IMG/VR virus record: IMGVR_UViG_3300017971_000292
Source of the DNA: a virus
Length of the DNA: 64,000 bases
Reading direction: 5' to 3' (one strand)
In this document: piece after piece, positions 1-64,000 of the stretch
Position numbering within the stretch: position 1 is the stretch's first letter
Layout: every line of letters begins with the position of its first letter
Position numbers and translations under genes: made by a program
The notes under the pieces: generated by a model
Told to the model about the DNA's origin: nothing
The model's database searches: none
The model's input: the letters and a program-made list of their open reading frames with translations, nothing else

Positions 1-90
1 AGGCCGAGGGCCGGCTCGTAGTATTGAAGGTCACGAGACCCGTCTTGGTTGATCGATACGATTTTCTGCATAATATCTGATTGGGATTGG

Positions 91-115
91 GGTTGCGGTT
101 GCGGTTGCGGTTGCG
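91..115. repeat. Tandem hexamer repeat (GGTTGC)x4
   Basis: Sequence ggttgcggttgcggttgcggttgcg read directly. It lies just 3' of the minus-strand ORF that ends at 121. Confidence 0.8.
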
Positions 116-120
116 CCCGA

Positions 121-375
121 TTACTTCCAGGCAGTGAGCTTGGCCTGACGACGGGCCGGGAACGTGATTGTGGCCGTGTGGCCCTTGATCTGCTTGACGT
201 CGACCTCGACCGTGCCGTGGTATCCGGTTGCGCGGATCCGACCGCCGTTCGGGACGTTCGCCAAGATCTCGGCATGGCAGGCTTTTGCTTGAGCCTCCAG
301 GCCGCGTTGAGTGTCGTGGATTGCGCGGAGCCGGAGCACCGCTTGTTGGACCTTCGCTTTTGTGTTTTTGTTCAT
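121..375 (-). CDS. Hypothetical small protein (84 aa)
   Basis: ORF in the six-frame track with a plausible ATG. It has no recognisable motifs and overlaps a spurious plus-strand ORF. Confidence 0.35.
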   Translation of the reverse strand: MNKNTKAKVQQAVLRLRAIHDTQRGLEAQAKACHAEILANVPNGGRIRATGYHGTVEVDVKQIKGHTATITFPARRQAKLTAWK

Positions 376-427
376 AAGATTCAGTCGATGGTTAGAATGT
401 GTCTACGGATTTTCGTGCTGTCAACAA

Positions 428-967
428 TCAATCTTCAGTGCGGAACTGGGCAAAATCGTAGCCCGAGGCGTCGTCATATATCGGCACATCCAGGAGCTCA
501 GCCAGCCGCTCGGCGTGCTTCACGTGCTCGTACGTGTTCTCGCAGCAGCCGCACCCTTCCGAGCGCATGTAGTCGGCGACTGCCCGGCGTATGAGTGCGA
601 TGTTCGGCGGGTCGATGGGCGTCGCCCGGGGGCACTTGGGGAGGTCATCCTCCTGGCGGCCGAGCACCCATACGATGGATTTCTGCTTGGTCTCGGGTGA
701 CACGCGGGTGCCGCCATTCTGGATCTTCCCGGCCCGCAGCAGCGGCCGAAACCTGGAGCTGGCGTTGACACGCTTGACGCCCGTCCGGTTGCAGAACTCC
801 AGGGAGGTCAGCCCGTCCGGATACACCTTCTCGAGCTCCCTGAGGATCATTCGGTCGAGCCGGCCGCGAGCTCCGGACTGGTTGATGGAGGCTGCCGCCT
901 GGTGTGAGGTTGCCGGGTCGGTGCCCCGGGCGGTACTCGGTGGTCCTGCGTAGTTTGGGTCAATCAT
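428..967 (-). CDS. Hypothetical protein, possible winged-helix DNA-binding protein (179 aa)
   Basis: ORF track. The central segment LDRMILRELEKVYPDGLTSLEFCNRTGVKRVNASSRF looks like a winged helix. This is a low-confidence functional guess. Confidence 0.5.
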   Translation of the reverse strand: MIDPNYAGPPSTARGTDPATSHQAAASINQSGARGRLDRMILRELEKVYPDGLTSLEFCNRTGVKRVNASSRFRPLLRAGKIQNGGTRVSPETKQKSIVWVLGRQEDDLPKCPRATPIDPPNIALIRRAVADYMRSEGCGCCENTYEHVKHAERLAELLDVPIYDDASGYDFAQFRTED

Positions 968-1211
968 CTTTGGGTCCGGGTGCTGAGTTGTTCGCGTTAA
1001 GCGCCACGATGTACATGGCAGCCATAACCACCCCGCCCACGGCAGCCATGAGTTGGGCGTGCCCCTCGTGTCCTATCAATTGTTCAAGTGACCCTGCACA
1101 AGAGGCAAGCAAGAACACCACGGTGATTCGGTATAGTTTCGTCATTTGATTCCTGAGTGTGCGAGCCGGGAGAGTGACAGCCCTTTGTAGCATCCGTCGT
1201 GGACGCGGCAT
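960..1211 (-). CDS. Small membrane protein; the true start is probably the internal Met near 1145 (MTKLYRITVVFLLASC...)
   Basis: Two hydrophobic helices (VVFLLASCAGSL and AAVGGVVMAAMYIVAL) in the ORF-track protein. Confidence 0.4.
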   Translation of the reverse strand: MPRPRRMLQRAVTLPARTLRNQMTKLYRITVVFLLASCAGSLEQLIGHEGHAQLMAAVGGVVMAAMYIVALNANNSAPGPKDD

Positions 1212-1447
1212 GCTGCGCGGAGCCGGCGGCGGAGCCAGCTGTTCAGATACTCCTCGGCGTCGCTGTCGACGCGGGTGATCCCCTCCTCGCGGCAGATCTG
1301 CCGGAGTTGGGCCTTGTTTATGAACGCAGGCTGCGCTCGTTTTATTTCGGCGGGCATGTGATCAGTTGGATGGTGTCCTTGTAGGTTCTGCGGTAACCCC
1401 CCGCGTCGCCGATGATCTTCATTACCAGCGAGATCGGGTGCGGACAA
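1142..1447 (-). CDS. Hypothetical protein; the likely start is the internal Met near 1357
   Basis: ORF track. It is contiguous with neighbouring minus-strand genes and has no motif. Confidence 0.35.
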   Translation of the reverse strand: MSAPDLAGNEDHRRRGGLPQNLQGHHPTDHMPAEIKRAQPAFINKAQLRQICREEGITRVDSDAEEYLNSWLRRRLRAACRVHDGCYKGLSLSRLAHSGIK

Positions 1448-1584
1448 ATGTAGGTGATGTCCTCATTGCCGGGCATGACAATCACCGTACTTTTGAAGTC
1501 GTCCGATGAACTAATCGACTCGACGCCCGCGAGGTTGATCGCGATGTTCCGCCCCTCGTGCTTGTAGCATAGGAATTGGTTCAT
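1342..1584 (-). CDS. Hypothetical protein (~80 aa, start MNQFLCYKHEGRN...)
   Basis: Its ATG at 1584 sits directly after the stop of the upstream 366-aa gene (TAACATG), which suggests translational coupling. Confidence 0.45.
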   Translation of the reverse strand: MNQFLCYKHEGRNIAINLAGVESISSSDDFKSTVIVMPGNEDITYICPHPISLVMKIIGDAGGYRRTYKDTIQLITCPPK

Positions 1585-1585
1585 G

Positions 1586-2686
1586 TTACTTAGAGGCCTC
1601 GAGGGCCAGTAGGATCTCGCGGATGTAGTCGTCGGCCTGCACGACAGCGTCCTCCATACACTGACGGTCACGCGCCGGCAGTAGGCCTCCGTTCAACGCG
1701 TGGCGGTGCTGCGACTTCACCTTCTCAAGCCTCTCCTTGAAACGGACGAGCAGGCATCGCAGCATGCTGATGTGTCGCACAGTCTCTTCGTGGTCCTGGC
1801 GCGCGGGCTCGCGGTCATCTTTGATGGCCTGCAGCTGCTTGTTAGCCGCGTCACGCTCCTCTGCGATCTTGTGCTTGGCGTCACGTAGATCGGTCAGCAA
1901 CATGTCGTAACGCGTCTTGGGGGCCGTGCGGGATATGCCGAGAGCGGCGATGGCGAGCAGCCTCTTGCGGGCCTTCAGCGCACGCTTACGAGCTTCAGAA
2001 CCTATGTCGGTACCATGTTTGTGGAGCATCCTGATAGAGAACTTGAAGTGGTCCCGCAGCACCGTCAACGCGTGACGTTGACTGGCGACCTGGATCCGCA
2101 GGTTGTCACACTCATCCATCGACGAGTCGAGCCTCTTGTTAGCCTCGTTGACCTGGGCTTCGGCATCCGTCAGATCGCGTCGCACATCCTCCAGTGCTCG
2201 CTTGTTGCACAACGCTGCGTCCCTCTCCACCATCGCCTCAACTTCCGCCCTGTGCTTCTCGCTCTTGAGCACCTTGATCTCGTCCGACTGGTCTCGAACC
2301 CGCTTGGCATTCTCAAACGCCATTTCAGCAGCCTCTACAGTCTTGCCGTTGATGGCCTCGCCGTTCTCCCCGAAGGAGACTTCGACTACGTGTAGGAACG
2401 TGCCGGACCTCTTATTCAGCTTCTCAATATAGTCCTTGAGCTCGGCCCGCATCTCGTCAGCGTAGGTAGAGGGAGCCCACCCTTCTTTGCTGCCGTCAGG
2501 CAATACTGCAAACGAGCAGTAGCCATTACAATATCCGTACATCACAGCTGTGAGCGGGAGGACATAGTGGGTGGTGCTGGTCTCGACGTCCCTGAGGAAG
2601 AGCCTTTCGGCAAAGCTGTGCGCCTTGTTCACGTCGCTCCTGTCGGATCCGATTACTATCATTGCATCGTGCTGGATGGTTCCCAT
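1586..2686 (-). CDS. Hypothetical protein with a long coiled-coil C-terminal half (366 aa)
   Basis: Long ORF. The N-terminal part is globular (~130 aa). The remainder is rich in E/K/R/A/L heptad-like sequence. Confidence 0.7.
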   Translation of the reverse strand: MGTIQHDAMIVIGSDRSDVNKAHSFAERLFLRDVETSTTHYVLPLTAVMYGYCNGYCSFAVLPDGSKEGWAPSTYADEMRAELKDYIEKLNKRSGTFLHVVEVSFGENGEAINGKTVEAAEMAFENAKRVRDQSDEIKVLKSEKHRAEVEAMVERDAALCNKRALEDVRRDLTDAEAQVNEANKRLDSSMDECDNLRIQVASQRHALTVLRDHFKFSIRMLHKHGTDIGSEARKRALKARKRLLAIAALGISRTAPKTRYDMLLTDLRDAKHKIAEERDAANKQLQAIKDDREPARQDHEETVRHISMLRCLLVRFKERLEKVKSQHRHALNGGLLPARDRQCMEDAVVQADDYIREILLALEASK

Positions 2687-2708
2687 TCTGATTTACTTTT
2701 TTCTATGG

Positions 2709-2870
2709 TTAGTGTTTGGGGTGGGTCAAAGTTTCTCGCTCGGGCACACGGGTCACCTTATACCCGCGCCGCCTATACGCCTGGATCTCCGCCTTCACGT
2801 TGGTGGAATACCACCGTTTGGAGTCCGGGAACCACACGTAGTAGAGCTCAGCTGTGTATTTATTCATGGT
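2709..2870 (-). CDS. Small hypothetical protein (53 aa, MNKYTAELYYVWFPDSKRWYSTNVKAEIQAYRRRGYKVTRVPERETLTHPKH)
   Basis: Hand-translated ORF below the 60-aa track cutoff. Its ATG overlaps the stop of the upstream gene (coupled). Confidence 0.4.
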   Translation of the reverse strand, partial: TMNKYTAELYYVWFPDSKRWYSTNVKAEIQAYRRRGYKVTRVPERETLTHPKH

Positions 2871-3041
2871 CGTTGAGTTGTTCCTTCATCGATAGGTTGG
2901 CCCGGCGGAGCCGGTGCCGTCGACCGAGGGCACAATAGGGGCAGGACCCGTGGACTCGGCATGTAGCGTCAAGCGCCTTGGTTCCACGGTACGGCTTGCG
3001 CCGCTCCTTCCCGTGCTTGATGGCTTTGGCCAAACTCATTT
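2860..3041 (-). CDS. Small Cys-rich (zinc-ribbon-like) protein (60 aa, MSLAKAIKHGKERRKPYRGTKALDATCRVHGSCPYCALGRRHR...)
   Basis: C-x4-C ... C-x2-C spacing. The start ATGA overlaps the stop of the upstream gene. Confidence 0.45.
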
Positions 3042-3215
3042 GATGATCCGGTGCAGGAAATACTCCTGGTTGTGCTCGTCCCACTTGGAGACGGTGATCG
3101 CGCGGGCCCGGCGAGGGGCGCTCAGAATGACCCGGCCCACCTGCTGGTGGGTGAGTCCTGACGTGCGACTCACGCCCTTCGCGCTTGCTATCGTTACTCG
3201 GTATTTGGCTTTCAT
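3036..3215 (-). CDS. Small basic protein, possible DNA-binding or Xis-like (59 aa, MKAKYRVTIASAKGVSRTSGLTHQQVGRVILSAPRRARAITVSKWDEH...)
   Basis: ORF-track frame with an internal ATG at 3215. The sequence is HTH-like. It lies immediately adjacent to the tRNA-like element. Confidence 0.4.
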   Translation of the reverse strand: MKAKYRVTIASAKGVSRTSGLTHQQVGRVILSAPRRARAITVSKWDEHNQEYFLHRIIK

Positions 3216-3221
3216 AAATTG

Positions 3222-3390
3222 ATTGCAGGGCGGGGAGGGGAATCGAACCCCCCTGTCAGGTCCGTTAGCCACTGATCAGGTGGCTCGTCGACCCGTTGAC
3301 CGTGTGCTGCATTGGCAGAGTAGCCAAGAGGATCAGTCCCAGCCTCTGGCAGCCGACTCACGGAGTTCCTTTCACTCAACCCGCCCATCT
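3222..3390 (-). ncRNA. tRNA-like element, minus strand. It has GGGCGGG-TT-GAGT-GAAAGGA-ACTC (acceptor plus D-arm-like) near 3390 and GGGGG-TTCGATT-CCCCT-CCCCGCCC (T-arm plus 3' acceptor) at 3256..3224. It is a non-canonical tRNA, a tRNA with an insertion, or a 3' tRNA fragment.
   Basis: A perfect T-loop consensus GTTCGATTC flanked by a 5-bp GC stem and a GC-rich acceptor-like 3' strand. A sigma70-like promoter lies ~300 nt upstream on the same strand. I could not fold a complete canonical cloverleaf by hand. Confidence 0.3.
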
Positions 3391-3711
3391 CTCACACCTG
3401 CTGTCAGGCCATTTCGGATCATTGGGGCGAGTCTATTCGACCTAAACAGCGATGCATCACTGCCCGCTACCCATTTATTCCACGTCAGCCCGTCGGCCAC
3501 GCCGAGGTCCTCACTTTACACCAGTCAAGGCTAACGGAGGATCCCCCGACGCCTGACAACAGGTGTGAGAGATGATGGTCGACCGCGCATCCCTGTAAGT
3601 GCGCCTTAGTCGCGAGCAGTCAGGCAAAGCGTGCTGCAAGGGGTAGCCTACCCATAAAGCTGGTCAATTCCAGCCTCCCGCCGACCATCAAACTGTCAAA
3701 GAACTGTAGAC

Positions 3712-3739
3712 AACCTACCACACTGAAAAGGGCTGTCAA
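3712..3739 (-). promoter_or_regulatory. Sigma70-like promoter (minus strand): TTGACA - 16 nt - TAGGTT, pointing toward the tRNA-like element
   Basis: Read directly. It shares the motif CGATTGATA(C/G)TTGACAGC with the promoter at 6131..6159. Confidence 0.5.
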
Positions 3740-3742
3740 CTA

Positions 3743-4459
3743 TCAATCGAACTTTATTTTGCACGAACGACGGACCACCCGGGCGACCGCCCACGGGTTC
3801 CACTGGAGGGCGATCAACTCATTCCATTGCCTGGCATACTCTGGCAACGCCGTGCGCGAATAGAACCGGAGCTCTGCTTCCCACTCTTGGCGGAGCCGGT
3901 AGGCGGACGCCAGTAGCGAGCTCTGGAGCGTCCGGGCGATCTCCAGCTTGGTGGCCGGGCGACAATAGCGTCCGATCCGACGCACCCACCGGTTGGGCTT
4001 GTACTCGCGCTTTGGGTGTGGGTATGGTTCGCGAAATGTACTCCGCCTGAGCTTACCAGATTGACGCTCCCGCAGCTCACGCCACGATCTCCGCCCCGCT
4101 TCCCTGAGCTCGAGCTCTCGCGCCCGTCGAACCTCTGCGGCTGCCTTCTCGGCCCTCCTCGCCTCTCGTTCCATCACGGACTTGAGGTACCACCCCTTGG
4201 TGTGCAGCTGCTTGAGCAGGTCAACAGCCTCAGTGAATTCCGGAGTCCCGACGTCGCGAAGCGTGAATGGCGCTGGCTCGGGTATGTAGTCCTTCGTCCT
4301 GCGGCCAGGAATCCATTTGCCGGGTTTGTCCTTGGGTGTGCGATAGCGGGAAAGCCCTTTGCGCTCGAACAGCAGGACCGGGAAGTCCTTGACCGAGCCC
4401 CGTAACATTGGGTCGAAGTCCCGGGTCGGATACGGATAGGTTGAGATCTTGTCTTGCAT
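3743..4459 (-). CDS. Hypothetical, highly basic Arg-rich protein (238 aa)
   Basis: Long ORF with an R/E-rich coiled region. It has no catalytic motif. Confidence 0.65.
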   Translation of the reverse strand: MQDKISTYPYPTRDFDPMLRGSVKDFPVLLFERKGLSRYRTPKDKPGKWIPGRRTKDYIPEPAPFTLRDVGTPEFTEAVDLLKQLHTKGWYLKSVMEREARRAEKAAAEVRRARELELREAGRRSWRELRERQSGKLRRSTFREPYPHPKREYKPNRWVRRIGRYCRPATKLEIARTLQSSLLASAYRLRQEWEAELRFYSRTALPEYARQWNELIALQWNPWAVARVVRRSCKIKFD

Positions 4460-4462
4460 AGG

Positions 4463-4810
4463 TCAGATATCGCTGAAGCACGCGTGACGACAGTCCGCGC
4501 AGCAGTTGCATAGGTAGATTTCGCCGTGCACATCCTCGTCGTAGGGGCACACATCAGCATCAACCTCGGGGGCACCGCACTTACACTTGCCAGTACGACG
4601 GAACGTCCAGTCATGGTGAGCCCCGACTCGAACAAGCTTACCCTGTTCCCGGAGGCCGCCCAGCGTTTGCTCACGGCAGACAAGGACCGTCTCGCCCGTG
4701 CTATTGAGCGTGGCCACCCCCACCTTGTTGTGCCCCGGGAAGATCTTGATCGGGAGCGCGCCCGCGTGGGTACCCACGAGAGTCATCAGCTTACGTTGGG
4801 TGGCCGTCAT
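4463..4810 (-). CDS. Hypothetical Cys-rich protein (115 aa; C-terminal CKCGAPE...CPYDEDVHGEIYLCNCCADCRHAC)
   Basis: ORF track. Multiple Cys pairs suggest metal binding. Its stop and start are packed tightly against neighbouring genes. Confidence 0.6.
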   Translation of the reverse strand: MTATQRKLMTLVGTHAGALPIKIFPGHNKVGVATLNSTGETVLVCREQTLGGLREQGKLVRVGAHHDWTFRRTGKCKCGAPEVDADVCPYDEDVHGEIYLCNCCADCRHACFSDI

Positions 4811-5016
4811 TGGTCACCCCGCTCTCTGGCAGCTCTCCGCTCCCTACGGGCCGCACAGGCGGCTTTGGCGGACGCTACCCTCTCGTCCTGCCTGGCATCC
4901 CAGTCGGACACGCTGATGGCCTGCTCCAGGCTTCCCATAGCCTTGGCTGAAGTCTTAGGTAAGTGAGCGACGGACAACTGTGCACTCAACCGTAAGTGTT
5001 CTTGATAGCGTCTCAT
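4807..5016 (-). CDS. Hypothetical small protein (start at internal Met MRRYQEHLRL...)
   Basis: ORF-track frame 4807..5157 trimmed to the first plausible Met. Confidence 0.3.
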   Translation of the reverse strand: MRRYQEHLRLSAQLSVAHLPKTSAKAMGSLEQAISVSDWDARQDERVASAKAACAARRERRAARERGDQ

Positions 5017-5020
5017 AGCA

Positions 5021-5218
5021 TTACATGGACAAAGGTTTCTGGTCGATAGGCCCGGTAGTCCAGAAGAGCATGCGATCCTCGGCGGCCTTCCGGTTAGTAA
5101 GCCCAATAGGGGCAGACCAGAAGAGCTTGCCGGTCGTGCTGTTGGTGACCTCCCCAAAGTAGGATCGGGGGCGGCTGTCGCTGCGCCTGCGGGCGCGGAT
5201 GGGTCGCGGTTTCTTCAT
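5021..5218 (-). CDS. Hypothetical small basic protein (MKKPRPIRARRRS...GKLFWSAPIGLTNRKAAEDRMLFWTTGPI)
   Basis: Internal Met of ORF 5021..5335. The upstream part of that ORF is S/T/R-rich and non-protein-like. Confidence 0.3.
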   Translation of the reverse strand: MKKPRPIRARRRSDSRPRSYFGEVTNSTTGKLFWSAPIGLTNRKAAEDRMLFWTTGPIDQKPLSM

Positions 5219-5219
5219 A

Positions 5220-5384
5220 TCAGTTGTTTCTGTGGATCGGTGTTCCGAGGGTGAATTCCAGACGCTTGACGTCGCGCCTGAGGTCGTCGATGACCGCCTG
5301 CTTGCCGGCCAGTTGCGTCTCGTAATAGAGGGCAACCAGAATGATGGAGAACAGGAAGATGATGATGGATGCGATGGTAGTCAT
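5220..5384 (-). CDS. Small membrane protein (MTTIASIIIFLFSIILVALYY...)
   Basis: One clear transmembrane helix followed by a charged tail. The start is trimmed to an internal Met. Confidence 0.4.
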   Translation of the reverse strand: MTTIASIIIFLFSIILVALYYETQLAGKQAVIDDLRRDVKRLEFTLGTPIHRNN

Positions 5385-5389
5385 AGTGG

Positions 5390-5506
5390 TCAGCGGTTGT
5401 TGGTTAGCTCGGTGATGCGCTTCTCGAGCCCCCCGACACGGATCTCGAGGCTGACGAAACGCCACGCATAGTAGGCGACGAGGATGAGGAATACGATAGT
5501 GTTCAT
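5390..5506 (-). CDS. Very small membrane protein (MNTIVFLILVAYYAWRFVSLEIRVGGLEKRITELTNNR)
   Basis: Hydrophobic helix plus amphipathic tail. It is short and low confidence. Confidence 0.3.
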   Translation of the reverse strand: MNTIVFLILVAYYAWRFVSLEIRVGGLEKRITELTNNR

Positions 5507-5904
5507 TCGCTGAGGGTTACGTTGTCGATGACGGAGGCCAGGTTCCCCGCGCGGAGCCGGAGCTCGGCCAGCCGGGCACGCATAGTGTCGATCTCGTGCG
5601 AGGTCCCGGAACACTGCTGCTGCACAGCACCCAAGAGCTCCTTGGCCTGCTGCTTAGCCTGGGCGATCAGCCGGTCAGCCTGGCACTTCGCCTTGTGGAC
5701 GATAGCCTGACCCTCGTTCTCACGCTCAGCCACCCAATCCTCGTGAGTGTAGGCGCGGGTCTCGACCGGCATGTCCGAGTGCATGGCCTGCTGGATATGC
5801 GGCAGCTGCTCGCGCAGCCACTGCCCGCAGTAGGAGCCGGTGTCGTGGGCACTCAGGATAGTAGCGAGTTCAGCGATGGCTCTCAGTTCTTCGTTTTTGG
5901 TCAT
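5503..5904 (-). CDS. Hypothetical protein (~133 aa from MTKNEELRAIAELATIL...)
   Basis: ORF-track frame 5503..6075 trimmed to an internal Met. It is coupled to the downstream gene. Confidence 0.5.
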   Translation of the reverse strand: MTKNEELRAIAELATILSAHDTGSYCGQWLREQLPHIQQAMHSDMPVETRAYTHEDWVAERENEGQAIVHKAKCQADRLIAQAKQQAKELLGAVQQQCSGTSHEIDTMRARLAELRLRAGNLASVIDNVTLSE

Positions 5905-5912
5905 AGTATTGG

Positions 5913-6125
5913 TTAGTTGGAGTGTGAGACGAGGTCGGAGAGATCTTTCCAAATAGCGGTCGTGGACAGGCCAAGCTCGGGGTGGTCCGCCGAAAAGCGG
6001 TCGGTCGTCCAGGTGAGCCGGGCGTGCCTGGATCCAAGCGTGATATCCGCGCAGGCTATCCGCGACGCATGCCACGTATGGAGTAGCTCGCTGACCAGCC
6101 GCTGTGGGATGAATCTCGTTGTCAT
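5913..6125 (-). CDS. Hypothetical protein (70 aa)
   Basis: ORF track. Its ATG lies 6 nt downstream of a strong sigma70-like -10 box, so the transcript may be leaderless or near-leaderless. Confidence 0.5.
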   Translation of the reverse strand: MTTRFIPQRLVSELLHTWHASRIACADITLGSRHARLTWTTDRFSADHPELGLSTTAIWKDLSDLVSHSN

Positions 6126-6130
6126 GGCGA

Positions 6131-6159
6131 TAATCTAATCGAGGTGAATAGTGCTGTCA
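6131..6159 (-). promoter_or_regulatory. Sigma70-like promoter (minus strand): TTGACA - 17 nt - TAGATT
   Basis: Read directly. It shares an extended conserved motif with the 3712..3739 promoter. Confidence 0.55.
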
Positions 6160-6214
6160 AGTATCAATCGATAGTCATTCAGCGGGAGGCCCCGTAGGGC
6201 CCCCTCCTGAAGGG

Positions 6215-7093
6215 CTACGCGTTGATGGGGGAGAGCTTAGCGCGGATGAACGCAACTTGGAGAGCCATTATGAGGGCCGCGCGATTGAACCCGGCGGCGT
6301 CGTCCGTCGTCTCCATCTTAAGGAGCGCGTCGAGCACCGTGCGGGCTTCGTCGACGGGCAGCGTGTCGTTGTGGACCGTACCATCTCGCTCGCTCCACAG
6401 GACATTCAGCTGGCTGATAGGTTGGGCGGAGTAGTCGGCGTGGTTGGTTAGGTCCTCGTCCGGCGCGCTATCCTCGCCGGCCCGCTCGTTGATCTTCTCC
6501 GCCTCATAGTCGGCCGCGTCCTGCTCATCCTGAGCGGCAGCGGCAGCCTTCTCGGCGTCGCTGATAGCCTCTTGCTCCTCCACGTCGGTCGGCCAGACCT
6601 GCACTTTGGTCGGGCGATTGCCGAATCCGAAATGCGGCTCCTTGGGCGTGATGGCCACGTTGAGTGTGATGCGGAGGTCCTTGATATCTACCTCACGCTC
6701 CATCGATGTGTCGTCGACGATCTGCGGGACACTCATCCATATCTTGTTGCCCTCGTCGGTTAGGAACAGCCCCTTGAGGGAGTCCCCGTAGGCCGTATGC
6801 ACCTCTTTGTAGTGGACGAACCGGCCGACAACCTCCTGGCGTCCTGCGCGGAGCCGGGGAGCGTTGGCGAGCTTAGCCTCCTCGGCCTGGCGGGCAGCTG
6901 TCCGCTCCTCGAACCGGTCGATCTGCTTGGCCACGCAGCGGGTATAGGCGTCGACCTGGCGTGTGCTAAACTCATCGACAGTAGCACCTTCGCGGGCCTG
7001 CCGGGTGATGTCCTGCAGGAATTCGCTCCAGTTGATGGCCGATGGATGGTCTTGGGCCCAGCTGATGGCCTCGGTGAATGATAGTGTGCTCAT
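6215..7093 (-). CDS. Hypothetical acidic protein (292 aa). It is the first gene of the leftward block.
   Basis: Long ORF, D/E-rich. The ATCCCCTaattgAGGGGAT palindrome lies ~45 nt upstream. Confidence 0.7.
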   Translation of the reverse strand: MSTLSFTEAISWAQDHPSAINWSEFLQDITRQAREGATVDEFSTRQVDAYTRCVAKQIDRFEERTAARQAEEAKLANAPRLRAGRQEVVGRFVHYKEVHTAYGDSLKGLFLTDEGNKIWMSVPQIVDDTSMEREVDIKDLRITLNVAITPKEPHFGFGNRPTKVQVWPTDVEEQEAISDAEKAAAAAQDEQDAADYEAEKINERAGEDSAPDEDLTNHADYSAQPISQLNVLWSERDGTVHNDTLPVDEARTVLDALLKMETTDDAAGFNRAALIMALQVAFIRAKLSPINA

Positions 7094-7138
7094 AGGTTAG
7101 CCTTTCAAGTAGTCGTCGATGTGGGGTTTGTTGGTGAG

Positions 7139-7157
7139 ATCCCCTAATTGAGGGGAT
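7139..7157. promoter_or_regulatory. Perfect 7-bp inverted repeat ATCCCCT-aattg-AGGGGAT (operator or 5' UTR hairpin)
   Basis: Read directly. It sits upstream of the leftward gene 6215..7093. Confidence 0.45.
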
Positions 7158-7334
7158 TCGGAAAAGTTGGGCTCGTTTAGCGCGCTACGCTTTTCGACCG
7201 GCTCCGCCGGCTCCGCTACTTGGCGCATAAACCAGCGCGCGCCTCTCAAGCTCCTTCTGATATTAACTCGTGCCATGCAGTCAAGATACGCATCTGGTGG
7301 AAAAGCGCAAGCACTTTTCTAAACTAAATTTTGG

Positions 7335-7357
7335 GCCGCGCTAGGCGCGTTTTTTGA
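7335..7357 (+). terminator. Rho-independent terminator-like hairpin GCCGCGC-TAG-GCGCG followed by TTTTTT
   Basis: GC stem plus a T6 run read directly on the plus strand. Confidence 0.5.
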
Positions 7358-7462
7358 TTTCAGGTGGGAAGGTACAGGAAGCCAACGAGTTGTAGAAATT
7401 AAGGGTCAAAAACAGTAGTGGGAATAGGTCAAATGTTTATCGGGGGAAAGCGTTGCATCTTA

Positions 7463-7560
7463 TAGGAATGAAAGTGTGAAAGAGAAATGCGTAAAAGGTC
7501 TTTACGCATTTCTCTTTCGTAAATCGTTTCCTTAGGAAAGAACTATATACTATAGGGGGA
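7463..7560 (+). repeat. Conserved ~95-bp intergenic element, copy 1. It contains a 15-bp-stem hairpin (AGAGAAATGCGTAAA...TTTACGCATTTCTCT), the palindrome TTCCTTAGGAA and the sequence CTATATACTATAGGGGGAG.
   Basis: Near-identical to the copy at 12540..12632. The 3' end matches the T7 class III promoter core ACTATAGGGAGA. Confidence 0.7.
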
Positions 7561-7993
7561 GCTGAGGGTTGTCGTTTTTACAAAATGAGTGGGTTGATTG
7601 ATCCCGGCGGAGCCGGTGACATGGGGGTGATAGGCGGAGCCGGTCGGCCGACTGCCTGGATGGGTCACCTGCAGCGGCCAGGCCACCCTCCTGCCATCCT
7701 GGGGCCCGGGAGGTCCCGAGCCCCCTCCTGCGCCGGCCGAGCCCGTAGCGGTCCATCTGGCGATCCCTAACCCCTGGAACGTGTGCCCACGCGAGACGCA
7801 AAGGCGTACCGGACATTCCCAGGGACGTCGATTAGCGTGAGATTGTCGTAAGTCGTTGATATTACGATGACTTGGGTGGACATGCCCTAAACTTGCCAAT
7901 ATGTCCCAGGTCATCAAACGCCGTGCCAGTTGGGTGTATGCCCCCAATTTTGACTTGATTGGGTGAATACACCCAACTATCTTGAGCAGACGG

Positions 7994-8010
7994 TGTGCCA
8001 CTCTGGCACA
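7994..8010. promoter_or_regulatory. Inverted repeat TGTGCCA-CTC-TGGCACA, ~23 nt upstream of the first rightward gene
   Basis: Read directly. Further TGGCAC and GTGCCA copies are nearby. Confidence 0.35.
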
Positions 8011-8032
8011 ACCGAGACATATTGGCACACTT

Positions 8033-8725
8033 ATGAGCGAACTGCATCAAAATGACCAGGCTGAGCAAAAAGAGCCATCACCCCCTCAGCAGATCACAGA
8101 CCAAGATCGCAACAAAATGCAAGGAGCGCCGCCGATGGCCGCCGCGTTCCTCACCTATATCGAGACGGGCGATCTCCTGACCACAGCCGAGCTCCACGGC
8201 ATTCCGATCAAGACGTTGACCGCCAAAGCCACGCGTGACCGATGGGCACAGCTGCGCGAGGTCGCCGTATCCAAGGGCACGCTGGCCGTCGCCCGGAGTG
8301 TGGAGCGTGGCCTGGGCCCGGACGCCGCCAAGCTTGAGTTGGTGCACCGCAATAGGGAGCGCAACTTCCGGCTGGCTGAGCAGATGCGGGATGACCTACA
8401 GGACCTCGTGCAGGGCATCCGGGATGGCTCCCTGGAGATCGAGGAAGCCAAGCTCCACAAGGGGGCTGTGATACGCTACACGCGCAAGCCCAGTATTGGG
8501 GATCGTGTCGCCCTCGTGAATTATGCCAGCCAGGTGGCCGCCCTTGGCTACACGGCCCTCGGGGACGCCCCAGCATCGCGTAGCGCCGACACAGCCGCCG
8601 GGAAGGGCCCGGGTGGGGGTGCCGGAACCGCGCCTCAAATAAACATCGTCTTGCCGTTCTCCATCGCAAAGCCGAGGGACGAGGCCGGCTCCGCCGGCTC
8701 CGCCGGGCCGGTCGTTGATGTGTAA
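8033..8725 (+). CDS. Hypothetical protein (230 aa from MSELHQ...), possible HTH DNA-binding protein
   Basis: ORF 7982..8725 trimmed to an internal Met. The segment FLTYIETGDLLTTAELHGIPIKTLTAKATRDRW is HTH-like. The C-terminus is Gly/Ala-rich. Confidence 0.55.
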   Translation: MSELHQNDQAEQKEPSPPQQITDQDRNKMQGAPPMAAAFLTYIETGDLLTTAELHGIPIKTLTAKATRDRWAQLREVAVSKGTLAVARSVERGLGPDAAKLELVHRNRERNFRLAEQMRDDLQDLVQGIRDGSLEIEEAKLHKGAVIRYTRKPSIGDRVALVNYASQVAALGYTALGDAPASRSADTAAGKGPGGGAGTAPQINIVLPFSIAKPRDEAGSAGSAGPVVDV

Positions 8726-9050
8726 GTCGTTGCCTATCAACGGTGTGTCGTCGAGGTGACGCACAACGTCAGTTATATTTAATTGGGGTCGAGGCGTTGG
8801 CTATCAACGAGTTGCGACGATCAGCGGAGCCAGGAGCAAGAGGCGTGCCAAGACGGCGAAGGAGCAGGAAGCGTGCCAGCGCGAAGCTGGGCGTTAGCGT
8901 TAACGTGATCGGTAACGAAGCACATGCCGTGCCAACCCGTAACTCGTTCCGCCCCAACCGGTTCCATCCGGGTAGCGGGAGGCTCGGCGCGCACTCACAC
9001 ACACGACTTTCACTGGATGGGGGTGCCTTCACCGGTCGTTGAAATCGGTT

Positions 9051-9090
9051 GGTTTTACTAAAACCCCAGGTTTTACTACAATAGTAAAAC
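9051..9090. promoter_or_regulatory. Operator-like cluster: direct repeat GGTTTTACTA (x2), palindrome TAAAACC-cca-GGTTTTA and perfect palindrome GTTTTACTA-caa-TAGTAAAAC
   Basis: Read directly, ~50 nt upstream of the SPFH gene. Confidence 0.55.
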
Positions 9091-9136
9091 GATCGGAGTC
9101 CCAGTTAATTAACCCCCCACCCAAAATTTTTGGAAC

Positions 9137-9700
9137 TTGGAGGGGGGTATGGGTTTACGCTATCCTCAGAAGATGCTCGAGCCGCTGATCACGTTCATCA
9201 AAGACTTCATCTGGGTATTCCGGTTTGGCAAGCAGGTCCTGGAGTACAATCGCTGCGCCTGGTTCCGGTTCGGCCGGTTCAGGGGGATCCTGCAGCCGGG
9301 CTTCCACTGGTGCTGGCCGTTCTATGTCGACACGTTCGAGGAGGTGACGGTCGTCCTCCAGACTTCCCGGTTCGCGATGCAAGACCTGGAGACCAAGGAC
9401 GATCAGAAGGTTTCGATTAAGGTTGCCGTCAAATACACAATTCCCGATCCTAAGAGATTCCTGGTGGACATCACCGACCAGGAGGACTCGTTCGAGGACG
9501 TGGTCACCGGGTGGGTCGCAGAGCAAATTGAAAAGCACACATGGAGAGAGCTACGGACAATGGAATTGCGGAAGGACCTTCTGGCGGCAGTGCGGAGGGG
9601 CACGAAGGATTTTGGGATGAAGATCTTGGCAGTGAATATCCCATCGTTCACGCGTACGCGGGGGCTCCGGTTGACTGGGATCGAGATTGGGAGCGAATGA
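9137..9700 (+). CDS. SPFH / band-7 (stomatin/prohibitin/HflKC-like) domain protein (187 aa)
   Basis: RFGKQ...PGFHWCWPFYVDTFEEVTV...QDLETKDDQKVSIKVAVKYTIPDPKRFL...VVTGWVAEQIEKHTWRELR matches the SPFH core (RFG.., PF.D, TKDN..V.VD..V.Y.I.DP). Confidence 0.75.
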   Translation: MEGGMGLRYPQKMLEPLITFIKDFIWVFRFGKQVLEYNRCAWFRFGRFRGILQPGFHWCWPFYVDTFEEVTVVLQTSRFAMQDLETKDDQKVSIKVAVKYTIPDPKRFLVDITDQEDSFEDVVTGWVAEQIEKHTWRELRTMELRKDLLAAVRRGTKDFGMKILAVNIPSFTRTRGLRLTGIEIGSE

Positions 9701-10143
9701 TGAAAGCATGCTTGATCATCGTGTCGTTGGCCCTGCTCCTGATTCTGACAGGATGCGGGAGGAGCCCGGGGAGTCTTGGGCCGAAGGTCAAGGGGTCTGA
9801 GATCAGCTACCTGATCACGGCGCATCCGGACTGGTCGTCCAAGGGGCCCGTCGTGGATCTCCACAAGGAGTACCACCTGGTGACACACGAGTGGGTGAAG
9901 GGACTTGGACGGGAATTCGGGGAGGACTGCGACGACCGCGCGGGGGAGATGTGGCGGCGGGCGGTCAACGGCCTGGGAAGGCCGGCTTTTGGGATGGTCA
10001 TCAAGCGGGACGTGGGCTATGCTCATGCTTTGAACTTTTACGTCGCCCTGGACAAAACGCTGTGGCTATACGAACCACAGACAGGGAGGCATTGGAAACC
10101 CAGCCGCGAAGAGATGTGGCTGCTTAGCTATCACTGGATATGA
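9694..10143 (+). CDS. Putative lipoprotein (MMKACLIIVSLALLLILTGC...). Its start overlaps the SPFH gene stop.
   Basis: Signal peptide with an LTGC lipobox. The ATGATGA overlap suggests coupling. Frame of ORF 9541..10143. Confidence 0.6.
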   Translation, partial: RMMKACLIIVSLALLLILTGCGRSPGSLGPKVKGSEISYLITAHPDWSSKGPVVDLHKEYHLVTHEWVKGLGREFGEDCDDRAGEMWRRAVNGLGRPAFGMVIKRDVGYAHALNFYVALDKTLWLYEPQTGRHWKPSREEMWLLSYHWI

Positions 10144-10297
10144 CGAGGAAAACCGCGATCTACACGGGGCTTGCAGCGTTCGGGGGTGTCTGCTTGCTGG
10201 TACTAATTCTCTGGGCGTCGGGGGTGTTCACCCACAACCGCACGGATTCGACGCCGGCAACGCACGTCCCCCAGGGGACCGAGGACCCGCGAGGGCT

Positions 10298-10510
10298 GTG
10301 ATGCCGTCCCCGACGTGCCTGAAGTGCGGCTGTCCGCTGCAGGTCCATTGCCCGGAGACTCCTGGCAGGCCGTGCGAGCCGGGGTATTCGGCGGGAACGA
10401 CACTTTCTGAGACGTTCGACGCGGAGACGGATATCATGGAGATGATGGCCGAGAAGAGGAAGAACGGTCTCGACCACTCTGAGATCGCAGCGCAACTGCG
10501 GGAGAGGTAG
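10298..10510 (+). CDS. Small hypothetical protein (70 aa, CLKCGCPLQVHCPE Cys cluster)
   Basis: ORF track. Confidence 0.4.
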   Translation: MMPSPTCLKCGCPLQVHCPETPGRPCEPGYSAGTTLSETFDAETDIMEMMAEKRKNGLDHSEIAAQLRER

Positions 10511-10779
10511 GTGATCGACATGCCGTGCGGGAGTAAGAAAAAGGGCGGCCGGAAGGGCCGTTGAAAAAAGCGTTTGACAATCAAGATCGTGTGGGGCACG
10601 GTCTCCTCACGATCTTTGAACTTTCCTGCGATGGGCAATGTGACTCATCAAACTAAAAATGAAGTATAACCAGAGGCAGAGTCGGATGAGAGAAGCTGGC
10701 CTGCCCGTTAGTTCTGGCAAACGTGCCGCATGAAGGCAGCTGTCGGGATGGGTTTTGAGCTACTCCATTTGTTTGGGGC

Positions 10780-11202
10780 ATGAGTCTTAAGCATTCGCCT
10801 TCACTGGGTGACCCGCGCAGGGGAAACTTTCGACCTATGGGAAGACAGACACTTATTTCGTTGAAGACGACTTGGCACATGATGGCGTGGGCTTGCCTCA
10901 CAGTCGGTGTGTTTTTGTTGGTGGTAGGAATCTCGGGAGGGCGCACCACCAGAACCATTGAGCCGGTTTCCGGAGTCCCGCACCGGCCTCTGGCGGAGCA
11001 GAGCATTCGGGAGACCCTCGAGTCCGAGGAGCCCCGGGTGGTCCTCGTTGAGCACGGGGCGTCTCACAAGGGCTACGCCTACACGCTGTTCTACGACAGG
11101 ATTTCCAGGGCGTACATCTTTCACTACCGGCAGGCGATGGTTGTCTTGCCGAAGCGGAAACGGCTGAAAGAGCCGGACCTTCTGGTTCCCCCAGAAATGT
11201 AA
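10780..11202 (+). CDS. Hypothetical membrane protein (140 aa; TM helix MAWACLTVGVFLLVVGISG)
   Basis: ORF track. The start may be the internal Met at ~10849. Confidence 0.5.
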   Translation: MSLKHSPSLGDPRRGNFRPMGRQTLISLKTTWHMMAWACLTVGVFLLVVGISGGRTTRTIEPVSGVPHRPLAEQSIRETLESEEPRVVLVEHGASHKGYAYTLFYDRISRAYIFHYRQAMVVLPKRKRLKEPDLLVPPEM

Positions 11203-11270
11203 TTTCCAGCGGCCCTTGGGCAAGGTCTACTGGACAACTAACAGATCCGCCCACCAAACACAAAGTAACT

Positions 11271-12080
11271 ATGCGTAAATTCAAACATCTACTCGGGCTG
11301 CTCCTTCTGGCAGCGTTTACCACGTCCTCGGTCTATGCAATCGACCCGCCGGACTCAATCGATGATTGCACCCTCTGTGAGATCGACCTGCAGACGATGG
11401 ACAACACGACGATCTCGTGGCTGGATAAGTGGGACGCCACTTACGAGATCTACACCAACGCCTCATGGGGCGGGATTTACCGGGAGTATGACTTCGTCTA
11501 CGCCGGGAACACCACCAACCATCTGGTTTTGGAGTTGGTGTATTACAACGTCAACCGGACAGGGAACGGGGAATACTACCACGAACGGATCGAGCGGAAG
11601 TTCTATTCGACGGTCGTCAGCGGGCAATCCCAGGGGATCAATCGATATGAGTACAAACGCGATTACATCCCGGTGACCAACCCGCAGACGCCGAATTGGA
11701 CGCTTGGCTCTGTTTACACGGTCACCTACGGACCCTCGATCCAGGCGAATTGGGACGCCGTATGGGACAGCACCACCGGGATGGGGGACGAGCTTCAGTG
11801 GGTCCGCGACACTGACGAAACTGCGACCATTGAGGAGGTTCAGAAGGTTCGTGTTGTTGAGGATTCTGAGTTCACGTTCAAAGTGAGGCCCGAGGGCACC
11901 TGCGCCCTTCAGCACCATATCTGGAAATGGGGGCGGGACGCTGACGACGCAGGCGCTTGGGTATGTTTGTCCTTCCTGACCGGAGGTGCGTGGTTGAACA
12001 CTTGGTATGGGCCGTTTTCCGCCACACCGAGTCCCAACGACAACTTCTACGCCGTCGACGGTTACTACGAACACCACTAA
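11271..12080 (+). CDS. Secreted protein with N-terminal signal peptide (269 aa)
   Basis: MRKFKHLLGLLLLAAFTTSSVYA-IDPP shows a classic n/h/c signal-peptide architecture. The protein is rich in W/Y/N/T. Confidence 0.7.
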   Translation: MRKFKHLLGLLLLAAFTTSSVYAIDPPDSIDDCTLCEIDLQTMDNTTISWLDKWDATYEIYTNASWGGIYREYDFVYAGNTTNHLVLELVYYNVNRTGNGEYYHERIERKFYSTVVSGQSQGINRYEYKRDYIPVTNPQTPNWTLGSVYTVTYGPSIQANWDAVWDSTTGMGDELQWVRDTDETATIEEVQKVRVVEDSEFTFKVRPEGTCALQHHIWKWGRDADDAGAWVCLSFLTGGAWLNTWYGPFSATPSPNDNFYAVDGYYEHH

Positions 12081-12136
12081 CCCTCGACTAAACGACTCAA
12101 CGGGCTCGGGGGTAACTCCCCGGGCCCTTTTTCTTA

Positions 12137-12516
12137 TGCAAAAACCCAAAGTCACACTCCGAGAACGCGTCATCCCTGAAGGGGCCCCCGAAGACCCAAA
12201 CCCACTGGCCGGCAGCTGGGAAACCGTAGCTGAGGTCCGCGCGGCCAGTAAGATGGTTGTCACAGACACCCTCCTGAAGTCCCCAAAGCTCGGTGAGGCG
12301 ATTAAAGACGAGGCCAGGCGTGTCGCCCTCACCGAGCTCAACAGAGAGCTCTACGGCCCCGTGGTGGCCCGGCTCCGCCGGTTACAGCAGCAGATGACGG
12401 GTCTCCACCCGACAGGTGGCGGGGATTACGAGCGATACAGAGTATTCGACCGGATTTCAGGTGAGCTCTCCACCCTATTAGCGGAGCTTGAAGACATTAG
12501 AAGCTACGTAGAGTAG
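12137..12516 (+). CDS. Hypothetical protein (126 aa from MQKPKVTLRER...). It ends with a TAG stop.
   Basis: Frame of ORF 12007..12516 trimmed to the first Met after the upstream stop. Confidence 0.5.
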
Positions 12517-12539
12517 TGGGGGAGGCATTCTATCCCTTA

Positions 12540-12632
12540 GAAACGAAAGTGTGAAAGCGAAATGCGTAAAGACCTTTTACGCATTTCTCTTTCACAAAAC
12601 GATTCCTAAGGAATAATCTATTACTATAAGGG
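12540..12632 (+). repeat. Conserved ~95-bp intergenic element, copy 2. It has the same hairpin, the palindrome TTCCTAAGGAA and the sequence CTATTACTATAAGGGCGG.
   Basis: Flanks align with copy 1. The hairpin loop and palindrome centre are inverted relative to copy 1. It is followed by the inverted pair CCGGCTCCGC ... GCGGAGCCGG. Confidence 0.7.
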
Positions 12633-12833
12633 CGGCCGGCTCCGCTGAGATTTCAAAAGCGAGACTCGGCGGAGCCGGTGAAACAGAATACGTGAAATTC
12701 ATGTTGACGCACGAGAGCCGTATCGGCTATGTTGAGGTCACGGCACAAGACCTACTACGACGTGGACACGCACGGGGCTCAGCCGAGGGAAACTGGAGTC
12801 GGGGAGACCCCACCCCGTGCGTGGTCGTAACAG

Positions 12834-13226
12834 ATGACCGAAGCATCAGTATCTCGACAACATGCTATGAACGCTCACCTTGACTTCGCGCTACCGGAAG
12901 AGCTTAGCGAGCTCAGCGAACACCTCAACGGACCTGCCTGGAAAAGTGTGGTCCTCGAGATCGACAACATCCTGAGAAACGAGCTCAAGCACGGGGATAC
13001 CGCGCGTTTCCTGTGCCCCGGCCAAGCACTTTCGTGGGTCCGCGACGAGCTCCACAAGGCGATCCAGAACTGCGGACTCGACTTACACGAGCCGACGTTC
13101 CCCGAATCCCGGACACACCCCAACCGAGTGATGATCGATCCGACGGCCAGCCCCGAGGAGATCATCAAGTCGTTTGAGCAGGTGACGCCGGAGGAACCCA
13201 ATCTCAACTGCGGTGCCGGCATTTGA
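12834..13226 (+). CDS. Hypothetical protein (130 aa)
   Basis: ORF track. Its stop overlaps the next start. Confidence 0.5.
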   Translation: MTEASVSRQHAMNAHLDFALPEELSELSEHLNGPAWKSVVLEIDNILRNELKHGDTARFLCPGQALSWVRDELHKAIQNCGLDLHEPTFPESRTHPNRVMIDPTASPEEIIKSFEQVTPEEPNLNCGAGI

Positions 13227-13471
13227 TCATGCTCAAGCAATTCATTTTCCACCCGATCCTGAGCGTGCGCTTCGCGTACTGGTCCTTCCTGGTCTGGTAC
13301 GCGAAGCGGATGCGCCTGGCGAACCTCAGCGCCTATTACGACACCCACCACGTGGACATGCCGCGTGCCCGCGCCTACCTGGACCGCCACACGGCCTGGA
13401 CGGAGCGGCAGCAGTACTGGGACATCAGGAAGTCCGACGCTGAGTCGAATCTGCACCTCGCTGAATTTTGA
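13223..13471 (+). CDS. Hypothetical protein (82 aa)
   Basis: ORF track. ATGA overlaps on both sides. Confidence 0.5.
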   Translation: MIMLKQFIFHPILSVRFAYWSFLVWYAKRMRLANLSAYYDTHHVDMPRARAYLDRHTAWTERQQYWDIRKSDAESNLHLAEF

Positions 13472-14280
13472 AGAAGAACAAGGTAGACGCATCAACAGTC
13501 CGCGCGGCCCTGCGCGTTCGCCATCGCAAGGACGTTTTTCTTGAGGAGGTGAAGAATGGCCGGAGCTATGGCAACAACCTACGCATCATGGATGCGTGGG
13601 CGATGAAGCTCAGCTGGAGTCCGGTCCGGACGATTGGTTACGAGATTAAGGTATCGAGGTCCGACTTCGTTGGAGACGAGAAGTGGCCAGAGTACCTGAA
13701 GCTCTGCCATCAGCTGTTCTTTGTCGCCCCCAAGGGTTTGATCGAGTCCAGCGAACTCCCTCCCGAGGTCGGGCTCATCGAGCTCTTGGGGACGACCAGA
13801 CTGGTGACACGCAAGAAAGCGCCGTACCGGACGGAGGTCAACGCGACGAAGGAGTTCGAGAACCTTCTACTGTATCTGGCCATGCGCTGTGGCCCCGTCG
13901 AGGAGCGGGAAGGTGTTGAAGACCGGTCCAACCGCGCGTACTGGACGAAGTGGTTGGCGGAGAAGAAGAGCGATTTTGATCTCGGCCGCTCAGTCGGCTG
14001 GGAGCTTAGGCGTCGGCTGAACAGCTTGCGGTCGCGCGAACAGGCGTTGGAGCAGCGCGAACAGGCGGTAGAAGTATCTGAAGAATTCATCAAATCACAC
14101 GGGCTCACGCCGACGAGCTACGAGTCGGTGCTGGAGTCCCAGCGCACGCGGATGAACCAAGTGTGCCCCCCGGAGTTCGAGCGAACGCTGGCGGAGCTCA
14201 AGCGACAGGTTATTAGAGCAGAGCAGGAGCTTGCTCAGGCGAGAAGAAAGGAAACCAATGGCATTACGAAATACAGTTGA
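13468..14280 (+). CDS. PD-(D/E)xK nuclease-like protein (MmcB-like family) with a coiled-coil C-terminus (270 aa)
   Basis: RIMDAWAMK ... GYEIKVSRSDF resembles D ... E-x-K motifs of the MmcB-like / PDDEXK fold. The family assignment is tentative. Confidence 0.55.
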   Translation: MKKNKVDASTVRAALRVRHRKDVFLEEVKNGRSYGNNLRIMDAWAMKLSWSPVRTIGYEIKVSRSDFVGDEKWPEYLKLCHQLFFVAPKGLIESSELPPEVGLIELLGTTRLVTRKKAPYRTEVNATKEFENLLLYLAMRCGPVEEREGVEDRSNRAYWTKWLAEKKSDFDLGRSVGWELRRRLNSLRSREQALEQREQAVEVSEEFIKSHGLTPTSYESVLESQRTRMNQVCPPEFERTLAELKRQVIRAEQELAQARRKETNGITKYS

Positions 14281-14761
14281 CATGCAGGTGGGTAGGGTTG
14301 AGGTACCTGAAGCACCGGTTAAGGAAACCCTGGCCGCCATCGAGCCGGGGCTACCCGACACGATCTACGTGGCGGTGTTCAGCAAGGCGGAGGACGGCAC
14401 CGTGAAGACGCATCTCCTGCAACCGGCCCAGGTGGATGATGTGGCGGACGTTGTGAACCGGATCAGCCGCACAACTGCCTATTCAAGGCCAAAACGCATG
14501 AAGCGGACCTCGCCTGTGATCGTCCGGAAGGTCGACCCCGAGTCGTTCTTCGCCCAGACGCTGGAGGTCAACGACTTTTTTGCGTCGGTCGCCGACTTCA
14601 ACGAGGCGATTGGGTTTGACCGCTTCCGCACGCAGACACACCGGCAGCTACAAAGCGCGTCGAATCGGCAGCTGCTCGCGGAGTTCCCGGGGGGTGTCTA
14701 CGCCACGTTTGCATCCGCCGAGGAGGTGGAGCGCGCGCGGGAGCGCGGCTTCAACGTATGA
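14231..14761 (+). CDS. Hypothetical protein (176 aa; start probably Met at ~14258)
   Basis: ORF track. Confidence 0.5.
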   Translation: MLRREERKPMALRNTVDMQVGRVEVPEAPVKETLAAIEPGLPDTIYVAVFSKAEDGTVKTHLLQPAQVDDVADVVNRISRTTAYSRPKRMKRTSPVIVRKVDPESFFAQTLEVNDFFASVADFNEAIGFDRFRTQTHRQLQSASNRQLLAEFPGGVYATFASAEEVERARERGFNV

Positions 14762-14988
14762 ATGGACCCAACGACACGCATCCGAATCGCAGGGATCACG
14801 AGGGGATCCTCCATCTCGTCTATTGTCGAGAATGCAAACGGAACAACGACCCGCGTATGGTCCCTACCGGTCGTTGTGCGAACTGCGGGTGGAGAGATCT
14901 CAAGTCGTTTCGGATTCGTGCGGAACGCCTCGACAAAAAGAGAAAGTGTAAAACATGTCAGGAAAAGCTCCGAAGAACGTCCCCCTGA
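14758..14988 (+). CDS. Small zinc-ribbon protein (CRECKRN...CANCGW...CKTC)
   Basis: Three C-x2-C pairs in 76 aa. Confidence 0.45.
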   Translation: MNGPNDTHPNRRDHEGILHLVYCRECKRNNDPRMVPTGRCANCGWRDLKSFRIRAERLDKKRKCKTCQEKLRRTSP

Positions 14989-15668
14989 GAGTTGACATCG
15001 CGGGCGGGTGGCTCGACCACCCGAAGTACGCGCGGGAGGGCAGCCACGTCATCAACCTGACGATCTCCCCGCTGACGTACTTACACGACCCCCACTACCG
15101 CCCGGCGGCGGGCCTCGGGGGATCGGCAGCCCATGAGGTGCTGCGCGGCAACGACGCCGTGCTGATGGAGCTCCACAAGGGCTCTGGCTGGGGTGACGCG
15201 GCGGTGATATACGAGACGGGTTTGTGCGCCTGGGTCAGCGGCTGCCGGCCACTCCTCGCCCTCAAGTGCTGCCCCGGCTTCCTGAAGGACCGACTTGTCC
15301 TTTGGTGGACCGGCCACCCCCACGACGCGGGGAAGATCAGTCTCTTTGACCGCAACTATACCGATATCATGGAGGCCGCGTGGATCGGCCTCAATGCCGT
15401 CAAGAACCGGTCGTTCCTGGGACTGGCTTGCGCTTGTTCCAAGAGTTATTACGTCCAACTCGACGAGGGGATGGACGAGCTCCCGGACTTTGGTGAGACG
15501 GCCAAGAAGTACTCCGGCGCTGGCTGGGGCGGCTACGCACTATACATGTTCGATGACCCGAAGGTGGCTGACGCAGTTGTCAAGCAGGAGCCTCAGGCCA
15601 TGCGGGTTCAGCCGTATATCCAAGATCGCACGCTTTATGGCAACGACGAAGAAACCCAAGTTGAATAA
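14955..15668 (+). CDS. GHMP-kinase-family sugar-kinase-like protein (237 aa, shorter than typical)
   Basis: N-terminal LRVDIAGGWLDHP (compare fucokinase/HddA RIDxAGGWSD) and PAAGLGGSAAHEV (GHMP ATP-binding P-x-G-L-G-S-S-A-A motif). Confidence 0.55.
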   Translation: MSGKAPKNVPLRVDIAGGWLDHPKYAREGSHVINLTISPLTYLHDPHYRPAAGLGGSAAHEVLRGNDAVLMELHKGSGWGDAAVIYETGLCAWVSGCRPLLALKCCPGFLKDRLVLWWTGHPHDAGKISLFDRNYTDIMEAAWIGLNAVKNRSFLGLACACSKSYYVQLDEGMDELPDFGETAKKYSGAGWGGYALYMFDDPKVADAVVKQEPQAMRVQPYIQDRTLYGNDEETQVE

Positions 15669-15795
15669 GGCAGTCCGCTGCCCGAAACACCCCACGTACC
15701 GGGCGAAATACGCCCCACGCGTCGACTGTGACGAGTGCTGGCGACTGTTCACTCAACGCTACGGATCCCGGATCGCCTCCGCGATGCGGCGTTGA
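15637..15795 (+). CDS. Small Cys-rich protein (52 aa, CPKHP...CDEC)
   Basis: Frame of ORF 15295..15795 trimmed to a Met with good local context. Confidence 0.3.
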   Translation: MATTKKPKLNKAVRCPKHPTYRAKYAPRVDCDECWRLFTQRYGSRIASAMRR

Positions 15796-15850
15796 CAAAG
15801 GGGTTGATGCAGAGCTGTCTATGCTATATCCTCAATGAATTGGAGGAACT

Positions 15851-16342
15851 ATGAGCGTATACATCCCAGAAGCACCTAAGGCAATCGCCCGCACGGGCGT
15901 GGCGTACCCTATCTATGCACTGGCTGATCACGGCACTACCGGCGCGGTGACCGACCAGGAGCCCCAGTGTATCGACCTCGAGTCGTCCGAGAATAGCGGG
16001 ACGTACCACGAGGGGGTTGGCGTCATCGAGATTTTCACCCGGAACGGCCAGGGTGCTACGCCCACCAGCCCGGGTGCGGCTGCGACGTACACGCTATTCT
16101 GGGCGTTCTGTAACACCAAGCTCGACAACGCCTCCGACGCCCCAACGCTATTGTCTGCTCTCGAATCCTCGCTCATCGTTACGCTCCCGGATTCGGCGCT
16201 CACGACCGTTGCCGGGCAGACCCTCCAGCGTTCCGGTGACCCGTTCATTATCCCCGGCCGGTACCTGTACACATGGTACAGCCGGGATGCGTTTGCTGCC
16301 AACGCGCTGGTCGACATCAACTGCGATCTGATCCGAGTGTAA
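15851..16342 (+). CDS. Hypothetical protein (163 aa)
   Basis: ORF with GGAGG upstream of the ATG. It is the first of four tightly packed genes preceding the terminase. Confidence 0.6.
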   Translation: MSVYIPEAPKAIARTGVAYPIYALADHGTTGAVTDQEPQCIDLESSENSGTYHEGVGVIEIFTRNGQGATPTSPGAAATYTLFWAFCNTKLDNASDAPTLLSALESSLIVTLPDSALTTVAGQTLQRSGDPFIIPGRYLYTWYSRDAFAANALVDINCDLIRV

Positions 16343-16343
16343 C

Positions 16344-16643
16344 ATGGGTGCTACCGCACAGACTCTGATTTATCGACGACGGCTGAAGCGACGCCTGCCG
16401 TTCGGAGGAGACACTGGGGCACTCGAGGGGTTCCTCGGTTTCTCTGATACCTTCGGCGCGAACTCCAGCGGTGCTGAGACGCTCGTCGGCGGGGCTAACT
16501 GGGGAGGGGATTGGATCCTTGTGGAGCAGACGCTGACCTCCCACATCGCGGCCTTCGACCCACTTAATTACACGGACGGGGCAGCACTTTCGATCGGTGG
16601 CGGCTGCGCGGGCCTACCCAATGCGCCGGAGGCATATTCATGA
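16344..16643 (+). CDS. Hypothetical protein (99 aa)
   Basis: ORF track, tightly packed. Confidence 0.5.
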   Translation: MGATAQTLIYRRRLKRRLPFGGDTGALEGFLGFSDTFGANSSGAETLVGGANWGGDWILVEQTLTSHIAAFDPLNYTDGAALSIGGGCAGLPNAPEAYS

Positions 16644-17419
16644 GCAGTTCAGTTCTACGCATCAACGAGATTGGGGTCAGGGACACTGACAACCAGACGG
16701 GGGACAATTATCTCCGGCTTGCTTCGACTGCCCGTGTCCGAAAGATTGGCCCTGACTACCCGTTTGCCGAGCTGTGGACAGCGGCGCTAGTAAACATCAA
16801 GACCCCATACCTGTTCGAGTCCCTGACAGCCAACGATACCGACTCCGAGCAGATGTTCGCCTATGATATATCTTCTTCGGACTACGCCCCGCTTCTTTTT
16901 GGGCTATGTTCGGGGTCGGACACTGAGTACGAATCAGCTACCAACCATCAGTTCGGATGGTCCTTCGGGTCGACCTCTGCGGTCCAAAAGAAGTCAGCCG
17001 CTGGGACCCCCTATATTGATTGGACCTGGTTCCCCTACAAGGTCGAGAATGGTGTCAGGACTGCCACATCCGGAAATACCATCGTTCTATCGGTCGACCC
17101 GACGAAGCGCTCGCTGCTCTTTCAGCGATTCATCGTAGGGTCCCCGAACTGGTCTATCCAAGCATGCACCCCACGCGTCGCGAGCTTAGCTCAGGATGTG
17201 GACTACACCGAGGCCGACGTGAAGGCTATTCTGGAGTACCCCGACTGGGCTACACTCTCCCCCGACTTAGCTTCCGTGTTCGGGTTGACAGCTACGTCAT
17301 TGAGGACGATGGCTATTGACACGGCCACTTATGGCGACTTCGATCACGTTATGTATGGGTGGCCACATTGGGGTAGTGAGCTGAATCTTAGCTGTATTGC
17401 GGGAATCAAGAAGTCATGA
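16640..17419 (+). CDS. Hypothetical protein (259 aa)
   Basis: ORF track with an ATGA overlap. Confidence 0.6.
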   Translation: MSSSVLRINEIGVRDTDNQTGDNYLRLASTARVRKIGPDYPFAELWTAALVNIKTPYLFESLTANDTDSEQMFAYDISSSDYAPLLFGLCSGSDTEYESATNHQFGWSFGSTSAVQKKSAAGTPYIDWTWFPYKVENGVRTATSGNTIVLSVDPTKRSLLFQRFIVGSPNWSIQACTPRVASLAQDVDYTEADVKAILEYPDWATLSPDLASVFGLTATSLRTMAIDTATYGDFDHVMYGWPHWGSELNLSCIAGIKKS

Positions 17420-18258
17420 GCGCACCAGTTTTCAGACGAATCGCCTTCGGGCACGGAACACGGGGCTGCATCCAACTGGATGGGGAAGGCCGGGGCTTTA
17501 AGTGGGGGCTTGATATACCGTCATGGGACAAGGCCTCTATCTATTTTCCTGTTGGCCCAATCACCGGAGCCCCCAACACTGGTAACCTAACCGGATGCTA
17601 TTTTATGGCGGGCCTTAGCTACGGGGCGGGTACGCAGTACCGCGCTGGGCAGGCCAATGTTGGGGACCATGTCATCGGCATGAGCCTTGGTGGGTCTCCC
17701 TCGGCGGCTACCCTTACTGGCGTGCCCGAAGCAACCTCAACCCCAACCCCCAACTCCAATGTCAAGTGGACGGGCACAATCTGGAATACCCACGGCGCGT
17801 CAGGGTCGTTCACTAATGGATCCGGCACGTCTAACTTTGCGATCCCAAATTATGACCAGCAATGGCCCTCCCCGGCCACGAGGTCCCCGTCGCAGGGTGG
17901 GATCATCATGACGATCAGCAAGAACGGTGGAACTAGTTGGACGATGTACTTGAGTACGAAAATAAAAGCAGACCAGGACGACCCTGAGGCTGCAATGTTC
18001 CATGCGATGCACACTCGTGGCCAAACGAGCACACTTCACTCGCAATGGCGTAACACCCTACTCCCATATCACGATCGCGAGTCTGATCCGGGGGAGACAG
18101 GGGCCTACTATTCAAGCACATCTGCTTTCTCCCCTACTGTGGATGAGGGGACGGACGGGGCGTTTGACTCGATTTTCGCGTATTGGGAATGCACTGGGAC
18201 GCCAGCCGCCTCGCTGTTTGTCGGCACTCCCGTTGTGAAGGTTCTAAGTAGGTCGTAA
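17416..18258 (+). CDS. Hypothetical protein (280 aa, Gly/Thr/Ser-rich)
   Basis: ORF track with ATGA overlap on both sides. Confidence 0.6.
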   Translation: MSAPVFRRIAFGHGTRGCIQLDGEGRGFKWGLDIPSWDKASIYFPVGPITGAPNTGNLTGCYFMAGLSYGAGTQYRAGQANVGDHVIGMSLGGSPSAATLTGVPEATSTPTPNSNVKWTGTIWNTHGASGSFTNGSGTSNFAIPNYDQQWPSPATRSPSQGGIIMTISKNGGTSWTMYLSTKIKADQDDPEAAMFHAMHTRGQTSTLHSQWRNTLLPYHDRESDPGETGAYYSSTSAFSPTVDEGTDGAFDSIFAYWECTGTPAASLFVGTPVVKVLSRS

Positions 18259-19820
18259 TGAATGATGACCAATCTCTTGACGCTTCTTGGTATCAGCCGG
18301 GGCAGTCCATCCAAGAGTTCCATCAGTCGCCGGCCAGGATTCGAGGACTTGTTGGTGGCCGAGGTTCTGGGAAGACGACCGCCATCGCAGTTGAGACTGC
18401 CGGGCACGCTTTCCACAACGCAGGGTCCAAGATCTACATCCTCCGCAAGACCCAAGAGTCTAACACCGACACGACTCTCGAGACTTTCGAGAAGCAAGTC
18501 TTCCCTAAACTCGGGAAAGCGTACACCGACACAGGCATCTCTCTATTCAAGAAATCTGAGGGCGGGAAGCACTTCCGCCTCCCGAGCCGCATGGCGATTG
18601 AAGAGTACAACAAATGGCTGGCTGCCAACCCCACCGCCACGAAGGCCCATAAGGTATACTGGCTTGAGTCGATTGGGGACCGGCTATGTAGCCACCTCTA
18701 CTTTGCCGGTGTGCCTGACCCTCGCTTCAGGGCATCACGTTTTCGTGGCTACGAGTGCTCACTCCTCATCTTCGTCGAAGCCGACCAGCTGGCTAAGGAG
18801 GATCTGGACCTGGGTATGGCGTGCCTTCGGTGGAAGGGCGCGGACCCAGAGCGGTGCGACGAAAAAGGATTCATAAAAGATCGAGGATGCATCCTCGACA
18901 CAAACCCTCCTTCTCCGCGTCATTGGATTGCGGAGTTGGAGCACGACGCCAAGGAGACCGAGGATCGGACGGTGCAGTTCTGGCACATTCCGACCGAGGA
19001 GAACCGGCACAACCTGCCGGACGATTACGTCGAAAGTCTCCGCCGCCAGTATCGGAAGAACCCTGCGATGTTCAAACGGATGTTGCTCGGCCAGTACGCG
19101 GAGGCTTTCGACGGGTCACCTGTGATTTGGGGGTTTGACGAGGAGTGCGCGTTCGATGACCTGGGGTGGCCCCAGGGCGCGTACCTTGTTCGCGGATGGG
19201 ATTTCGGGTCGACCCACGCAACTGTCTGGTCTGCCTATTGGGAGTACGAGGGGGTTGAGTATTGGTGGGACCTGTTTGAGCACTTCTCGTTGATGAGCGA
19301 CGTGGAGAAACAGTGCCGGGCAGCCATTGACATCACCAACCAAGTTTTCCCCTTCTGGAACAAGCGGGGACTCTGCGCGGGGATCTTCGACTACTGTGAC
19401 CCCGCCGGCTTCGCCAAGACCGACAAAGGGCGGTCGGTGGACACGCTGCACTCGAATGGGATCTTCCCGGGGACGAAGCGGATGGGCTTTCAGGATTCCA
19501 TCACGATCTACAATCGACTGATGGAGAAACGCGACAAGCGGGGCCAGCACATTTACCGGATTGACAGGAAGGGCTGCCCGATGCTCTACGTGGCGCTTCT
19601 GGGCGGCTATCGCTACCCGGTGGAGGGCGAGCCAGGGTTCGGGAAGGACACGCCGCTGAAGGGCCCTGCGGGCGGCAACTACGACCATGTGGTGGACGCC
19701 GGTCGTTACGCGAAGATCGGCCAGCTCCGCCAAGTAGCAGCTGGGTATGAGGAGAAGAACCCGGCCGTTGGTCCTCTGGCAGTGAATACCAAGATAAACC
19801 GCCGACGCCGTTACTATTGA
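18258..19820 (+). CDS. terL: Terminase large subunit (ATPase plus nuclease)
   Basis: Walker A GGRGSGKTTAI, Walker B LLIFVEAD and a C-terminal RNaseH-like region with DYCDPAG and HVVDAGRY. The size is 520 aa. Confidence 0.85.
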   Translation: MNDDQSLDASWYQPGQSIQEFHQSPARIRGLVGGRGSGKTTAIAVETAGHAFHNAGSKIYILRKTQESNTDTTLETFEKQVFPKLGKAYTDTGISLFKKSEGGKHFRLPSRMAIEEYNKWLAANPTATKAHKVYWLESIGDRLCSHLYFAGVPDPRFRASRFRGYECSLLIFVEADQLAKEDLDLGMACLRWKGADPERCDEKGFIKDRGCILDTNPPSPRHWIAELEHDAKETEDRTVQFWHIPTEENRHNLPDDYVESLRRQYRKNPAMFKRMLLGQYAEAFDGSPVIWGFDEECAFDDLGWPQGAYLVRGWDFGSTHATVWSAYWEYEGVEYWWDLFEHFSLMSDVEKQCRAAIDITNQVFPFWNKRGLCAGIFDYCDPAGFAKTDKGRSVDTLHSNGIFPGTKRMGFQDSITIYNRLMEKRDKRGQHIYRIDRKGCPMLYVALLGGYRYPVEGEPGFGKDTPLKGPAGGNYDHVVDAGRYAKIGQLRQVAAGYEEKNPAVGPLAVNTKINRRRRYY

Positions 19821-19865
19821 CCGGTTTACATCAGCCGGGTATATTGGGAGGTCAGGAGGACGATT

Positions 19866-20222
19866 ATGCCAAAAGGACCCGAAGTTGTAGATGCACCAAA
19901 AGAACCTGCGTGGATCCCGCCCACTGTTCGATTGAACACGGAGGACGCGGAAAAGCTGTTGGCTGGTAACCTCCCCGGTCTCGACCAGATTGTGGAGTTC
20001 ACCGCCAAGGTTACTGGTATTGAACAGGGCAATGAGCGCGATTACGAATCGGGCAAGGCGAAGCCTCGTAAGTCTGTGACGCTGGAGATCCAGTCTGTCG
20101 AGACTGATGAAGAGCCGGAGATGGAGGGCGTGATGAGCGACGAGGACGAGGAAGCGACGCTCGGTTACAAACGTCCGAAGAAAGATATGAACGAGGCACC
20201 CATGGGTGGCGCAGTGTATTAA
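19866..20222 (+). CDS. Hypothetical acidic protein (118 aa)
   Basis: ORF with an AGGAGGA RBS. Confidence 0.55.
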   Translation: MPKGPEVVDAPKEPAWIPPTVRLNTEDAEKLLAGNLPGLDQIVEFTAKVTGIEQGNERDYESGKAKPRKSVTLEIQSVETDEEPEMEGVMSDEDEEATLGYKRPKKDMNEAPMGGAVY

Positions 20223-20232
20223 GGAGGAATCG

Positions 20233-20574
20233 ATGAATGGATTAAGTTTTCCTGCTATTCCGGGGACGATGCCGGCAGCGGTTGCGCAACAGCCGCCCAG
20301 CGGACCCATGCCCGACGTCGTCCAACCCTCCTTGCCTGGCCCACCGCCTCAACTCAGTGCTGCGATGCCTGCTGCGGGCGCTCCGCCTCTTGGTGGGATG
20401 GCTGCGCCTCCCATGCCGCTGAGCCCGGCTGAAATGCAGTACCAGGCGGTGACTCAGGAGGATGGAACAGTTTTGCTTCATGTGGTGAAGCCTGAGGGCG
20501 GACTTGGCCCTGTGGTGAAGATCGTACCCGCCCCGAAGGCCGGTGCCGCACCGCAGGCCGGACCCGCTGCCTAA
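20233..20574 (+). CDS. Pro/Ala-rich hypothetical protein (~113 aa)
   Basis: AAGGAGGAATCGATG RBS. The sequence is low-complexity and P/A-rich. Confidence 0.45.
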   Translation: MNGLSFPAIPGTMPAAVAQQPPSGPMPDVVQPSLPGPPPQLSAAMPAAGAPPLGGMAAPPMPLSPAEMQYQAVTQEDGTVLLHVVKPEGGLGPVVKIVPAPKAGAAPQAGPAA

Positions 20575-20591
20575 GTGAAAGGAGAACGGCC

Positions 20592-23477
20592 ATGTCGGTA
20601 GTGTTCGCGACAAAGAACTACGTCCAGGACCCTGCGTTTCGCAACTTCAACTGGACGGGTGCTGTGCTGCCTTCATACGGCCCAGCGCATAACGCGCTGA
20701 TCACCGGATCCGATGTTTGGGGCCTGGGCGTTAGCACAGTCTCCACCGATTACTCGACGACCAAGGGGACGATGACGGACGCAGACCGCAACGCTGTTCG
20801 GGGTCGTGGCGTCACCAATTACCTCCGGCTTGCCCGCGACACCGGCCCGCTCCCCGGGGGCGGCACAATCTTTCTGTGGCAGCGTATTCCGATTGCGCAG
20901 CTACTCGGATTCAATAACCCCGTGTCCTACCAGTGGTCGACGTGGGTGCGATCAGAGTACGCCCGCCAGATCGGGCTGTCCGCGTACCTTGACTATGGAA
21001 CAGGTGGGAGCCCCTCGACGGGGGAGATCGTTGGTACGCCGAGGGCCAAGCTCGTCCAAGCCGGCGAGTGGACCCGACTCACTCTCGATATCTTGCTCGG
21101 GGATTATTTGTCCAAGACGCTCGGATCGAATATGGATGCGTACCTGGAAGTCCGGGTGTACCTCCATCAGCCTAACCCAGGGTCTGCCACCATTCCCGGC
21201 GGGGTCGACTGGAATGTCGATGGGTACACGGATGTCACGGCCGCGCAGCTCGAGGCTGGTGTGATTACCTCGGCCTTCGAGGAAGAGGGGCCGTTCTTTA
21301 GCGGGGCGTTCGGTTCACGGAACCTACGCTGTTACGCATTGCCGACGCATCCGGCGGATGTCGTCAATTTGGAGTACCTGACAGGCGCAGGCCCGGCCCC
21401 CATCGAGTTTGAGCTACTCAAGTTCAACATCGCTCCGACGGTGACAGCCTCTACGGAGGGCGAGCTTGTTTGGAACCCGACGGACAACACCCTTGACATG
21501 TGGTTGTCGGCTGACGTCACACTCCAGGTCGGGCAGGAGACGGTGATGAAGGTCGTCAACGAGACGGCCTCGCAGATCGATAATGGCAAGGCAGTGGCGC
21601 TGATTGGCGCGCAGGCGGCCACAGGTCGTCCGTCAATTGAACTGGCTGACATCGCTACTCGGACGCGGGCGTGGGCGACCGTCGGTATTGCGACCGAGAA
21701 CATCCCGGCCGGTGGCGAGGGTTTCGTTACCGTCCAAGGACTTGTGCGGGGTGTTGACACCTCCGGCCTCGCGGCCGGGTCGTCTGTCTTCCTGAACGGG
21801 GTGCCCGGTAATTTGACGAACATCCCACCGAGTCCACCCAACTCAGTCGTCCACGTTGCTGTCTGCATGGTCTCCGATGCGTCTAACGGGGTGCTCTACG
21901 TCCCGACAGTCAACATCATCGGTACGGTGGAGGAGTTGACGGATACGGATGTCACGGGAGTTGTGAACGGCAACGTACTTACGTGGGACGCAACTGCTAA
22001 GGTGTGGTCGAAGACACAGTCTGCAGTGTTCTCCGCCGCGAGCATTAACGTGCTGACGATTGGGGAGGCGACTGTGTCGGACACGCTGGCGGTCGGGGAT
22101 AGCGTGACCGCCCTTTACACGTTTCACACCGAGGCGGAGGTCACAGCGACGTCTGGGACTACCCTCACGGCCCTCGTGCGAGCTTACAGTGCTCCGGCGA
22201 CTGCTTCGACAGCATCGGTGGCCGCCATTAACGCCCAAGCGCGGCACACTGGGGTCGGTGACTTGACGAACGTGACTGACGGTATGCGCGGGTCCGCGAT
22301 CTACGCCATCCATGAGTCGGCGGCGACAGTCGCGCTTTTGCAGGGCGAGGTCATCTACCCACAGGTTTCCGGCGGTGGGGCGGCCACAACTGTCTACGGT
22401 TTGCGGATTCGCGGATTGTTGTCCGGTGGGTCGACGGCGACTACCTGGGCGTGCCTGTACCTCGACGCTGCTCCGGCGGCCACAACTGTCTACGGTATCT
22501 ACCAAGCTGGCAGCTCGGACATCAACTACTTCGGCGGCAACGTCCACGCAAGGCGCAGCCTCCTCGTGGGCAACTCTGTGTCTTCGGTGACGACCGGACG
22601 CGTCTTGGAGATTCAAGAGGAGTGGCAGTCAAACGCCCTCTACATCTACGGCGTCTATCAAGTGCAGACGATCGTGCCCACCACGACCCGCACGGCTTCG
22701 ACTTACGGCATGTATTCGTCGCTCTCGCTCACGACGAACTTCAATTACACCGGGCTGAACTACGGTGCACTTTACCAAGTATCCCATGCCGGGGGCGGGG
22801 TCGTTGACGAGATCTATGGCGTCGGCTGCGAAGCCATCGGCGGCGGTACCGGCACCATCACCCTCGCGGCTGCGATCCGGGCTCGGGTGCGGACCACCAA
22901 CGCGGCCCATACGATCACGGAAGGGATCGGCCTGCTGATCGAGGCTCCGCAAACGACCGGGACCATCACCACCCGCTATGGCATCTACCAGGAGTCTGCG
23001 GGCGACGTGAACTACTTTGCGGGCACGACGCTCGCCCAGCTTGTTCGCGGGGAGATGTATCAGGACGACACGGCGGCTACTGTCGCGCTAACCCTGCAGA
23101 ATACGTGGTACCCGATCGTCAACGGGTGGTCGGATTCAGGGAACGCGAACGACATCACCCGGACGACTGGGACTGGACGGTTGACGCCGCTCAGGGCGGG
23201 CACGTATCTCGTCCTATGGTCGCTCAGTGGTTTTGTGGGGGCCGTAAACCAGCAGCTCGAAGTCGGTGTGCTTAAGAATGGGACGATTCAAGCTTCGACT
23301 ATCGAGGAAGAATTCTTCGCTTCCGCCACGACCACCTACGGGCTGTCCGGGCACGGGCTGGTTACCGCAAACGGGACCACCGACTATTTCGAGCTGGCTA
23401 TCAATAACAACACGTCAGCCGGCCGCACTTTTACCATTGATCACACGACGTTCACTATGTGGCGGATCGGGGACTAA
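20592..23477 (+). CDS. Large virion structural protein, tail-fibre or tailspike-like (961 aa)
   Basis: GGAGAAcggccATG RBS. It is T/S/G/V-rich and beta-rich, with a C-terminal region typical of fibre tips. The position is in the morphogenesis block. Confidence 0.65.
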   Translation: MSVVFATKNYVQDPAFRNFNWTGAVLPSYGPAHNALITGSDVWGLGVSTVSTDYSTTKGTMTDADRNAVRGRGVTNYLRLARDTGPLPGGGTIFLWQRIPIAQLLGFNNPVSYQWSTWVRSEYARQIGLSAYLDYGTGGSPSTGEIVGTPRAKLVQAGEWTRLTLDILLGDYLSKTLGSNMDAYLEVRVYLHQPNPGSATIPGGVDWNVDGYTDVTAAQLEAGVITSAFEEEGPFFSGAFGSRNLRCYALPTHPADVVNLEYLTGAGPAPIEFELLKFNIAPTVTASTEGELVWNPTDNTLDMWLSADVTLQVGQETVMKVVNETASQIDNGKAVALIGAQAATGRPSIELADIATRTRAWATVGIATENIPAGGEGFVTVQGLVRGVDTSGLAAGSSVFLNGVPGNLTNIPPSPPNSVVHVAVCMVSDASNGVLYVPTVNIIGTVEELTDTDVTGVVNGNVLTWDATAKVWSKTQSAVFSAASINVLTIGEATVSDTLAVGDSVTALYTFHTEAEVTATSGTTLTALVRAYSAPATASTASVAAINAQARHTGVGDLTNVTDGMRGSAIYAIHESAATVALLQGEVIYPQVSGGGAATTVYGLRIRGLLSGGSTATTWACLYLDAAPAATTVYGIYQAGSSDINYFGGNVHARRSLLVGNSVSSVTTGRVLEIQEEWQSNALYIYGVYQVQTIVPTTTRTASTYGMYSSLSLTTNFNYTGLNYGALYQVSHAGGGVVDEIYGVGCEAIGGGTGTITLAAAIRARVRTTNAAHTITEGIGLLIEAPQTTGTITTRYGIYQESAGDVNYFAGTTLAQLVRGEMYQDDTAATVALTLQNTWYPIVNGWSDSGNANDITRTTGTGRLTPLRAGTYLVLWSLSGFVGAVNQQLEVGVLKNGTIQASTIEEEFFASATTTYGLSGHGLVTANGTTDYFELAINNNTSAGRTFTIDHTTFTMWRIGD

Positions 23478-23488
23478 GGAGGAAATTA

Positions 23489-23739
23489 TGGCATTTCAAA
23501 CAACGGTCGACATCACGAACGCCCAGGAGGCGGCACTGCAGAGGCTCATTGACTATCGTTACAAGGACGAGCCGACGAAGCCGACGCCGCAGGAGTTTCT
23601 CGAGGGCAGTATTTCTGATCTTGTCATCGGTCTGCGAAACGAGTATTTGTCAATGCGTCGCGACCAGATATTGGCTGCTTTGGCCAACGCCTCTGGCGCG
23701 GATCTTGATTCAATAGAATCCACGTTAGGTCTGGCCTAA
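23489..23739 (+). CDS. Hypothetical protein (83 aa)
   Basis: Strong AAGGAGGAAATTATG RBS. Confidence 0.55.
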
Positions 23740-23745
23740 GTAACT

Positions 23746-24150
23746 ATGAGCGAAAAAATGACCATACCCGTGGGGACGATCTTCGATCCCCAGTTCAGTG
23801 CAACCCTGCTGACGCTGTCGAGTGCTCGACTTCCCGCCAAGACGTCCTATTGGATTGGGCGCGTGCTGGCGGCTCTTCGTGACGCTGAGAAGTCTGCAAA
23901 CGACGCCCGGCTCCGCGTGTTCCAAGAGCACGGCAAGCCCGTCGAGGATGCGGGCAGGGAGGGGCAGTGGACTCTTGAGGGGTGCGACGAGGCCACCAAG
24001 GCCAAGGCAACAGAGGAGCTCGCTGAGCTCGCGTTAGAGCCGCTGGAGCTGCCGATCACGCAGAAGATCGTGCTTCCGGATAACTTCGAGATCACGCCGC
24101 ACCAGATGCAGGCTGTGGACGCGATCATCACTGTAGAAGGGGTCGAGTAA
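23746..24150 (+). CDS. Hypothetical protein (134 aa)
   Basis: ORF track. Its stop overlaps the portal start (TAAATG). Confidence 0.55.
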   Translation: MSEKMTIPVGTIFDPQFSATLLTLSSARLPAKTSYWIGRVLAALRDAEKSANDARLRVFQEHGKPVEDAGREGQWTLEGCDEATKAKATEELAELALEPLELPITQKIVLPDNFEITPHQMQAVDAIITVEGVE

Positions 24151-26241
24151 ATGAAACCGAGCGTAGTCAAAAGACTGAAGAATGACGAGCCGTTTCGGGT
24201 GGCCGTAGCGAAGATCGCCAAGGACTACCTGAAGCTCGGCCGTGATTCGTTGGAATACTGGTCGCGTGACTTTGACTACGCGTACGACCTCATGCTCGGC
24301 TACGCGCCCCTGTCGCGTACCGACTACGAGCGGCTTGAGCGCGGAGATCCCCGGCGGTTCCTACTGCCGATGACTTCGACTCAGATCATCACGATGACCA
24401 CTTACATCGCTCAGGTGCTCTTCGGCCAGGAGACCCCCCACAGGGTCGAGGGCCGGGGCCCTGAGGATGAGATGCCCGCCGAGTACATGAACCAACTGCT
24501 CCGCTGGAATGCAGAGCAACAGTCGACGTACCTGCTTGGTTATCTGTGGGTGCAGGACTGCCTGGTGACGAACCGTGGCGTCTACTACAACACCTGGGCC
24601 CCGATCTACAAATCGAAGGTCACGGCCACGCAGGAGGATGACCTCGACGCTGACCCGATTATGGATTCAGAGTCCGGCGAGATGATCTATCCCAAGTACG
24701 AGAAGCTCGAGCGCGAGAAGGTGACTGTCGGACATTACGCCCGTGCCGACCTCGTCAGCCCCTACGATTTCGTGTGTGACCCTGGACTGCCGCTGTGGCG
24801 TTTTCAGGAGATGCGCTTCGCCGGACACCGGACGCAGATTCCGTGGACAGAGCTCATGCGCCGCTCCGAGCTTCCCGAAGACGACCCGTACCACATCTAT
24901 CCGTGGGCGGTCGAGGAGTTGAAGGAGAAGAAGCAGAAGCGGGGGACGGAGACGGCTCCGGACATCGTGGCGACTGGCGCTCCGACCGGCGGCATTGAAG
25001 CCAACATTCGGGTGAGTCGGACGGGCTACGAACGCGGCCGGTCAGTAAACCCGACGGGCAACGACGTTGCGGATAAGGAAGATGTCGGCAACATCGAATG
25101 CTACGAGATGTGGATCCGCTTGATCCCGAAAGCCTACAATCTGGGCGACGAGACGGATGTACGTTTATACCAGTTTCTTATAGGTATGGGTGACGTTGTG
25201 CTGGCGATCAACGAGTCGCCGTACGAGCACGACCAGCTCCCCTATACCGTCGCCGAAGGGCGGCCGTTTGCCCATTTCCAGTTCGCGCCCAGTTGGGCGA
25301 TGATCATGAAGGGCATCCAGGACCACGTCGATTGGCTGAAGAACCGCCACCAGGAGGCGCTCTCCCGCACGGTCGGCAACATCTTCATCTACGACCCCCA
25401 GAAGGTGGACGTTGACGACTTCATGAACCCGGAGAAGGAGGGTCTTCTGATCGCCCTTCGTCCCGAAGCGCAGGGCCAGCCGATCCGAGACGTCATTCAG
25501 CAGGTCCCGATCAAGGACATGACTGAACGGTTCCACGAAGAGATGATGCAGTTCGCTCAGTTCTCTGAGTCAGTGACTGCAGCCAACTCGGCTATGCAGG
25601 GGGCCAACCCGACGAAGTCTGATACCGCGACAGAGTTTGCTGGCACACAGCAGATGGCAGCCGGCCGCATGACCTCCATTGCCAGGCTGCTCTCCGTCCA
25701 GGGGCTCATGCCCCAGACCAAGCAGTTTGTGGCCAATTTCCAGCAGTTCATGGACGAGGAGATGGTGGTCCGGTTCAGCAGTGACGAGCTCAACCTGAAC
25801 CCGTATCTGCGGGGCGCGAAGTCCTTGAAACTGACCCGTGACGTGATCCAGGGTGAGTTCGACTTCATTGCCCACGACGGCACACTGCCCGGGACGGACA
25901 CCCGCAAGGTCGCGGCCATCGCCCGAGTGCTCGAGGCTGGGGCGGCCTACCCGCAGATCTTTATGCCCGGCGAGGGTAACCTTGATCCTCGCAGCCTGAT
26001 CTTCGCTGCCGCTAAGGCCAGTGGACTGAAGGTCGAGAATTTTTACTACGATCCGAGAACACTTGCAGCCGGAATGGGGTCTCCTCAAGGGGCTCCACCT
26101 ATTGACGGTGGAGTCCCTCCTCAACCCGGTATGCCAATGACTCCCGGACCTGCGCCAGCCATGCCATCGCTTCCACCGATGCCTGAGTCTGGTGAGCTGC
26201 CGTCTGTGGCCCCAGTACAGCCGCGACCGCAGCAGCTATAA
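24151..26241 (+). CDS. Putative portal protein (696 aa)
   Basis: Assigned by size and synteny (terminase ... portal - scaffold - capsid). It has a Pro-rich C-terminal tail. There is no motif-level proof. Confidence 0.55.
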   Translation: MKPSVVKRLKNDEPFRVAVAKIAKDYLKLGRDSLEYWSRDFDYAYDLMLGYAPLSRTDYERLERGDPRRFLLPMTSTQIITMTTYIAQVLFGQETPHRVEGRGPEDEMPAEYMNQLLRWNAEQQSTYLLGYLWVQDCLVTNRGVYYNTWAPIYKSKVTATQEDDLDADPIMDSESGEMIYPKYEKLEREKVTVGHYARADLVSPYDFVCDPGLPLWRFQEMRFAGHRTQIPWTELMRRSELPEDDPYHIYPWAVEELKEKKQKRGTETAPDIVATGAPTGGIEANIRVSRTGYERGRSVNPTGNDVADKEDVGNIECYEMWIRLIPKAYNLGDETDVRLYQFLIGMGDVVLAINESPYEHDQLPYTVAEGRPFAHFQFAPSWAMIMKGIQDHVDWLKNRHQEALSRTVGNIFIYDPQKVDVDDFMNPEKEGLLIALRPEAQGQPIRDVIQQVPIKDMTERFHEEMMQFAQFSESVTAANSAMQGANPTKSDTATEFAGTQQMAAGRMTSIARLLSVQGLMPQTKQFVANFQQFMDEEMVVRFSSDELNLNPYLRGAKSLKLTRDVIQGEFDFIAHDGTLPGTDTRKVAAIARVLEAGAAYPQIFMPGEGNLDPRSLIFAAAKASGLKVENFYYDPRTLAAGMGSPQGAPPIDGGVPPQPGMPMTPGPAPAMPSLPPMPESGELPSVAPVQPRPQQL

Positions 26242-26564
26242 TGAACTGCTCATTCCCGGATATCCAAATGTTGGAGCTGGTTCACAAGGACCGGCTTGAA
26301 CTCATGCGCGCGAATCTCCCCGGCAAGTGGGAGATCTTCAATAACGACCTGGCAGGAAAGGGTCTGCGTGCGTACCTGTTGATCGAGCTGATGAAGGTCA
26401 ACGATCAACTGCGGACGGAGCCCGAGGACTACAAGCTCCGACGCCTACAAGGGAGGGCGGATCAACTGAAGTCGCTTTTGAGATTGATGGACCCCACACA
26501 GGGGGGCAAAATCGCGAACACCATCGCCGACTACGTTAAGCAGGTCACGTCGAGTAAGGAGTAA
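26241..26564 (+). CDS. Hypothetical protein (107 aa)
   Basis: ORF track with a TAATG overlap. Confidence 0.5.
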   Translation: MNCSFPDIQMLELVHKDRLELMRANLPGKWEIFNNDLAGKGLRAYLLIELMKVNDQLRTEPEDYKLRRLQGRADQLKSLLRLMDPTQGGKIANTIADYVKQVTSSKE

Positions 26565-26570
26565 CCCAAT

Positions 26571-27773
26571 ATGGCAGATAACATACCAGCATCCAATGAC
26601 GGCACTGCGGACACCACCCCGCCAGTGATCACATCTCACGAACCCCCGGCGTTGCCGAGCGCGAAGGACGCCCTGGGCCTTGACTCTAACCCTGCTTCGG
26701 AGGCGGGTAAGATTTTGGCCGCCCAGCGCAAGAAGATCAATCTGGGCAGCCCGGAACCGGAACCGGAACCTGAGGCGAAACCTGAGGCGAAACCTGAGGC
26801 GAAACCTGAGGCGAAACCTGAGGCGAAACCTGAGGCGAAACCTGAGGCGAAACCTGAGGCTCCCGCAGACCCCCCGAAGTTTAAGGTCGGTGACAAGGAG
26901 TACACCGAGGAGGAGCTGAAGGAACTGCTCAAGAAGCCCGAGGCTCCTGCAGCCCCGGCTGCTCCGGCTGCTCCGGCTGCTCCGCCGGAAGACCCGAATG
27001 CCCCGAAGCCTCCAACTGATGAGGAGATCGCGGCAGCGCGTGAGGCCTACCACGGCAAGCTTGTGACCCAGCTGTCACCACATTCTGTCGTCTCCGGTGA
27101 GGAGGTCGAAGCGATCCTTGGCGGGGGCGAGGACGCAGCCAAGACACTGGGGGACGTCCTCGCACGGACCCAGGCACACGCGCACATTGCTGTTCGTGAA
27201 GAGATTGCGGCGGAGCTGAACCCGATCCTGGACGCTATCCACCAGCAGGTGGCTCCGCTTCAGCAGAACTTCCAGATGACGAACGAGGCGATGGTCGAGT
27301 CGCTGTTTCGCCAGGCGAGGCCCGATCTGGACCCGCACCTCGACACAGCCCGGAAGTTCGCGACGGCATTGCGTGACCAGTATCCGGCTGAGGTCGCGCA
27401 GATGCAGCCGCAGCAATTCGTTGAGCAGGTCGCCGCGCAAACGGAGAACTACTTGCTCCAGCAGGTCAAGGCTCAGGCCCCTTGGTTTAACGGCACGCTC
27501 GCCCAGTGGGCAGAGGTTGTGGCCAAGATGAATCCTGAGGCCGCTACGCCGCCCGCTACGCCGCCGGCAGCGGAGACCCCTCCGGCTACACCCCCGGCCG
27601 CTCCCGCGCCCGCTACGCCGCCGCCAGCGGCTCCAGCGACGCCCCCGGCTGCGAAGCCGAGAGTACCTGCGGCGAATGCTCCCGCAGGCCACCCAAACCT
27701 GATGGCCACGCATCCGGATATGCGCGGACAAAAGGATTTTCATAAGTCGGTTGCTGCGAGTTTGCAGGAGTAA
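26571..27773 (+). CDS. Putative scaffolding protein with (PEAK)n and (PAA)n repeats (400 aa)
   Basis: Position immediately upstream of the capsid gene, helical A/E/Q-rich composition and tandem PEAKPEAK repeats. Confidence 0.6.
   Translation: MADNIPASNDGTADTTPPVITSHEPPALPSAKDALGLDSNPASEAGKILAAQRKKINLGSPEPEPEPEAKPEAKPEAKPEAKPEAKPEAKPEAKPEAPADPPKFKVGDKEYTEEELKELLKKPEAPAAPAAPAAPAAPPEDPNAPKPPTDEEIAAAREAYHGKLVTQLSPHSVVSGEEVEAILGGGEDAAKTLGDVLARTQAHAHIAVREEIAAELNPILDAIHQQVAPLQQNFQMTNEAMVESLFRQARPDLDPHLDTARKFATALRDQYPAEVAQMQPQQFVEQVAAQTENYLLQQVKAQAPWFNGTLAQWAEVVAKMNPEAATPPATPPAAETPPATPPAAPAPATPPPAAPATPPAAKPRVPAANAPAGHPNLMATHPDMRGQKDFHKSVAASLQE
26757..26864 (+). repeat. 12-bp tandem DNA repeat (CCTGAGGCGAAA)x7-8 encoding (PEAK)n, preceded by (CCGGAA)x3
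   Basis: Read directly inside the scaffold gene. Confidence 0.9.
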
Positions 27774-27797
27774 CCGCTGAATCCATCCTAAATCAAT

Positions 27798-27836
27798 CAA
27801 CGCCCTATTGCATTGGTAGGGCGTTGTTTGCTATAT
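27798..27836 (+). terminator. Hairpin CAACGCCCTA-ttgcattgg-TAGGGCGTTG followed by TTTGCTATATT. It is terminator-like and also carries an embedded sigma70-like promoter (TTGCAT-18-TATATT) feeding the capsid gene.
   Basis: A 10-bp perfect stem read directly, with T-rich sequence downstream. Confidence 0.5.
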
Positions 27837-27876
27837 TGGACTGGTAACGGGTGGTAACAATCAAAGGAGGTTTACT

Positions 27877-29130
27877 ATGGCTACCGTGTCAGGCATTCTG
27901 ACCACATCTAATGCGGATACCAACGACTTGGTCGGTGAGTATCAGGAATCCATCTTCGTACGCAACGCGAAGGGTATGAACGCTGGTTCGACTCTGTTTG
28001 GGCTTATGTCCAGGCTGAAGACCGAGCCTGCCGAGAATAACGTCTTCAACTGGTTCGAGCGCGATCCGGTTGTGCGGCAAATCGCCATCGCGACTGCGGA
28101 TGCAACTCCGCCTGCCGCGTACGACGAGGCCGACACCATCGTCGTCGATGACGGCGCGGGAGACACCACGGTCTGGAAGTTCTTGGACCTGGGAACGATT
28201 CTCTACAACATCACGACTGGTGAGTATATGCGAGTGAGCGCACAGCCCACGAGCAATACCATCACCGTGCAACGCGCGATCAACGCCCCGAGCGAGCCTG
28301 TGAGCGGAACCCCGCCCGCAAGCTATGTGACGCTCGACGGTGACTGGTTGACCATCGTGACCCTCGGTAAAGATGAAGGTGCCGTTCCGGTACGCGCCAT
28401 CTACGAGGATCCGTCGATCATCCACAATTACGTCCAGACCTTCAACAGCACTGTTGAGCTGGCCAACGCCTTCAAGGCGAACAAACTCCGATCCGACGCC
28501 GCTGGTCCTCTGCGGGCTCGCCGGGTGCAGGCTCTGGAGCGCGTCGCGAAGGACATCGAGTTCGCCCTACTGTTCGGGTGGCGTCGGAAGCACACGGGCA
28601 CGAACGGCTACGCGTACGCCACTGGCGGTCTCCGCAATGCGGTGGACACTTACGCGTCCAGCAATGCCCTTAACGGGTTGGCTGCAACGGGTGTGACGCT
28701 CGATGCGTTCAACACCTGGTTGCAGGGCTTCATGACCGTCGGGTCCGACTCCAAGTTGGGTCTGTGTGGTCCGCAAGCGTACGCCGCGATCAGTAACTTC
28801 GCCAACAGTGCGACGAACGGGTTCAGAATAATGAACCAAGACACTGTTTTCGGAATGAACATCACCACGATCAACACGCCGTTTGGTGTGCTGGACTTGG
28901 CGTTCCACCCGCTCCTGAAGGAGATCCCGAATTACGGTGACTGGATGTTCGTCGTCGATCTGGCGCACATCATCCAGAAGACGATGGAGCCGCTCTTCTT
29001 GGAGCCCAACATCCAGACCCCTGGACAGGACTCCTACAAGGAGCAGTTCCGCGCCAAGCTCGGACTGAAGCTTCGGTTCGCTGAAGCCTTTGGTTACGCG
29101 TACGACCTGCAGAAGGTCAAGTTGAGCTAA
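27877..29130 (+). CDS. Putative major capsid protein (417 aa)
   Basis: Assigned by synteny (immediately after the scaffold) and by the strong AAAGGAGG RBS. There is no fold-level proof. Confidence 0.55.
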   Translation: MATVSGILTTSNADTNDLVGEYQESIFVRNAKGMNAGSTLFGLMSRLKTEPAENNVFNWFERDPVVRQIAIATADATPPAAYDEADTIVVDDGAGDTTVWKFLDLGTILYNITTGEYMRVSAQPTSNTITVQRAINAPSEPVSGTPPASYVTLDGDWLTIVTLGKDEGAVPVRAIYEDPSIIHNYVQTFNSTVELANAFKANKLRSDAAGPLRARRVQALERVAKDIEFALLFGWRRKHTGTNGYAYATGGLRNAVDTYASSNALNGLAATGVTLDAFNTWLQGFMTVGSDSKLGLCGPQAYAAISNFANSATNGFRIMNQDTVFGMNITTINTPFGVLDLAFHPLLKEIPNYGDWMFVVDLAHIIQKTMEPLFLEPNIQTPGQDSYKEQFRAKLGLKLRFAEAFGYAYDLQKVKLS

Positions 29131-29134
29131 GGCT

Positions 29135-29410
29135 GTGAAGCCGAAACGGATCATCTCTCCGGCGGATGCTGCGGCTCCGCCGGAGAGTCTTAAGAAGGAG
29201 AGAGTCTGGACGTTCAAGAAGTGGCGGCCGGCTGATCCAGTTAGGTTCGAGGATGGCTCGACGTTTCGGTTTCCCTTGCAAAAGCTTAGGACAGGGGGGT
29301 ATGATAGTTCCAGTACTTTGGACGTGTCAGACCCCGAGTTGGCAGAGAAGTTAAAGGCAGTCATCGAGGCCGGAGACACGACACTGTGTGAAGTGGACTA
29401 CGGCGATTAG
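29135..29410 (+). CDS. Hypothetical protein (91 aa). It ends with a TAG stop.
   Basis: ORF track. Confidence 0.5.
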   Translation: MKPKRIISPADAAAPPESLKKERVWTFKKWRPADPVRFEDGSTFRFPLQKLRTGGYDSSSTLDVSDPELAEKLKAVIEAGDTTLCEVDYGD

Positions 29411-29419
29411 GAGGCAATT

Positions 29420-29584
29420 ATGCGACCTGTAAAAGAAATTGGACAAAAGGCGAGCTCTTCGGTGAAGAGTGGCGTGAAGCACACCAGTAACGAACGCTTC
29501 GGCGGTATGCCCGGTAAAAAGGGTGTCGGAGAGATCGAGAAGGTGAACACGCCCTCCAAAGCCCCTGGGTCCGTCCGTGCTTAA
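29420..29584 (+). CDS. Small hypothetical protein (54 aa, MRPVKEIGQKASSSVKSGVKHTSNERFGGMPGKKG...)
   Basis: Hand-translated ORF with a GGAGGCAATTATG RBS. Confidence 0.4.
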   Translation: MRPVKEIGQKASSSVKSGVKHTSNERFGGMPGKKGVGEIEKVNTPSKAPGSVRA

Positions 29585-29806
29585 GTCACGCGGCTCAACC
29601 ACAACCTTAACGCTCTCGCGATATGGTTAGGCAACAGCCAAATGACCTGGACCGGCGTGCGGCTCAGTCCGGCGTGCCCTTCGGGAAGTACCGGGAAAAG
29701 GATTTCCAGATCCCGGTGAAGCCTGTGGCGCAAGTCGAGAGGGGCACACGACCCAAATCCTGCCCTACCTGCAAAGGTAGTCGGTAGGTGCCGGGACAAC
29801 CTTAAC

Positions 29807-29851
29807 CAGCGGTCGTAGGGGGTGCTTGCCCCCGCGACCGCTCTTTGCTAT
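29807..29851 (+). terminator. GC-rich hairpin AGCGGTCG-TAGGGGG-tgcttg-CCCCCG-CGACCGCT followed by CTTTGCTATCAT
   Basis: Read directly. It shares a TTTGCTAT tail with the 27798 hairpin. Confidence 0.45.
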
Positions 29852-29860
29852 CATGCAGTT

Positions 29861-30520
29861 ATGAATAAGGGCGAGCTCATCCGATACCTCGAACGCTCCG
29901 TGAATCGGCCGGACATGGCCGATGCCTATTCCGACTGGATCAATCAGGGTCTTCGGAGCATCTACCAGGCCCATTCGTTCCTCTGTATGAAGGACCGTAT
30001 CACCGTCACGGTCGCTAACCAGACGACGTCAGCGGTGCTCCCAGCGAACTTCAAGGAGCTCCAGGCGGAGCGGTCGCCGATCTACATGCAGGGGCAGGAC
30101 GGTACCCTTCTGCCGTGTAAGATCACCCGGGAGGCACTCGAGCGAAGACTGCTCACGGCCAACCAAACGATTGTCGTGCCCACCAACCCGTCAACGCTGT
30201 TCAGGGATTTGCCGGTGTGGCTCGACTGGGACGCGAATGATGCGTACCTCTATTTGCTTTACCCCACGACGGGGGATACCGAGTTTGTCATCAAGTGCTT
30301 CAACTACCTGGCCGACTTGCAGAACGATGACGACGCGAACTACATCACGCGCACCTATGAAGAGATGGTGAAGGCGAAGGTCGCGGCGGTGGCCTACGAA
30401 GAGCTGCGTGATCCTGAGTGGAGGGACCAGGAGGAGCTCTATCATTTGCGGCTCAAGAAGGCGAAGGCCGACGACCTGTATCGCGCGCAGAAAGGTCGGA
30501 TCACCCAAATGGGACAATAA
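29861..30520 (+). CDS. Hypothetical virion-module protein (~219 aa), possible head-tail connector or tail tube protein
   Basis: ORF 29822..30520 trimmed to Met MNKGELIRYLE. The functional guess is by position only. Confidence 0.5.
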   Translation: MNKGELIRYLERSVNRPDMADAYSDWINQGLRSIYQAHSFLCMKDRITVTVANQTTSAVLPANFKELQAERSPIYMQGQDGTLLPCKITREALERRLLTANQTIVVPTNPSTLFRDLPVWLDWDANDAYLYLLYPTTGDTEFVIKCFNYLADLQNDDDANYITRTYEEMVKAKVAAVAYEELRDPEWRDQEELYHLRLKKAKADDLYRAQKGRITQMGQ

Positions 30521-30529
30521 GGAGGAAAT

Positions 30530-31516
30530 ATGGCTCTTTTAGGAGATGGATTCAACCCACAGGAACCAGCCGACAGCGACCTCGTGAAGTACGGCGCATC
30601 GTGGATGCGCGACATCAAGAACCGGCTCAAGGGCTGGGGGCAGGTCCTGTTCGATTTGAACACGGGGAGGCTGCGGGACAACGTCATCGCCTCGTCTAAG
30701 TTGAAGTCCCTTAGTCCAGATCCCGCTGGGGCGTACAACTGGGGGTCGGTCAATTCGAAGGGGCAGGTAACTGCCGGCCAGGACGTCGAGATCCCGAGTC
30801 GCGGGCGCGCGGTCAGTGAGATGTTCATCGGGTCAATCCTTGAAGAGTCGGCGTCGACTCCCGTGAGTCCTCTGGCTCCTGGGGCTGCGCTTCGGTTCAA
30901 CCCGGACACCAACGCGTTCTACACGGAGGTCAACGACGAGTGGATACTGACGAGCGCGGATACGGAGGGTGATGTTAACCACTGGAGTGCACGAAAGCTT
31001 TGGACCGTTCCGACTGGGGTTACCCAAGTGCGGGTAGTTGCCATCGGTGGTGGAGGGGGCGGCGAGCTTCTGGCTACCCCCTATGGTGGTGCAGGAGGCA
31101 CTTGGGCGATGGTCAACTTTATCGTCGAGCCCCAGCAGCAATGGGAGCTCTGGATCGGGTCCGGGGGCGAGGGAGGCGCGACCAATGACGGTCACGACGG
31201 GACGCTTACACGCTTCTATCTCGATGCCACACGTTTCGTCAAGTGCAAGGGCGGGAACGGCGCGAAGAGCGGGGCCGGCGGCACCGTCCCGTTCCCGATG
31301 AGCAATTTCGGCACGGGCCACACGACGCAGTATATTGGAATTCAATCCTATGGGGAGCCCGGCGGGCAGCCGAATGGGGGAGCCTGCGGCAACGGCTGTG
31401 TCGGTGGATTCAGCAACAATTACGTCGGTAAGAATTACGGTGCTGGTGGTGCCGGGGATGCTGTGCAAGGTCAAGCCGGCGGTCCTGGCGTCATCATCCT
31501 CGACTACATCTACTAA
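30530..31516 (+). CDS. Glycine-rich putative tail-fibre / receptor-binding protein (328 aa)
   Basis: AAGGAGGAAATATG RBS. The C-terminal half has GGGGGG, GGAGG, GSGGEGG and similar motifs. Confidence 0.6.
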   Translation: MALLGDGFNPQEPADSDLVKYGASWMRDIKNRLKGWGQVLFDLNTGRLRDNVIASSKLKSLSPDPAGAYNWGSVNSKGQVTAGQDVEIPSRGRAVSEMFIGSILEESASTPVSPLAPGAALRFNPDTNAFYTEVNDEWILTSADTEGDVNHWSARKLWTVPTGVTQVRVVAIGGGGGGELLATPYGGAGGTWAMVNFIVEPQQQWELWIGSGGEGGATNDGHDGTLTRFYLDATRFVKCKGGNGAKSGAGGTVPFPMSNFGTGHTTQYIGIQSYGEPGGQPNGGACGNGCVGGFSNNYVGKNYGAGGAGDAVQGQAGGPGVIILDYIY

Positions 31517-34164
31517 TGCGTCGCAAGAACGACATCAAGAAAGAGGTCAAGGGACCTCAAACTGGACTCGTAACACGCTTCCCCACTGACCTTACCGGTG
31601 AGGCAGCGGACCAGGCGCTGAGTGACGCGTCTAACGTGCGCGCCCAGGACGGCTCGCTGTCTAACGCCCCAGGCCACGAGCGTGTGGTCATCGATGGCGA
31701 CGGGCTGGGCTCAGAGCCTATTACGATCTGGCAGGCTAACATCCTGAGTACTTCCAGGGACGTTCGCCGGTCGGTGCTTGTTGGGACCGCACAGCGGGCA
31801 TACGAGCTCAAGCGGCGTGCAATCGAGATTGACTGCTCTGATACCTGCGCCCTCAAGTTCGCGTTCGTTGCCGATACTGGCAAGATTGGGGACGCCGCGT
31901 CGAACATCGCTCAGATGGTTCGCAAGTGGAACCCCGACGTGGTTCTGCACGGTGGGGATATCGTCTACTCCGATGGGTACGATAATGTCGGTGGAGCTAA
32001 CCCGAGTGTCGCCCCCTACGAGGATCTGCTCGCTCAGTATTACTGGTGGGCCATCGGAGGGTAGAACGGCTCTTACGGGCTGGGGCCGACCGACAACAAA
32101 CTCTTTCCGGCTCTTGGAAACCATGATCTGACGGACTGGCCGTACCAGCTGAACAACGCGTTCTTCAACCTCCCCGGTAACGGCCGGTCGTACGACTTTA
32201 AGGTGGGACCGGTCCACTTCGTAGTGCTGAACGCGAACGAGTCCGCGTACTCCGGGTACGACGGGTATGACCCAGTCGCGGTAGCGTCAGCACAGCAGAC
32301 GTGGGCGTCTGGCGTGATCGCGTTCAGTGATTGCCCGTGGGTTGTCGTGGTAGGCCACTCCCCTCCGTACACCAGCGATACCCTGCATACGCCGGGACTC
32401 GCGGACGTGCGGTGGTTGGATTCCGAGCCCATATCTCTTGGGCTGTTCGGCCATGCACACAACTACGAGCGGCTTGAGTCCAACGGGAAGACCTACATGG
32501 TGTGTGGGGCCAGCGGCCACTCCTTGCGTGGCTTCGGCACCCCGCTGGCGGAGAGTAAGTTCCGAGACTCCTCGCAGTACGGCGCGATTTTAGTGGAGGT
32601 CGACAAGGACCAGTTGGTCGCCAAGTACTACCACGTCGACGGGTCTCTGGTAGACTCCCACACCAGCGCGGCCCCGATCCGGGGACTCACGACTTGTTAC
32701 ACAACCAAGTCTGTGCGGACGTTGGAGGTTACTCCCTCTTTTGCGGAGTTGGAGATCGGGCAGTCGTACCAATACCGAGCTTACGCCACCTACGAGGACG
32801 GCACGCGGGCGGACGTGACGGACGACTCTACTGTCTGGGCAATCGAGGAGGGGACCATCGCTACAATGACCGCAGGTAAGGCCTACGGGGTCAACCTCGG
32901 CACTACCACGATCTCCGCCACGCACCGTGGGATCACCGCTGAGGCGGGGCTGTCGGTCAAGGCACAGTGTGTGGATATCCGCCGAGACTGGCTGTGGTGC
33001 GTGGAGCGGTCGGCTTCGATGGAGCAGACGGCGAACGGCAAGCGTATCCTGACCCACCTCGCAGAGGCGATGGTTGGCTGCACCCAGCGGATGCAGGATA
33101 CAGACACGTCAGGAGTGACGAGCTTTGCTGGTGATTACGATTTGCAGACGGCGGACGCCTACATCAACCACCCGCTCGACAGCGACAAGTCCCAGACAGT
33201 TCGGGAGTTCGAGTCGCTTCGCGGAACAGACGATTCTGACATCTCTGGTGGACTTGACCTTTGCTACGAGCAGCTGCTTGACGCGGACGTCCACAACTCC
33301 GAGGACCGTGGAGTCGTGGTGCTGATCGTCGACGGACCGGCGCGGGTTACAGACCCGGGCGGTGATGGGACGATGGAGACGGCGATGGCGGCAGCCAAGG
33401 TCTCAGCCGACCGGATCAAGACGCTGCCAGGTGCGATTCTTGTCGTCATAGGGTACAATGTAGACACCACGTACACACAGCTTGTGACGGACCTCGCGAC
33501 TCCGGGGTACTACTTCGATGTCCGGGACATCGACGAACTGCGTAACACTGTGGAGCAGATGCCATCCATCATCTGTGAGTTCGGGGACAACCCCTACAAT
33601 TACTACTACGCGTGCGTCAGTCCTCAACTGGACTACACTGGCTTCATCAACTGGGATGTGACCAACGGCGTGGTTGACCTTTGCGGGGAGGGTACGAACG
33701 GCATCGAACTCTATAATCAGTTCCCGGGGAACGGGCTCTACATCGATATGGTTGGGACGAACTCGAATAACTCAATCGGGAACAAGCAGCGCGAGGGGCA
33801 CATGACGTCCAAAGTGTCGTACAATTTCGAGGCCGGCAAGCGGTACAAGTTCTCTATCGACGTCTCGGGCACGGGCCGCCAGGAGAACGAGTATCCGATG
33901 AGCATCCACTGCCTCATCGGGAGTTTACTCAACGTCAAGGCGACGAAGGGTCCGAAGTCTCAGGCGGACAACTTCAGTACGTTCTCGTGGGAGTTCGACG
34001 TGACCTCAACGGTGTCCGAGAGCATCCAGTTAATCATGGAACGCACGGGCCAGGATCCTGTGAGTGTGGTGGGCCTCTTTATCAAGGATGTTAAGCTTGA
34101 AAACCTCACGGACACCACGATAATGCTCCTCGACAGTTTCGACGGCGAAAACGCTTGTGTCTAA
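31516..34164 (+). CDS. Purple-acid-phosphatase-like metallophosphoesterase fused to Ig-like (Big_2-like) and vWA-like regions (~882 aa if read through). One in-frame TAG at 32062..32064 interrupts it.
   Basis: All five phosphoesterase motifs are present in order and in one frame: VADTG, GDIVY, [TAG], GNHD, VVVGHSPPY and GHAHNYER. The six-frame track splits it into 31516..32064 and 32203..34164. No other stop lies between 32065 and 34164. Confidence 0.6.
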
Positions 34165-34167
34165 CCT

Positions 34168-36423
34168 ATGCGCGACCAACTAACGATTGTTGTGACCAGC
34201 CACCAACGGGCTGATCGACTCACCAAATGTCTGGCCTCCATCCCTCAGGGATTTCCTGTTGTCGTCTCCGGCAGCGCGACTACTGATGCGGTAGCAAAGG
34301 TAGTCAAGGAATTCGGGCGGGCCACAGCCACTCTCCGGGCGCACGACCTCGGCGTGAACGAGACGTGGCTCCGTGGTGTGTATCTGGCGCGTACCCCGTA
34401 CGTACTGATCCTCCACGACGATGACTGGCTGTCGCCTAATTTCGGGGAGACCTACGACAACATCATCGCTCCGCAGCTGCTAAGTGGGACCGCCGGGTGG
34501 GTGCTTGGCGGCGCAGACGCCTATGATGACGACGGCAAGCTGAAGTTTCGGACGCGGGAGTTCGACCGCCAGACGGGCGTCATGGGGCCGGCTAAGCTCG
34601 CAGCCGCGCTCTACGTCCACAACCGACTTGCGATCTCCCCCGTCAACTGCATCTACGAGCGGGATCTGTGCGTCCGCACACTCAAGGATTTCGAGCGGCG
34701 TTTCAAGGGCCCGGGCTGCGCAACAAGCCCTACGATGCTCGCCGGGAATGATCTCCTGCTTATGCTTCGGCACGTTGAGACGTTCGGGTCTCTTCTATAC
34801 GTGAACGAGCCGTTGGCCTGTTATGGCATTCACGAGGGCTCCACTACGTGGTCGCACATCCAGAGTCGGAAGCAGCAGAAGCTTGCGGATGCGTACAACT
34901 ACACGCGGCGCGTAACCCTCCGGGACGAGGTCTGTGAGCTGACAGACACTGCGCCGACGCCGTTCATCCACATCGCACACTCACTACCACCGAAGCTGGA
35001 TTCCAGGCACTCCATCGCTCGAGGATCGTGGCGGTTCCTGCTGGAGCGCCCCGAGGTCATGTCGCACCAGTACGCCCCCGATATGCTCGCGCGTCACTCG
35101 GGATCTCAGTTAGGGGACGAGCGCCCTGTGCCGTTCCTGCGAGATCTGCTGGATGCCACATACGACATTGCGCGTCCGGAGGATTGGCTGATCTACGCCA
35201 ACGCGGACATCGGCTTCTCCCGCGTGAGCGCACAGCGGTTTCTCGATGCGTTGTCGCATCACCCGGAGGTCTGCTACTTTTACCGTCGGCAGATCCCAGT
35301 CATGAGTGACCAAGTGGAGTGGATCTCGCCGGAGATGGGGGCGCACGACGGGGGCGTGGACGCGTTCGCGATCAAGGCATCGATTTGGCCGGAGTTCCGG
35401 CGGTATCTTCCGGACTTTGTGATTGGGAGGGAGGGCTGGGATTTCTGTGTGAGACCTTTGATGAACTACTGGTGTCGCGCGAAAGACCAGCCTGCTCCTG
35501 ACGTTGATAATACAATTTGGCATCATCCACATGTGTCGCATTGGCTGAAGTCCACGGAGCGCACGCGCAACCCGGGCAACCGCCACAACCTGCGAACGCT
35601 GGACAACTGGGTGAAGACCCACCCGGTGATCGCCGGCAACGGCGGTATGGTCATACCGGCCCAGGGCATCGAGTTCCAGGACGCCCCGCGATTCGTGCCG
35701 GGCGAGACCATTACCACTTCCGGCGAGGACGGTCTGATCCTTAGCGTCTGCATCACCTGTATGGATCGTGCGGATGTCTTGGAGACGACGCTGCCGGCCA
35801 ACCTGGAGTCTGCCGCAGGGCTGCCGGTAGAGTTCGTGGTCATGGACTACTCCAGTCACGCGGAGGACGCTGTCAAGGACCTTGTGAAGCGGATGCGTGA
35901 GAAGTACCCGGATGCCCGGCTCCGCGCGTATCGCCACGAAGGCGAGCAGTATTGGCAGCCGAGCCATGCCAAGAACATGGCCCACAAACATGCACGCGGC
36001 CCGGTGGTATGCAACCTCGATGCGGACACATTCCTTGATGAGCACGCCCAAGCATTCCTCATCCGCAACGTGCGGAAGAACGCGTTTGTCGCCCCCCAGA
36101 TCTCCGACATGATGGGGACCATCGCCTTCCACAAAGACGACTTCGGCTACCTGGGGGGATACGACGAGCGGTTCAACAAGGGGTACGGTCACGAAGACTC
36201 CGACCTTGTGGCCCGGGCGCTGCGGTCAGAGATGTGTCAGGTGGAGCTTCCGCCAACCATGCGGAGCCGGATCCACCACGACTCCAGCAAGCGCGTGAGT
36301 CGCACCCGCATCAAGGACTACCGTAAGGCGTACAAGGCCCATCGGGACCTATTCCTGAAGGGGGACGTGATCTGCGCCAACGCTGGCCAGGGCTGGGGGC
36401 GTGGGGAAGTTGTTGAGCTTTGA
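34168..36423 (+). CDS. Two-domain family-2 glycosyltransferase (751 aa)
   Basis: N-terminal domain IVVTSHQRADRL...ILHDDDW. C-terminal domain SVCITCMDRADVLETTL...CNLDADTF...GGYDERFNKGYGHEDSDL (GT-A DxD plus a galactosyltransferase-like motif). Confidence 0.7.
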   Translation: MRDQLTIVVTSHQRADRLTKCLASIPQGFPVVVSGSATTDAVAKVVKEFGRATATLRAHDLGVNETWLRGVYLARTPYVLILHDDDWLSPNFGETYDNIIAPQLLSGTAGWVLGGADAYDDDGKLKFRTREFDRQTGVMGPAKLAAALYVHNRLAISPVNCIYERDLCVRTLKDFERRFKGPGCATSPTMLAGNDLLLMLRHVETFGSLLYVNEPLACYGIHEGSTTWSHIQSRKQQKLADAYNYTRRVTLRDEVCELTDTAPTPFIHIAHSLPPKLDSRHSIARGSWRFLLERPEVMSHQYAPDMLARHSGSQLGDERPVPFLRDLLDATYDIARPEDWLIYANADIGFSRVSAQRFLDALSHHPEVCYFYRRQIPVMSDQVEWISPEMGAHDGGVDAFAIKASIWPEFRRYLPDFVIGREGWDFCVRPLMNYWCRAKDQPAPDVDNTIWHHPHVSHWLKSTERTRNPGNRHNLRTLDNWVKTHPVIAGNGGMVIPAQGIEFQDAPRFVPGETITTSGEDGLILSVCITCMDRADVLETTLPANLESAAGLPVEFVVMDYSSHAEDAVKDLVKRMREKYPDARLRAYRHEGEQYWQPSHAKNMAHKHARGPVVCNLDADTFLDEHAQAFLIRNVRKNAFVAPQISDMMGTIAFHKDDFGYLGGYDERFNKGYGHEDSDLVARALRSEMCQVELPPTMRSRIHHDSSKRVSRTRIKDYRKAYKAHRDLFLKGDVICANAGQGWGRGEVVEL

Positions 36424-36450
36424 GGCCCAAGAGGCTATACTCGCAGAACA

Positions 36451-38634
36451 ATGGCTACTGTGTCGACTCATTTCAAAGCGGACTTGACGAACATCATGCC
36501 GGTGGACGCCACGGCAGGACCCCTTTATAGGTGGTCGTTCGCCGATTTCTTCAACTCTGTTTTGATCGCCCAGAACACGATCACGCCGCATTACTGGCCG
36601 GGCTCAGGGGTAGCCAAGCCAATCCCAGGCCTGTACGATGACTCTGCCTGGGCGGGCGTTGAGGTTGTCGGCGGCCACGCCGTTCTCTGGCGTGGAAACA
36701 TCCTCAAAGCATCGGCAACCAATGACTTCACGACCTGGATCCCGATCTCAGCAACAGCGTCAACCGCGCGGGGTGCGATCAAAAACGACTTCACCCAGCC
36801 GGCAGCGGGCGCAGAAACCCCGTGGATCACGCTCGACGATCCTGACGACCTCTTTGCCGTCGGACAGTTCGCGCGCATCGATCTCGACGCGGGAACCAGT
36901 TCCGCAATCTACAGCTACTACGAGGTTGCCGACGTCTCAAACCAGGCAGGGTCCAGCGCAACCCATGCCGAGTGGGCGGTTACCATTGCCGCTGACGAAA
37001 CTGCGCAGCTCGCGTTCCAGGAGCTTGGGGTTGAGTTCCAGACGGACGGCTTCCTCGCGGTCAACGGCGTCGTCACGGATCTCCAGATCGAAGATACGCG
37101 AGCCATTACCTCCTTCTCTACGGCCATCACTGCCGACGTCGTAGTCCCCACTATCAACCAGACGACCAAGTTCAATTTGACCGCCTCCGGCCCGGAGGTA
37201 GGGGATCTGATCTCCGTATCCTCGGTCGAGGGCGCGCCGTTCCGTGACCTGTACAAAGTGACAGCCGTTGACGGAGTGGAGGTGACGGCGCGTCGCCTCG
37301 GCCTGGGGACCAACCAGAAGTCGACAGGGACGTATACAGCCACGTCGCCGGTCTACTACGTTACGCTCACCCCGTGGATGGAGGTTAAGAACCTCGGGAG
37401 CTCTTCGGTTATCGTTAGCTCCGAGGCGGACCTCGGGGGCGTGAGCGCAGTCAAGCTGAAGAACCTCGGGTACACTGGCTCCGCCGATCCCGGGGACATT
37501 ATCCCTGCAGGTTCGATCCTCGACTCGATGACCGCCAACTCAGCGGCTGAGATCATTAACGCTGGCTCGGACATCAATGGCGAGATCTTCGCTGTGACGA
37601 CCATCGGGGAATACGGCTACATCCTCAAGAATCTGTCGATTCAATCGATGCAGCTCGTCGACGCGCCAGGCATCCCCTTTGCGATACGCTTGGAGGTCCC
37701 GGGCATCGGGCCGATTGCGAGGAATGCATGGTGCCAGATGCATGTCCAGAACCAAGTCCAGGGCGTGTTCTTTGTTGGTAAGAACGATCTGTTCGTCTAC
37801 TCAGGCGGCCAGGTGGTTACCCCAATCGGTCGCCAGCACACGACGCAGTTCTTCAACGAGCTTGACCGTGGCCGCGCGGACGAGATCACCTGCCAACAGT
37901 TCCCCCACCTGCGCCAGGTGTGGGTAGCATACCCGCAGATTGGCACTGTCGTTAAGCGCGTACTGATCTATAATTTTGAGGACAATTCGGTCACGCTCGA
38001 CGACTACTCAGCAGCTCTTGGAGGAATCTCCTCCCTCGGACTTGTTGATTGGGAGTTAGCTCCAACATGGAATGACCTTGAAGACACCCAGATTTGGAGC
38101 ACCGAGACTTTGCGATGGTTCGAGTACGTTGACGACGGAGAAAAGCAATACGTACTTGTTGGAGTCAAGGCCGACGTTCCGAATGAGGAGATCGGAGATG
38201 ACCCCACAAGCGAGGGCGTACCTCGACTCCTTGTGCATGGGCGAGTCTTTTACCGACTTAGCTCGGCAGATTGCCGAGGGGATCACGAAGGAGGCTATAC
38301 GTGCCTTGCAGAGACTCACGATTACGATTTCGGTGCTCCCGCGAATTTTAAGTATACGGATCACGTCGAACTCGCTATCGATACTGACGGAACTGATCTC
38401 GGCGTTCCCAGCCTCCTGTATGTCCAGCTTGGAGGCCGAAGTAACCTCGACGACGAGATCCGATGGTCAGACCCTACTCCGATTGACACGCGTGGACGAC
38501 GCAACTGGACGACCAAGGTCGGTATTCGACAGTCTGGCCGCTTCATCCGCATGCGCGTCTACTCAACTGACCCCGGAGCGCAGTGGAAGATCTCACGCTA
38601 CACCATCGTCGGACGTCTCGGCGGAACCTACTAA
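36451..38634 (+). CDS. Large virion structural protein, tail tube/baseplate or fibre-like (727 aa)
   Basis: Long ORF in the morphogenesis block. Assignment is by position only, with no motif-level support. Confidence 0.55.
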   Translation: MATVSTHFKADLTNIMPVDATAGPLYRWSFADFFNSVLIAQNTITPHYWPGSGVAKPIPGLYDDSAWAGVEVVGGHAVLWRGNILKASATNDFTTWIPISATASTARGAIKNDFTQPAAGAETPWITLDDPDDLFAVGQFARIDLDAGTSSAIYSYYEVADVSNQAGSSATHAEWAVTIAADETAQLAFQELGVEFQTDGFLAVNGVVTDLQIEDTRAITSFSTAITADVVVPTINQTTKFNLTASGPEVGDLISVSSVEGAPFRDLYKVTAVDGVEVTARRLGLGTNQKSTGTYTATSPVYYVTLTPWMEVKNLGSSSVIVSSEADLGGVSAVKLKNLGYTGSADPGDIIPAGSILDSMTANSAAEIINAGSDINGEIFAVTTIGEYGYILKNLSIQSMQLVDAPGIPFAIRLEVPGIGPIARNAWCQMHVQNQVQGVFFVGKNDLFVYSGGQVVTPIGRQHTTQFFNELDRGRADEITCQQFPHLRQVWVAYPQIGTVVKRVLIYNFEDNSVTLDDYSAALGGISSLGLVDWELAPTWNDLEDTQIWSTETLRWFEYVDDGEKQYVLVGVKADVPNEEIGDDPTSEGVPRLLVHGRVFYRLSSADCRGDHEGGYTCLAETHDYDFGAPANFKYTDHVELAIDTDGTDLGVPSLLYVQLGGRSNLDDEIRWSDPTPIDTRGRRNWTTKVGIRQSGRFIRMRVYSTDPGAQWKISRYTIVGRLGGTY

Positions 38635-39251
38635 TGAGTAATGGCAACCAACTACCCAATCAACCTCGGAAGAGGAGTCACAGAGACACCCCGGCGGAGC
38701 CGGAGCCGGCCAATGCGGGTGGAGGAGAAACAGGACTGGGAGGCCCAGGACCGGGCGATCCGGGAGATCGTGAAGGAGCTGGAGTACCTGCGCAAAGCGG
38801 TGAAGGAGCTCCAGGACGCGCAAACGTAACCGTCCCCTACGAGGTTACAAAGGCACTGCGATTGATCACAAGTGGCGACGAAAACGCACACTCTTTTCTC
38901 TGCTGCCTCTACGCGTGGTTCCACCAGATCGATGACCTCATCGATAAAGATAAGCCCCTGGAGGTAGCCGACATCGTGCGGGTCCAGATGGGGCTGATGC
39001 ACACGCTGACGTTCAATGAGTTTTGGGCCGTCCATAAACAAGTCCTATGGCCAATTGTCCATACGTCGATTATGGCGTACTGGGAGAGCGAAGTGTTGCG
39101 CGGAACGGACGTTCTGCAAAATAAGATGGTCGGCCACGTCCTGAAGAGCCAATACCAGGACATCGCGTACGCTGTGGCGTTCGTCGTCGGGGGCATGGCG
39201 CACGAGATGAAGTGCCGCCGGTTGCTGCGCTACGCGGATTTCGATAATTGA
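38583..39251 (+). CDS. Hypothetical protein (frame of the 222-aa ORF; true start uncertain and likely within 38830..38990)
   Basis: The C-terminal ~140 aa are protein-like (WFHQIDDLIDKDKPLEVADIVRVQMGLMHT...). The N-terminal part overlaps two other genes. Confidence 0.35.
   Translation: MEDLTLHHRRTSRRNLLMSNGNQLPNQPRKRSHRDTPAEPEPANAGGGETGLGGPGPGDPGDREGAGVPAQSGEGAPGRANVTVPYEVTKALRLITSGDENAHSFLCCLYAWFHQIDDLIDKDKPLEVADIVRVQMGLMHTLTFNEFWAVHKQVLWPIVHTSIMAYWESEVLRGTDVLQNKMVGHVLKSQYQDIAYAVAFVVGGMAHEMKCRRLLRYADFDN
38641..38829 (+). CDS. Small hypothetical protein (62 aa)
   Basis: ORF track. Confidence 0.4.
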   Translation: MATNYPINLGRGVTETPRRSRSRPMRVEEKQDWEAQDRAIREIVKELEYLRKAVKELQDAQT

Positions 39252-39283
39252 CTTTATCCTAAGTGTGACGTAGGATAAAGTGT

Positions 39284-39730
39284 ATGAAGAGTCCACAACA
39301 GAAATGGGCGGAGAGAAACCGCGAGAAGTGTAACGAAGACCAGCGTCGGCGTTACCGCGACGACCCAGAAGTTGCCCAAAGGAGCCGCGACGCAACGCGG
39401 AGGTGGCGGGAACGGAATAAGGAACGCCGGGCGGAGTACGCCAGGAAGTATCTCTTGGACCGCAAGTACGGCCTGACCACTGAAGACTGGGATCGTATGT
39501 GGGCGGCCCAGAAGGGGCGTTGCGGTATATGCGGCTGCAAGATGAAGCGTGGTGTCACGAGTCGGGTGCCTGGTGCTGCGGTGGTTGATCACTGCCATAA
39601 GAACGGCGAGGTCCGACAACTCCTTTGTACGAATTGCAACAAGACGCTCGGACTCATCGAAAACCATGCACTCGGAGCCGATGAGTTCATGGACAGGGTC
39701 CGCAGCTATCTCGTTGACCACCAGGGGTAA
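39284..39730 (+). CDS. Recombination endonuclease VII (T4 gp49-like HNH-fold resolvase)
   Basis: RCGICGC...VDHCHKNGEVRQLLCTNCNKTLG matches the Endonuclease_7 zinc and HNH signature. Confidence 0.8.
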   Translation: MKSPQQKWAERNREKCNEDQRRRYRDDPEVAQRSRDATRRWRERNKERRAEYARKYLLDRKYGLTTEDWDRMWAAQKGRCGICGCKMKRGVTSRVPGAAVVDHCHKNGEVRQLLCTNCNKTLGLIENHALGADEFMDRVRSYLVDHQG

Positions 39731-39761
39731 TCGAAGTATCCTGTTCTGAGGAGGTAGAAGA

Positions 39762-40445
39762 ATGAGCTTTTGCACAGGATCTGACCGTGTTTATCGCGAC
39801 CAACCACAAGTCGTGAACCCATACTCCGAGCAGGGCGAGCAGGCCCGGCGGGGTGTTCTCTCGGCTCTCGGGCCGGCAGCCGGACGCGCGACTCTCGCCG
39901 CCCGTCAAGCCGGCGGTCTTGCACGTCAAGGCGCGTACTCTCCTGGATGGGGAGAAGCGCAGACGCTTGCTCGAGAAACCATTGGAGGCCGGTACCTCGG
40001 ATCCAACCCATACCTCGAAAAGTCTTTAGCATCGTCCAGACGGGCCACTATGGGCCAGGCGGCTGACGTGGGCGGTCGGTTAGCCGATCAGTACTCACGG
40101 GCTGGTCTCGGTTTTTCGACCGCAAACCAGCAAGCACAACAAGGACAGATGGCAGCGACCGGAGCCCAGTTGTCGGCTCAAGAGGCCCAGGCCCGTCTGG
40201 CAAACTATCTCCAGGAACGGCAGAATCAACAGCAGGCGGTTCAAATGCTTCAGCAGGCGACCGCTACCCCGGCCCAGATGATGGCCGCCGTTCCTGGGCT
40301 TGAGATGCAGCCGGTCAGCCAGGCCGCGCAGATCGCGCAGGGACTTGGACAGGACCAAGTGACGGTTCCCGGCTCCGCAGTCGTCAAACAACCTGGCGCG
40401 CTCGATTACGGCATTGCCGCAATGGGAGCGATGCCCAACCTGTAA
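39762..40445 (+). CDS. Hypothetical Gln/Ala-rich protein (227 aa)
   Basis: GAGGAGG RBS. The sequence is low-complexity and Q/A-rich. Confidence 0.5.
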   Translation: MSFCTGSDRVYRDQPQVVNPYSEQGEQARRGVLSALGPAAGRATLAARQAGGLARQGAYSPGWGEAQTLARETIGGRYLGSNPYLEKSLASSRRATMGQAADVGGRLADQYSRAGLGFSTANQQAQQGQMAATGAQLSAQEAQARLANYLQERQNQQQAVQMLQQATATPAQMMAAVPGLEMQPVSQAAQIAQGLGQDQVTVPGSAVVKQPGALDYGIAAMGAMPNL

Positions 40446-40454
40446 GGAGAAGCC

Positions 40455-40964
40455 ATGCCAGTCGTTCAAGGAGCAGGAACAATTGGAGTGCCCGGGCTAC
40501 CGGCCAAGAACAAGCGTGGTCAGATGCAGACGAATATGGGCGGGACCAAAGGCCAGGGCGTCGTTGGTGGGAGTGGTCCCTACAAGTTCGGGCAGATGCT
40601 GCGCAACCCGTGGGCGAACGCTATTCAACCTGGGCTCACCGATCCGATGCAACAAGGCTGGGCTGACTTTAAGCAGGGGCTCGCTGGATCGCCGTATGAC
40701 CCGACAGCCGCTGGACTCCCGCCGTCCACCGCGATGGGCACTGGGGCCACACAAGTCCCGCAGGCGACGCAGGCCGTGCAGGCTATTGGCGGAGCCGGTG
40801 CAGTACCACCTGCAGCTGCCGGCGCAGCCGTTCCGGCGGTGACCGGCGCAGAGGTTTTGGGAACTGGTACAGCCGCTCAAGCGGCCCAAGCAGCGCAAGC
40901 CGCTCAAGCAGCGGGAGCAGCCGGTGGCGCTGGCGCGGGTGCCGCCGCAGTTGGACCTTGGTAA
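40455..40964 (+). CDS. Hypothetical Gly/Ala/Gln-rich protein (169 aa)
   Basis: AAGGAGAAGCCATG RBS. It has an AQAAQAAQAAGAAGGAGAGAAA tail. Confidence 0.5.
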   Translation: MPVVQGAGTIGVPGLPAKNKRGQMQTNMGGTKGQGVVGGSGPYKFGQMLRNPWANAIQPGLTDPMQQGWADFKQGLAGSPYDPTAAGLPPSTAMGTGATQVPQATQAVQAIGGAGAVPPAAAGAAVPAVTGAEVLGTGTAAQAAQAAQAAQAAGAAGGAGAGAAAVGPW

Positions 40965-40974
40965 GGAGGAAGAG

Positions 40975-42300
40975 ATGCCGACCTATTACGGATTAGCGCA
41001 ACAGGGCTTTTACGAGCCGTGGAAGATTCTTGGCGATAACCTCGCGAAGTACCAATCGCGTAAACTGGAGAAGCAGCGCATGGCGCAGCAACAGAGCCAG
41101 TTTGACGCTTCGCATGCACTGCGCCAGGCCGCTGAGGGGCGTGCCCAGGCCGCTGAGGGACGCGCGCAAAGCCTCTTTGACGTCCAGCTTCCGCCCATGC
41201 AGATCGCATCCCAGGAAGCGCAGCGTGCCCAGAAGGTGCGGGAACTCGGCCGACAGACGGCACTGAGCCCACAGCTCCAGCTGCCTTTAGCGCAATTGCC
41301 GCCGCAGGACCGGGAGGCAGTCTCCTCGATGTACAAACGGGCGATGCCTGACATCACGGCCCAGGAAATCGCTGGCGTCCAGCAACAGCAGGTTGCGGCT
41401 CCCGGGCTCGCGCCCGCTCCCGAAGGGATGCGTTACCTGAAGGTCGATATAGACCCAACGACTGGCCAGCCGACGGCGGCGACAGCAGCCCCTCGGGCAG
41501 TTGGCCCAGTCACCCCGCAGGTGCAGTTGGTGAATAACCCGCAGACGGGTGAGCCCATCGGTTCGATCATCAACATGACTGACCCGCAGACGGGTGAGAC
41601 CAAGCAGCAGTGGGTCGCTGACGCGGGCGACCAGGCCAAGGCGTTGACCGAGGCGCAGACGAATTCGACAATGCACTCCGGCCGGATGCTCTTCAATAAC
41701 GCGCTGTACGACATGGTCGGCGGTGACGCTGAAATGTCCAGTCGCGCCGCGACAGTCCTCAAGTTCATGCCCGAGAACTTCCGGTCGCAGGATCTGAAGG
41801 GCTCGATGGGTGCAATGGGCGGATTCATCACCAGCGTCCTGCGTCGGGAATCCGGTGCTGCGATCTCCAAAGATGAGTTCAAGCGGTACGCGCGGGAGTT
41901 CTTCCCGATGCCTGGGGATGGCCAAGACGTTGTCCTGCAAAAGCGGTACGCGCGTGCGTTGGCTACCGATCTGATGATCTCTTCAGCTGGTCCTGGTGCG
42001 CAGGGCGCACGGGATAATGCGGCTGCACGGCTGCAGGCGTTTGCGCAAGCCCAGGGCACACAAGTTCCTCCTGAAGTCCTCCAGGGGATCACAGGTGCGC
42101 TGAAGCAAGACGCCCCGGCAAGTGCAGTTAATGCGGTGGCTCAAGTATTGAACGAAGCGGCAAGCACACCTCGCCGGGTAACGTCGGCGGAGGAGGTTAT
42201 GGCGATGCCCTTGGGAGCCATCGGAATCGATGACAAAGGCAACCAGTTTATCATCCGAGAAATGAATGGTAAGCGGACGCCCGTACCCTTGGCCAGATAA
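40975..42300 (+). CDS. Hypothetical coiled-coil protein (~441 aa)
   Basis: TAAGGAGGAAGAGATG RBS (ORF track 40924..42300). It is Q/A-rich. It directly precedes the 2060-aa protein (TAATG overlap). Confidence 0.6.
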   Translation: MPTYYGLAQQGFYEPWKILGDNLAKYQSRKLEKQRMAQQQSQFDASHALRQAAEGRAQAAEGRAQSLFDVQLPPMQIASQEAQRAQKVRELGRQTALSPQLQLPLAQLPPQDREAVSSMYKRAMPDITAQEIAGVQQQQVAAPGLAPAPEGMRYLKVDIDPTTGQPTAATAAPRAVGPVTPQVQLVNNPQTGEPIGSIINMTDPQTGETKQQWVADAGDQAKALTEAQTNSTMHSGRMLFNNALYDMVGGDAEMSSRAATVLKFMPENFRSQDLKGSMGAMGGFITSVLRRESGAAISKDEFKRYAREFFPMPGDGQDVVLQKRYARALATDLMISSAGPGAQGARDNAAARLQAFAQAQGTQVPPEVLQGITGALKQDAPASAVNAVAQVLNEAASTPRRVTSAEEVMAMPLGAIGIDDKGNQFIIREMNGKRTPVPLAR

Positions 42301-45300
42301 TGCCCTTCGACGTCACCAAATCTTTTCCATCGATGACGCAGGGCCCCGATACGAAGTCGGGGTTCGACGTCACGTCCATGCCCAACTTCGGGTCGCAACC
42401 CTCAGGCAACTTCGACGTCACCAAGATGTATCAGCAGGGACAGCCTGTGGGACAACCTGGCGTTGACCGACCCTTGACTCAGGACGAGTTTAAGCAGCAA
42501 TGGCGGCGCGAGCAGGAGCGCGGGGTGCTCGACAAGACGATTGGTGCAGGCGTATCGTTCGCTACGGAAGGCGTTCCAGCGTTTGTCAAGTACGGGTGGG
42601 AGCAGGGCGTCGGCGCGATCAAGGAGATTCCCAAGCTGGCCACCCAGCCGTGGAAGGTGGGGTCAACTGCCGGGGAAGCCGCGTTGCGCGGGACATTCGA
42701 TTTTCTGAACATCGGTCGGATGCCCGTCGCCTGGGCCCGCGATAAGATGATCAAGGCGACCACCAACCTGGGGCCTGAGGGTGACATGCTGGTCGACTAC
42801 AACCGGTATCTGGAGAATTTCAAGACCATGAGGGTCCGGGAGCAGTTCGAGCGTGGCGGAGCCACAATGCTCGGATCGGTCCCACAGGCGCTCGGTGCGC
42901 AAGTTGGGATGGCTCTCCCTGAGACCAAGCTCCCTGAGACCATCGCTCCGGAGCAGCACGCCGCCGAGCTGGCCTCCATCGTCCTCGACCCCTCTCTGTT
43001 AGTGGGCGGAGTGGGCAAGGCTGCTGGTGCGTCCGCCAAGGCCTCCTCCCTGGCCGCCAGGACGGCCGCCAGGAGCCCGAGACTGGCGAGGGGTATGGAG
43101 ATCGCCTCCGGCTTCAAAGGCGCGTTAGGCGAGGACGTGGGCGCAGGGATCGCTAAGATGGGGCGTGGTGTTGAGCATGTCGGGAAGACCAAAGCAGCCC
43201 AGTTCGTCCAAAAAGCCACGCCAGCAGTAGTGGGTATGTCAGCGGTTGGTGCCGCAATGGGTGCTCCGATGGCCATCGCCGCCCCTATGGCTATGGCTTC
43301 AGCAGGACTCGCGTTCGCGAAACGCGGCGGGCAGATGCTTTCTGGACTCGGAGACGCCGTAAGCGCCTGGAGCCGGACAGAGCCCGGCCGTATCGCCCTC
43401 AACAGACTTCAGCAGGTGGCCCTCGACGAGGCTGCCCCGGAATGGTTGCGTCGGACGGCCCGGAGGGGCTCCAAAATGGGCCTGGGGCGCGGCCTGGAGG
43501 TCGCTCGTAACCTCAAACAGGCTGCCAAGGCCGGTACTGCAGTTGCAGCCATTCCCGCGCTTACAGGCACCTCTACGGCTGAGGAGGCCGGACAGATGAT
43601 GGGTATGGGTGCAGGATTTGGTGCACTCGGGCACGTTGTTATGAGCCCGGTGATGAGGGCTGGGACTCGCAGGGCGATGGAGGACGTTGATATTGCTTCC
43701 TGGCACAGCGGCCTGGACGAGGGCTCTAAGCACATCGTGAGCAAGCTCGACCGTGAGGGGATGCTCAAGGCGGCGACGCTCGAGGCGTTCATCAACTCTA
43801 TGCGCCCAACTGAAGAGGGCCCGGGAGTGCTCATCCGGTACGCTGACGACGATACCTGGGCCGCTATTACTGATCAGGAAGTGGGCCCGGCTGGCGTACA
43901 GGCCGTCGAGACTGTACTGGGCGGGGAGCGCCCGGCAGTCACGATCAACGTCGACCGGATGGCGGACACCACGCTCGGCCACGAAGTGTTCCATGCGCTG
44001 TCCCGCGATCCGCGCATCGTGGACCAGTCGAAGTTACGCAGCATGCTCTTTGACCAAATCCACCCGGAGACCGGGGAGGTTATGAGTACCGGGCTATTCG
44101 ACTCGAATACCCTGGCTGCCATGCGCGCCGATTACCTTGGAAAGTTCGACGCTGCGTCGGAGGCTGGACGCAAGATGCACCGAATGGCTGGCGAGCAGCC
44201 GACGAAGTTTGACAACCTCATACGTGAAGAGGTTACTGCCGAGTTGTTTGGTGCGATGCTTGGTAAGGCCGACAGTGGTGTCTTCCGCAATCTTGACTCG
44301 CTCACGCAGCGCAAGATCGACGCATGGCTGACGACAGGTGAGCCCCTCACTAAGCTGCAGGAGATGAAGAAGGCCATCGCCACGAAGCTTGGCCTGTACA
44401 AGACGCAAGAGGGGAACATCGGGTCCCACATCTACCCAGGTCTGGAGACCTCTCCGAAGATCACCGCTGAGCTCCGTAACATCATGCGGGCGCGCCTTGA
44501 CGTTTTCGGGGAGGGGGAAGCCACCGGTCCCCGTGTCCGAATCGGTGACGAGGGCAAGGAGGTCCATGCTGAGTTCGATGCGCGCGAGGTCGCCACTGAT
44601 CCCCGCCTGGCGGAGATTTTCAAGGATGCTGACGTTTGGCAGCGCAACGAGGACGGTACGGTCAAGATCGACGCGTACAATCGGCCGATGGTCCGCACCG
44701 CAAAACAGATGAAGCGAGTGGAGGCCCAGCGCGCTGAGCTGATGACCAAGACGCTCGAACAGGTTGACGTCGAAGAGCCAGGTGCGATGAAGTTGATCAT
44801 CTCCGACGACGGGACGCCCCGTTGGAGTGGACGCTATTTCACGGACCCGCAGATCGAGGCGCTGACAGCCGCTATGCCCGGTTGGATGTGGCCTCCGTCG
44901 ATGACTGATAAACTGCGGATGATCAACGAGGCGGCCAAGGTAGGCATGCCGCTGATGATGAACTACAACCCGGCGCTTCTCCGTAACAAGTACGCGAGTC
45001 GCCTGGGCATGACGCTGCGCATGGGCGTACCGTTGAAGATGGATATCACCAAGGCTGGTAACTTCGTGGTCACGACTGTTGACCTCGTCCACCTCCAAGA
45101 CAAGCTCGGGCGGTGGTGGGACGCTGACCAGAAGCTGAAGGACAAGGGGCAGCCGCCGAAGTACTTTAGGACCTTCGAGTCGTTAGAGGAGATTGACCAA
45201 CTGATCAAGACTTACCTGACGAACCACCAGGAGGGCCGCCCAGGGCAGACGGGGTTGCACGCGGACCCGAAGGTGGCGATGGAGCGAAAGCACATTCTGA

Positions 45301-48300
45301 ACGACTTGTTCAACATCCGCACAGATAAAACCGATCCACTGAACCCCCGAAGACTTTCCAGTGCGCGGAAGGAGAAGGACACGCTGATCCGCTCCCGCCG
45401 GTTTGACCGCATCAACAGCATTGAGCCCGCGAAGGGCGACCCTATGCCGCTCTCCTACGAGTCGCTGAAGATGAACTACCAGCCTGGTGCTGAAGATTTG
45501 GCCGTGAGTGCGGCCAAAGAAGCTCCCGAGCCCTCTCAGGCTCGAGGGCTTGCAGAGGACGCGGGAGTCTCGCCAAAGCCACCCGGTGAGACTCCCGGCA
45601 CCTCCTCTCCGTTCGGTGAGGCCGCTGGTCAGAGAAGCACGAAGGGCTACTACAAAGGCTTTACCGACTCGGAGAAATTCGGGATTCCTGATGAGTGGAA
45701 AGAGCCCGGGCAGATGTTTATGAAGTTCCAACCGGGTGAGAAACCCGGACTCCCGAAGCAAGAAATTTCCTCGAAGGCTACGAGCCTCGAACAGGTCCCG
45801 GCCAAGGCTTTCTACGGCACCGTGAAGTTCCCGGAGGGCGCGCGCAACGCCGATATAGGGGCGGGCAAATCCGAGCTATTCACTGAGTACCTCAAGGAGC
45901 GTGGCGTCGAGAACCTCCGCTACGACCGCTTCTGGCAGAAGCCGGAGGAGGTCGCTGCGTTCGCCAAGGCGATCAAGGATCCGACTGAGACGGCGACCGT
46001 CAACAACGTCCTGAACGTGATCAAAGAGCCGGCTCCGCGAGACTATGTCATTCGCCAGGCTGCGGCGGCTATCAAGGCTGACGGCACGGCCTACTTCAAG
46101 ATTTACGAGGGGGACGGGACTGGGAAGGGTAAGGAGACCGCCAAGGGCTACCAGAACAACCGGAAGGCCACCGATTATGTAAAGGAGATTGAACAACACT
46201 TCTCCGAAGTCACCCGCAAGGGCGATGTGCTTATCGCAACGAAGCCGAAGGCCCAGGGGATTATCGGTCAAGACATCATGTTCCAGCCCGGCGCGGAGCC
46301 GGAGAAGATTACGCACGCTGCGTTACGCGTCCCCGATAACGAGGGCGGATTCAACATCTACGTCGGGCCCCAGCACTTCGTGGCTATCGCCAAGGCGAGC
46401 CGTGACATGAAGCTGACCTCCGATTTCATTATGGACAAGATGGGCGAGATCGACGGATTCGTGACCGACAAGGGTCGGTTCGTCAGCCGCCAGGAAGCTT
46501 ACCGGCTTCACTACGGTGAGGAGAAGGCCGGGGTGCTCGATTCAGGTGACGTACCCGCCCTGAAGGAACGGGCGAAAACGGAGACCGTGCGAGACGTGCT
46601 GGTCGGTGACGTTCCGTCCAACCCCTACATCGTACAACGCGAGGCACGCAATACGGTGATGAACAAGAAGCGTCCGAGTACCTTCTTGCCAGATGGGGGC
46701 GGGAACGCGGTAGTTGGCGGCGACGTGAGATACTCTCCTGGATCAGTAGACGCTTGGGCCAAACGCCTCCGCAAGGCCAAAGACGCGTTGCGCGTGTACG
46801 GCAAAGACGGTGTCGAGCAGATCATCAAAGCAGCTGAGGCTACCCGCAAGGTTATGGCCCCCTTCTCCAAGTTCCTCGGGGAAGAGCTTAAAGGCAGCCC
46901 GTTGCGTGAGAACGCAGACCCGCTGTTCACCACCACTTTCGACCTGTCTACGGTTTGCCCGCAGCAGGATCTCTACGTCGCTGCAGTCGGCCACGTAGAA
47001 GCTAAGATGGGCCGCATCCTCGCCCCGCACGAGCGTTACGCCGTCGGCCTGGTCCTCCAGGACATGGGGCAGGACACCGCTTGCTGGTACTGCTACGGGC
47101 AGATCAAGCGGGACATCCGTGAGAAGGGGATGGGTGACGCTGTTGACTTCAACAACAAACTCGTGACGCTCGCGCGCAAGAAGAAGGGAAAGCTGACGAC
47201 CGAAGATGTGCAGTCTCTGACGCACCGCCCAATTGAGTTCCCTATCGACCCCAAGAAGAAGGTTCCCGAGGACGCCAAGGTTGCTGCGCTACCCGGCCGC
47301 AAGTTTACCCGCTTAGCCGCGTTCTTCCTGAATAACCCGAAGAGCCTCACTAAGATGGATCCGCTGCGCGTGCGCGACATCATCCGGGGCAAGGCTACAG
47401 CCACTCCGAAAGAGGCCGCGTTCATCAAGACTGTAGACCGCTACACGGCTTCTGCATTCAAGGAGAACAAGCCCAAGGGGTGGAGCCCCTATACGGATCA
47501 GATCGCGACGATGCGGCAGGAGGACGTAGACCTCTTCAACTCGATGGCCGGCATGCGGATGAACAGTCAGACGGACTTCCGGCCCTGGCACGTTCTGGAT
47601 CTCATGCAGGGGATGGCCGACGCACGGGCCCGTGGCCTGGCCTGGCACGTCTATACGAAGACCCCCGACTTCCTCAACGTCTTTGGCGACACGGGCATCA
47701 AGTTCAACATGTCCGTCGAGTACGCCCACGACGCGAGTGGTAACCCGGTGCCCCGGTCGGCCGAGGGCGGCGGAGCCGGCTACAAGTTCAACGACATGGA
47801 GGGGATGCCCGATGCTGACGCTCTCCGGCTCCGCGAAGAGCACGCCGAGAACGCCGGGACCATGCTGATGGCTTTCAACCCGAAAGAGGTTGAGCTCGGG
47901 ATGGCCGACCCCAACGTCGACATGATCATCCCCTACCACAAAGGTGGGGTGCCACAGAAGATCGAAGCGCAGGTCAAGGGCGTGGATATGTCGGCTATGC
48001 AGCACGAACATTTCCCTGATGGTTGGGGGAAACCCCGGGACGTTTACATGGGGCGCGGCAAGACCAAGAAGCTGCAGGCGATGGATGTCAAGCTCTCCGA
48101 CGGCTCGACAGTCGAGATCGTGAAGGGCCGCCCGATCACCCGCAGGGAGCACAAGAACAGCAAGAAACGCTATCTGGAGATCTGCGAGAAGGCGGGCATC
48201 ACACCCAAGTTCGAGAAGTGGAAGAGCCACCCCGGCTACATGAAGCTTATCCGAGACGTGGCCCGAGAGCCCGGAAAGCAGTCCCCGGTGGACCCCAACA

Positions 48301-48482
48301 AGATCAATTGGAAGGCCGCCAATGAAATCATCGAGCGGTGGGGCCGTGAAGGCGGTGACAAGACGAAGCTGCCCGCCGGCATGAAGCGGACCTTCGACAA
48401 AGTAGTCGACAGTGGGCTCTTCGAGGAGAAGGTCCAACAGATCGAAGCTCGGGCGGCGGTTGAAGCTGGACGGGCGAAGTAG
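42300..48482 (+). CDS. Giant multidomain protein (2060 aa). Candidate internal or ejected virion protein or tape-measure-like protein with enzymatic domains.
   Basis: N-terminal Gly/Ala-rich segment, an HExxH motif (TTLGHEVFHAL), a GxGxG-like motif (NADIGAGKSE) and several basic regions. Ends with TAG. Confidence 0.75.
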   Translation: MPFDVTKSFPSMTQGPDTKSGFDVTSMPNFGSQPSGNFDVTKMYQQGQPVGQPGVDRPLTQDEFKQQWRREQERGVLDKTIGAGVSFATEGVPAFVKYGWEQGVGAIKEIPKLATQPWKVGSTAGEAALRGTFDFLNIGRMPVAWARDKMIKATTNLGPEGDMLVDYNRYLENFKTMRVREQFERGGATMLGSVPQALGAQVGMALPETKLPETIAPEQHAAELASIVLDPSLLVGGVGKAAGASAKASSLAARTAARSPRLARGMEIASGFKGALGEDVGAGIAKMGRGVEHVGKTKAAQFVQKATPAVVGMSAVGAAMGAPMAIAAPMAMASAGLAFAKRGGQMLSGLGDAVSAWSRTEPGRIALNRLQQVALDEAAPEWLRRTARRGSKMGLGRGLEVARNLKQAAKAGTAVAAIPALTGTSTAEEAGQMMGMGAGFGALGHVVMSPVMRAGTRRAMEDVDIASWHSGLDEGSKHIVSKLDREGMLKAATLEAFINSMRPTEEGPGVLIRYADDDTWAAITDQEVGPAGVQAVETVLGGERPAVTINVDRMADTTLGHEVFHALSRDPRIVDQSKLRSMLFDQIHPETGEVMSTGLFDSNTLAAMRADYLGKFDAASEAGRKMHRMAGEQPTKFDNLIREEVTAELFGAMLGKADSGVFRNLDSLTQRKIDAWLTTGEPLTKLQEMKKAIATKLGLYKTQEGNIGSHIYPGLETSPKITAELRNIMRARLDVFGEGEATGPRVRIGDEGKEVHAEFDAREVATDPRLAEIFKDADVWQRNEDGTVKIDAYNRPMVRTAKQMKRVEAQRAELMTKTLEQVDVEEPGAMKLIISDDGTPRWSGRYFTDPQIEALTAAMPGWMWPPSMTDKLRMINEAAKVGMPLMMNYNPALLRNKYASRLGMTLRMGVPLKMDITKAGNFVVTTVDLVHLQDKLGRWWDADQKLKDKGQPPKYFRTFESLEEIDQLIKTYLTNHQEGRPGQTGLHADPKVAMERKHILNDLFNIRTDKTDPLNPRRLSSARKEKDTLIRSRRFDRINSIEPAKGDPMPLSYESLKMNYQPGAEDLAVSAAKEAPEPSQARGLAEDAGVSPKPPGETPGTSSPFGEAAGQRSTKGYYKGFTDSEKFGIPDEWKEPGQMFMKFQPGEKPGLPKQEISSKATSLEQVPAKAFYGTVKFPEGARNADIGAGKSELFTEYLKERGVENLRYDRFWQKPEEVAAFAKAIKDPTETATVNNVLNVIKEPAPRDYVIRQAAAAIKADGTAYFKIYEGDGTGKGKETAKGYQNNRKATDYVKEIEQHFSEVTRKGDVLIATKPKAQGIIGQDIMFQPGAEPEKITHAALRVPDNEGGFNIYVGPQHFVAIAKASRDMKLTSDFIMDKMGEIDGFVTDKGRFVSRQEAYRLHYGEEKAGVLDSGDVPALKERAKTETVRDVLVGDVPSNPYIVQREARNTVMNKKRPSTFLPDGGGNAVVGGDVRYSPGSVDAWAKRLRKAKDALRVYGKDGVEQIIKAAEATRKVMAPFSKFLGEELKGSPLRENADPLFTTTFDLSTVCPQQDLYVAAVGHVEAKMGRILAPHERYAVGLVLQDMGQDTACWYCYGQIKRDIREKGMGDAVDFNNKLVTLARKKKGKLTTEDVQSLTHRPIEFPIDPKKKVPEDAKVAALPGRKFTRLAAFFLNNPKSLTKMDPLRVRDIIRGKATATPKEAAFIKTVDRYTASAFKENKPKGWSPYTDQIATMRQEDVDLFNSMAGMRMNSQTDFRPWHVLDLMQGMADARARGLAWHVYTKTPDFLNVFGDTGIKFNMSVEYAHDASGNPVPRSAEGGGAGYKFNDMEGMPDADALRLREEHAENAGTMLMAFNPKEVELGMADPNVDMIIPYHKGGVPQKIEAQVKGVDMSAMQHEHFPDGWGKPRDVYMGRGKTKKLQAMDVKLSDGSTVEIVKGRPITRREHKNSKKRYLEICEKAGITPKFEKWKSHPGYMKLIRDVAREPGKQSPVDPNKINWKAANEIIERWGREGGDKTKLPAGMKRTFDKVVDSGLFEEKVQQIEARAAVEAGRAK

Positions 48483-48516
48483 ATCAAGCTATCTTTGAAC
48501 TTTACGGAGGATACTA

Positions 48517-48833
48517 TGCAATATCGAAAAGCACTGACCATCAGCAAGAGCTCAGGTGACACCACGGTCTACACCTTCAGTGCTGCCGACCTGAAGGACG
48601 ACGGCGGGGCGCACATGACCGAGGCCGTCATCTCGGTGAAGCGTGGGCAGATCAATTACACGTTCACCCACAACCCCGGGATTGACCCGGCGGATGGGTC
48701 CATCAACGCGTACGCTACGTTGTCCGCCTCCTCGGCCGACGGCCAGGTAACCATCAAGGGGTACCAGAACTTGGCGAACTTTCGCTACAATATTACCGGA
48801 GATACTGACGTCTACGTTGTACTTGGCGCATGA
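48517..48833 (+). CDS. Hypothetical protein (~105 aa)
   Basis: Frame of ORF 48495..48833 trimmed to the Met after the GGAGGATACT RBS. Confidence 0.5.
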
Positions 48834-49354
48834 TCGCTCGTTTGATGATCGACACCCCGAAGATCACAGTTGGAATTGACCCAGGCATGTCCGGAGCCGT
48901 AGCCGTGCTCGGCAAGGGCAACCTACAGATTTTCCGCGACTTTAAGGCTCCCCTCGATATCGTCCACGGCGTTCAGGCCGCTGCCCAGGTCTGCGCGGAG
49001 CCGGATATGATCGTCATAGAGGACGTCCACGCGATGCCCGGCCAGGGGGTTGTCTCCATGTTCAATTTCGGCCACGCTACGGGGGTAGCAAGAGGGGCCA
49101 TCCTGGCTTCTTTTCCAGGACAGCCCCTTGTTAAGGTCGCTCCGCTCAAGTGGCAGAACGTGCTGCGAGTGATTGGTGAATGGTACAAGCCTCGAGAGTT
49201 CGACTCACGGGCTATAGCTCTTCAGTTGTTCCCATCCCCAGCCCACGCGGCTTTGTTTCGCCGGAAGAAGGATCACAACTCGGCTGATGCGGCTCTGATG
49301 GCTCTGTGGGCTCTTCATCAACTGGAGGCTCCTCCAACGGGTCGTCCTGACTGA
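48830..49354 (+). CDS. RuvC-like Holliday-junction resolvase
   Basis: GIDPGMSGAVAVL ... IVIEDVHAM ... DHNSADAALMALWA places catalytic D/E/D/D in a RuvC-like arrangement. Confidence 0.65.
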   Translation: MIARLMIDTPKITVGIDPGMSGAVAVLGKGNLQIFRDFKAPLDIVHGVQAAAQVCAEPDMIVIEDVHAMPGQGVVSMFNFGHATGVARGAILASFPGQPLVKVAPLKWQNVLRVIGEWYKPREFDSRAIALQLFPSPAHAALFRRKKDHNSADAALMALWALHQLEAPPTGRPD

Positions 49355-49979
49355 CCTCGGCCGGATCTGCGCCCATTCGGGCAGCCAGCGAGTCGATATC
49401 CTGTTCGACCGTCGGCTCCGCGAACTGCACAGCCGACAGCCCCTCACGCGGAACACGCACTCCTGCGGCCCAGGTCCCGAGGTCCGCCTTGTTAGTGATC
49501 TCTTCCGCGATGTTCAGCTCCACCAGGATTCGCTGCACGGCCTCGATTGGGGACTCGCACAGGTACAGGTAGGGGATGCGGATGATCTGACAACCGTACA
49601 TCACCCCGTCCTCCAGGTGGTGGCCAGTGATCCATCGGCGCATGAACCGGTCGAAGTAGGCACGCCACATGTCACGCGGGGGCGGTTTCTGACGACGGGC
49701 CAACTCGTACTCGCACCAGCTCTCGTAGGCCGGCTCGAACTCCCGATCCTGGACGACGACCAGTTCGTTTTTGGGTTTGAAGTCCAGCCCGTAATCATGG
49801 GTCTTGGACGCTTGCATCCACCATCGGCTACTGTAATCGAACCGGGGATCGGCCTGGTTCTGGTAGACGAAGCGGGGTCCTAACGCGGCACGCATGCCAC
49901 GTTCCAGTAGGTGGTGCCCCGAGCGGGGGAAAGTCACAAACGTGACCTTAGCGCCGGGAGCGTTTTTCGGGTTTGTCAT
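49212..49979 (-). CDS. Hypothetical protein, possible sulfotransferase-like P-loop (255 aa). Its 3' end overlaps the convergent RuvC-like gene by ~140 bp.
   Basis: FPRSGHHLLERGM resembles the sulfotransferase PAPS-binding 5'PSB motif (PKSGTT). This is weak. The C-terminus is acidic and low-complexity. Confidence 0.5.
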   Translation of the reverse strand: MTNPKNAPGAKVTFVTFPRSGHHLLERGMRAALGPRFVYQNQADPRFDYSSRWWMQASKTHDYGLDFKPKNELVVVQDREFEPAYESWCEYELARRQKPPPRDMWRAYFDRFMRRWITGHHLEDGVMYGCQIIRIPYLYLCESPIEAVQRILVELNIAEEITNKADLGTWAAGVRVPREGLSAVQFAEPTVEQDIDSLAARMGADPAEVSQDDPLEEPPVDEEPTEPSEPHQPSCDPSSGETKPRGLGMGTTEEL

Positions 49980-50117
49980 AAGCTATGCGTTCAGCGCGGG
50001 ATGCGCGACGGTAGAGTCGTTGGTTAGGACAGGCGACTGCCTTGACCGGTGAAAGTTCGCGGGACGGATGCTTGGGCACCCAGACGTAGCCACTCTTCGA
50101 GGGGTCGTAGTTGAATT

Positions 50118-50825
50118 TCATTCTTTGGGGACTGGGGTCCTGAGTGCGGCCTCTTCCTTATAGCGGTTCTTGCGCTCCAGGATGTACCACCCGGCGACTC
50201 CGATGAACACGAGGAGTGCAAACCACATGGCGTTATCGACAACCGCCTTACTCATCGCCGGGGCAATCACGCATGCGCCTGCAGCTGCTCCCAGGATCAA
50301 GCGGCCCTCTTTGGACAAGCCCATTGGGCGGCCGTACGGAGTGAACGAAAAAACGAGCAGCCCAAGGGGGAGGAGCCCCAATAGCGGGAGCCACTTCACT
50401 GAATTCATGAACGCCTTGACCTCCTCGGCCTTGGCCTTACCCTTGGCCCAAATGGATCGGGTCTCCGTGTTGTCCTGAGCCGGCCCGATGATCGTCTCGG
50501 TTGTCTCCTCAGTCCGGCTCCGCACGACCCCATTACTGGGCGTCGACAAGAGCGCGAAGTTTGTCGGGAAGTGGACGGTCTCTGTGACGATGGTGTGCGT
50601 CTGGCGAGTCTCGGAGGCTGGGTCTTCAGATTGGGTGACTGTCTGAGTCAGGTTCGTACCCTGGCGGTCGGTACGGGCGGAGCCGGGGGATAACTTGGGT
50701 TCTGGCCGCTGGCAGCTCGTGCAGACAAGGACGATGAGGACCAGTAGATTATGCCTTAGCGTTGTCATCAGCGTGGAGTCGTTTAGCCAGCGGGCATTTA
50801 CCTGACTGAGCTTTTTCGCATTCAC
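50118..50825 (-). CDS. Membrane protein with an N-terminal anchor and three C-terminal transmembrane helices (235 aa; start may be Met at ~50768)
   Basis: Hydrophobic segments LLVLIVLVCTSC, LLGLLPLGLLVFSF, LILGAAAGACVIAPA and MWFALLVFIGVAGWYIL. Confidence 0.55.
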   Translation of the reverse strand: MNAKKLSQVNARWLNDSTLMTTLRHNLLVLIVLVCTSCQRPEPKLSPGSARTDRQGTNLTQTVTQSEDPASETRQTHTIVTETVHFPTNFALLSTPSNGVVRSRTEETTETIIGPAQDNTETRSIWAKGKAKAEEVKAFMNSVKWLPLLGLLPLGLLVFSFTPYGRPMGLSKEGRLILGAAAGACVIAPAMSKAVVDNAMWFALLVFIGVAGWYILERKNRYKEEAALRTPVPKE

Positions 50826-51069
50826 TTTGGGCCTCCGCGATCAGTTGTTCGAGCTCTCGCTCGCGTTTCCACCGCCCGCGCGCCCTGAAAATCTGGTAGA
50901 CGGTGAACAAAATTGTCCCTACTAAAAGGATAATCTGTAGAACGCCCTTTACAATGAGAATTGTCTGATCTGGCGCGAGCGCAGTCTGCTGAGCGGACAC
51001 AGCAAGAACCGGTGCGCTCACGATGGGCACATTCCAATTCTTCACGAATTCAACAATGTTCATGATCAT
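50749..51069 (-). CDS. Small membrane protein (106 aa), holin-like candidate
   Basis: Two hydrophobic helices followed by a charged C-terminus. Confidence 0.45.
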   Translation of the reverse strand: MIMNIVEFVKNWNVPIVSAPVLAVSAQQTALAPDQTILIVKGVLQIILLVGTILFTVYQIFRARGRWKRERELEQLIAEAQSECEKAQSGKCPLAKRLHADDNAKA

Positions 51070-51123
51070 ACAACTCCCTCCTTCCCGCCATTATACGGGG
51101 GAAGGAGGGCGGGATTCAAGGGT

Positions 51124-51591
51124 TTACGGATGGGGCAGACAGGCCTGTACGACATCCTCCACGGTGCCAGGGTCTTTACCGATATCCGTCTTCGTCAACT
51201 CCCTGATCGCCTTGGCCGCCGGTCCCGGGATCGGCAGGTCGTCGACCAGGTTGCTGTTGGCCTTGGCGTCCAGGATGATCGCCATACAAGCCAGCGCGTG
51301 CGCCTCGTGGGGCATCCCCGACTCGGGGTCTTCCTTCGCCCCATCGAGCGCCTGGAGGATGTGACGCATGGCCGCCTCCAGGTAGATGGAGTGTTTGACG
51401 TGCTTCTCGCGCCAGTTGTACGGGCCGTACTTCTTGGCCCCGAGCTCCATGACTCGGGAGCCGTAGATGATCGCCGCAGGAGGAAAGAGCCGGAGGGGCG
51501 GCTTCTTCAGCCCCTCCAGGTCCTTCGGATTGGTCGTCGTAGCCTTCGAGCTACTACCGGCAAAGGCCGGGTCGTTTTCTCCAGTCCTCAT
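51124..51591 (-). CDS. dATP/dGTP pyrophosphohydrolase-like (dATP_pyrophos N-terminal domain-like) protein
   Basis: GSRVMELGAKKYGPYNWREKHVKHSIYLEAAMRHI resembles the conserved KYG..NW core of that family. The call is made from memory, with moderate confidence. Confidence 0.5.
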   Translation of the reverse strand: MRTGENDPAFAGSSSKATTTNPKDLEGLKKPPLRLFPPAAIIYGSRVMELGAKKYGPYNWREKHVKHSIYLEAAMRHILQALDGAKEDPESGMPHEAHALACMAIILDAKANSNLVDDLPIPGPAAKAIRELTKTDIGKDPGTVEDVVQACLPHP

Positions 51592-51595
51592 GGCA

Positions 51596-52084
51596 TTAGC
51601 CGTTGCGGGGCGGGGCAGCAGGCATCTTCAGGACGTTCGCCGGAGGAGGAAGAGGGGGTCCCTCTGGCAGCTTCTGTGCGGGCTGGACGGCTCCGACCTC
51701 ATGGAAGAGGAGGGCCATGAGCGACGGCTGGTCGATGACGATCCGGTTGACCGGCGGGATGTCCTTTTGCGCCTTGTAGGCAGCCAGCAGTTCGCCAATC
51801 TGCTGTTCGGTGGACGCGGGTGTTTGGCGCAGGTTGACCTGCGTGATGGGGATCAGCCCCTCGATCTTGGCGTCCGGGAAAGACTCTTGGAGTTTGGCTT
51901 TCGCGAACTCGACTGCATGCGCCGTCTGCGTCTCACTGATCTGGCGCATGTGCGTCATCGTCTTCTGCACGTCAGGATCCTTGTGGATGTCCATCAACGC
52001 TTGACGATGCTTGTCGGACTCTCGGTACCCCGGGGGGACGTGGAGTCCCCCGGCCGTCTTAACTGTTGGTTTTTGGTCTTGCAT
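51596..52084 (-). CDS. Hypothetical protein (162 aa)
   Basis: ORF track. Confidence 0.55.
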   Translation of the reverse strand: MQDQKPTVKTAGGLHVPPGYRESDKHRQALMDIHKDPDVQKTMTHMRQISETQTAHAVEFAKAKLQESFPDAKIEGLIPITQVNLRQTPASTEQQIGELLAAYKAQKDIPPVNRIVIDQPSLMALLFHEVGAVQPAQKLPEGPPLPPPANVLKMPAAPPRNG

Positions 52085-52090
52085 AAGATT

Positions 52091-53276
52091 CTACTTGGCT
52101 GGTGCGGTTACAGTGACTTGGGTGCGAACAGCGTCGTCCCCGGGCAGGTGCACTTGGTAGTAGCCCCGGTCGAAGAAGTTCTTGAACTCGACTTGGAAAC
52201 GTGTGATCGCGCCATTGGGATCCAATTTCAGCGAGATGATGGCTCCACCGACCTCGTAGCGCAACTTTAATTTGCGGGCAAAGATCGTCTGGTCTGCCAT
52301 CCCGGGAGCCATCACACAGTGACAGTTCCGCTCGATGAAGTACCCGTGGACGTGGTAGTGGCCGAGTAGGCAGACTGCGGGCTTCTCCCCGCCTTGGAAC
52401 GACTCGACCAGCTTCTGGGCCACATACGACCGAGCGTACGTCGATCCGCCGCCCGGGTGCATGACCTTCATGACGCACCCCACGTCCTCGTTGGGGAGCC
52501 GCAGGTTGACGTCGCCCTCGACATGGCCGATGTAAGTGAGGTCATCCCGACCTGCGTCTCGCGCGATCTTCTCCATGTACGCGCCGTAGTTCCACCCCTT
52601 CTTGATCCACCAACCTTCGTGGTCGTCGCCGGTAATGAAGTAGGTCTTGATGTTAGGTCGGCGGGGCATGAGCGCAGCAAACATCTTGGCCTGCCCGTCC
52701 GGAGTGTGGTTGACACAGTCCTGGCTGTTAATGCGCGGCAGGAACCCGTCTACAGGGTTGCCTGGCATGAACACCTGGGTGATCCCCTCCTCAGCGAAGA
52801 GGTCGTAGAGCGCGTTGCACGCGTCCTCACGGAACCCTCTGTTCCCGATGTGCGTGTCGGAGACGACGCCGAATCGGATCCACCCACCGACCCCTCTCAC
52901 GAAGTCCGCCTGGATGGCCCCAGCTTCCGGCCTGGCGAGACTTAGGCACGGGCCGATCTGCTGGATCTCGTAGTCCTCCTTCAGGACGCCCAGGACGTCC
53001 TCCAGGCGTCCCACGCCCACTCCCAGGCTCTGGGCCAGCTCAGCCGGCGTACAGGGAGAGCTCTTGAGGGCCTCGTAGGCCATCAGTGCCAGCTGTTCGC
53101 TGGACAGGGCGTCCATGTCTCCCGCGTGCGCCCCCTTGAGCCGGTTCAGGTAAATCCGGGCGGTGTTCTCGGATATGCCCAGCTGTTCCCCGCACGCGCG
53201 GCGGGAGATGTTGGGGTTCTTCTCGAATAGCTCGCGAACGCGGGCCAACGTCTCGGTATTGATTGGTTTGCTCATA
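52091..53276 (-). CDS. HTH-domain plus calcineurin-like metallophosphoesterase fusion (~395 aa)
   Basis: N-terminal ISRRACGEQLGISENTARIYLNRL (HTH). Phosphoesterase motifs GVVSDTHIGNRG, GDDHEGWW and GHYHVHGY. Its ATG overlaps the TGA of the DNA polymerase gene (ATGA). Confidence 0.7.
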
Positions 53277-55104
53277 ACGGGATGTCGACGGGGGTTGGCT
53301 CTTTGACGTAGCAACTGGCAAAACCACCCTCTACAGCGAGGGGGATCCCCTCTGCCCACTCGGGCGGAGTACGAAGGATCCGCGCCATCTCAACGAGCGC
53401 CTCCATTTTGGATTTGTCGTCCTTCACCTCGACAATGACCTCATCGTGCGATGTGAAGCGGACTGGCAGACCGGCTTTCCAGCAGGCCACGGCCCTTGAA
53501 GCCATGATATCACGCGCCACGCGTTGCACCAAGTTCTCGGTCAAGAACCCGCCCCACACACGACTGCAGATATTGTTTCCTCGGAAGTCGCCCTTCACCT
53601 TCAACGTCTGAATTCCGGACTGGCCCGTCTTCCTGCAGTTGAAGTGGCGGAGCTTCTCACCACTCGGTAGATCCAAGACCAGCGTCTTCGACGGGGCCCG
53701 ACAGGCGCGCTTGAGCGACGTGTCCAACTCAGACCACAGTGAGGTGACGCCCGGGTTGAGTGAGCGGAAAGCCTCGACGTCCGCCTTAGCGACGTCCGGG
53801 TCAAGGTCCTGGCCGCCGTAGTTCCGGTACTTGTTCGCGCCCATCCCGTAACCAAGACCGAGGACCTTGTTCTTGGTCTTCGTGTAGAGGTCCAGATTCG
53901 TCTTCTTCAGCGCACCTTCCCTGGGATCCCACTGCCCCCACTGGATGGCAAACGCCTCATACAACGGGTAGCCCTTGACCAGCATGTCCAGCAGCGCCTG
54001 GTTGCCGGTCAACCAGTGGAGCACCCGGGGCTCAATCTGCGCGTAATCAAGAATGCAAAAGACGTTGCCCGGATCGGGCGTCAGCCAATTGCGCGGCATG
54101 ATCTCGACGACCTCGTCACCGCCGACTGGGAACGCCAGCGGATCCCGGGGGAGGTTCTGGACGTTCACGCCTTGGCTCGACCAACGCCGAGTATGGGGGG
54201 CCCCACAATAGAGGAGATCGAGCGGCATGCGCCCGTCCCTCTCACGCACTCGGCGGAGCACCGCCTGGGCCTTCTCGATAAATCCGTTGGCTGAGCGGTA
54301 AATCTGGACAGCCGTGATGACTTCGTTGAGCGCCGGGTACTGCTTACAGAGTTCGATGCAGTCCTCGTTGTCTTTGGCCACGCTGCGCGGAGCCGGGATG
54401 CCCGACTGGACGCACCATTCCTTGAGTAGCTTAGGGCTCAGCAGCGGGCCGTCCTCGCACCAAGGGATACGTCTGCCGGCTTCCCACTTGGCCTCCTCCA
54501 TCGCGCTGATGTCCTCGTGCACGAGCTCTTGATCAACATACAACCCCTGCCGGTTCTGCCAGCGAGTCATTGCCGCAATGTCCTGCTCGACCGAAGAGAA
54601 CGGGTGGTGCTTCGCGAGCTTCATCAGGCACTCCGCCGCGTCGACCGAATCGGCAAGACAGTACTCGAGGATGGCTTCCTGACGCTCCTTAGGTAGGTCC
54701 TTATAGTGGACCCCGCTCATCTCGTCGCGCAGGGTCTTGTCGACCTTGATGTTCAGGAGGGTCTTGGCCAGTCCAGCTAAATGCCTCGGGAGCTGAGCGG
54801 AGGCACCCCAGTCAAGGATGCATTTCCAGTCATTGGCTGAAGTGATCCCGAGGTGTTCCGTCCAGCCCTGGTCGAAGTTCGAGTTCGCTGCCCAGCATTG
54901 GATGTGGGGGTCTTTGCAGATCTGCTCAACCTCTGGAAGCATCTCCTCAATTGTGCCCACGGCCTGAACTCCGTCCTCGAGCCCCACGACTGAAACCATG
55001 TAAGCATAGGCGTCACGGAAGTAGTTGTCGTTGCCCTGGAGAGATGCCGAAGGCCCATCTTTTTTGTGGTAGTAAGACTCATAGTCAAGGATGTAGTTCT
55101 TCAT
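53272..55104 (-). CDS. Family-A DNA polymerase (Pol I-like, 610 aa)
   Basis: Motif A CILDYAQIEPRVL, motif B KTKNKVLGLGYGMGANKY and motif C FTSHDEVIVEV. The N-terminal region is exonuclease-like. Confidence 0.85.
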   Translation of the reverse strand: MKNYILDYESYYHKKDGPSASLQGNDNYFRDAYAYMVSVVGLEDGVQAVGTIEEMLPEVEQICKDPHIQCWAANSNFDQGWTEHLGITSANDWKCILDWGASAQLPRHLAGLAKTLLNIKVDKTLRDEMSGVHYKDLPKERQEAILEYCLADSVDAAECLMKLAKHHPFSSVEQDIAAMTRWQNRQGLYVDQELVHEDISAMEEAKWEAGRRIPWCEDGPLLSPKLLKEWCVQSGIPAPRSVAKDNEDCIELCKQYPALNEVITAVQIYRSANGFIEKAQAVLRRVRERDGRMPLDLLYCGAPHTRRWSSQGVNVQNLPRDPLAFPVGGDEVVEIMPRNWLTPDPGNVFCILDYAQIEPRVLHWLTGNQALLDMLVKGYPLYEAFAIQWGQWDPREGALKKTNLDLYTKTKNKVLGLGYGMGANKYRNYGGQDLDPDVAKADVEAFRSLNPGVTSLWSELDTSLKRACRAPSKTLVLDLPSGEKLRHFNCRKTGQSGIQTLKVKGDFRGNNICSRVWGGFLTENLVQRVARDIMASRAVACWKAGLPVRFTSHDEVIVEVKDDKSKMEALVEMARILRTPPEWAEGIPLAVEGGFASCYVKEPTPVDIPL

Positions 55105-57359
55105 TTGGGCTCGGGAAGTTGTCGCTTGGAGGCAAGGAATTCGAGGTTGATTTTAAAGGTTCTGAAGCTTGCATCGAGTTGTTCGATGCCTGTGTCATTG
55201 GGGGTCCGCGCAAGGTGCTGAAGCGCCTTGTAGGTTCGTTCGCTTGTCCACTCTTTGAGGACATGCTGGTAGCCGTCGAGCGCGTCCAGTTCGTGGAGTA
55301 GCTCAGTCGGGCTCATCACTTGAATAGGCTCCGGGAGGTTGCTGGGCTTGGCATCCGCATACATCTCCTTGGCAAACAGCGCGAGAATCTCACTCATACT
55401 GGCCGACTGGTGCTGCTTCTCACTGAAGCGAACAATGCGCGAATCGTAGTAGCACTTCACGCCCATGCGGTTGTTCGCCTGGACGGCCGAGTCATCAAAA
55501 ACATTCAAAAGCCACCACAAGAACGCGCCACGCTCTGCAGCTAACGTCTCCTCGCAGAACTTGTTCGACGGCCACTTCTCGCGGCGCTTCTCGATCTGAA
55601 AGAACATCATCTTGTCAGCAAGGCCCTCGCTAAGCATGGGCAACATGCCGAGAGACTCGGGGTCGCTGTTCAGTGAACCAATGAGGCGACCGATCCAAAC
55701 GATCTTGACAGGCTTGGAGAACTTCGCATGGCTGATCTGCCCGGGCTGAGCGATGAGGTTTTTAAGCCGTACATTGAACGCGCTCTTCGCCCCCCACGTT
55801 GCCGGGCTCACCTGATCGTCGAGCACCAACGTCGGGGCCTCCAACACGTAATCGCTAAAACTGCTTGACCCGAGTAGGTAGGCATAGGGGTTCGACCACA
55901 GGCCGCCAAAGAGCGGAATGAAGAAGTGGTTAATGGCCAGGCTCTTCCCTGATTCGGTTGGGCCGCACAGAAAGATTGCTTGACCCTGGACCTGTTCGTG
56001 AGTCACCAGACCAATGTGGAATCGTCTTGTCCACGCCAGGAGATGGTCGAGGCCCTTGCCGAAAATCTGCAGGAGCTCCCAGGTGAATGGGAAGTCCTCG
56101 GGTGTCCCAGTCAACCCCTTGCCGGGGGTCGGGAACAGGAGGTCACAAGTGTTTAGGAACCGCAGCTTGCCCTGTTGGACGAGCCCCGGTGGGTAGTTGA
56201 TGAACGGCGCGGCACCGATGATCGCCTGGTGGTTCTGGATGTATCCGAGCACCTGATTCATCTCACTCTCAATCTGCCCCTTACCCTTCCTCGACGATAC
56301 TCCCTCGAGGGCCAGCTGTAACTTGATATCCTCCTTCTTCCGCTTCGTCCACCCCTGGCCTTCGATATTGACCCAAAAGTGGTCCGAGTCGTAGTAGAGC
56401 CCTTCCGCCGCACGCGCCAATCGGTCTTGCGTGTTCCGCTTAATGAAATCTCGGTCGAAGATCTGATCCCACTTCATGAACGGTCCATGCTTCTCTTTAC
56501 CAGTGAAGCACAGCATCCCGTCGGGCTTGACCTGACACCCGTTCTGGTTGTCTGCCGTCTCGTCCCAGAAACGCACGCCCGTTGCGTCTTCAACAAACTC
56601 CCCTTGCCAGCGGTTGGGCCAGCGCCGGTTGACCTCTTCCCCGATGACTTCAAGGGGGATCGTCACGTCCTCGTATAGCGACTTATCGGTAGACGCTTCC
56701 ATGTAGGATCCCTTGACGATCTCCCCGTCGAGGGGCTTTCCGGTCACTTCGTACCAATCGACTCCATTCGACCAGCGCATCTTGGGGTCGTAGGTGCCCT
56801 TGTCGAGCCCGGGCAACCACTTCTCCAGTTGGAGGCGGCTGCCGAGCCGGCGGAGGAAGACCGCAGCGAACTGGGTATTTCGGAACAGCACCTCTTCAGG
56901 AAACACCCATACGAGTCGCACGTTGCCGCTCAGGCTCTGCTCAAAGAAGGTGGGGTGGATTCCCTCAGGCATCTCCTTAAGCCGCTCCTGGAAGGCCTCC
57001 CATGAATACCTGGCGTCGAAGTCTGCTGCGAACGCCCGGCCGCCGTATGCAGGATTCTCGTCAGAGATAATCTGGCTGGGGGTCACTCCCCGGAAAGTAC
57101 AGTAGATGTTCCAGTCAAGTTTTGGTTGGCGCAGATTGGATTTGCGCGTCTCCTTAGTGAGTCCGCGAAGCCTCTCTACCGCTCCGGGCTCGGGCTCCCA
57201 CTCCCAAGGATAACCTTCAGTGGGTTCAGTATCCGTAAGATTTCGGGTCACAAACAGTTTTAGCATATCGGCACAAGCGGGGAAAGGGGAGGAACCGGAA
57301 CCTACCCGGCCCCTCCCCGGGGTTAGGTTATTCCGAAGCAGCGGCGGGCGCTCCGCCAC
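55101..57359 (-). CDS. DNA primase/helicase (P4/D5-like NTPase C-terminal domain; 752 aa; start may be the internal Met ~57263)
   Basis: Walker A FLCGPTESGKS, Walker B PTLVLDD and a long N-terminal primase-like region. Confidence 0.7.
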   Translation of the reverse strand: MAERPPLLRNNLTPGRGRVGSGSSPFPACADMLKLFVTRNLTDTEPTEGYPWEWEPEPGAVERLRGLTKETRKSNLRQPKLDWNIYCTFRGVTPSQIISDENPAYGGRAFAADFDARYSWEAFQERLKEMPEGIHPTFFEQSLSGNVRLVWVFPEEVLFRNTQFAAVFLRRLGSRLQLEKWLPGLDKGTYDPKMRWSNGVDWYEVTGKPLDGEIVKGSYMEASTDKSLYEDVTIPLEVIGEEVNRRWPNRWQGEFVEDATGVRFWDETADNQNGCQVKPDGMLCFTGKEKHGPFMKWDQIFDRDFIKRNTQDRLARAAEGLYYDSDHFWVNIEGQGWTKRKKEDIKLQLALEGVSSRKGKGQIESEMNQVLGYIQNHQAIIGAAPFINYPPGLVQQGKLRFLNTCDLLFPTPGKGLTGTPEDFPFTWELLQIFGKGLDHLLAWTRRFHIGLVTHEQVQGQAIFLCGPTESGKSLAINHFFIPLFGGLWSNPYAYLLGSSSFSDYVLEAPTLVLDDQVSPATWGAKSAFNVRLKNLIAQPGQISHAKFSKPVKIVWIGRLIGSLNSDPESLGMLPMLSEGLADKMMFFQIEKRREKWPSNKFCEETLAAERGAFLWWLLNVFDDSAVQANNRMGVKCYYDSRIVRFSEKQHQSASMSEILALFAKEMYADAKPSNLPEPIQVMSPTELLHELDALDGYQHVLKEWTSERTYKALQHLARTPNDTGIEQLDASFRTFKINLEFLASKRQLPEPK

Positions 57360-58422
57360 TGATCATCGGGTGGATGTCGTCGCAATAATCCCGGGCATCG
57401 GGGCCGATGGGCTCGCGGCGGCATAGCGCATCAGGCGACCAGACCTGGAAGTTCCCTCGCGATTTGCGCGTGAGCTTCCACGTCCAGAAGTACTTCCAGA
57501 GGATCGTCTTCTTGACGATCACCCCGTGTTCGTCCTTCACCGGGTTGTTCTCCTCGTCGAGCACGGGCTCCGTGAGGAGATTCCGGGTCGCTGAGATGAT
57601 CGCCTGGGAGAAGTCCTTATAGGCCCCACCGTTGGCCCAATACTTCGCCGGGGCGTAGAGCTTACCGTCGAGCTCCGTGTCAAAGAACGAGCTGTCGGCG
57701 AACTTCTCGGGGAGGTTGTCTGGCTTCTCCACCAGCAGATTATGGATAGCCCCAGCACGCCATTTGCCGGGCCCGTAGCCGACGGTCCCACCGACTTCCA
57801 TGAGCGCCGCCTTCGAGTAGACCATCTCCGGCATTGCCCCGTCATCCTGCTCCTCCTGAGTCAGGGTCTCACGGTAGAACTTGACGAGGTGCAGCGGGAT
57901 CACCCGCAACGTCAGGAACGCGTTCTTGTCGGACAGGTCCTGCGGAGGGTACGCGAGCACATCCCCACCCAGGATCACCGACCCGACCGAGAACTCCGCG
58001 CTCAGCTTCCCGGAACCTTGGACAACCTTCAGCTCGGGGAACTTGATGTCTTCAAGGTCGAAGTCTCCGACGATAGCCCCGCCGGAAGACGTGTAGAGTG
58101 CCTGGCCAAGCGGCGAGGACAGGGAGGAAACCCCCCGGGTGGCGACCGCTGTGGTCTTCTCCGGCTCTTCCTCGACCGACGCACGAACCGGCGGAGCCGG
58201 TGCTTGTGGCTTCATAGGAGGCGGCGGAGCCGGTTGGGCCGGGTCGGGCTGACCCGCGTCAATGACCGTCTGGCGAGCCATCGCGTCGGTCTCTTCAGCG
58301 GTCATAGGACGCGCCTGCGCGATCTGCTCAGCCACGCCGGGCTGCTTAGAGGTGGTCGGTTGGGATTCCTCCGACGTAGGGGTCGGAGCCGCTTTTGGTG
58401 CTACTTTTCTACGTATTGCCAT
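57328..58422 (-). CDS. Hypothetical protein with Pro-rich N-terminus (364 aa)
   Basis: ORF track. Its position between primase and nuclease suggests a replication or recombination accessory protein (an SSB or annealing protein is possible but unproven). Confidence 0.55.
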   Translation of the reverse strand: MAIRRKVAPKAAPTPTSEESQPTTSKQPGVAEQIAQARPMTAEETDAMARQTVIDAGQPDPAQPAPPPPMKPQAPAPPVRASVEEEPEKTTAVATRGVSSLSSPLGQALYTSSGGAIVGDFDLEDIKFPELKVVQGSGKLSAEFSVGSVILGGDVLAYPPQDLSDKNAFLTLRVIPLHLVKFYRETLTQEEQDDGAMPEMVYSKAALMEVGGTVGYGPGKWRAGAIHNLLVEKPDNLPEKFADSSFFDTELDGKLYAPAKYWANGGAYKDFSQAIISATRNLLTEPVLDEENNPVKDEHGVIVKKTILWKYFWTWKLTRKSRGNFQVWSPDALCRREPIGPDARDYCDDIHPMISGGAPAAASE

Positions 58423-58429
58423 AACTCAG

Positions 58430-58464
58430 TTTTTGGTTTTTGGTTTTTGGTTTTTGGTTTTTGG
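58430..58464. repeat. Tandem heptamer (TTTTTGG)x5, which reads (CCAAAAA)x5 on the coding strand of the 5' leader of gene 57328..58422
   Basis: Read directly. It is located 8 nt upstream of the ATG. Confidence 0.9.
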
Positions 58465-58468
58465 GTGG

Positions 58469-59755
58469 TCAGCTTTTAGCTTCGATTTGTGGTTGTGTTT
58501 TTACAAGTTTCGCGAACTCGATCATTCCATCAGGTTGCGAAAGTAGCCCCTGGACGGTCAGTAGGTTGGTCACATCCTCTCTGGCCTTCTTCAGGGTGAT
58601 CTTCTCTCCGCGCGCCTTCAACAATTCCTGGTAACTGCGCGCCGCCGTCGGCATGAGCTTCTCCAGGCTGAGCTTAGCGCACTCCATCATCTGCTCCCAG
58701 GTGACGAACTCCTTGAGCGCCTCCGCCACCTCCCCGGCGTTGCCGAGCGTGCGGGACATCTTTCGTGTGAACTTCTTGTAGTGGAGGAGCGTACCGTCCG
58801 GCAGACTGGCGTAGGTCTTGTCATCACCCTCTGTCTTCAGGTGATCGTTCATCTTCGCCTTGATCCCCTCGAACGCCTTCTCCAGCACGTCCACCATGTA
58901 GCGGGCCGTCACCAACTGTTCGGGGGTCTTGAGCAGCGCCGTATTGAACAACGCCTTTGGGTTGACCTTTTCCGGAAGGTGCGCGGGGGCCAGCTCAGCC
59001 ATCATACGGGCGTGGACCGAGCATTGGCCGCATCGCTCACAGAATGCACAGTGGCTGCCGGCGTTCATTTTCGGAAGTGCCGTATCGGGATCAGCGAACG
59101 CCTTGTCCACGTCAGCAAGCAGGCAATCGATCTGGTGAACAAGCCTCGGGACCTCGTCGTAGTGGAAGGTCTTGTGGGTGACGTTAGAGAGCTTTGGCTG
59201 GATGAACACGACCGCCGCCGTCTGGATATCCGGCGCGATTTCTTGGAGCGTGGCGCACCCATAGGAGCGACCCTGTAGGTTACGCTCGGCAGGCGGCACG
59301 GGGATCCACCCAAACTTGTAATCGATGACCACGACCATCCCAAACTCCTCGCTGACGAGCGCCAGATCGAGAGTACCCCAGTGGATCGTCGAACCGTCCG
59401 CACGTTTCAGGTAGACCTTCTCCTCCATCGCCATTTCACTGATGGGGATTTGGGCCATGATCTTGTCGATCTCGGCACACGTATAGAAGAGGTAGCCGAG
59501 TTGCTCGTCCTCAAGAATCCACTTGCCGTGCACCCGCTTGAGCGCGGCGACAAACGTCTCCTTCATACCGCCGTCATAGACGATATGTCCGAGCTCCTCC
59601 ATACATTCGTGGAGCATGTCACCCTCCTCGGCAGCCTCGTTCACCTCTCGGTTCACGTTGAGGAAGAGGGGGCACGAAGCGTAGTAATTGAGCTTCGAGG
59701 GACCGTGCTTGTGGTGGGCTTCTTCGCCGGAGTTCTTAACAAGTGCTTGAGTCAT
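58469..59755 (-). CDS. PD-(D/E)xK nuclease with C-terminal Cys cluster (Cas4/RecB-like exonuclease)
   Basis: VVIDYKFGW (D-x-K) and C-terminal HCAFCERCGQCSVH (a four-Cys iron-sulfur-like cluster). Confidence 0.65.
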   Translation of the reverse strand: MTQALVKNSGEEAHHKHGPSKLNYYASCPLFLNVNREVNEAAEEGDMLHECMEELGHIVYDGGMKETFVAALKRVHGKWILEDEQLGYLFYTCAEIDKIMAQIPISEMAMEEKVYLKRADGSTIHWGTLDLALVSEEFGMVVVIDYKFGWIPVPPAERNLQGRSYGCATLQEIAPDIQTAAVVFIQPKLSNVTHKTFHYDEVPRLVHQIDCLLADVDKAFADPDTALPKMNAGSHCAFCERCGQCSVHARMMAELAPAHLPEKVNPKALFNTALLKTPEQLVTARYMVDVLEKAFEGIKAKMNDHLKTEGDDKTYASLPDGTLLHYKKFTRKMSRTLGNAGEVAEALKEFVTWEQMMECAKLSLEKLMPTAARSYQELLKARGEKITLKKAREDVTNLLTVQGLLSQPDGMIEFAKLVKTQPQIEAKS

Positions 59756-59770
59756 AAAATCGAATGTGAG

Positions 59771-61171
59771 TCAGACCGTAAAGTCAGAATCTTCCAATGT
59801 CAAGTCATTGAAGTTGTCTATACCGTCGAGCTTAGTTTTGAGGCGCTTATAGTAACCTTCCTCGGCAGTCCCACGCAGCGCGAGGATCCGCTGACGACTG
59901 AAGGCTCCGCCTACACGCCACACTCGACCGAAGAACTGCTTGGCCTTCTTGCCAGACAGTCCGGGCGAGTAAAAGACTTCCCGTGGCACGGTAGGGTGCT
60001 GGAGGTTGAGCCCCTCCGCCCCGGCCGTCGCCTGAACGATAAACACGTCGAGCTCGTCGTTCGTGAATTTTCGCTTCACTTCGGTCTTTTGCGTCTCATT
60101 GCACCTTCCATCGTAGACATCGACTGAGCAGTCCACCCGCTTCATAGCGTCAAACATCTCGTCGATGGACTTCGTGAAGTTGAGGGCGATGACCACCGCT
60201 GACCCATTCTGCATCGCGTCGATTGATAGGTCCCGAATAGACCCCAGCTTCATCAGCTCCAAGGCTTGGCGGAGCCGGAGAGACTCCTCGAGCCAGTTCT
60301 GACGCTGCTTCGCGCGCTCCGCCTGATCTGCATACTCCGAGATCATCTGGTTCAGGTGCTGGAGCCGTCCGGCAACAGTCTGCGCGTCCGCATGGTCGGT
60401 GGTGATCAGATAGGGCTCGATCAGCGTCTTCGGGAAGCCAGGAATGAGGTCCCGGTCCATCCGATAGAGGCGGCCATCCAACTCACTTTTTACCTTGTCG
60501 ATAGCGAGTTTCTGCTTGCGGGGGTCCTGGGTCCAGTCCAAGCCGCCGAAGACCCCCGGCGTGCACCCGTGCTTCATCGCCCAATTGATGAAGTTGTCAC
60601 GCTTCTTGTTCAGCTTGTGGAGGTCGAGAGCGTAGCCCGCCGCCTTCATGTCCAGCGTCGACTCCAGGAGCGTCGCGCTCATAATCAGCACCCGGGATCC
60701 CTTGCGCTTAGCCCCGATCAGCATCTTGGACTCCATCGAGGTCATACCGCCACAACGGTGGCCCTCGTCGAAGACGACCAGCGCGAACTTCCTCTTGAGC
60801 TCCATGAACGAGCCGGTCCCCCACTTCTTCTCCTCGAACCACTCGGTCTCTGATAGGTTGATCGGGCGGCCATCCTTGTCCTCCCCGACCTTGCGCCGCC
60901 TACCCTTGGCCCGCTCATAGTGGACGATCTCTGCAGGCACACCCATGATCGACGCAGCGTCCCCCCACTGGCCACGCGTGCCGAGAGGGCAGATGATTAG
61001 CGGGGTGACCCCCAGTGCCCGGGCGACGGCCAACGCTGTGAACGTCTTGCCCGTCCCGAGATCTGAAGTGTCCGCGCAGCACCCGTCAACGGCCAACGCC
61101 TGGGCCAGGTTACGCGCGTGCTCGAACTGCCAGGGCTTGAGCGGCAGTCGGTCAATTACTGAAAGATCCAT
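59771..61171 (-). CDS. DExH/DEAD-box superfamily-2 helicase (466 aa)
   Basis: Motif I DLGTGKT, motif II VVFDEGHR and a C-terminal helicase domain. Confidence 0.8.
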   Translation of the reverse strand: MDLSVIDRLPLKPWQFEHARNLAQALAVDGCCADTSDLGTGKTFTALAVARALGVTPLIICPLGTRGQWGDAASIMGVPAEIVHYERAKGRRRKVGEDKDGRPINLSETEWFEEKKWGTGSFMELKRKFALVVFDEGHRCGGMTSMESKMLIGAKRKGSRVLIMSATLLESTLDMKAAGYALDLHKLNKKRDNFINWAMKHGCTPGVFGGLDWTQDPRKQKLAIDKVKSELDGRLYRMDRDLIPGFPKTLIEPYLITTDHADAQTVAGRLQHLNQMISEYADQAERAKQRQNWLEESLRLRQALELMKLGSIRDLSIDAMQNGSAVVIALNFTKSIDEMFDAMKRVDCSVDVYDGRCNETQKTEVKRKFTNDELDVFIVQATAGAEGLNLQHPTVPREVFYSPGLSGKKAKQFFGRVWRVGGAFSRQRILALRGTAEEGYYKRLKTKLDGIDNFNDLTLEDSDFTV

Positions 61172-61727
61172 GTGCGTGCTTGAATAGCTCTGCGGTTAGG
61201 TAGTCGAGTGTCGCCCATACCGGCTGCTCACCGCCGGAATTCCACAGTCGTGGGACGAGAACTGCGCCTCCACCGTGCGCCCGGAACATCGCGACCTGAT
61301 CCTCCGAATCGTCGACGAGCACTGTATCTGGACGGGCCAATAGCCACTTTTCACGGGTGAGCACTCGGGGGCCCATATCCTTGAACCCGTGGCGATGGAG
61401 CCACTCGTGCTTGCCCTGCGGGGCGTAGGGCGTCCACGAGGCGTCCGTGCAGATGCCCACAACGTGGCCCAAGCGTTTCAGGCGTTTCATCAACTCAAAA
61501 AGCTGACGCCCGAAAGGCGTCCACGGCATGTCCACCCAGAACCGTACCTGCTGGTCGAGGCAGAGTTCGCGGAGCCGGTCGACCGACACGCCAAAGGTGT
61601 GCTCGATGCGGTAGTCACCAGCATCAAGGTCCTGTGGGAACTTTAATCCGAGGAGCGCCGCACAGCTGGCATGCCAGTCGCAGAGCACTCCGTCCATATC
61701 GAATAGAAATCTTGTCTTCTTCATAGT
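61152..61727 (-). CDS. HAD-superfamily 5'(3')-deoxyribonucleotidase-like hydrolase
   Basis: Motif I FLFDMDGVLCDW (DxDG). The start is trimmed from ORF 61152..61793 to Met MKKTRFLF. Confidence 0.7.
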   Translation of the reverse strand, partial: TMKKTRFLFDMDGVLCDWHASCAALLGLKFPQDLDAGDYRIEHTFGVSVDRLRELCLDQQVRFWVDMPWTPFGRQLFELMKRLKRLGHVVGICTDASWTPYAPQGKHEWLHRHGFKDMGPRVLTREKWLLARPDTVLVDDSEDQVAMFRAHGGGAVLVPRLWNSGGEQPVWATLDYLTAELFKHAHGSFSN

Positions 61728-61862
61728 TGTAATAGGTCGCGCGGCTGCTGGATTAGCCCACAAGAGCCAGTAGGGGGAAGGCGTCACACACATCCAGCTT
61801 AGCGACGGGGCCGCGCTCTCCGTTCATGAAATCCCCCATACTATAGGCTTGGAATGCAAAAG

Positions 61863-62141
61863 TCAGACTGCGGGCAGCCGGCCCTCGGCTCGCTGGATCT
61901 TCTTAGGGCTTGCGACGCGGCACCCGGGGTACCCGGCCCTTCGCTGCATTAGCTCCACGCGGAGCTCGCCTTCTGCGCTGTCGACGAGGCCGATTCGCTT
62001 GAACAGGGTCTTCAGCATCCCCTCCTTGAACTCGGGGGACGCCTTCCGGCGTTCCGTGTGCCGAATCGCCTGTTCGATCTTCAGTCGCCGTGCTCGAAGC
62101 CGCCGGGCGGCCTTCGCCAGTTGGAATATGTTCATCTTCAT
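61863..62141 (-). CDS. Hypothetical basic protein (92 aa)
   Basis: ORF track. It is an alternative to, or a partner of, the overlapping 61903..62439 frame. Confidence 0.35.
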   Translation of the reverse strand: MKMNIFQLAKAARRLRARRLKIEQAIRHTERRKASPEFKEGMLKTLFKRIGLVDSAEGELRVELMQRRAGYPGCRVASPKKIQRAEGRLPAV

Positions 62142-62439
62142 CTGTTTTGCTGATTTCTGTTGTTAGTGTTAAGTCACGGAAAGCTCGGTCGGGGATGCCC
62201 GTCCACCCCTCTGAATGCTTCAGAATCGCCCTGTGCGCGTCCGCAGGCTTGAGGAGGTACTCGCGTCCCCTACCACTCAGATCGAGCCGTAGCGTGCGAG
62301 CCTCGCGCAGCGTGAGGGCTTCCTGGGGGTCGAGGAGCCGGACCAACATGCCTACACGGGTGAATTGGTCGCCGCTGGGGGTCGGGCAGCTGAATCGAAA
62401 GCTTTTCCCGATGCTCTTTTTCAATGTCGTTGCGTTCAT
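61903..62439 (-). CDS. Hypothetical protein (only the N-terminal ~90 aa look protein-like)
   Basis: ORF track. The C-terminal part is Arg/Pro-rich low complexity and overlaps the 61863..62141 frame. Confidence 0.35.
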   Translation of the reverse strand: MNATTLKKSIGKSFRFSCPTPSGDQFTRVGMLVRLLDPQEALTLREARTLRLDLSGRGREYLLKPADAHRAILKHSEGWTGIPDRAFRDLTLTTEISKTDEDEHIPTGEGRPAASSTATEDRTGDSAHGTPEGVPRVQGGDAEDPVQANRPRRQRRRRAPRGANAAKGRVPRVPRRKP

Positions 62440-62447
62440 CGTAAATT

Positions 62448-62478
62448 GAGGTGCCGGCCTCTCCCGGCTGTCACGGTG
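62448..62478. repeat. Iteron-like direct repeat copy 1 (AGGTGCCGGCCTCTCCCGGCTGTCAC)
   Basis: A 25/26-nt match to 62694..62724. It lies in a 360-bp non-coding gap. Confidence 0.75.
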
Positions 62479-62693
62479 TCTGATTTGCCACAGTTGCTCG
62501 CCCAGCCGTTTGGCGTGATCAGCTCGCCTGGCCTCAGCTCATGGTCGGTCGTGTCACCGTTTGGACCTTAGCTTCGTCAGGGTCTCCCCTGAGTTGAGCC
62601 GTCATCGCGAGGTATCCCCATCAGGGGCTTACACTTTCGGTTGTCGACCCTACTCGCGTCCTTCGCTCGCCGACTTTGATGCACGGCTCAACT

Positions 62694-62724
62694 CAAGGTG
62701 CCGGTCTCTCCCGGCTGTCACCAC
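62694..62724. repeat. Iteron-like direct repeat copy 2, followed by the degenerate third copy CGGTCTCTCCCCGCCGTCAAG at 62741..62762
   Basis: Read directly. The inverted repeats CCCCTGAGTTGAGCC / GGCTCAACTCAAGG and CCCCTGA / TCAGGGG lie between the copies. Confidence 0.75.
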
Positions 62725-62797
62725 AGCTATGCGGTCCTCGCGGTCTCTCCCCGCCGTCAAGCCAGCTAACGATTGGCTTTCATCGTCTGCGCATATT

Positions 62798-63976
62798 CTA
62801 ACGGGCGAGAGTCATCAGCTTGCCCGCCCGGGCACTCAGGTTGGCCGAATCGCCAGCGAACTTGATGTCACGGGCGACGGCCGTCAATCCGTTGATGAAG
62901 TCCCAGATGCTCTCGCATCGGCCTTCCTCGCGGATCGCGGTCTCGACGGCGGCCAGGACTTCCTTGCGGGTGAACTTCACACCCTTCATAGGGTTGCGGG
63001 CCCAGTCGATGAATTCCTCGAGCTTCTCGCTCACGCTCCACGGCAGCTTGGCCAGGGAGGCGGCTTTGATCGCCTCATAGACCGCCGTCCGGGTGTCGGC
63101 TTTCACGAACTCGCGGAGCCGGGGGATCAGGATATTCTGGAAGTGCTCCCGGGCCTTGCCACGGTGGACGATGGAGATCTCCTCAAGATCCTCCATGCCC
63201 CAGATCTGCAGGTTGCCGCAGGTGACGCGGAACATGAACGTGCGGCTGATGATCGTCTTCACCCGGACTTCCGAGTTGGATAGGATGATGCCCCGATACA
63301 TCTGGTCACGCTCGCACGGACCTTCGACCAGGGAGCCCCCGTCGATCATATACATCCACACGTCGCGGTCGCTCGCATAGAGGCCAGACACGTTGCCGTT
63401 CCAGTCCTTGGGGGCGAAGAACGGCTTGTCCGCTTCAGCGGTGACCGCCTGCATGACCTCGACCAGCTCGTGATCGAACACGCGGCTGTAGGAGGTCGAC
63501 GTAACCGCTTGGATCTGGTTGGTGTCGTTCCGGTGATAGAACGCGCTGTGCTTAGGATCGAACACCTCGCCTGCGCCGGCCGCCTTCAACATCGCCTCGT
63601 CGCGAGACCGGCGAATCCGCCCCAACGCGTGGTTGAGGTTCTGCTGCACTAACTCGCCAGGGAGCTTGCGCATGTATCCGGCGGGCACGCCGAGCTCACT
63701 GCAGAGCTGGCCAAACCCAAGGTTGGTGAACGCTTGCGGATGATCCATCCCCGGGATGATGACCTCCAGGTGCTCGCCGTTCCCGACAACGTGGCAATCG
63801 GCCAGCTGAGCCTCCTCAGTGGATGAGAATGCCGCCCGCTGCTTGGTCGCAGCGTAGAGATCCTCAAGGCTGCGGTAGCACTGGTCGTCGGGGCGGTTGG
63901 CCCATTGGTTGTACGCTACCAGGGAATGGCCGACGTTGTCTTTGCGGGTGATGGTGACGTTTGCTTGATCAGTCAT
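62798..63976 (-). CDS. DUF932-like phage/plasmid protein (392 aa)
   Basis: Overall resemblance to the TIGR03299/DUF932 family (N-terminal YNQWAN..., central VTCGNLQIWG region). The call is made from memory, with moderate confidence. Confidence 0.55.
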   Translation of the reverse strand: MTDQANVTITRKDNVGHSLVAYNQWANRPDDQCYRSLEDLYAATKQRAAFSSTEEAQLADCHVVGNGEHLEVIIPGMDHPQAFTNLGFGQLCSELGVPAGYMRKLPGELVQQNLNHALGRIRRSRDEAMLKAAGAGEVFDPKHSAFYHRNDTNQIQAVTSTSYSRVFDHELVEVMQAVTAEADKPFFAPKDWNGNVSGLYASDRDVWMYMIDGGSLVEGPCERDQMYRGIILSNSEVRVKTIISRTFMFRVTCGNLQIWGMEDLEEISIVHRGKAREHFQNILIPRLREFVKADTRTAVYEAIKAASLAKLPWSVSEKLEEFIDWARNPMKGVKFTRKEVLAAVETAIREEGRCESIWDFINGLTAVARDIKFAGDSANLSARAGKLMTLAR

Positions 63977-64000
63977 TTTGTTATTTTCGGTTTAGGTTTT

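Follow-up and report, generated by a model that had tools for sequence, protein, structure and literature searches.

The window analysed here (64,000 bases) covers most of a circular map of 66,781 bp. As the initial annotation had assumed, the genome is that of a phage, in this case an uncultivated one, encoding an SU10-type portal and capsid, a terminase, PolA and a primase-helicase. It also carries genes for a DUF2800/PD-(D/E)XK nuclease, an MmcB-like nuclease and helicases, and the nucleotide-metabolism genes specify a MazZ-like dATP/dGTP diphosphohydrolase and an NT5C-like protein. Weak HTH matches were obtained for 428-967 and 52091-53359, and 1586-2686 gave a borderline match to a herpesvirus origin-binding protein. 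The 62 proteins yielded no methyltransferase or recognisable nickase, a search of the phage proteins for a repressor or an integrase found none, and neither an Rfam family nor an identifiable sRNA gene was detected.

An exact search identified 34 perfect copies of the 10-mer GCGGAGCCGG, 20 on the + strand and 14 on the - strand as CCGGCTCCGC. The initial annotation had counted at least about 30 (roughly 20 and 11 in the two orientations), missing the copies at 40369 (-), 46293 (+) and 48995 (+); its positions were right to within 1-12 bases, with 35927 and 50689 corresponding to 35916 and 50677. The remaining 2.8 kb of the circular map contains no further copies. As the same sequence, copies included, was recovered in independent JGI, ENA and Logan assemblies, the copies are not an assembly artefact. 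Dinucleotide shuffles yielded an expectation of 0.47 copies (shuffle maximum of 2) and a Markov-3 model 0.66; masking the copies before training gave 0.52-0.58 (Markov-3 and Markov-5). The earlier estimate of less than one copy is borne out across these models (0.47-0.66), and the enrichment holds to order 5 with the copies masked. GCGGAGCCGG ranked first among 750 words, occurring in 28 separate places compared to 5 for the next unrelated word, and no other 10-mer in the window behaved in this way. All 30 one-mismatch variants were at background. Inspection of the flanks, proposed earlier as a check on the motif, did not extend the core, the flanking sequence being essentially random. The overall density was 0.5-0.8/kb. 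Close pairs were overrepresented, with 6 gaps of <60 bp compared to 1.04 expected (P = 0.0006), and their spacings differed (9, 27, 33, 33 and 55 bp). All of the pairs reported earlier are real, namely two tandem (7198/7207 and 8685/8694), two direct (7607/7634 and 58191/58224) and one inverted (12636/12669).

The density peaks at 3.8/kb in the divergent early non-coding control region. At its left edge, copies at 7198 and 7207 overlap with a 9-bp offset (7198..7216, -) and read as GCGGAGCCGG along leftward transcription. On the other side of an AT-rich stretch (7230..7600, 35-49% GC) lies a direct pair (7607..7643, +) with copies at 7607 and 7634, each reading GGCGGAGCCGGT; 7604-7646 forms a 14-nt perfect inverted repeat with the 7198..7216 pair. 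Within the AT-rich stretch, which may serve as a control region or an origin, are a terminator-like hairpin (7337-7349) and a segment that we term cassette A (7466..7560, +), in which a hairpin with a 21-bp stem is followed by TTCCTTAGGAA and then by TACTATA, which resembles a promoter -10 element. The direct pair follows cassette A at a distance of 50-80 nt and precedes the rightward early genes. A duplicate of this segment, cassette B (12541..12635, +), lies where the rightward early genes give way to the late operon. Directly after it is an inverted pair (12636..12678, with 12636 on the - and 12669 on the + strand) predicted to form a 19-bp stem-loop (-35.8 kcal/mol, z = -7), such that each copy of the duplicated hairpin/TACTATA cassette is followed by a motif pair. 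The 12669 (+) and 7607 copies have CGGCGGAGCCGGTGA in common.

Leftward genes contain + strand copies at 325..334 (gene 121-375; CCGGCTCCGC on the sense strand, encoding L-RLR), 1217..1226 (small gene 1142-1357, a public gene call; R-RLR), 3890..3899 (gene 3743-4459; Y-RLR), 5551..5560 (gene 5503-6075; L-RLR) and 6848..6857 (gene 6215-7093, the first of the leftward early operon; P-RLR), all with the C-rich form on the sense strand. A one-mismatch copy, GCGGAGCCAG, is present at 1229, just after the 1217..1226 copy. The copy at 2905..2914 (+) lies between small leftward early genes and is oriented as the intragenic copies there. C-rich-sense copies on the + strand were also found at 50677..50686 (leftward gene 50118-50825; PGSA), 54387..54396 (family-A DNA polymerase gene 53272-55104; PAPR), 58191 and 58224 (direct pair 58191..58233 in gene 57328-58422; PAPP twice), 60269..60278 (helicase gene 59771-61171; L-RLR), 61569..61578 (NT5C-like gene 61152-61793; D-RLR) and 63113..63122 (392-aa gene 62798-63976; P-RLR). 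The 50514..50523 copy (-), also in gene 50118-50825 and encoding V-RSR, is the single G-rich-sense copy of the early and replication blocks.

Among the rightward early genes, overlapping copies at 8685 and 8694 (8685..8703, -; 9-bp offset; C-rich sense, AGSAGSA) lie at the 3' end of the first gene (8135-8725), and another copy is at 12369..12378 (-; ORF 12007-12516; C-rich sense, A-RLR). The interval from 12701 to 35900, containing the terminase, portal, capsid and tail module, is a motif desert with 1 copy in 23.2 kb (23907..23916, -; gene 23746-24150; C-rich sense, A-RLR). Beyond it, a 751-aa gene (34168-36423) contains paired copies in opposite orientations 345 bp apart, at 35916..35925 (-; C-rich sense, A-RLR) and 36261..36270 (+; G-rich sense, M-RSR). 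Additional copies are at 38694..38703 (+; small gene 38641-38829; G-rich sense, R-RSR), 40369..40378 (-; gene 39762-40445; C-rich sense, PGSA) and 40789..40798 (+; gene 40455-40964; G-rich sense, GGAG). A 2060-aa gene (42300-48482) contains four, at 46029..46038 (-; C-rich sense, PAPR), 46293..46302 (+; G-rich sense, AEPE), 47770..47779 (+; G-rich sense, GGAG) and, 55 bp from the latter, 47825..47834 (-; C-rich sense, L-RLR). The copy at 48995..49004 (+; gene 48830-49354) is G-rich on the sense strand and encodes AEPD.

The initial annotation had suggested a test for orientation bias, which gave a divided result. The early and replication genes are strongly biased (16:1), with the C-rich form on the sense strand, while both orientations are used in the late operon (5:6), and the leader-region copies are oriented opposite to the gene-body copies. 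Relative to the DNA as a whole, the orientations of 27 of the 34 copies can be described by two opposed arms with switches at ~7.1 kb and ~36 kb, but this polarity was not significant after allowing for breakpoint fitting (P = 0.14). Most G-rich-sense copies have a C-rich partner ≤450 nt away in the same transcription unit, a statistic that was marginal.

Selection on the word is apparent from codon choice. Of 39 peptide sites able to encode GCGGAGCCGG synonymously, 24 do so, compared to 0.8 expected from codon usage. The fraction rises to 23 of 29 outside the terminase-to-tail module, and falls to 6 of 16 for G-rich-sense opportunities and to 1 of 10 compatible peptide sites in the desert. 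The compatible peptides are themselves ~2.3-fold enriched. As the composition and codon usage of the desert are like those of the rest of the genome, the missing word looks functional rather than the consequence of a recent import. The coding copies are spread over six frame/strand combinations, which agrees with the earlier observation of three frames and both strands and excludes a single repeated protein motif in one frame; a further seven copies are intergenic. R-L-R written in common codons as CGG-CTC-CGC does account for 12 copies. Nevertheless, chance, base composition or a repeated protein motif has virtually no probability as the cause of the excess, since ~0.5 copies were expected, codon usage predicts 0.8 of the 24 and no other 10-mer in the window is comparable. 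We conclude that, as proposed initially, GCGGAGCCGG is clearly kept by selection at the DNA level and is written into genes via synonymous codons. The near-saturation of these opportunities suggests selection for copy number.

Family relatives of the phage contain neither GCGGAGCCGG nor a related word. At the site of the 58191/58224 pair, a relative that is 74.5% identical (L065) has the 58191 copy exactly kept and the 58224 copy absent, i.e. one of two homologous sites. In an inverted-pair scan of bacterial loci, none of the 120 listed was enriched (background of 0.044/kb), and no species had multiple matches among those listed. As the matches listed included no enriched bacterial locus and the relatives lack GCGGAGCCGG, nothing was gained in favour of the suggestion that the word is an uptake-signal-like or Chi-like host signature. 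GCGGAGCCGG is a strictly defined and asymmetric word of 10 bp that, among the relatives and loci listed, appears private to one phage lineage.

When the observed enrichment, exactness, codon saturation, regional distribution, pairing, orientation bias in early and replication genes and absence from relatives are considered together, the anatomy of the copies appears to fit best with a binding site for a phage protein, one of the options raised initially. We tentatively propose from sequence that GCGGAGCCGG may be a multi-copy asymmetric recognition site for one phage-encoded or phage-specific DNA-binding factor, stoperator- or iteron-like. The reader would be a protein, possibly encoded by the phage. 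Its principal sites would be the paired copies in control regions, i.e. the two inverted pairs on either side of the AT-rich stretch that separates the divergent early operons, plus the pair that follows the duplicated promoter-like cassette at the start of the late operon. Many secondary sites would lie within genes of the early, replication and distal-late groups, at all positions where the encoded protein permits the word. A monomer-type site could serve control regions and, inside transcription units, act as polar or titrating sites; binding might cause a polar block of RNA polymerase or helicase, confer origin function or titrate the factor. Several features argue against a binding site. 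Ordinary operators need no copy-number selection, protein-binding sites usually tolerate some degeneracy and GCGGAGCCGG has none, both orientations occur in the late operon, and leader copies oppose gene-body copies. Variable pair spacings argue against one fixed dimer geometry, and no reader protein was recognised beyond the weak HTH and borderline origin-binding matches.

Cluster A mycobacteriophages contain 20-30 asymmetric repressor sites per genome, oriented with transcription (PMC6550527). The phage word resembles these stoperators (L5, Bxb1) in consisting of tens of short asymmetric sites (34 here), in its presence in control regions and inside transcription units with a transcription-related orientation bias, and in its richness in early/replication genes and lineage specificity (PMC6550527). 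However, stoperators are 13-14 bp, somewhat degenerate, mostly between genes and all syn-oriented, whereas the phage word is 10 bp, perfectly exact, mostly intragenic via codon choice and in both orientations in the late operon. Moreover, stoperators belong to temperate phages, in which they vary together with a repressor that can be identified and relatives carry related motifs, whereas neither a repressor nor an integrase was found here, and the relatives have no related word that could have evolved alongside a regulator. Initiator iterons, DnaA boxes and HSV UL9 boxes are also short and asymmetric, flank an AT-rich region in direct or inverted pairs and have extra copies elsewhere; the location of the pairs between divergent operons is likewise iteron-like. 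Iterons are normally confined to the origin, however, and we know of no precedent for thirty extra intragenic copies of this type under codon-level selection. For the UL9-type comparison, the origin-binding protein match is borderline.

Other readers of the word can be envisaged. It is possible, though unlikely, that GCGGAGCCGG is a Chi-like polar signal read on DNA by a translocating helicase-nuclease, which would be attenuated so that phage DNA is protected. Candidates for the enzyme are a host RecBCD- or AddAB-type complex and the PD-(D/E)XK exonuclease with the helicases that the phage itself encodes; a word of 10 nt, scarce in host DNA, would label a small genome privately as 'self'. Like Chi, GCGGAGCCGG is exact, asymmetric, G-rich, frame-independent and over-represented, with a codon saturation implying 'the more the better', and several known Chi sequences also begin with GCGG. 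The two opposed arms would supply polarity, the nuclease and helicase genes are present, and absence from relatives would suit host or lineage specificity. Against this, known Chi sites are 5-8 nt, host-enzyme-defined and enriched in the host genome, whereas GCGGAGCCGG is 10 nt and of far higher density, with no enriched host genome among the matches listed. Its polarity relative to DNA ends is only putative (P = 0.14 as above), 23 kb would be left unprotected, and inverted close pairs and the link to promoter cassettes would be unexplained. We regard it as rather improbable that the phage was imprinted, by residence or selection in its host, with a DUS/USS-like or other highly iterated host-genome word. 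Neisseria DUS and Pasteurellaceae USS elements have a comparable 9-12-nt exact core, a density of ~0.5-1 per kb, occurrence in coding DNA via biased codons and peptides and occasional hairpin-forming inverted pairs, of which there is one here; relatives lacking GCGGAGCCGG presumably reside in other hosts. However, those elements pervade the genome of a competent host without transcription-related orientation bias, which conflicts with the 16:1 ratio in early genes, the empty but compositionally native 23-kb module and the lack of an enriched genome or multi-match species among the 120 bacterial loci listed. In L340, a siphovirus contig that is unrelated but similar in oligonucleotide signature, GCGGAGCCGG and its 1-nt shift are the top 10-mers, but the signal was not significant once the selecting pair was removed. 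A second apparent carrier was rejected as a compositional look-alike.

At the RNA level, CCGGCUCCGC could tag early and replication mRNAs for cleavage or decay, or for pairing with complementary GCGGAGCCGG in leader transcripts and distal-late mRNAs, resulting in temporal control comparable to the use of GGAG by T4 RegB. The sense-strand bias, the near-absence from the highly expressed late core, the exactness expected of a 10-nt seed, the complementary form in the transcribed orientation of leaders, the nearby C-rich partners and the strong 5'-proximal stem-loop of the 12636/12669 pair are all consistent with this mechanism. We nonetheless consider it quite unlikely, as selection of G-rich-sense copies is not predicted by a one-strand RNA tag, a 10-bp duplex is short for RNase III, no Rfam family or sRNA gene was found and the partner statistic was marginal. 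Very unlikely is a phage enzyme that nicks or modifies bases at GCGGAGCCGG. Codon-level maximisation and absence from the late core would be unexplained, the 62 proteins include no methyltransferase or recognisable nickase, and copies are on both strands, unlike the sequence-specific single-strand interruptions of T5, phiKMV and tf phages, which are on one strand, number few to ~twenty per genome and, to our knowledge, are not maximised by codon choice. Those interruptions do resemble the word in that a conserved short sequence recurs along the genome with enzyme-like exactness, a recognition mode that would account for the absolute exactness here. CTCCGG is present in the phiKMV nicked-strand consensus, and the MazZ-like and NT5C-like genes may point to an unusual DNA chemistry.

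The initial annotation had picked out the 10-mer GCGGAGCCGG by eye as over-represented, and Markov-corrected k-mer analysis bore this out: an exact search of the window found 34 copies, 20 of them on the + strand and 14 on the −, compared with 0.47–0.66 expected. The lower expectation came from dinucleotide-preserving shuffles, in which the largest value was 2, and the higher one from a Markov-3 model; models trained with the copies masked gave 0.52 (Markov-3) and 0.58 (Markov-5). This word was the most over-represented k-mer of the window. It ranked first among 750 recurrent 10-mers, occurring in 28 separate places; its own overlapping shifts aside, the next word had 5. The positions reported by the initial annotation were good to within a dozen bases, and the copies at 40369 (−), 46293 (+) and 48995 (+) had been missed. 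In the literature the string was found in primers only.

Invariance of all ten positions among these copies holds by construction; the informative result is the count of mismatch variants. Each of the 30 single-mismatch variants of GCGGAGCCGG occurred 0–3 times, i.e. at background, and all 10 positions are therefore required. The sole variant hinting at an excess was GCGGAGCCAG, with 3 copies compared with 0.44 expected (at 1229, 8824 and 37475, the first being 2 bases past the 1217 copy of the word); these may represent sites that are decaying or emerging. The flanks were essentially random apart from G or C at position −1 and a pyrimidine at position −3, each in 29 of 34 copies, preferences that arise in part from the commonest reading frame. 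Background-level variants together with random flanks define GCGGAGCCGG as a sharply bounded, non-palindromic 10-mer, as opposed to a core embedded in a longer repeat or a mobile element.

Within called genes the word occurred in all three frames and both orientations. Peptide sites able to encode it through synonymous codons (opportunities) were used in 24 of 39 cases, compared with 0.8 predicted from codon usage, and 10 of the 12 x-R-L-R peptide sites carried it. The spread over frames and the usage of opportunities exclude a protein motif or composition as the explanation, and so uphold the earlier proposal that selection acts on DNA rather than on one protein motif in one frame. Word-compatible peptides were also ~2.3-fold commoner than in residue-shuffled proteins (39 compared with ~17), indicating that the word has shaped protein sequences as well.

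Leftward genes for early functions and replication occupy 1–7.1 kb and 49.3–64 kb, and rightward genes, a short early set followed by the late operon, occupy 8.1–49.3 kb; a 1 kb divergent non-coding region lies between them at 7.1–8.1 kb. Word density was 0.53/kb overall and was highest in the divergent region (3.84 copies/kb), followed by the rightward early genes (1.10), the leftward early block (0.85), the distal late operon at 35.9–49.4 kb (0.74) and the replication block (0.55). The 23-kb terminase-portal-capsid-tail module at 12.7–35.9 kb contained a single copy (0.04 copies/kb). Outside this module the density was 0.8/kb and 23 of 29 opportunities (79%) were used, compared with 1 of 10 inside it; as ten compatible peptide sites are present, its emptiness does not result from missing opportunity. 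Recent import of the module was ruled out because its tetranucleotide signature (correlation of 0.67 within groups and 0.64 between the module and the rest), GC3 and codon preferences match those of the remaining genome. We conclude that strong selection at the DNA level for copy number operates in some regions and that there is none in another. Copies were also clustered, both closely (6 gaps <60 bp, 1.04 expected, P = 0.0006) and at wider range (13 gaps <450 bp, 7.1 expected, P = 0.008).

The sense strand of genes read CCGGCTCCGC, the C-rich reverse complement, 22 times and GCGGAGCCGG 8 times (P = 0.016, with gene blocks as the a-priori partition). This ratio was 16:1 for early and replication genes compared with 5:6 for the late operon (Fisher P = 0.007), establishing a transcription-related polarity of the word in the former. 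Early genes have the G-rich form on their template strand, against the local GC skew, so strand composition does not account for the orientation bias. The best two-breakpoint (two-arm) orientation model accommodated 27 of 34 copies; polarity of a replichore or DNA-ends type was non-significant after breakpoint optimization (permutation P = 0.14).

Copies of the word are paired at control regions. The divergent region contains two overlapping copies at 7198–7216 as well as a direct pair (7607/7634); together they make up perfect inverted repeats of 14 nt (CGACCGGCTCCGCC, GGCGGAGCCGGTCG). Between these repeats lie ~300 bp of 35–45% GC, and a block of 72–76% GC follows. The AT-rich part includes a 95-bp cassette (7466–7560) in which a 21-bp-stem hairpin is followed by the TTCCTTAGGAA palindrome and then TACTATA. 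A second copy of this cassette (12541–12635) marks the end of the early rightward genes and the start of the motif-free late module. From its sequence elements, the duplicated cassette looks like a terminator plus a phage promoter. A motif pair follows each cassette, and the pair at 12636/12669 forms a 19-bp stem-loop (−35.8 kcal/mol, z = −7). Five of the six leader copies read GCGGAGCCGG along outward transcription, on the non-template strand, which is the opposite of the gene-body rule. The 72–76% GC block (7600–7800) directly past the AT-rich control region is non-coding and includes, from 7625, an uncalled 48-codon ORF with GGAG ahead of it; the block may represent a structured RNA or a small gene. 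Further inverted repeats precede the first rightward gene, with 21-nt arms at 7928–7948/7958–7978 and 12-nt arms at 7894–7905/8016–8027; these repeats within 7894–8030 may be operators that have no relation to the 10-mer.

The phage is tailed and uncultivated. Its circular map measures 66,781 bp, of which the window represents 64,000 bases, and the 2.8 kb beyond the window contain no copy of GCGGAGCCGG. The same genome was present in JGI 3300017963, two ENA assemblies and Logan assemblies at 99.99% identity, and strain variation is consequently uninformative about the word. GenBank phages gave no nucleotide match to the window. Searches with the major capsid protein and primase-helicase placed the phage in a large family of ~60–70 kb phages. 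The ~20-kb loci of L028, L031 and L032 (relatives with capsids 66–74% identical) and L070 (primase-helicase 37% identical) contained 0–1 copies, and de novo k-mer searches found no equivalent word in these four. Two candidates for an analogous word were rejected: TGGAACGTCTC, present 11 times in L070/L071, is a coding tandem repeat with a 42-bp period, and the excess of GTTTAAAC in L028 and L032 reflects a palindrome counted double. The TGGAACGTCTC repeat lies in a tail-region gene (L070 19404–21223) and in k-mer statistics passes for an over-represented motif. The only close relative for comparison was a 4.9 kb contig (L065) with 74.5% nucleotide identity, in which the 58191 copy is kept exactly within poorly conserved surroundings and the 58224 copy is absent. 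A metagenome PolA scan recovered only marine relatives with ~28% identity. The word is real, exact and private to this lineage.

When species-representative genomes were scanned for closely spaced inverted pairs, at least 120 loci from diverse high-GC taxa were recovered, with one hairpin each; none of those listed was enriched (0.044/kb without the defining pair), a result with low power at Chi-like densities. A Spirochaetaceae MAG (L159) with 5 copies in 8 kb was rejected as host since a duplication spanning a scaffold gap accounts for two pairs, and the other listed loci had the density of a high-GC background. Five pair-pattern scans of IMG/VR yielded ~230 loci. One of these, the unrelated HK97-type contig IMGVR_UViG_3300003885_001289 (L320/L389/L390), had 9 copies and used 7 of 11 opportunities. 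It was rejected as a second carrier: the word ranked only 18th of 204 there, because many GC-rich 10-mers were equally saturated, and its signature is unrelated to that of the window (r = 0.09). An unrelated 12.7-kb siphovirus contig (L340, IMGVR_UViG_3300031760_001211) had as its top 10-mers the word itself and the version shifted by one base, with 5 copies of the word in a single orientation (390–10612) and a tetranucleotide signature correlation of r = 0.58 with the window. The signal was non-significant after discounting the selecting pair. This contig is a weak possibility for a second carrier, and it may derive from a phage of the same host.

Among the 62 phage proteins, Pfam, PHROGs and PADLOC searches detected no methyltransferase, HNH-type nickase, integrase, repressor or partition family; proteins of unknown function may conceal a repressor, integrase or partition protein. 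Weak HTH-like matches were obtained for the products of 428–967 and 52091–53359, and the 1586–2686 product gave a borderline match to the DNA-binding part of herpesvirus origin-binding protein (20.3 bits, cut-off 20). PDB sequence searches with two candidates, the 1586–2686 and 6215–7093 products, gave no support. These proteins are weak candidates for a reader or writer of the word.

The best explanation that we can propose is that the word would serve as a multi-copy asymmetric protein-binding site, the arrangement to which its anatomy comes closest. The one well-studied precedent is the repressor sites (stoperators) of Cluster A mycobacteriophages; iteron-flanked AT-rich origins are another. 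We put this forward tentatively because the fit to the precedents is imperfect. Repressor bound at stoperators blocks transcription elongation. Cluster A phages have 20–30 asymmetric, transcription-oriented sites of 13–14 bp, located both in promoters and inside transcription units (PMC6550527), comparable to the 34 asymmetric 10-mers in this phage in being tens of short sites without dyad symmetry. Here the orientation is strongly biased in early and replication genes, mixed in the late operon and reversed in the leaders. Stoperators are accompanied by a cognate immunity repressor and a temperate lifestyle (integrase or parABS), whereas none of these was found among the 62 proteins; related motifs co-vary with the repressor in their relatives, whereas L028, L031, L032 and L070 have none. 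Misfits of the protein-site reading are that no regulator was found, that relatives have no co-varying motif, that the word is perfectly exact and that the late operon is unpolarised. A further misfit is the codon saturation, which points to the number of sites, rather than their position, as what counts. We consider it unlikely that the word is a Chi-like nuclease-attenuating signal. Chi is over-represented and replication-polar in the host genome, its orientation matched to nuclease entry from DNA ends. It is an asymmetric 5–8-nt sequence read by RecBCD or AddAB, whereas all 10 positions are required here. The best two-arm model fitted 27 of 34 copies (P = 0.14).

An uptake-type word of the host would account for an exact 10-nt sequence at 0.53/kb overall with 79% usage of opportunities outside the empty module, and DUS/USS likewise have an exact 9–12-nt core at ~1 per kb, coding DNA included (0.53–0.8/kb here). 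DUS/USS are present in thousands of copies in the competent host's genome. We regard this explanation as very unlikely, given that DUS/USS lack systematic strand or orientation bias, unlike the 16:1 ratio in early and replication genes. The chance that the word acts at the RNA level, as a tag or pairing system in the form CCGGCUCCGC, is similarly slim. The word shares with RfaH ops elements a non-template-strand position, seen in 5 of 6 leader copies, and there is a loose resemblance between GGCGGAGCCGGTG and GGCGGTAGCGTG; but ops occurs once or twice per operon, in the leader, whereas here gene bodies contain 28 further copies, most of them on the template strand. A nick or modification target is the least probable of these readings; nick sites of the T5/phiKMV type are all on one strand, whereas the copies here are on both (20 + and 14 −). 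HIP1-type highly iterated palindromes differ in that GCGGAGCCGG is not its own reverse complement. Each known family considered thus fails in at least one tested defining feature, and the word is best filed with genome-wide recognition words.

It is also conceivable, though quite unlikely, that the word is a phage-private 'self' mark, read by a translocating enzyme or roadblock factor and thereby distinguishing or protecting phage DNA or organising polymerase traffic. A mark of this kind would be long enough at 10 nt to be nearly absent from host DNA and dense enough at ~1/kb for quick encounter. It would be a phage-owned analogue of Chi, or an organiser of polar polymerase traffic on the early/replication half, with the codon-level saturation as the footprint of selection for site number. 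We know of no described phage-owned genome-wide word system. Chi, KOPS, DUS/USS and stoperators are exact genome-wide words, each of which revealed a machine that reads DNA directionally. In this uncultivated phage ~80% of synonymous opportunities are used outside one module, relatives lack the word, and the copies centre on the early control region. The identity of the reader would provide a new principle of phage regulation or replication control or else, for a host system so far unknown, its first recognition word. The 10-mer can further serve as a handle for host assignment, pull-down of the binding factor and lineage tracking in metagenomes.

The structural genes of the phage encode an SU10-type portal, capsid and adaptor as well as a large terminase. 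Its replication and nuclease genes encode a family-A polymerase, a DUF5906 primase-helicase, a DUF2800/PD-(D/E)XK nuclease, an MmcB-like nuclease and endonuclease VII. A MazZ-like dATP/dGTP diphosphohydrolase (51124–51591) and an NT5C-like protein (nucleotidase, 61152–61793) were identified, no PurZ was detected in the phage beside them, and the relative L070 has a dNMP kinase instead; together this hints at non-canonical nucleotide metabolism in the phage family. The window contained no Rfam families and no tRNAs. A 2060-aa late protein (42300–48482) had no close homologue among 5.8 billion proteins, its own copies aside; the next matches were 25–27% identical across a quarter of its length. 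Within a putative scaffold gene (26571–27773) is a perfect in-frame 12-bp tandem array of AACCTGAGGCGA (26767–26860, 7.8 copies), at which every public contig of this phage breaks; its repeat-word count was 9 in one assembly (L025) and 7 in two others (L026 and L027) and the window. Logan contigs break also at the second cassette copy (12541–12635). A TTGCGG hexamer array (87–115, 4.8 copies) differs by one 6-bp unit from the JGI assembly (L066), and a perfect 7-bp tandem repeat of GTTTTTG (58429–58464, 5.1 copies) occupies the gap between a 364-aa gene and the DUF2800 nuclease gene.

Follow-up and report, generated by a model that had tools for sequence, protein, structure and literature searches.

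Among the closest described systems are the PeSL (promoter-early stem-loop) and PmSL cassettes of T4-type phages, in which a stem-loop lies just upstream of a sigma70-like early promoter and the cassettes are lineage-specific (Arbiol et al. 2010, PMC2839356; Comeau et al. 2014, PMC4122927). PeSLs have also been proposed as repeats that shuffle gene blocks, and deletion between tandem PeSL copies has been published (PMC4122927). The early promoter of the phage N4 virion polymerase is itself a DNA hairpin, GAAGC-GGA-GCTTC (PMC4496689, PMC13492108). We analyzed a stretch of viral DNA of 64,000 nucleotides (the window), which carries a repeated palindromic cassette that can be compared with these systems. 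Its phage appears to be novel and lytic-looking, with a genome of ~67 kb, and probably depends on the sigma70-type RNA polymerase of its host. The phage group is characterized by SU10-type head genes, ~60% GC and ~65-67-kb genomes from saline and estuarine metagenomes. A megablast search of positions 6000-14000 gave no match in the phage database, relatives of the capsid protein were found at only 22-25% identity, no relatives of the terminase were found in genomes, and no tRNAs were detected. The group is undescribed, and its control regions would therefore be useful anchors for annotation.

The cassette is AT-rich, palindromic, intergenic and ~120 bp in size, and it occurs twice in the window (Table 1). 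Alignment of copy 1 (7440-7560) with copy 2 (12515-12635) gave 85% column identity over 137 alignment columns, and only one direct repeat in the window is larger than this pair (104 nt, 77%, ungapped). A 26-nt segment of the left part, GAAAGTGTGAAAGNGAAATGCGTAAA, was found only at 7470 and 12545 when up to three mismatches were allowed (0 sites expected). The two-copy intergenic element proposed in an earlier note, which was made from the sequence alone, is thus real, and so is its proposed siting at the start of a rightward block and between rightward genes: the cassettes head rightward transcription units, namely the early gene blocks 8033-12516 (copy 1) and 12834 onward (copy 2). The next start codons follow at ~470 nt and ~200 nt, respectively, each with its own promoter; the true start codon at 8033 was taken from alignment A2. 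Searches for the exact hairpin pattern in viral contigs and in 185,579 species genomes gave no match, and the cassette is therefore not a host repeat, a possibility that the earlier note had raised. These results support the view that the cassette is a genuine intergenic module under functional constraint, in which a small dyad and a TATA-rich box accompany a long hairpin or palindrome.

Table 1. Positions of the cassettes, their parts and the neighboring signals in the window
Feature	Position	Strand	Basis or remark
Cassette copy 1, entire conserved stretch	7440..7560		85% identity with copy 2; direct repeat family D2
Cassette copy 2, entire conserved stretch	12515..12635		Alignment and direct repeat with copy 1
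Copy 1 core palindrome, arms GAAAGAGAAATGCGTAAA / TTTACGCATTTCTCTTTC, loop AGGTC	7478..7518		18-nt arms, 100% complementary
Copy 2 extended imperfect palindrome, 40-nt arms	12531..12615		Arms 78% complementary; DNA fold
Copy 1 small dyad TTCCTTAGGAA	7528..7538		Register shared with copy 2; candidate operator or activator site
Copy 2 small dyad TTCCTAAGGAA	12603..12613		Inside the spacer of the rightward sigma70-like site
Copy 1 TATA box CTATATACTATAGGGGG	7543..7559	+	-10-like TATACT and TACTAT; T7-like ACTATAGGG
Copy 2 TATA box CTATTACTATAAGGG	12618..12632	+	Reading and alignment of the copies
Sigma70-like site TTCACA-17-TAATCT, right arm of copy 2	12591..12619	+	PWM 11.9
Sigma70-like site TTCACA-17-TAGAAT, left arm of copy 2	12527..12555	-	Consensus 10/12; PWM 14.6
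Host-type promoter of the next block, TTGACG-18-TATGTT	12704..12733	+	Conserved; ~70 nt past copy 2
Probable promoter of gene 8033-8725, TTGATT-17-TATCTT	7955..7983	+	PWM 13.1
Two overlapping GCGGAGCCGG boxes, left of copy 1	7198..7216	-	Side and orientation the same in L021, L018 and L024
Two GCGGAGCCGG boxes (7607-7616, 7634-7643), right of copy 1	7607..7643	+	Motif scan; relatives
Inverted box pair, right of copy 2 (CCGGCTCCGC at 12636, GCGGAGCCGG at 12669)	12636..12678		14-nt arms, 93%
GCGGAGCCGG box left of copy 2, within gene 12136-12516	12369..12378	-	Motif scan

A hairpin was present in both copies, although the stem of 12-15 bp previously assigned to it was too short. The core arms of copy 1 (7478-7495 and 7501-7518) pair perfectly over 18 bp with a spacing of 5 nt, and those of copy 2 (12553-12570 and 12576-12593) do the same around the loop GACCT. 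In copy 2, the core is part of an imperfect palindrome of ~85 bp whose long arms extend over 12531-12570 and 12576-12615. The DNA folding energies were -19.1 kcal/mol (z -9.9) for copy 1 and -19.6 kcal/mol (z -7.7) for copy 2, and the corresponding RNA values were -32.8 and -29.8 kcal/mol (z -5.6).

Direct reading confirmed that the loop AGGTC of copy 1 is the exact reverse complement of the loop of copy 2, and that over the 41-bp core copy 2 is the reverse complement of copy 1 except for one mismatch. A second, independent flip was found in an inner 24-nt segment between the relatives L018 and L021, as expected of palindrome-mediated inversion. The reversed loop and the reversed dyad centre are neutral by-products, either of inversion inside the palindrome or of antiparallel gene conversion between the copies. 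Minute inversions at hairpins were reportedly described in chloroplast non-coding DNA by Kelchner and Wendel in 1996; there, too, the loop between short inverted repeats flips repeatedly and independently while the stems remain unchanged. Such inversions account for the reversal of loop and centre only, not for the function of the cassette, and the cassettes are a clear example from nature of a loop that inverts repeatedly within a palindrome. The earlier note had taken the flipped loop as a sign of selection on structure. The flip itself needs no selection. What does speak for symmetry or structure is that the palindrome persists although the sequence of its arms varies from lineage to lineage.

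The layout with two copies was shared by three related lineages, whose hairpin sequence is different. The arms GTGTAAATGTAAATCGAG / CTCGATTTACATTTACAC occur in copy 1 of L021 and copy 2 of L020, and copy 1 of L024 and copy 2 of L149 follow the same plan. Position and architecture were therefore common to four lineages, with the palindrome retained and the flanking boxes placed as a dyad. Copies within one genome resembled each other (73-79% in the right half, 66-79% in the left half) more closely than positional counterparts across lineages did (57-66% and 62-72%, respectively), a pattern of sequence identity that indicates concerted evolution. Three distant relatives (L014, L012 and L007) had a single palindromic island of 8-10% GC at the copy-2 position, followed, as judged by eye, by a sigma70-like promoter (TTGACA-17-TATATT, TTGCAC-17-TACAGT and TTGTAA-17-TACGCT, respectively); the large palindrome of L012 has A and T runs on its flanks. 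The genes between the copies vary among close relatives; L018, L019 and L023 have two additional ORFs (162 and 122 aa) and an inserted 79-aa ORF. Scans of metagenomes yielded nothing new, and CCCCTATAGTCCCC was unspecific as a query against viral contigs, since all 120 loci recovered were chance matches.

The small palindrome that had been noticed beside the hairpin was indeed present in both copies at matching positions, and in copy 1 TTCCTTAGGAA precedes the G run by ~27 bp; however, it is not significant alone, as TTCCT(T/A)AGGAA was found twice in the window versus 0.38 expected and at least twice in 10 of 100 shuffles. The TATA-rich box next to it is conserved but has no proper -35 at 16-18 bp. 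Within the box of copy 1, TATATACTATA is common to L149 and TATATACT to the distant relative L014. The best sigma70 score of this box was only 8.2, and copy 1 as a whole had weak matches (8.2 rightward, 9.0 leftward).

Host-type promoters were found throughout the genome. Of the 43 strong sigma70 matches, 27 lay outside the gene calls, which cover >90% of the window; these scores derive from an approximate position-weight matrix (PWM), and AT-rich DNA easily gives sigma70-like matches. A sigma70-like -35/-10 pair overlies the right arm of the palindrome in every lineage, and its score was highest in L149 (TTTACG-17-TATAAT, 14.6), followed by copy 2 of the window, by L020 and L021 (TTTACA-17-TATAGA, 9.5) and by L018 (TTAACA-17-TATAGA, 9.2). 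The rightward pair of copy 2 is not conserved in copy 1, which makes it a weak candidate for a conserved function. The leftward site in the left arm of copy 2 is antisense to gene 12136-12516, and its function is doubtful. Both blocks have ordinary promoters downstream of the cassettes. The promoter at 12704 has counterparts in L020 (TTGACG-18-TATCTT) and, as identified by eye, in L149 (TTGACG-18-TACGGT), and the spacer of the promoter at 7955 holds the palindrome TTGGGTGAATACACCCAA (7959-7976), both promoter and palindrome being conserved in L026.

Our leading, though tentative, explanation is that the two lineage-specific AT-rich palindromic cassettes act at the DNA level as a promoter/operator for the sigma70-type RNA polymerase of the host. 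The arms, with their TTTAC/GTAAA and -35-like TTCACA motifs, and the small dyad TTCCTNAGGAA would be sites for a dimeric regulator from the phage or the host, and the arms may form a cruciform. The TATA-rich box (TATACT / TACTAT, then the G run) would provide the -10 element and the start of a weak or activator-dependent promoter, and a second factor may bind the GCGGAGCCGG boxes that lie dyad-symmetrically on both sides. The cassette would thereby set or time transcription into both blocks, upstream of their usual promoters (7955 and 12704). That proteins bind the cassette, that it is active as a promoter, where transcription starts and what the regulation achieves are all predicted here from sequence features. 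The proposal of an operator or terminator joined to a promoter came close to this explanation. Among the findings against a promoter cassette are the weak sigma70 matches of copy 1 and the conserved TATA box that has no proper -35. Moreover, the good hexamers of copy 2 sit precisely where the two copies differ, so the promoter of copy 2 is not a conserved feature, and both blocks already have conserved downstream promoters of their own. A search for a regulator gene beside the cassettes found none.

The likeness to PeSL and PmSL cassettes appears to lie in a repeated intergenic stem-loop that precedes a sigma70-like promoter or else an activator box with a -10 element, in an AT-rich upstream part and in stem and promoter sequences that are lineage-specific; the cassettes also seem to resemble PeSLs in occupying an early region in which close relatives do not all have the same genes. 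However, PeSLs number in the dozens whereas we found two copies, and their stem is short and terminator-like whereas here an AT-rich perfect palindrome of 18-21 bp lies within an imperfect one of ~85 bp. Moreover, no Shine-Dalgarno sequence or start codon directly follows the cassette promoter; the -35 element of a second promoter comes after 70-400 nt of non-coding DNA that contains GCGGAGCCGG boxes. The promoter quality of copy 1 is also poor. If the promoter/operator explanation is true, repeated stem-loop-plus-promoter cassettes exist outside the T4 group and evolve in concert, with palindromy kept and sequence changed.

The 10-mer GCGGAGCCGG occurred 34 times in the window versus <1 expected, and all 34 boxes contain GCGGAGC, the heptamer of the N4 hairpin promoter. 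The boxes bracket both copies of the cassette with dyad symmetry and converge in the same manner in L018, L020, L021 and L024. To the right of copy 1, L021, L018 and L024 have two or three boxes with a spacing of 21-34 bp; L020 and L149 have a single box on the + strand in place of the pair to the right of copy 2, and L020 has two boxes of matching orientation to the left of its copy 2. Genes contain 29 of the 34 boxes, in all three reading frames and with an orientation of 20:9 relative to transcription, and four of the five intergenic boxes adjoin the cassettes. The boxes are not placed near gene starts, and we rejected them as per-gene promoters. The stoperators of cluster A mycobacteriophages are 13-bp asymmetric repressor sites present at ~24-36 per genome. 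They resemble the GCGGAGCCGG boxes as a short asymmetric motif with ~30 sites per genome and a partial strand bias, but differ from them with respect to the intragenic location, the use of all three frames and the orientation ratio of the boxes.

Several other explanations were weighed against the promoter/operator cassette. In the earlier note, the 3' end of copy 1 (ACTATAGGGGGAG) was taken as a possible T7-like promoter, from which a single-subunit RNA polymerase would start at GGG. Direct reading confirmed a match to the T7 phi10 core at 11 of 12 positions in copy 1, with ACTATAGGG and a G-rich start region as in T7-group promoters, and copy 1 does stand at the beginning of the rightward block. 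However, copy 2 matches the core at only 8 of 12 positions, with the +1 G replaced by A, and copy 1 matches the full 23-nt consensus (-17 to +6) at 15 of 23, the upstream specificity region being mismatched; no site in the whole window matched this consensus with three or fewer mismatches. ACTATAGGG is not kept in copy 2, relatives have CCCCTATAGTCCCC, TATATAGAGAGGGGG or TATATACTATATGACGGG at this place, and the genome has only two copies of the element, unlike the multiple promoters of the T7 group. The third ACTATAGG that had been noticed was located at 61840, but it is at chance level (2 matches versus 0.42 expected; at least 2 in 8 of 100 shuffles). The window together with locus L016 covers ~66 of the ~67 kb of the phage genome, and neither a single-subunit RNA polymerase, as the earlier note had correctly stated for the window, nor a sigma factor gene was detected in these ~66 kb. 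The polymerase searches with Pfam, PHROGs and PDB sequences took in all large ORFs, including every ORF >600 aa, and most mid-size ORFs, and no ORF >600 aa matched RNA_pol (PF00940) or another polymerase, although a very divergent enzyme may have escaped these searches. The two large unassigned ORFs (961 and 2060 aa) had no match (E<=1) among PDB sequences, which include the T7 and N4 polymerases. A polymerase hidden in the 2060-aa ORF of the virion module was also considered and rejected: its Pfam, PHROGs and PDB-sequence searches were empty, its homologues are 'large polyvalent' proteins of 2.7-3.5 kaa, and its own conserved C-terminal domain belongs to this kind of protein. An AlphaFold model of its conserved C-terminal 600 aa was alpha/beta but of low confidence (mean pLDDT 43). 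With no such gene detected, an unconserved string and host-type promoters enriched between genes, the T7 reading is largely refuted and very improbable, and the resemblance is coincidental. A signal at the RNA level is a less remote but still improbable alternative, in which the 18-21-bp hairpin would act as an RNase III site, a transcript-end stabilizer or an insulating terminator that lacks a U tract. The stem length suits RNase III, the RNA fold is stable (-30 to -33 kcal/mol), copy 2 is sited at an expected unit boundary, with a rightward gene on either side, and the runs flanking the palindrome of L012 resemble a two-way terminator. On the other hand, neither copy is followed by a U tract, and copy 1 has no evident incoming rightward transcription, since it lies past a divergent junction and the + strand terminator at 7337. 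Moreover, the 'loop' of L021 and L018 is ~80 nt long and contains further inverted motifs. An intrinsic terminator was rejected separately, as the stem is AT-rich, neither strand has a T run and the terminator scan chose the ordinary terminators at 7337 and 12102 instead. No Rfam family matched at the gathering threshold, and at E<=1 only generic microRNA-like hairpins did, which leaves the regulatory RNA once suggested for the element without support.

Recombination could also have shaped the locus, with the cassettes serving mainly as direct repeats that flank or shuffle the 5-kb early block or as sites of a site-specific recombinase. The variable gene content between the copies, their concerted evolution and the apparent presence of one island per locus in distant relatives are in line with this alternative; however, the proteins scanned included no recognizable recombinase or integrase, and the flanks are direct repeats with the core loop alone flipped, unlike an inversion of the 5-kb segment. 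Recombination would explain the history of the locus but not the upkeep of palindrome, dyad and boxes, and we regard it as unlikely to be the main role. The main rival of the promoter/operator cassette, more probable than these alternatives although itself rather unlikely, is that the cassettes are one or more replication origins, with the palindrome as an unwinding or cruciform element and the GCGGAGCCGG boxes as initiator iterons or single-strand priming signals. An AT-rich palindrome with flanking repeated boxes fits an origin about as well. Paired origins occur elsewhere, as in phage SPP1 (oriL and oriR) and HSV (oriL and oriS). In four relatives as well as in the window, both palindromes have dyad-symmetric boxes on their flanks, and the two or three direct boxes to the right of copy 1, 21-34 bp apart in four lineages, are iteron-like. 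Most of the intergenic boxes adjoin the cassettes, and copy 1 lies in a divergent gap beside the leftward operon leading into the replication genes, which comprise a helicase-like ORF (with a weak Herpes_ori_bp match), a DNA polymerase A and a primase-helicase. In addition, GCGGAGC is a very stable GNA-loop mini-hairpin, as at the priming sites of G4 and RSF1010, the oriV of the latter having two such sites (PMC13037366), and the 8-10% GC islands of distant relatives are at the same place. HSV oriS/oriL and RSF1010 oriV (ssiA/ssiB) thus appear similar in their AT-rich palindrome, inverted boxes on both sides, presence in more than one copy and mini-hairpin-type boxes, but seem to differ in that the boxes here are genome-wide and no initiator gene was identified. 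Further points against an origin are that 30 of the 34 boxes are away from the cassettes, 29 of them intragenic, that the cumulative GC-skew minimum (~4.9 kb) falls at neither cassette, although skew is uninformative here, and that two near-identical origins merely 5 kb apart would be unusual. The siting directly upstream of promoters in all relatives is explained equally well by control of transcription.

The more unusual item is the GCGGAGCCGG box itself. It is conceivable, though doubtful, that palindromes and boxes form a hairpin-DNA signaling system outside the N4 family, a new kind of origin or promoter with ~34 strand-biased copies. The boxes would extrude as GNA-loop mini-hairpins, with a core identical to that of the N4 virion-polymerase promoter; the easily melted palindrome would drive extrusion or unwinding, and the reader could be a divergent polymerase in the 2060- or 961-aa ORF or the phage primase-helicase. 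If the box is a hairpin signal, recognition of hairpin DNA extends beyond the N4 family. The N4 likeness concerns the flanking boxes and not the large hairpin. Compared with the N4 sequence given in PMC13492108, the full box CCGGC-GGA-GCCGG agrees in its 5-bp stem, GGA loop and central heptamer. Unlike N4, this phage has no detectable virion polymerase and no A4 spacer, and its 34 boxes are mostly intragenic. An N4-type full 5-bp stem was found in ~9-11 of the 34 boxes, the asymmetric 10-mer being the invariant part. On the leftward blocks, the strand carrying GGA was the template strand in 14 of 15 boxes, which may be N4-like.

Our alignment showed that the two intergenic cassettes, reported in the earlier note as a repeated hairpin element, are copies of one unit of ~120 bp with 85% column identity, and that they form the second-largest direct-repeat family within the window. 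Apart from these two copies, the window contained no further site for the 26-nt left part at up to three mismatches (0 expected by chance). Each copy carries an inverted repeat with perfect 18-bp arms and a 5-nt loop, and both folded strongly as DNA (-19.1 and -19.6 kcal/mol for copies 1 and 2, with z of -9.9 and -7.7 against shuffled controls, respectively) and as RNA (-32.8 and -29.8 kcal/mol). The reverse complementation of the loop was verified (AGGTC against GACCT, copy 1 first), and it extends to the whole 41-bp core, which in copy 2 is that of copy 1 reverse-complemented with one mismatch. The small palindrome claimed for both copies, the dyad TTCCT(T/A)AGGAA, lies in register to the right of the hairpin and is statistically unremarkable taken alone. 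Copy 2 does contain a hairpin, but it is more than that: as a whole it forms an imperfect palindrome of ~85 bp (40-nt arms, 78%), the left side of which holds a degenerate mirror partner of the small dyad.

Coordinates of the two cassettes and of other features in the window
Feature	Position	Strand	Details
Copy 1	7440-7560		in the 800-nt divergent gap
Copy 2	12515-12635		between rightward genes 12136-12516 and 12834-13226
Probable promoter of gene 8033-8725, downstream of copy 1	7955		TTGATT-17-TATCTT; conserved
Ordinary promoter downstream of copy 2	12704		TTGACG-18-TATGTT; conserved (matched in L020, by eye in L149)
2060-aa ORF	42300-48482	+	end of virion module; HExxH motif; methyltransferase-like GxGxG motif
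Sigma70-like site and terminator	7298-7355	+	TGGAAA-16-TAAACT, ~10 nt later a canonical terminator (CGCGCTAGGCGCG + T6)
Endonuclease VII gene	39284-39730	+	junction- and cruciform-cutting; E 2e-16
Two ORFs	51124-51591 and 61152-61793	-	one with a dATP/dGTP diphosphohydrolase N-terminal domain (PF18909, E 3e-26), the other a deoxynucleotide 5'-nucleotidase (NT5C)
Tandem repeat	58429-58462		7-nt unit TTTTTGG x5; short gap between leftward genes 57328-58422 and 58469-59755
Tandem repeat	26740-26872		12-nt unit x8 inside ORF 26571-27773; encodes PEAK/PEPE repeats

The proposal of a T7-like promoter at the end of copy 1 was not supported. The T7 core is matched at 11 of 12 positions in copy 1 and at 8 of 12 in copy 2, where the +1 G is replaced by A; the full consensus is matched at 15 of 23, and no site in the window lay within three mismatches of it. 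Since the two occurrences of ACTATAGG (0.42 expected) were equalled in 8 of 100 shuffles, the third site cited in support, at 61840, carries no weight. As the earlier note had stated, no single-subunit RNA polymerase was seen: there was no polymerase signal in any ORF long enough to hold one, and neither a sigma factor nor a small polymerase subunit among the mid-size ORFs scanned. A simple sigma70 matrix gave 43 strong sites, 27 of them outside gene calls that cover >90% of the window; taken with the lack of polymerase and sigma signals in the ORFs scanned, this intergenic excess suggests that the phage relies on host polymerase throughout. The 2060-aa ORF had no match in Pfam, PHROG or PDB-sequence; its C-terminal ~550 aa are related to 'large polyvalent' proteins of 2.7-3.5 kaa, and the model of its conserved domain, which looked alpha/beta, was too poor for searching (pLDDT 43).

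Homologues of the gene following copy 1 (true start 8033) revealed four sister lineages with protein identities of 59-82%, and a homologue of the gene following copy 2 revealed one further contig. One lineage, represented by the contigs L021 (copy 1 position) and L020 (copy 2 position), has a two-copy element with arms unlike those of the window (GTGTAAATGTAAATCGAG / CTCGATTTACATTTACAC, then TATAGA...CCCCTATAGTCCCC); another (L024 and L149) is organized in the same way, with CATTATAATAGA..TATATA(C)TATA. The copy 2 versions in all three lineages are imperfect palindromes of 85-105 bp. Long palindromy has been kept although the arm sequence varies by lineage, and this argues for constraint; we judge the element to be real and constrained. 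The two copies within a genome are more alike (66-79%) than positional counterparts across lineages (57-72%), which shows concerted evolution. In more remote relatives (terminase 56-64%), one palindromic island of 8-10% GC lies between the gene-8033 homologue and terminase, and a sigma70-like promoter was read by eye after each island. Short-read assemblers break at the cassette repeat, a point at which numerous metagenomic contigs from this phage group are probably cut. L017, a Logan contig of 5106 bp (SRR6963591), runs from one hairpin to the other: it starts within that of copy 1 and stops within that of copy 2.

The loop reversal had been taken as a sign of selection on structure. The palindromy kept despite differing arms agrees with this; the flip itself, however, needs no selection and has recurred independently. 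Comparison of L018 with L021 shows inversion of an inner segment of 24 nt, CCTTGATAG(G/C)CAACGACTTACG, flanked by 8-bp arms (ATTTACAG / CTGTAAAT), while the sequence outside aligns forward. Recurrent flips between short inverted repeats would be expected from palindrome-mediated template switching or antiparallel gene conversion without selection. A ~20-nt motif, GTAAGTCGTTG(C/G)CTATCAAC, is found in the window at 8722-8745 and 8797-8812, after gene 8033-8725; L018 (1395-1418) and L021 (598-621) have it within the large copy 1 loop, in opposite orientations.

A -35/-10 pair overlapped the right arm in every lineage, scoring 14.6 in L149, 11.9 in copy 2, 9.2-9.5 in L020, L021 and L018, and only 8.2 in copy 1; copy 2 also carries a strong leftward sigma70-like site (14.6). 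The high-scoring hexamers of copy 2 fall exactly where the copies differ. What is conserved between the copies is the hairpin, the small dyad and the TATA-rich box CTAT(A)TACTATA(G/A)GGG, part of which (TATATACT) recurs in L149 and in the distant L014. These parts would be better explained by an activator-dependent -10/start region than by a plain sigma70 promoter; the box may be that region, with the activator bound at the small dyad, centred ~27 bp upstream. The spacer of the 7955 promoter is filled by the palindrome TTGGGTGAATACACCCAA (7959-7976), which L026 carries twice (378-395 and 408-425) and which looks like a classic operator.

The 10-mer GCGGAGCCGG occurs at 34 sites in the window, including 325, 2905, 7607, 7634, 12636, 12669, 58191 and 58224, where fewer than one is expected by our estimate; a related 12-mer has 18 matches against 0.83 expected. 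Genes contain 29 of the 34 boxes, which occur in all three frames; of the five intergenic boxes, four are found immediately to the right of a cassette. Boxes flanking either cassette are on the bottom strand to the left and on the top strand to the right, both in the window and in L018, L020, L021 and L024; of the 15 boxes in the leftward gene blocks, 14 read on the top strand. Close lineages (L018-L025 and L149) carry the box, but L026 and the distant relatives have 0-1 copy each. In its full form, CCGGC-GGA-GCCGG, the box has a stem of 5 bp and a GGA loop. The heptamer it contains, GCGGAGC, is identical to the core of the N4 virion-polymerase promoter GAAGC-GGA-GCTTC (PMC13492108, PMC4496689) and is also known as an ultra-stable mini-hairpin such as occurs at priming sites (PMC13037366). 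The boxes are not positioned as per-gene promoters would be, and the whole stem is present in only ~9-11 of them; we take the likeness to N4 as a lead rather than as a classification.

The best-supported account, which we advance tentatively, is that the cassette is a DNA-level promoter/operator for the host polymerase. The promoter-early stem-loop (PeSL) cassettes of T4-type phages (PMC4122927) are the closest in kind, although copy number, type of stem and the distance to the genes differ. An AT-rich palindrome with symmetric boxes fits a replication origin or unwinding element nearly as well; this role is the main rival to the promoter/operator account and somewhat less probable. A cassette acting in the RNA, or one serving recombination only, is less likely.

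The window is a nearly whole phage genome encoding SU10-type portal, capsid and adaptor proteins, a large terminase, DNA polymerase A, a primase-helicase and helicases. No close relative was found in the phage database; a JGI contig identical to the window exists, the longest contig is 66,974 bp, and the contigs of relatives are 65-67 kb. Leftward genes occupy 1-7228 and 49.2-64 kb, and rightward genes the stretch from 8033 to ~49.3 kb. Any transcript from the sigma70-like site in the divergent gap would be tiny. The endonuclease VII gene is relevant in that its product would act on the 41-bp perfect palindrome, were this extruded. Together, the PF18909 and NT5C ORFs may be a sign that the phage edits its nucleotide pool or carries a modified base in its DNA, and the ORF with the PEAK/PEPE repeats probably encodes a scaffold-like protein.

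Follow-up and report, generated by a model that had tools for sequence, protein, structure and literature searches.

Does an isolated in-frame TAG in a late gene of an uncultivated SU10-like phage mean that the codon is read as an amino acid, or has a single base changed in one genome or one assembly? The 64,000-nt stretch of DNA analysed here (the window) raises this question at 31516..34164, where an 882-codon frame is open throughout except for a TAG at 32062-32064. Translation of the frame revealed no frameshift and no second stop, confirming the earlier note, which had reported an otherwise open frame on the basis of the sequence. We consider it highly probable (about 0.93) that the TAG is a private, unprogrammed single-base change from TAC, a figure that takes a nonsense allele and a sequencing error together. 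The gene, its stop codon and the two open reading frames (ORFs) on either side of it are as follows.

31516..34164, plus strand: the disrupted gene, 882 codons from ATG at 31516 to TAA at 34162-34164; intact in sibling genomes as P0021, about 96 kDa
32062..32064, plus strand: in-frame TAG, codon 183; siblings have TAC (Tyr), with base 32064 alone differing (G here, C in siblings)
31516..32064, plus strand: truncated ORF of 182 aa, about 19.7 kDa, with the N-terminal region and motifs I-II only; P0020 in the source annotation
32203..34164, plus strand: downstream ORF of 653 aa beginning at the first in-frame start after the TAG (GTG), without motifs I-III; P0002 in the source annotation

A phosphoesterase fusion in the tail module

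The joined translation scored 51.5 bits against the Pfam Metallophos profile (PF00149), well above the curated cut-off of 21.5, and the match spans codon 183. All five metal-ligand motifs lie in a single frame in the correct order, show no variation among 11 aligned homologues, and place the TAG between motif II (GDIVY) and motif III (GNHD). The score and the motif set indicate membership of the metallophosphoesterases, with a likeness to purple acid phosphatases (PAPs), and the earlier description of the gene as a PAP-like phosphoesterase fusion in the virion module was correct in each of these respects. Its domains and motifs, all on the plus strand, are listed here.

Residues 1 to ~110, plus strand: conserved N-terminal region, highly conserved and not confidently modelled
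31852..32466, plus strand, residues 113-317: Metallophos (PF00149), interrupted by the TAG
31870-31890, plus strand: motif I, D120-x-G122
31951-31968, plus strand: motif II, GDIVY (G147-D-I-V-Y151)
32116-32127, plus strand: motif III, GNHD (G201-N-H-D204)
32347-32370, plus strand: motif IV, GH281
32449-32469, plus strand: motif V, GHAH (G312-H-A-H315)
32713..32925, plus strand, residues 400-470: Big_2 bacterial Ig-like domain (Pfam)
32998..33336, plus strand, residues 495-607: VWA_2 von Willebrand factor A domain (Pfam)
3′ end of the 31516..34164 gene, plus strand: C-terminal beta-rich domain

Structure prediction was consistent with these assignments. An AlphaFold2 model, made of a homologue (P0001, 79% identical) and not of the window protein itself, had a mean pLDDT of 72, with the catalytic, Ig-like and VWA domains confidently modelled and residues 1-110 not. 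Searched with Foldseek, this model found mammalian and plant purple acid phosphatases as its top PDB matches (E about 1e-13, target TM 0.66), and VWA domains were also among the best PDB matches. Purple acid phosphatases were likewise returned by sequence search (E about 2e-3). Considered as a possible shared anchor domain, the N-terminal 112 residues had no match among the other proteins of the window.

The gene sits in a neighbourhood of SU10 type, in which genes for the portal and the major capsid protein are followed, in order, by those for the adaptor, a Gly_rich_2 protein, the target protein, a GT2 fusion and a phrog_3287 protein.

29861-30520: adaptor
30530-31516: Gly_rich_2 protein with tail-fibre-like PHROG matches, just before the target gene
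34168-36423, plus strand: 751-aa GT2-family glycosyltransferase fusion, GT2 domains at residues ~525-700
Beyond the GT2 fusion: phrog_3287 virion structural protein

For phage SU10 itself, gp11 has been described as the adaptor and gp12 and gp13 as long-tail-fibre proteins (PMC9509320). Should the numbering of the genes reflect their order, the target gene may by analogy occupy a tail-fibre-like slot. Two further features of the module deserve mention in their own right. The GT2 fusion lies directly downstream of the target gene, inside the tail/virion module, and keeps this position in the 79% relative (L001). A 2,060-aa ORF at 42300-48482 on the plus strand, which ends in TAG, closes the structural module; it had no Pfam match at E<=0.001, with only a faint T4_Y16D hit on record, and may serve as an ejection protein or as an internal component of the virion.

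The codon in sibling assemblies and the wider family

The site is covered by five public assemblies that represent essentially this phage, matching the window at 99.96-100% identity over 3-17 kb, and every one of them reads TAC.

JGI 3300017963: TAC
ENA ERZ27256798: TAC, in 66,843 bp, essentially the whole genome
ENA ERZ27256783: TAC
Logan SRR6963591: TAC, in a 3.3-kb contig seen in 2 samples and covering the first 240 codons of the gene

Over the 2,649-nt gene the window and its siblings differ by a single mismatch, G versus C at 32064, and this is also the sole mismatch over 17,397 nt (L004), 10,895 nt (L005) and 3,329 nt (L104) of alignment. The intact 882-aa sibling protein is the window translation with Tyr at 183, and one 90% cluster groups it with the 653-aa and 182-aa fragments. 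That cluster lists only one contig carrying the fragments, so the TAG allele is confined to a single contig. Exact-pattern scans of the metagenome_contigs and viral_contigs collections, with TA[N] at the site, returned neither allele. The absence of any further change in the gene relative to the siblings implies that the stop is either extremely recent or not real.

Elsewhere the window departs from its siblings at two further sites, both private to it: at intergenic position 15693 it has C where two sibling assemblies have A, and near positions 87-115 it has an extra GCAACC/TTGCGG hexamer unit (4.8 copies, with one fewer in L010).

The sibling contigs are circular permutations of the window, position 1 of the ENA contig corresponding to window position 26768. 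One Logan contig (L010) leaves the right end of the window, crosses a missing 2,781 bp (L010 4391-7171) and re-enters at window position 1, which indicates a complete genome of about 66.8 kb. Two repeats were observed in the course of these comparisons. The first, at 26767-26860 on the plus strand, is a perfect tandem repeat of a 12-nt unit (AACCTGAGGCGA x 7.8) within a 400-aa gene (26571-27773) between the portal and major capsid genes. It coincides exactly with places where sibling contigs begin, end or have end artefacts (ENA ends at 26768 and 26835, L003 end at 26752), and so it breaks assemblies. A perfect (GTTTTTG) x 5.1 repeat at 58429-58464 is intergenic between the minus-strand genes 57328-58422 and 58469-59755, and two Logan contigs (L009, L010) end inside it.

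More distant relatives told the same story about codon 183. Protein search recovered homologues that are full-length and without interruption, 882-890 aa long and 79%, 58% and about 38% identical; each has Tyr at the aligned column, within the motif IGG-Y-NG, and Tyr183 is invariant in the alignment of 11 homologues. The codon is TAC in the two loci at 79% amino acid identity (L001 and L002). Across 96 related loci, these being public metagenome and viral contigs whose alignment covers residue 183, the site encodes Tyr in 95 (TAT in 48, TAC in 47) and is a gap in one, with no stop in any. Together with the five siblings, these loci answer the earlier call to look for a sense codon in homologous phages, and they establish TAC as the ancestral codon and the substitution as private. 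Asterisks in a few tblastn high-scoring pairs were considered as internal stops and rejected, since they proved to be the ends of stand-alone enzymes near residue 387-408 or stops upstream of the start.

The gene has also been constrained. Compared with L001, dN/dS was 0.077 over codons 1-182 and 0.094 over codons 184-800, at a dS of about 1.6 that is near saturation. These values show that, until very recently, purifying selection acted strongly on the gene both before and after the TAG.

The source annotation lists the 182-aa and 653-aa products as separate entries, as would be expected if there were two natural genes, the second with its own start. The earlier note had anticipated this alternative, to be recognised by homologues that end at the TAG; when checked, none ended there, and the phage-type relatives are all single ORFs across the site. 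A split at this point would, moreover, cut the catalytic domain between motifs II and III, leaving neither fragment with a complete active site. The GTG at 32203 lies past motif III, and inspection by eye of the 20 nt upstream of it revealed no plausible Shine-Dalgarno sequence. We regard two natural genes as scarcely credible.

The family as a whole is small. Among 5.8 billion clusters, protein search gave 19 matches; neither megablast nor tblastn found a homologue in 50,697 deposited phage genomes, the target protein had no PHROG match, and the IMG/VR related-locus search with the single protein as query gave none. Its members (P0001, P0003-P0012; loci L011-L017, L091-L101) share an unusual fusion of PAP-like, Big_2, VWA and C-terminal beta domains, encoded directly after the adaptor and tail-fibre-like genes in SU10-like uncultivated phages.

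Genetic code, tRNAs and downstream RNA structure

The genetic code of the phage was assessed from 60 gene calls carried over from sibling contigs, whose terminators are TAA in 32, TGA in 22 and TAG in six. TAG ends genes at 12514, 29408 and 48480, as had been noted before, and also at 49212, 52091 and 62798 on the minus strand; the genes ending at 29408 and 48480 belong to the structural module. We thus agree with the earlier exclusion of a global reassignment of TAG. The target gene is the only one of the 60 with an internal stop, and the GC content of the window is 59.4%.

No recoding machinery is present in the genome. ARAGORN found no tRNA in the 64,000-nt window, in ten sibling and relative loci (L001-L010) or in the 2,781 bp that lie outside the window, and Rfam gave no match at gathering score or at E<=1 in the window and the missing segment. 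The tRNA-like element that the earlier note placed elsewhere in the window was thus not borne out, and its proposed search of the complete phage genome for a tRNA with a CUA anticodon yielded no tRNA of any kind. The complete genome is accordingly indicated to be without tRNA genes. The 95 nt beginning just before the TAG fold with a minimum free energy of -29.7, against -27.6 +/- 3.2 for shuffled sequences (z = -0.68), and the same folded sequence is equally present in siblings that have no stop.

These observations bear on the proposal that the TAG is a programmed, site-specific signal, whether reassigned in the manner of genetic code 15, decoded as in pyrrolysine systems or leaky like the stop of Q-beta, that regulates a late gene. 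A lone in-frame TAG in a late, virion-module gene with open frame on both sides is what such a signal might look like. The stop, however, is not conserved even in siblings 99.99% identical to the window, and it is absent from the 95 aligned relatives; among 60 genes it is the sole in-frame stop, the genome has 59% GC and ends 10% of its genes with TAG, there is no suppressor tRNA, and the downstream RNA structure is not significant. Neither a conserved stop nor a stimulatory downstream structure was found, and every feature of code 15 that was examined (many in-frame TAGs, avoidance of TAG, a suppressor tRNA) was absent. The pyrrolysine-type version was rejected, given that tRNAs are lacking and that every aligned relative has Tyr at the site. 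Programmed readthrough or reassignment is, in our judgement, extremely improbable.

Rescue in trans is a different matter, as an amber suppressor supplied by the host or a co-infecting element, such as a tRNA-Tyr with a CUA anticodon, would allow a real TAG to yield some full-length protein. The remainder of the gene is perfectly intact, and the lost codon is one for Tyr, so that a Tyr-inserting suppressor would restore the wild-type protein. Yet Tyr accounts for two of the eight sense codons that are one substitution from TAG, and its identity is thus expected by chance; a strong suppressor would extend the six other TAG-terminated phage genes, and no tRNA was encoded in the window, the 2.8 kb outside it or the sibling loci. 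We consider such rescue very unlikely, and slightly less likely still that the TAG is live in nature and maintained by a Tyr-inserting suppressor tRNA in the host population. In that last case the phage would be a naturally occurring conditional-lethal amber mutant, able to make its tail-module enzyme only in hosts that carry a suppressor. The suppressor or readthrough scenario favoured for testing in the earlier note therefore finds no support, given TAC in the siblings, Tyr in 95 relatives and a genome without tRNAs, and the evidence supports the other options it had raised, a very recent nonsense mutation or an assembly error.

Nonsense allele, consensus error and known systems

What distinguishes the window is exactly one base, which separates its TAG from a sense codon in genomes that are otherwise identical, as a private single-nucleotide variant would. 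Whether the G at 32064 was present in the sampled phage is a separate matter. A real and very recent amber allele has, in our estimate, an even chance. We infer that the base is more probably an allele than a base-call or consensus error, and a real variant is plausible because the two other private, neutral-looking differences make this contig a slightly distinct genotype. Against this, a nonsense mutation in a strongly selected gene (dN/dS about 0.09) should rarely be the majority allele of a sample, and the TAG occurs in no second assembly.

The converse explanation is that TAC is the true codon in the sampled phage too, the G being a miscall or a minor-variant path chosen by the assembler. 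The base is the sole difference from five assemblies otherwise identical in the gene, it is seen in exactly one contig, and the strong conservation of the gene disfavours a knock-out consensus base a priori. Position 32064 is also preceded by a G-rich run (GGAGGGTA[G]); Illumina substitution errors are reported to be more frequent in such a context. Consensus substitutions are nevertheless rare in a contig assembling the whole ~67-kb genome, and the differences at 15693 and in hexamer copy number suggest real strain-level divergence. We place a sequencing or assembly error at somewhat below even odds.

Were the nonsense allele real, the phage population from which this single contig derives would have undergone a C-to-G transversion at 32064 that replaced the conserved Tyr183 codon, TAC, with TAG. 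Under the standard code, translation would halt at codon 183 and release a 19.7-kDa fragment with motifs I-II, and at best weak re-initiation at GTG 32203 would give a fragment without motifs I-III. With either product the phosphoesterase would be inactivated, and the truncated products are probably non-functional.

The main value of this result is for annotation, as the deposited calls split one 882-aa protein into fragments of 182 and 653 aa, and both fragment ORFs are best annotated as one disrupted gene or flagged as a possible sequencing error. It has no bearing on open questions of genetic-code flexibility. More generally, when a late phage gene shows a lone in-frame TAG, near-identical assemblies should be consulted before any proposal of recoding.

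Compared with known systems, the catalytic domain resembles the PAPs and calcineurin-like metallophosphoesterases (PF00149; PDB 2bq8, 1ute, 4dhl) in its set of DxG, GDxxY, GNH(D/E), GH and GHxH motifs. Unlike them, it is fused to a phage-specific N-terminal region and to Big_2, VWA and C-terminal beta domains, and it is encoded within the tail module of an SU10-like podophage, where its phosphoesterase role, judged from sequence, is putative.

Recoded phages that read TAG as Gln (genetic code 15) include crAss-like and Lak phages (Borges et al., bioRxiv 10.1101/2021.08.26.457843; Peters et al., PMC9523058). Low GC characterizes such phages, together with suppressor tRNAs, a depletion of TAG or TGA as terminators, and numerous recoded stops among the structural and lysis genes (bioRxiv 10.1101/2021.08.26.457843; PMC9523058). 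The gene studied here shares with them an in-frame TAG in a late, structural-module gene. Theirs, however, are many and spread across late genes, whereas here one of 60 genes is affected; their genomes are low in GC and depleted of TAG, whereas this one has 59% GC and ends six genes with TAG; and they usually have a suppressor tRNA, whereas none was found here and the TAG is absent from the siblings.

The am mutants of T4 and lambda, classical amber (UAG) nonsense mutants of established genetics, are a better match. There too one base makes a sense codon TAG in an otherwise intact gene, the code is standard, and the product is truncated unless the host has a suppressor tRNA. The difference is that the TAG in the window comes from a metagenome-assembled contig and not from a selected laboratory mutant, and is thus a candidate allele. 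Among known phenomena, this TAG is closest to an ordinary amber nonsense mutation, or to a base-call error mimicking such a mutation, and the finding is an ordinary one.
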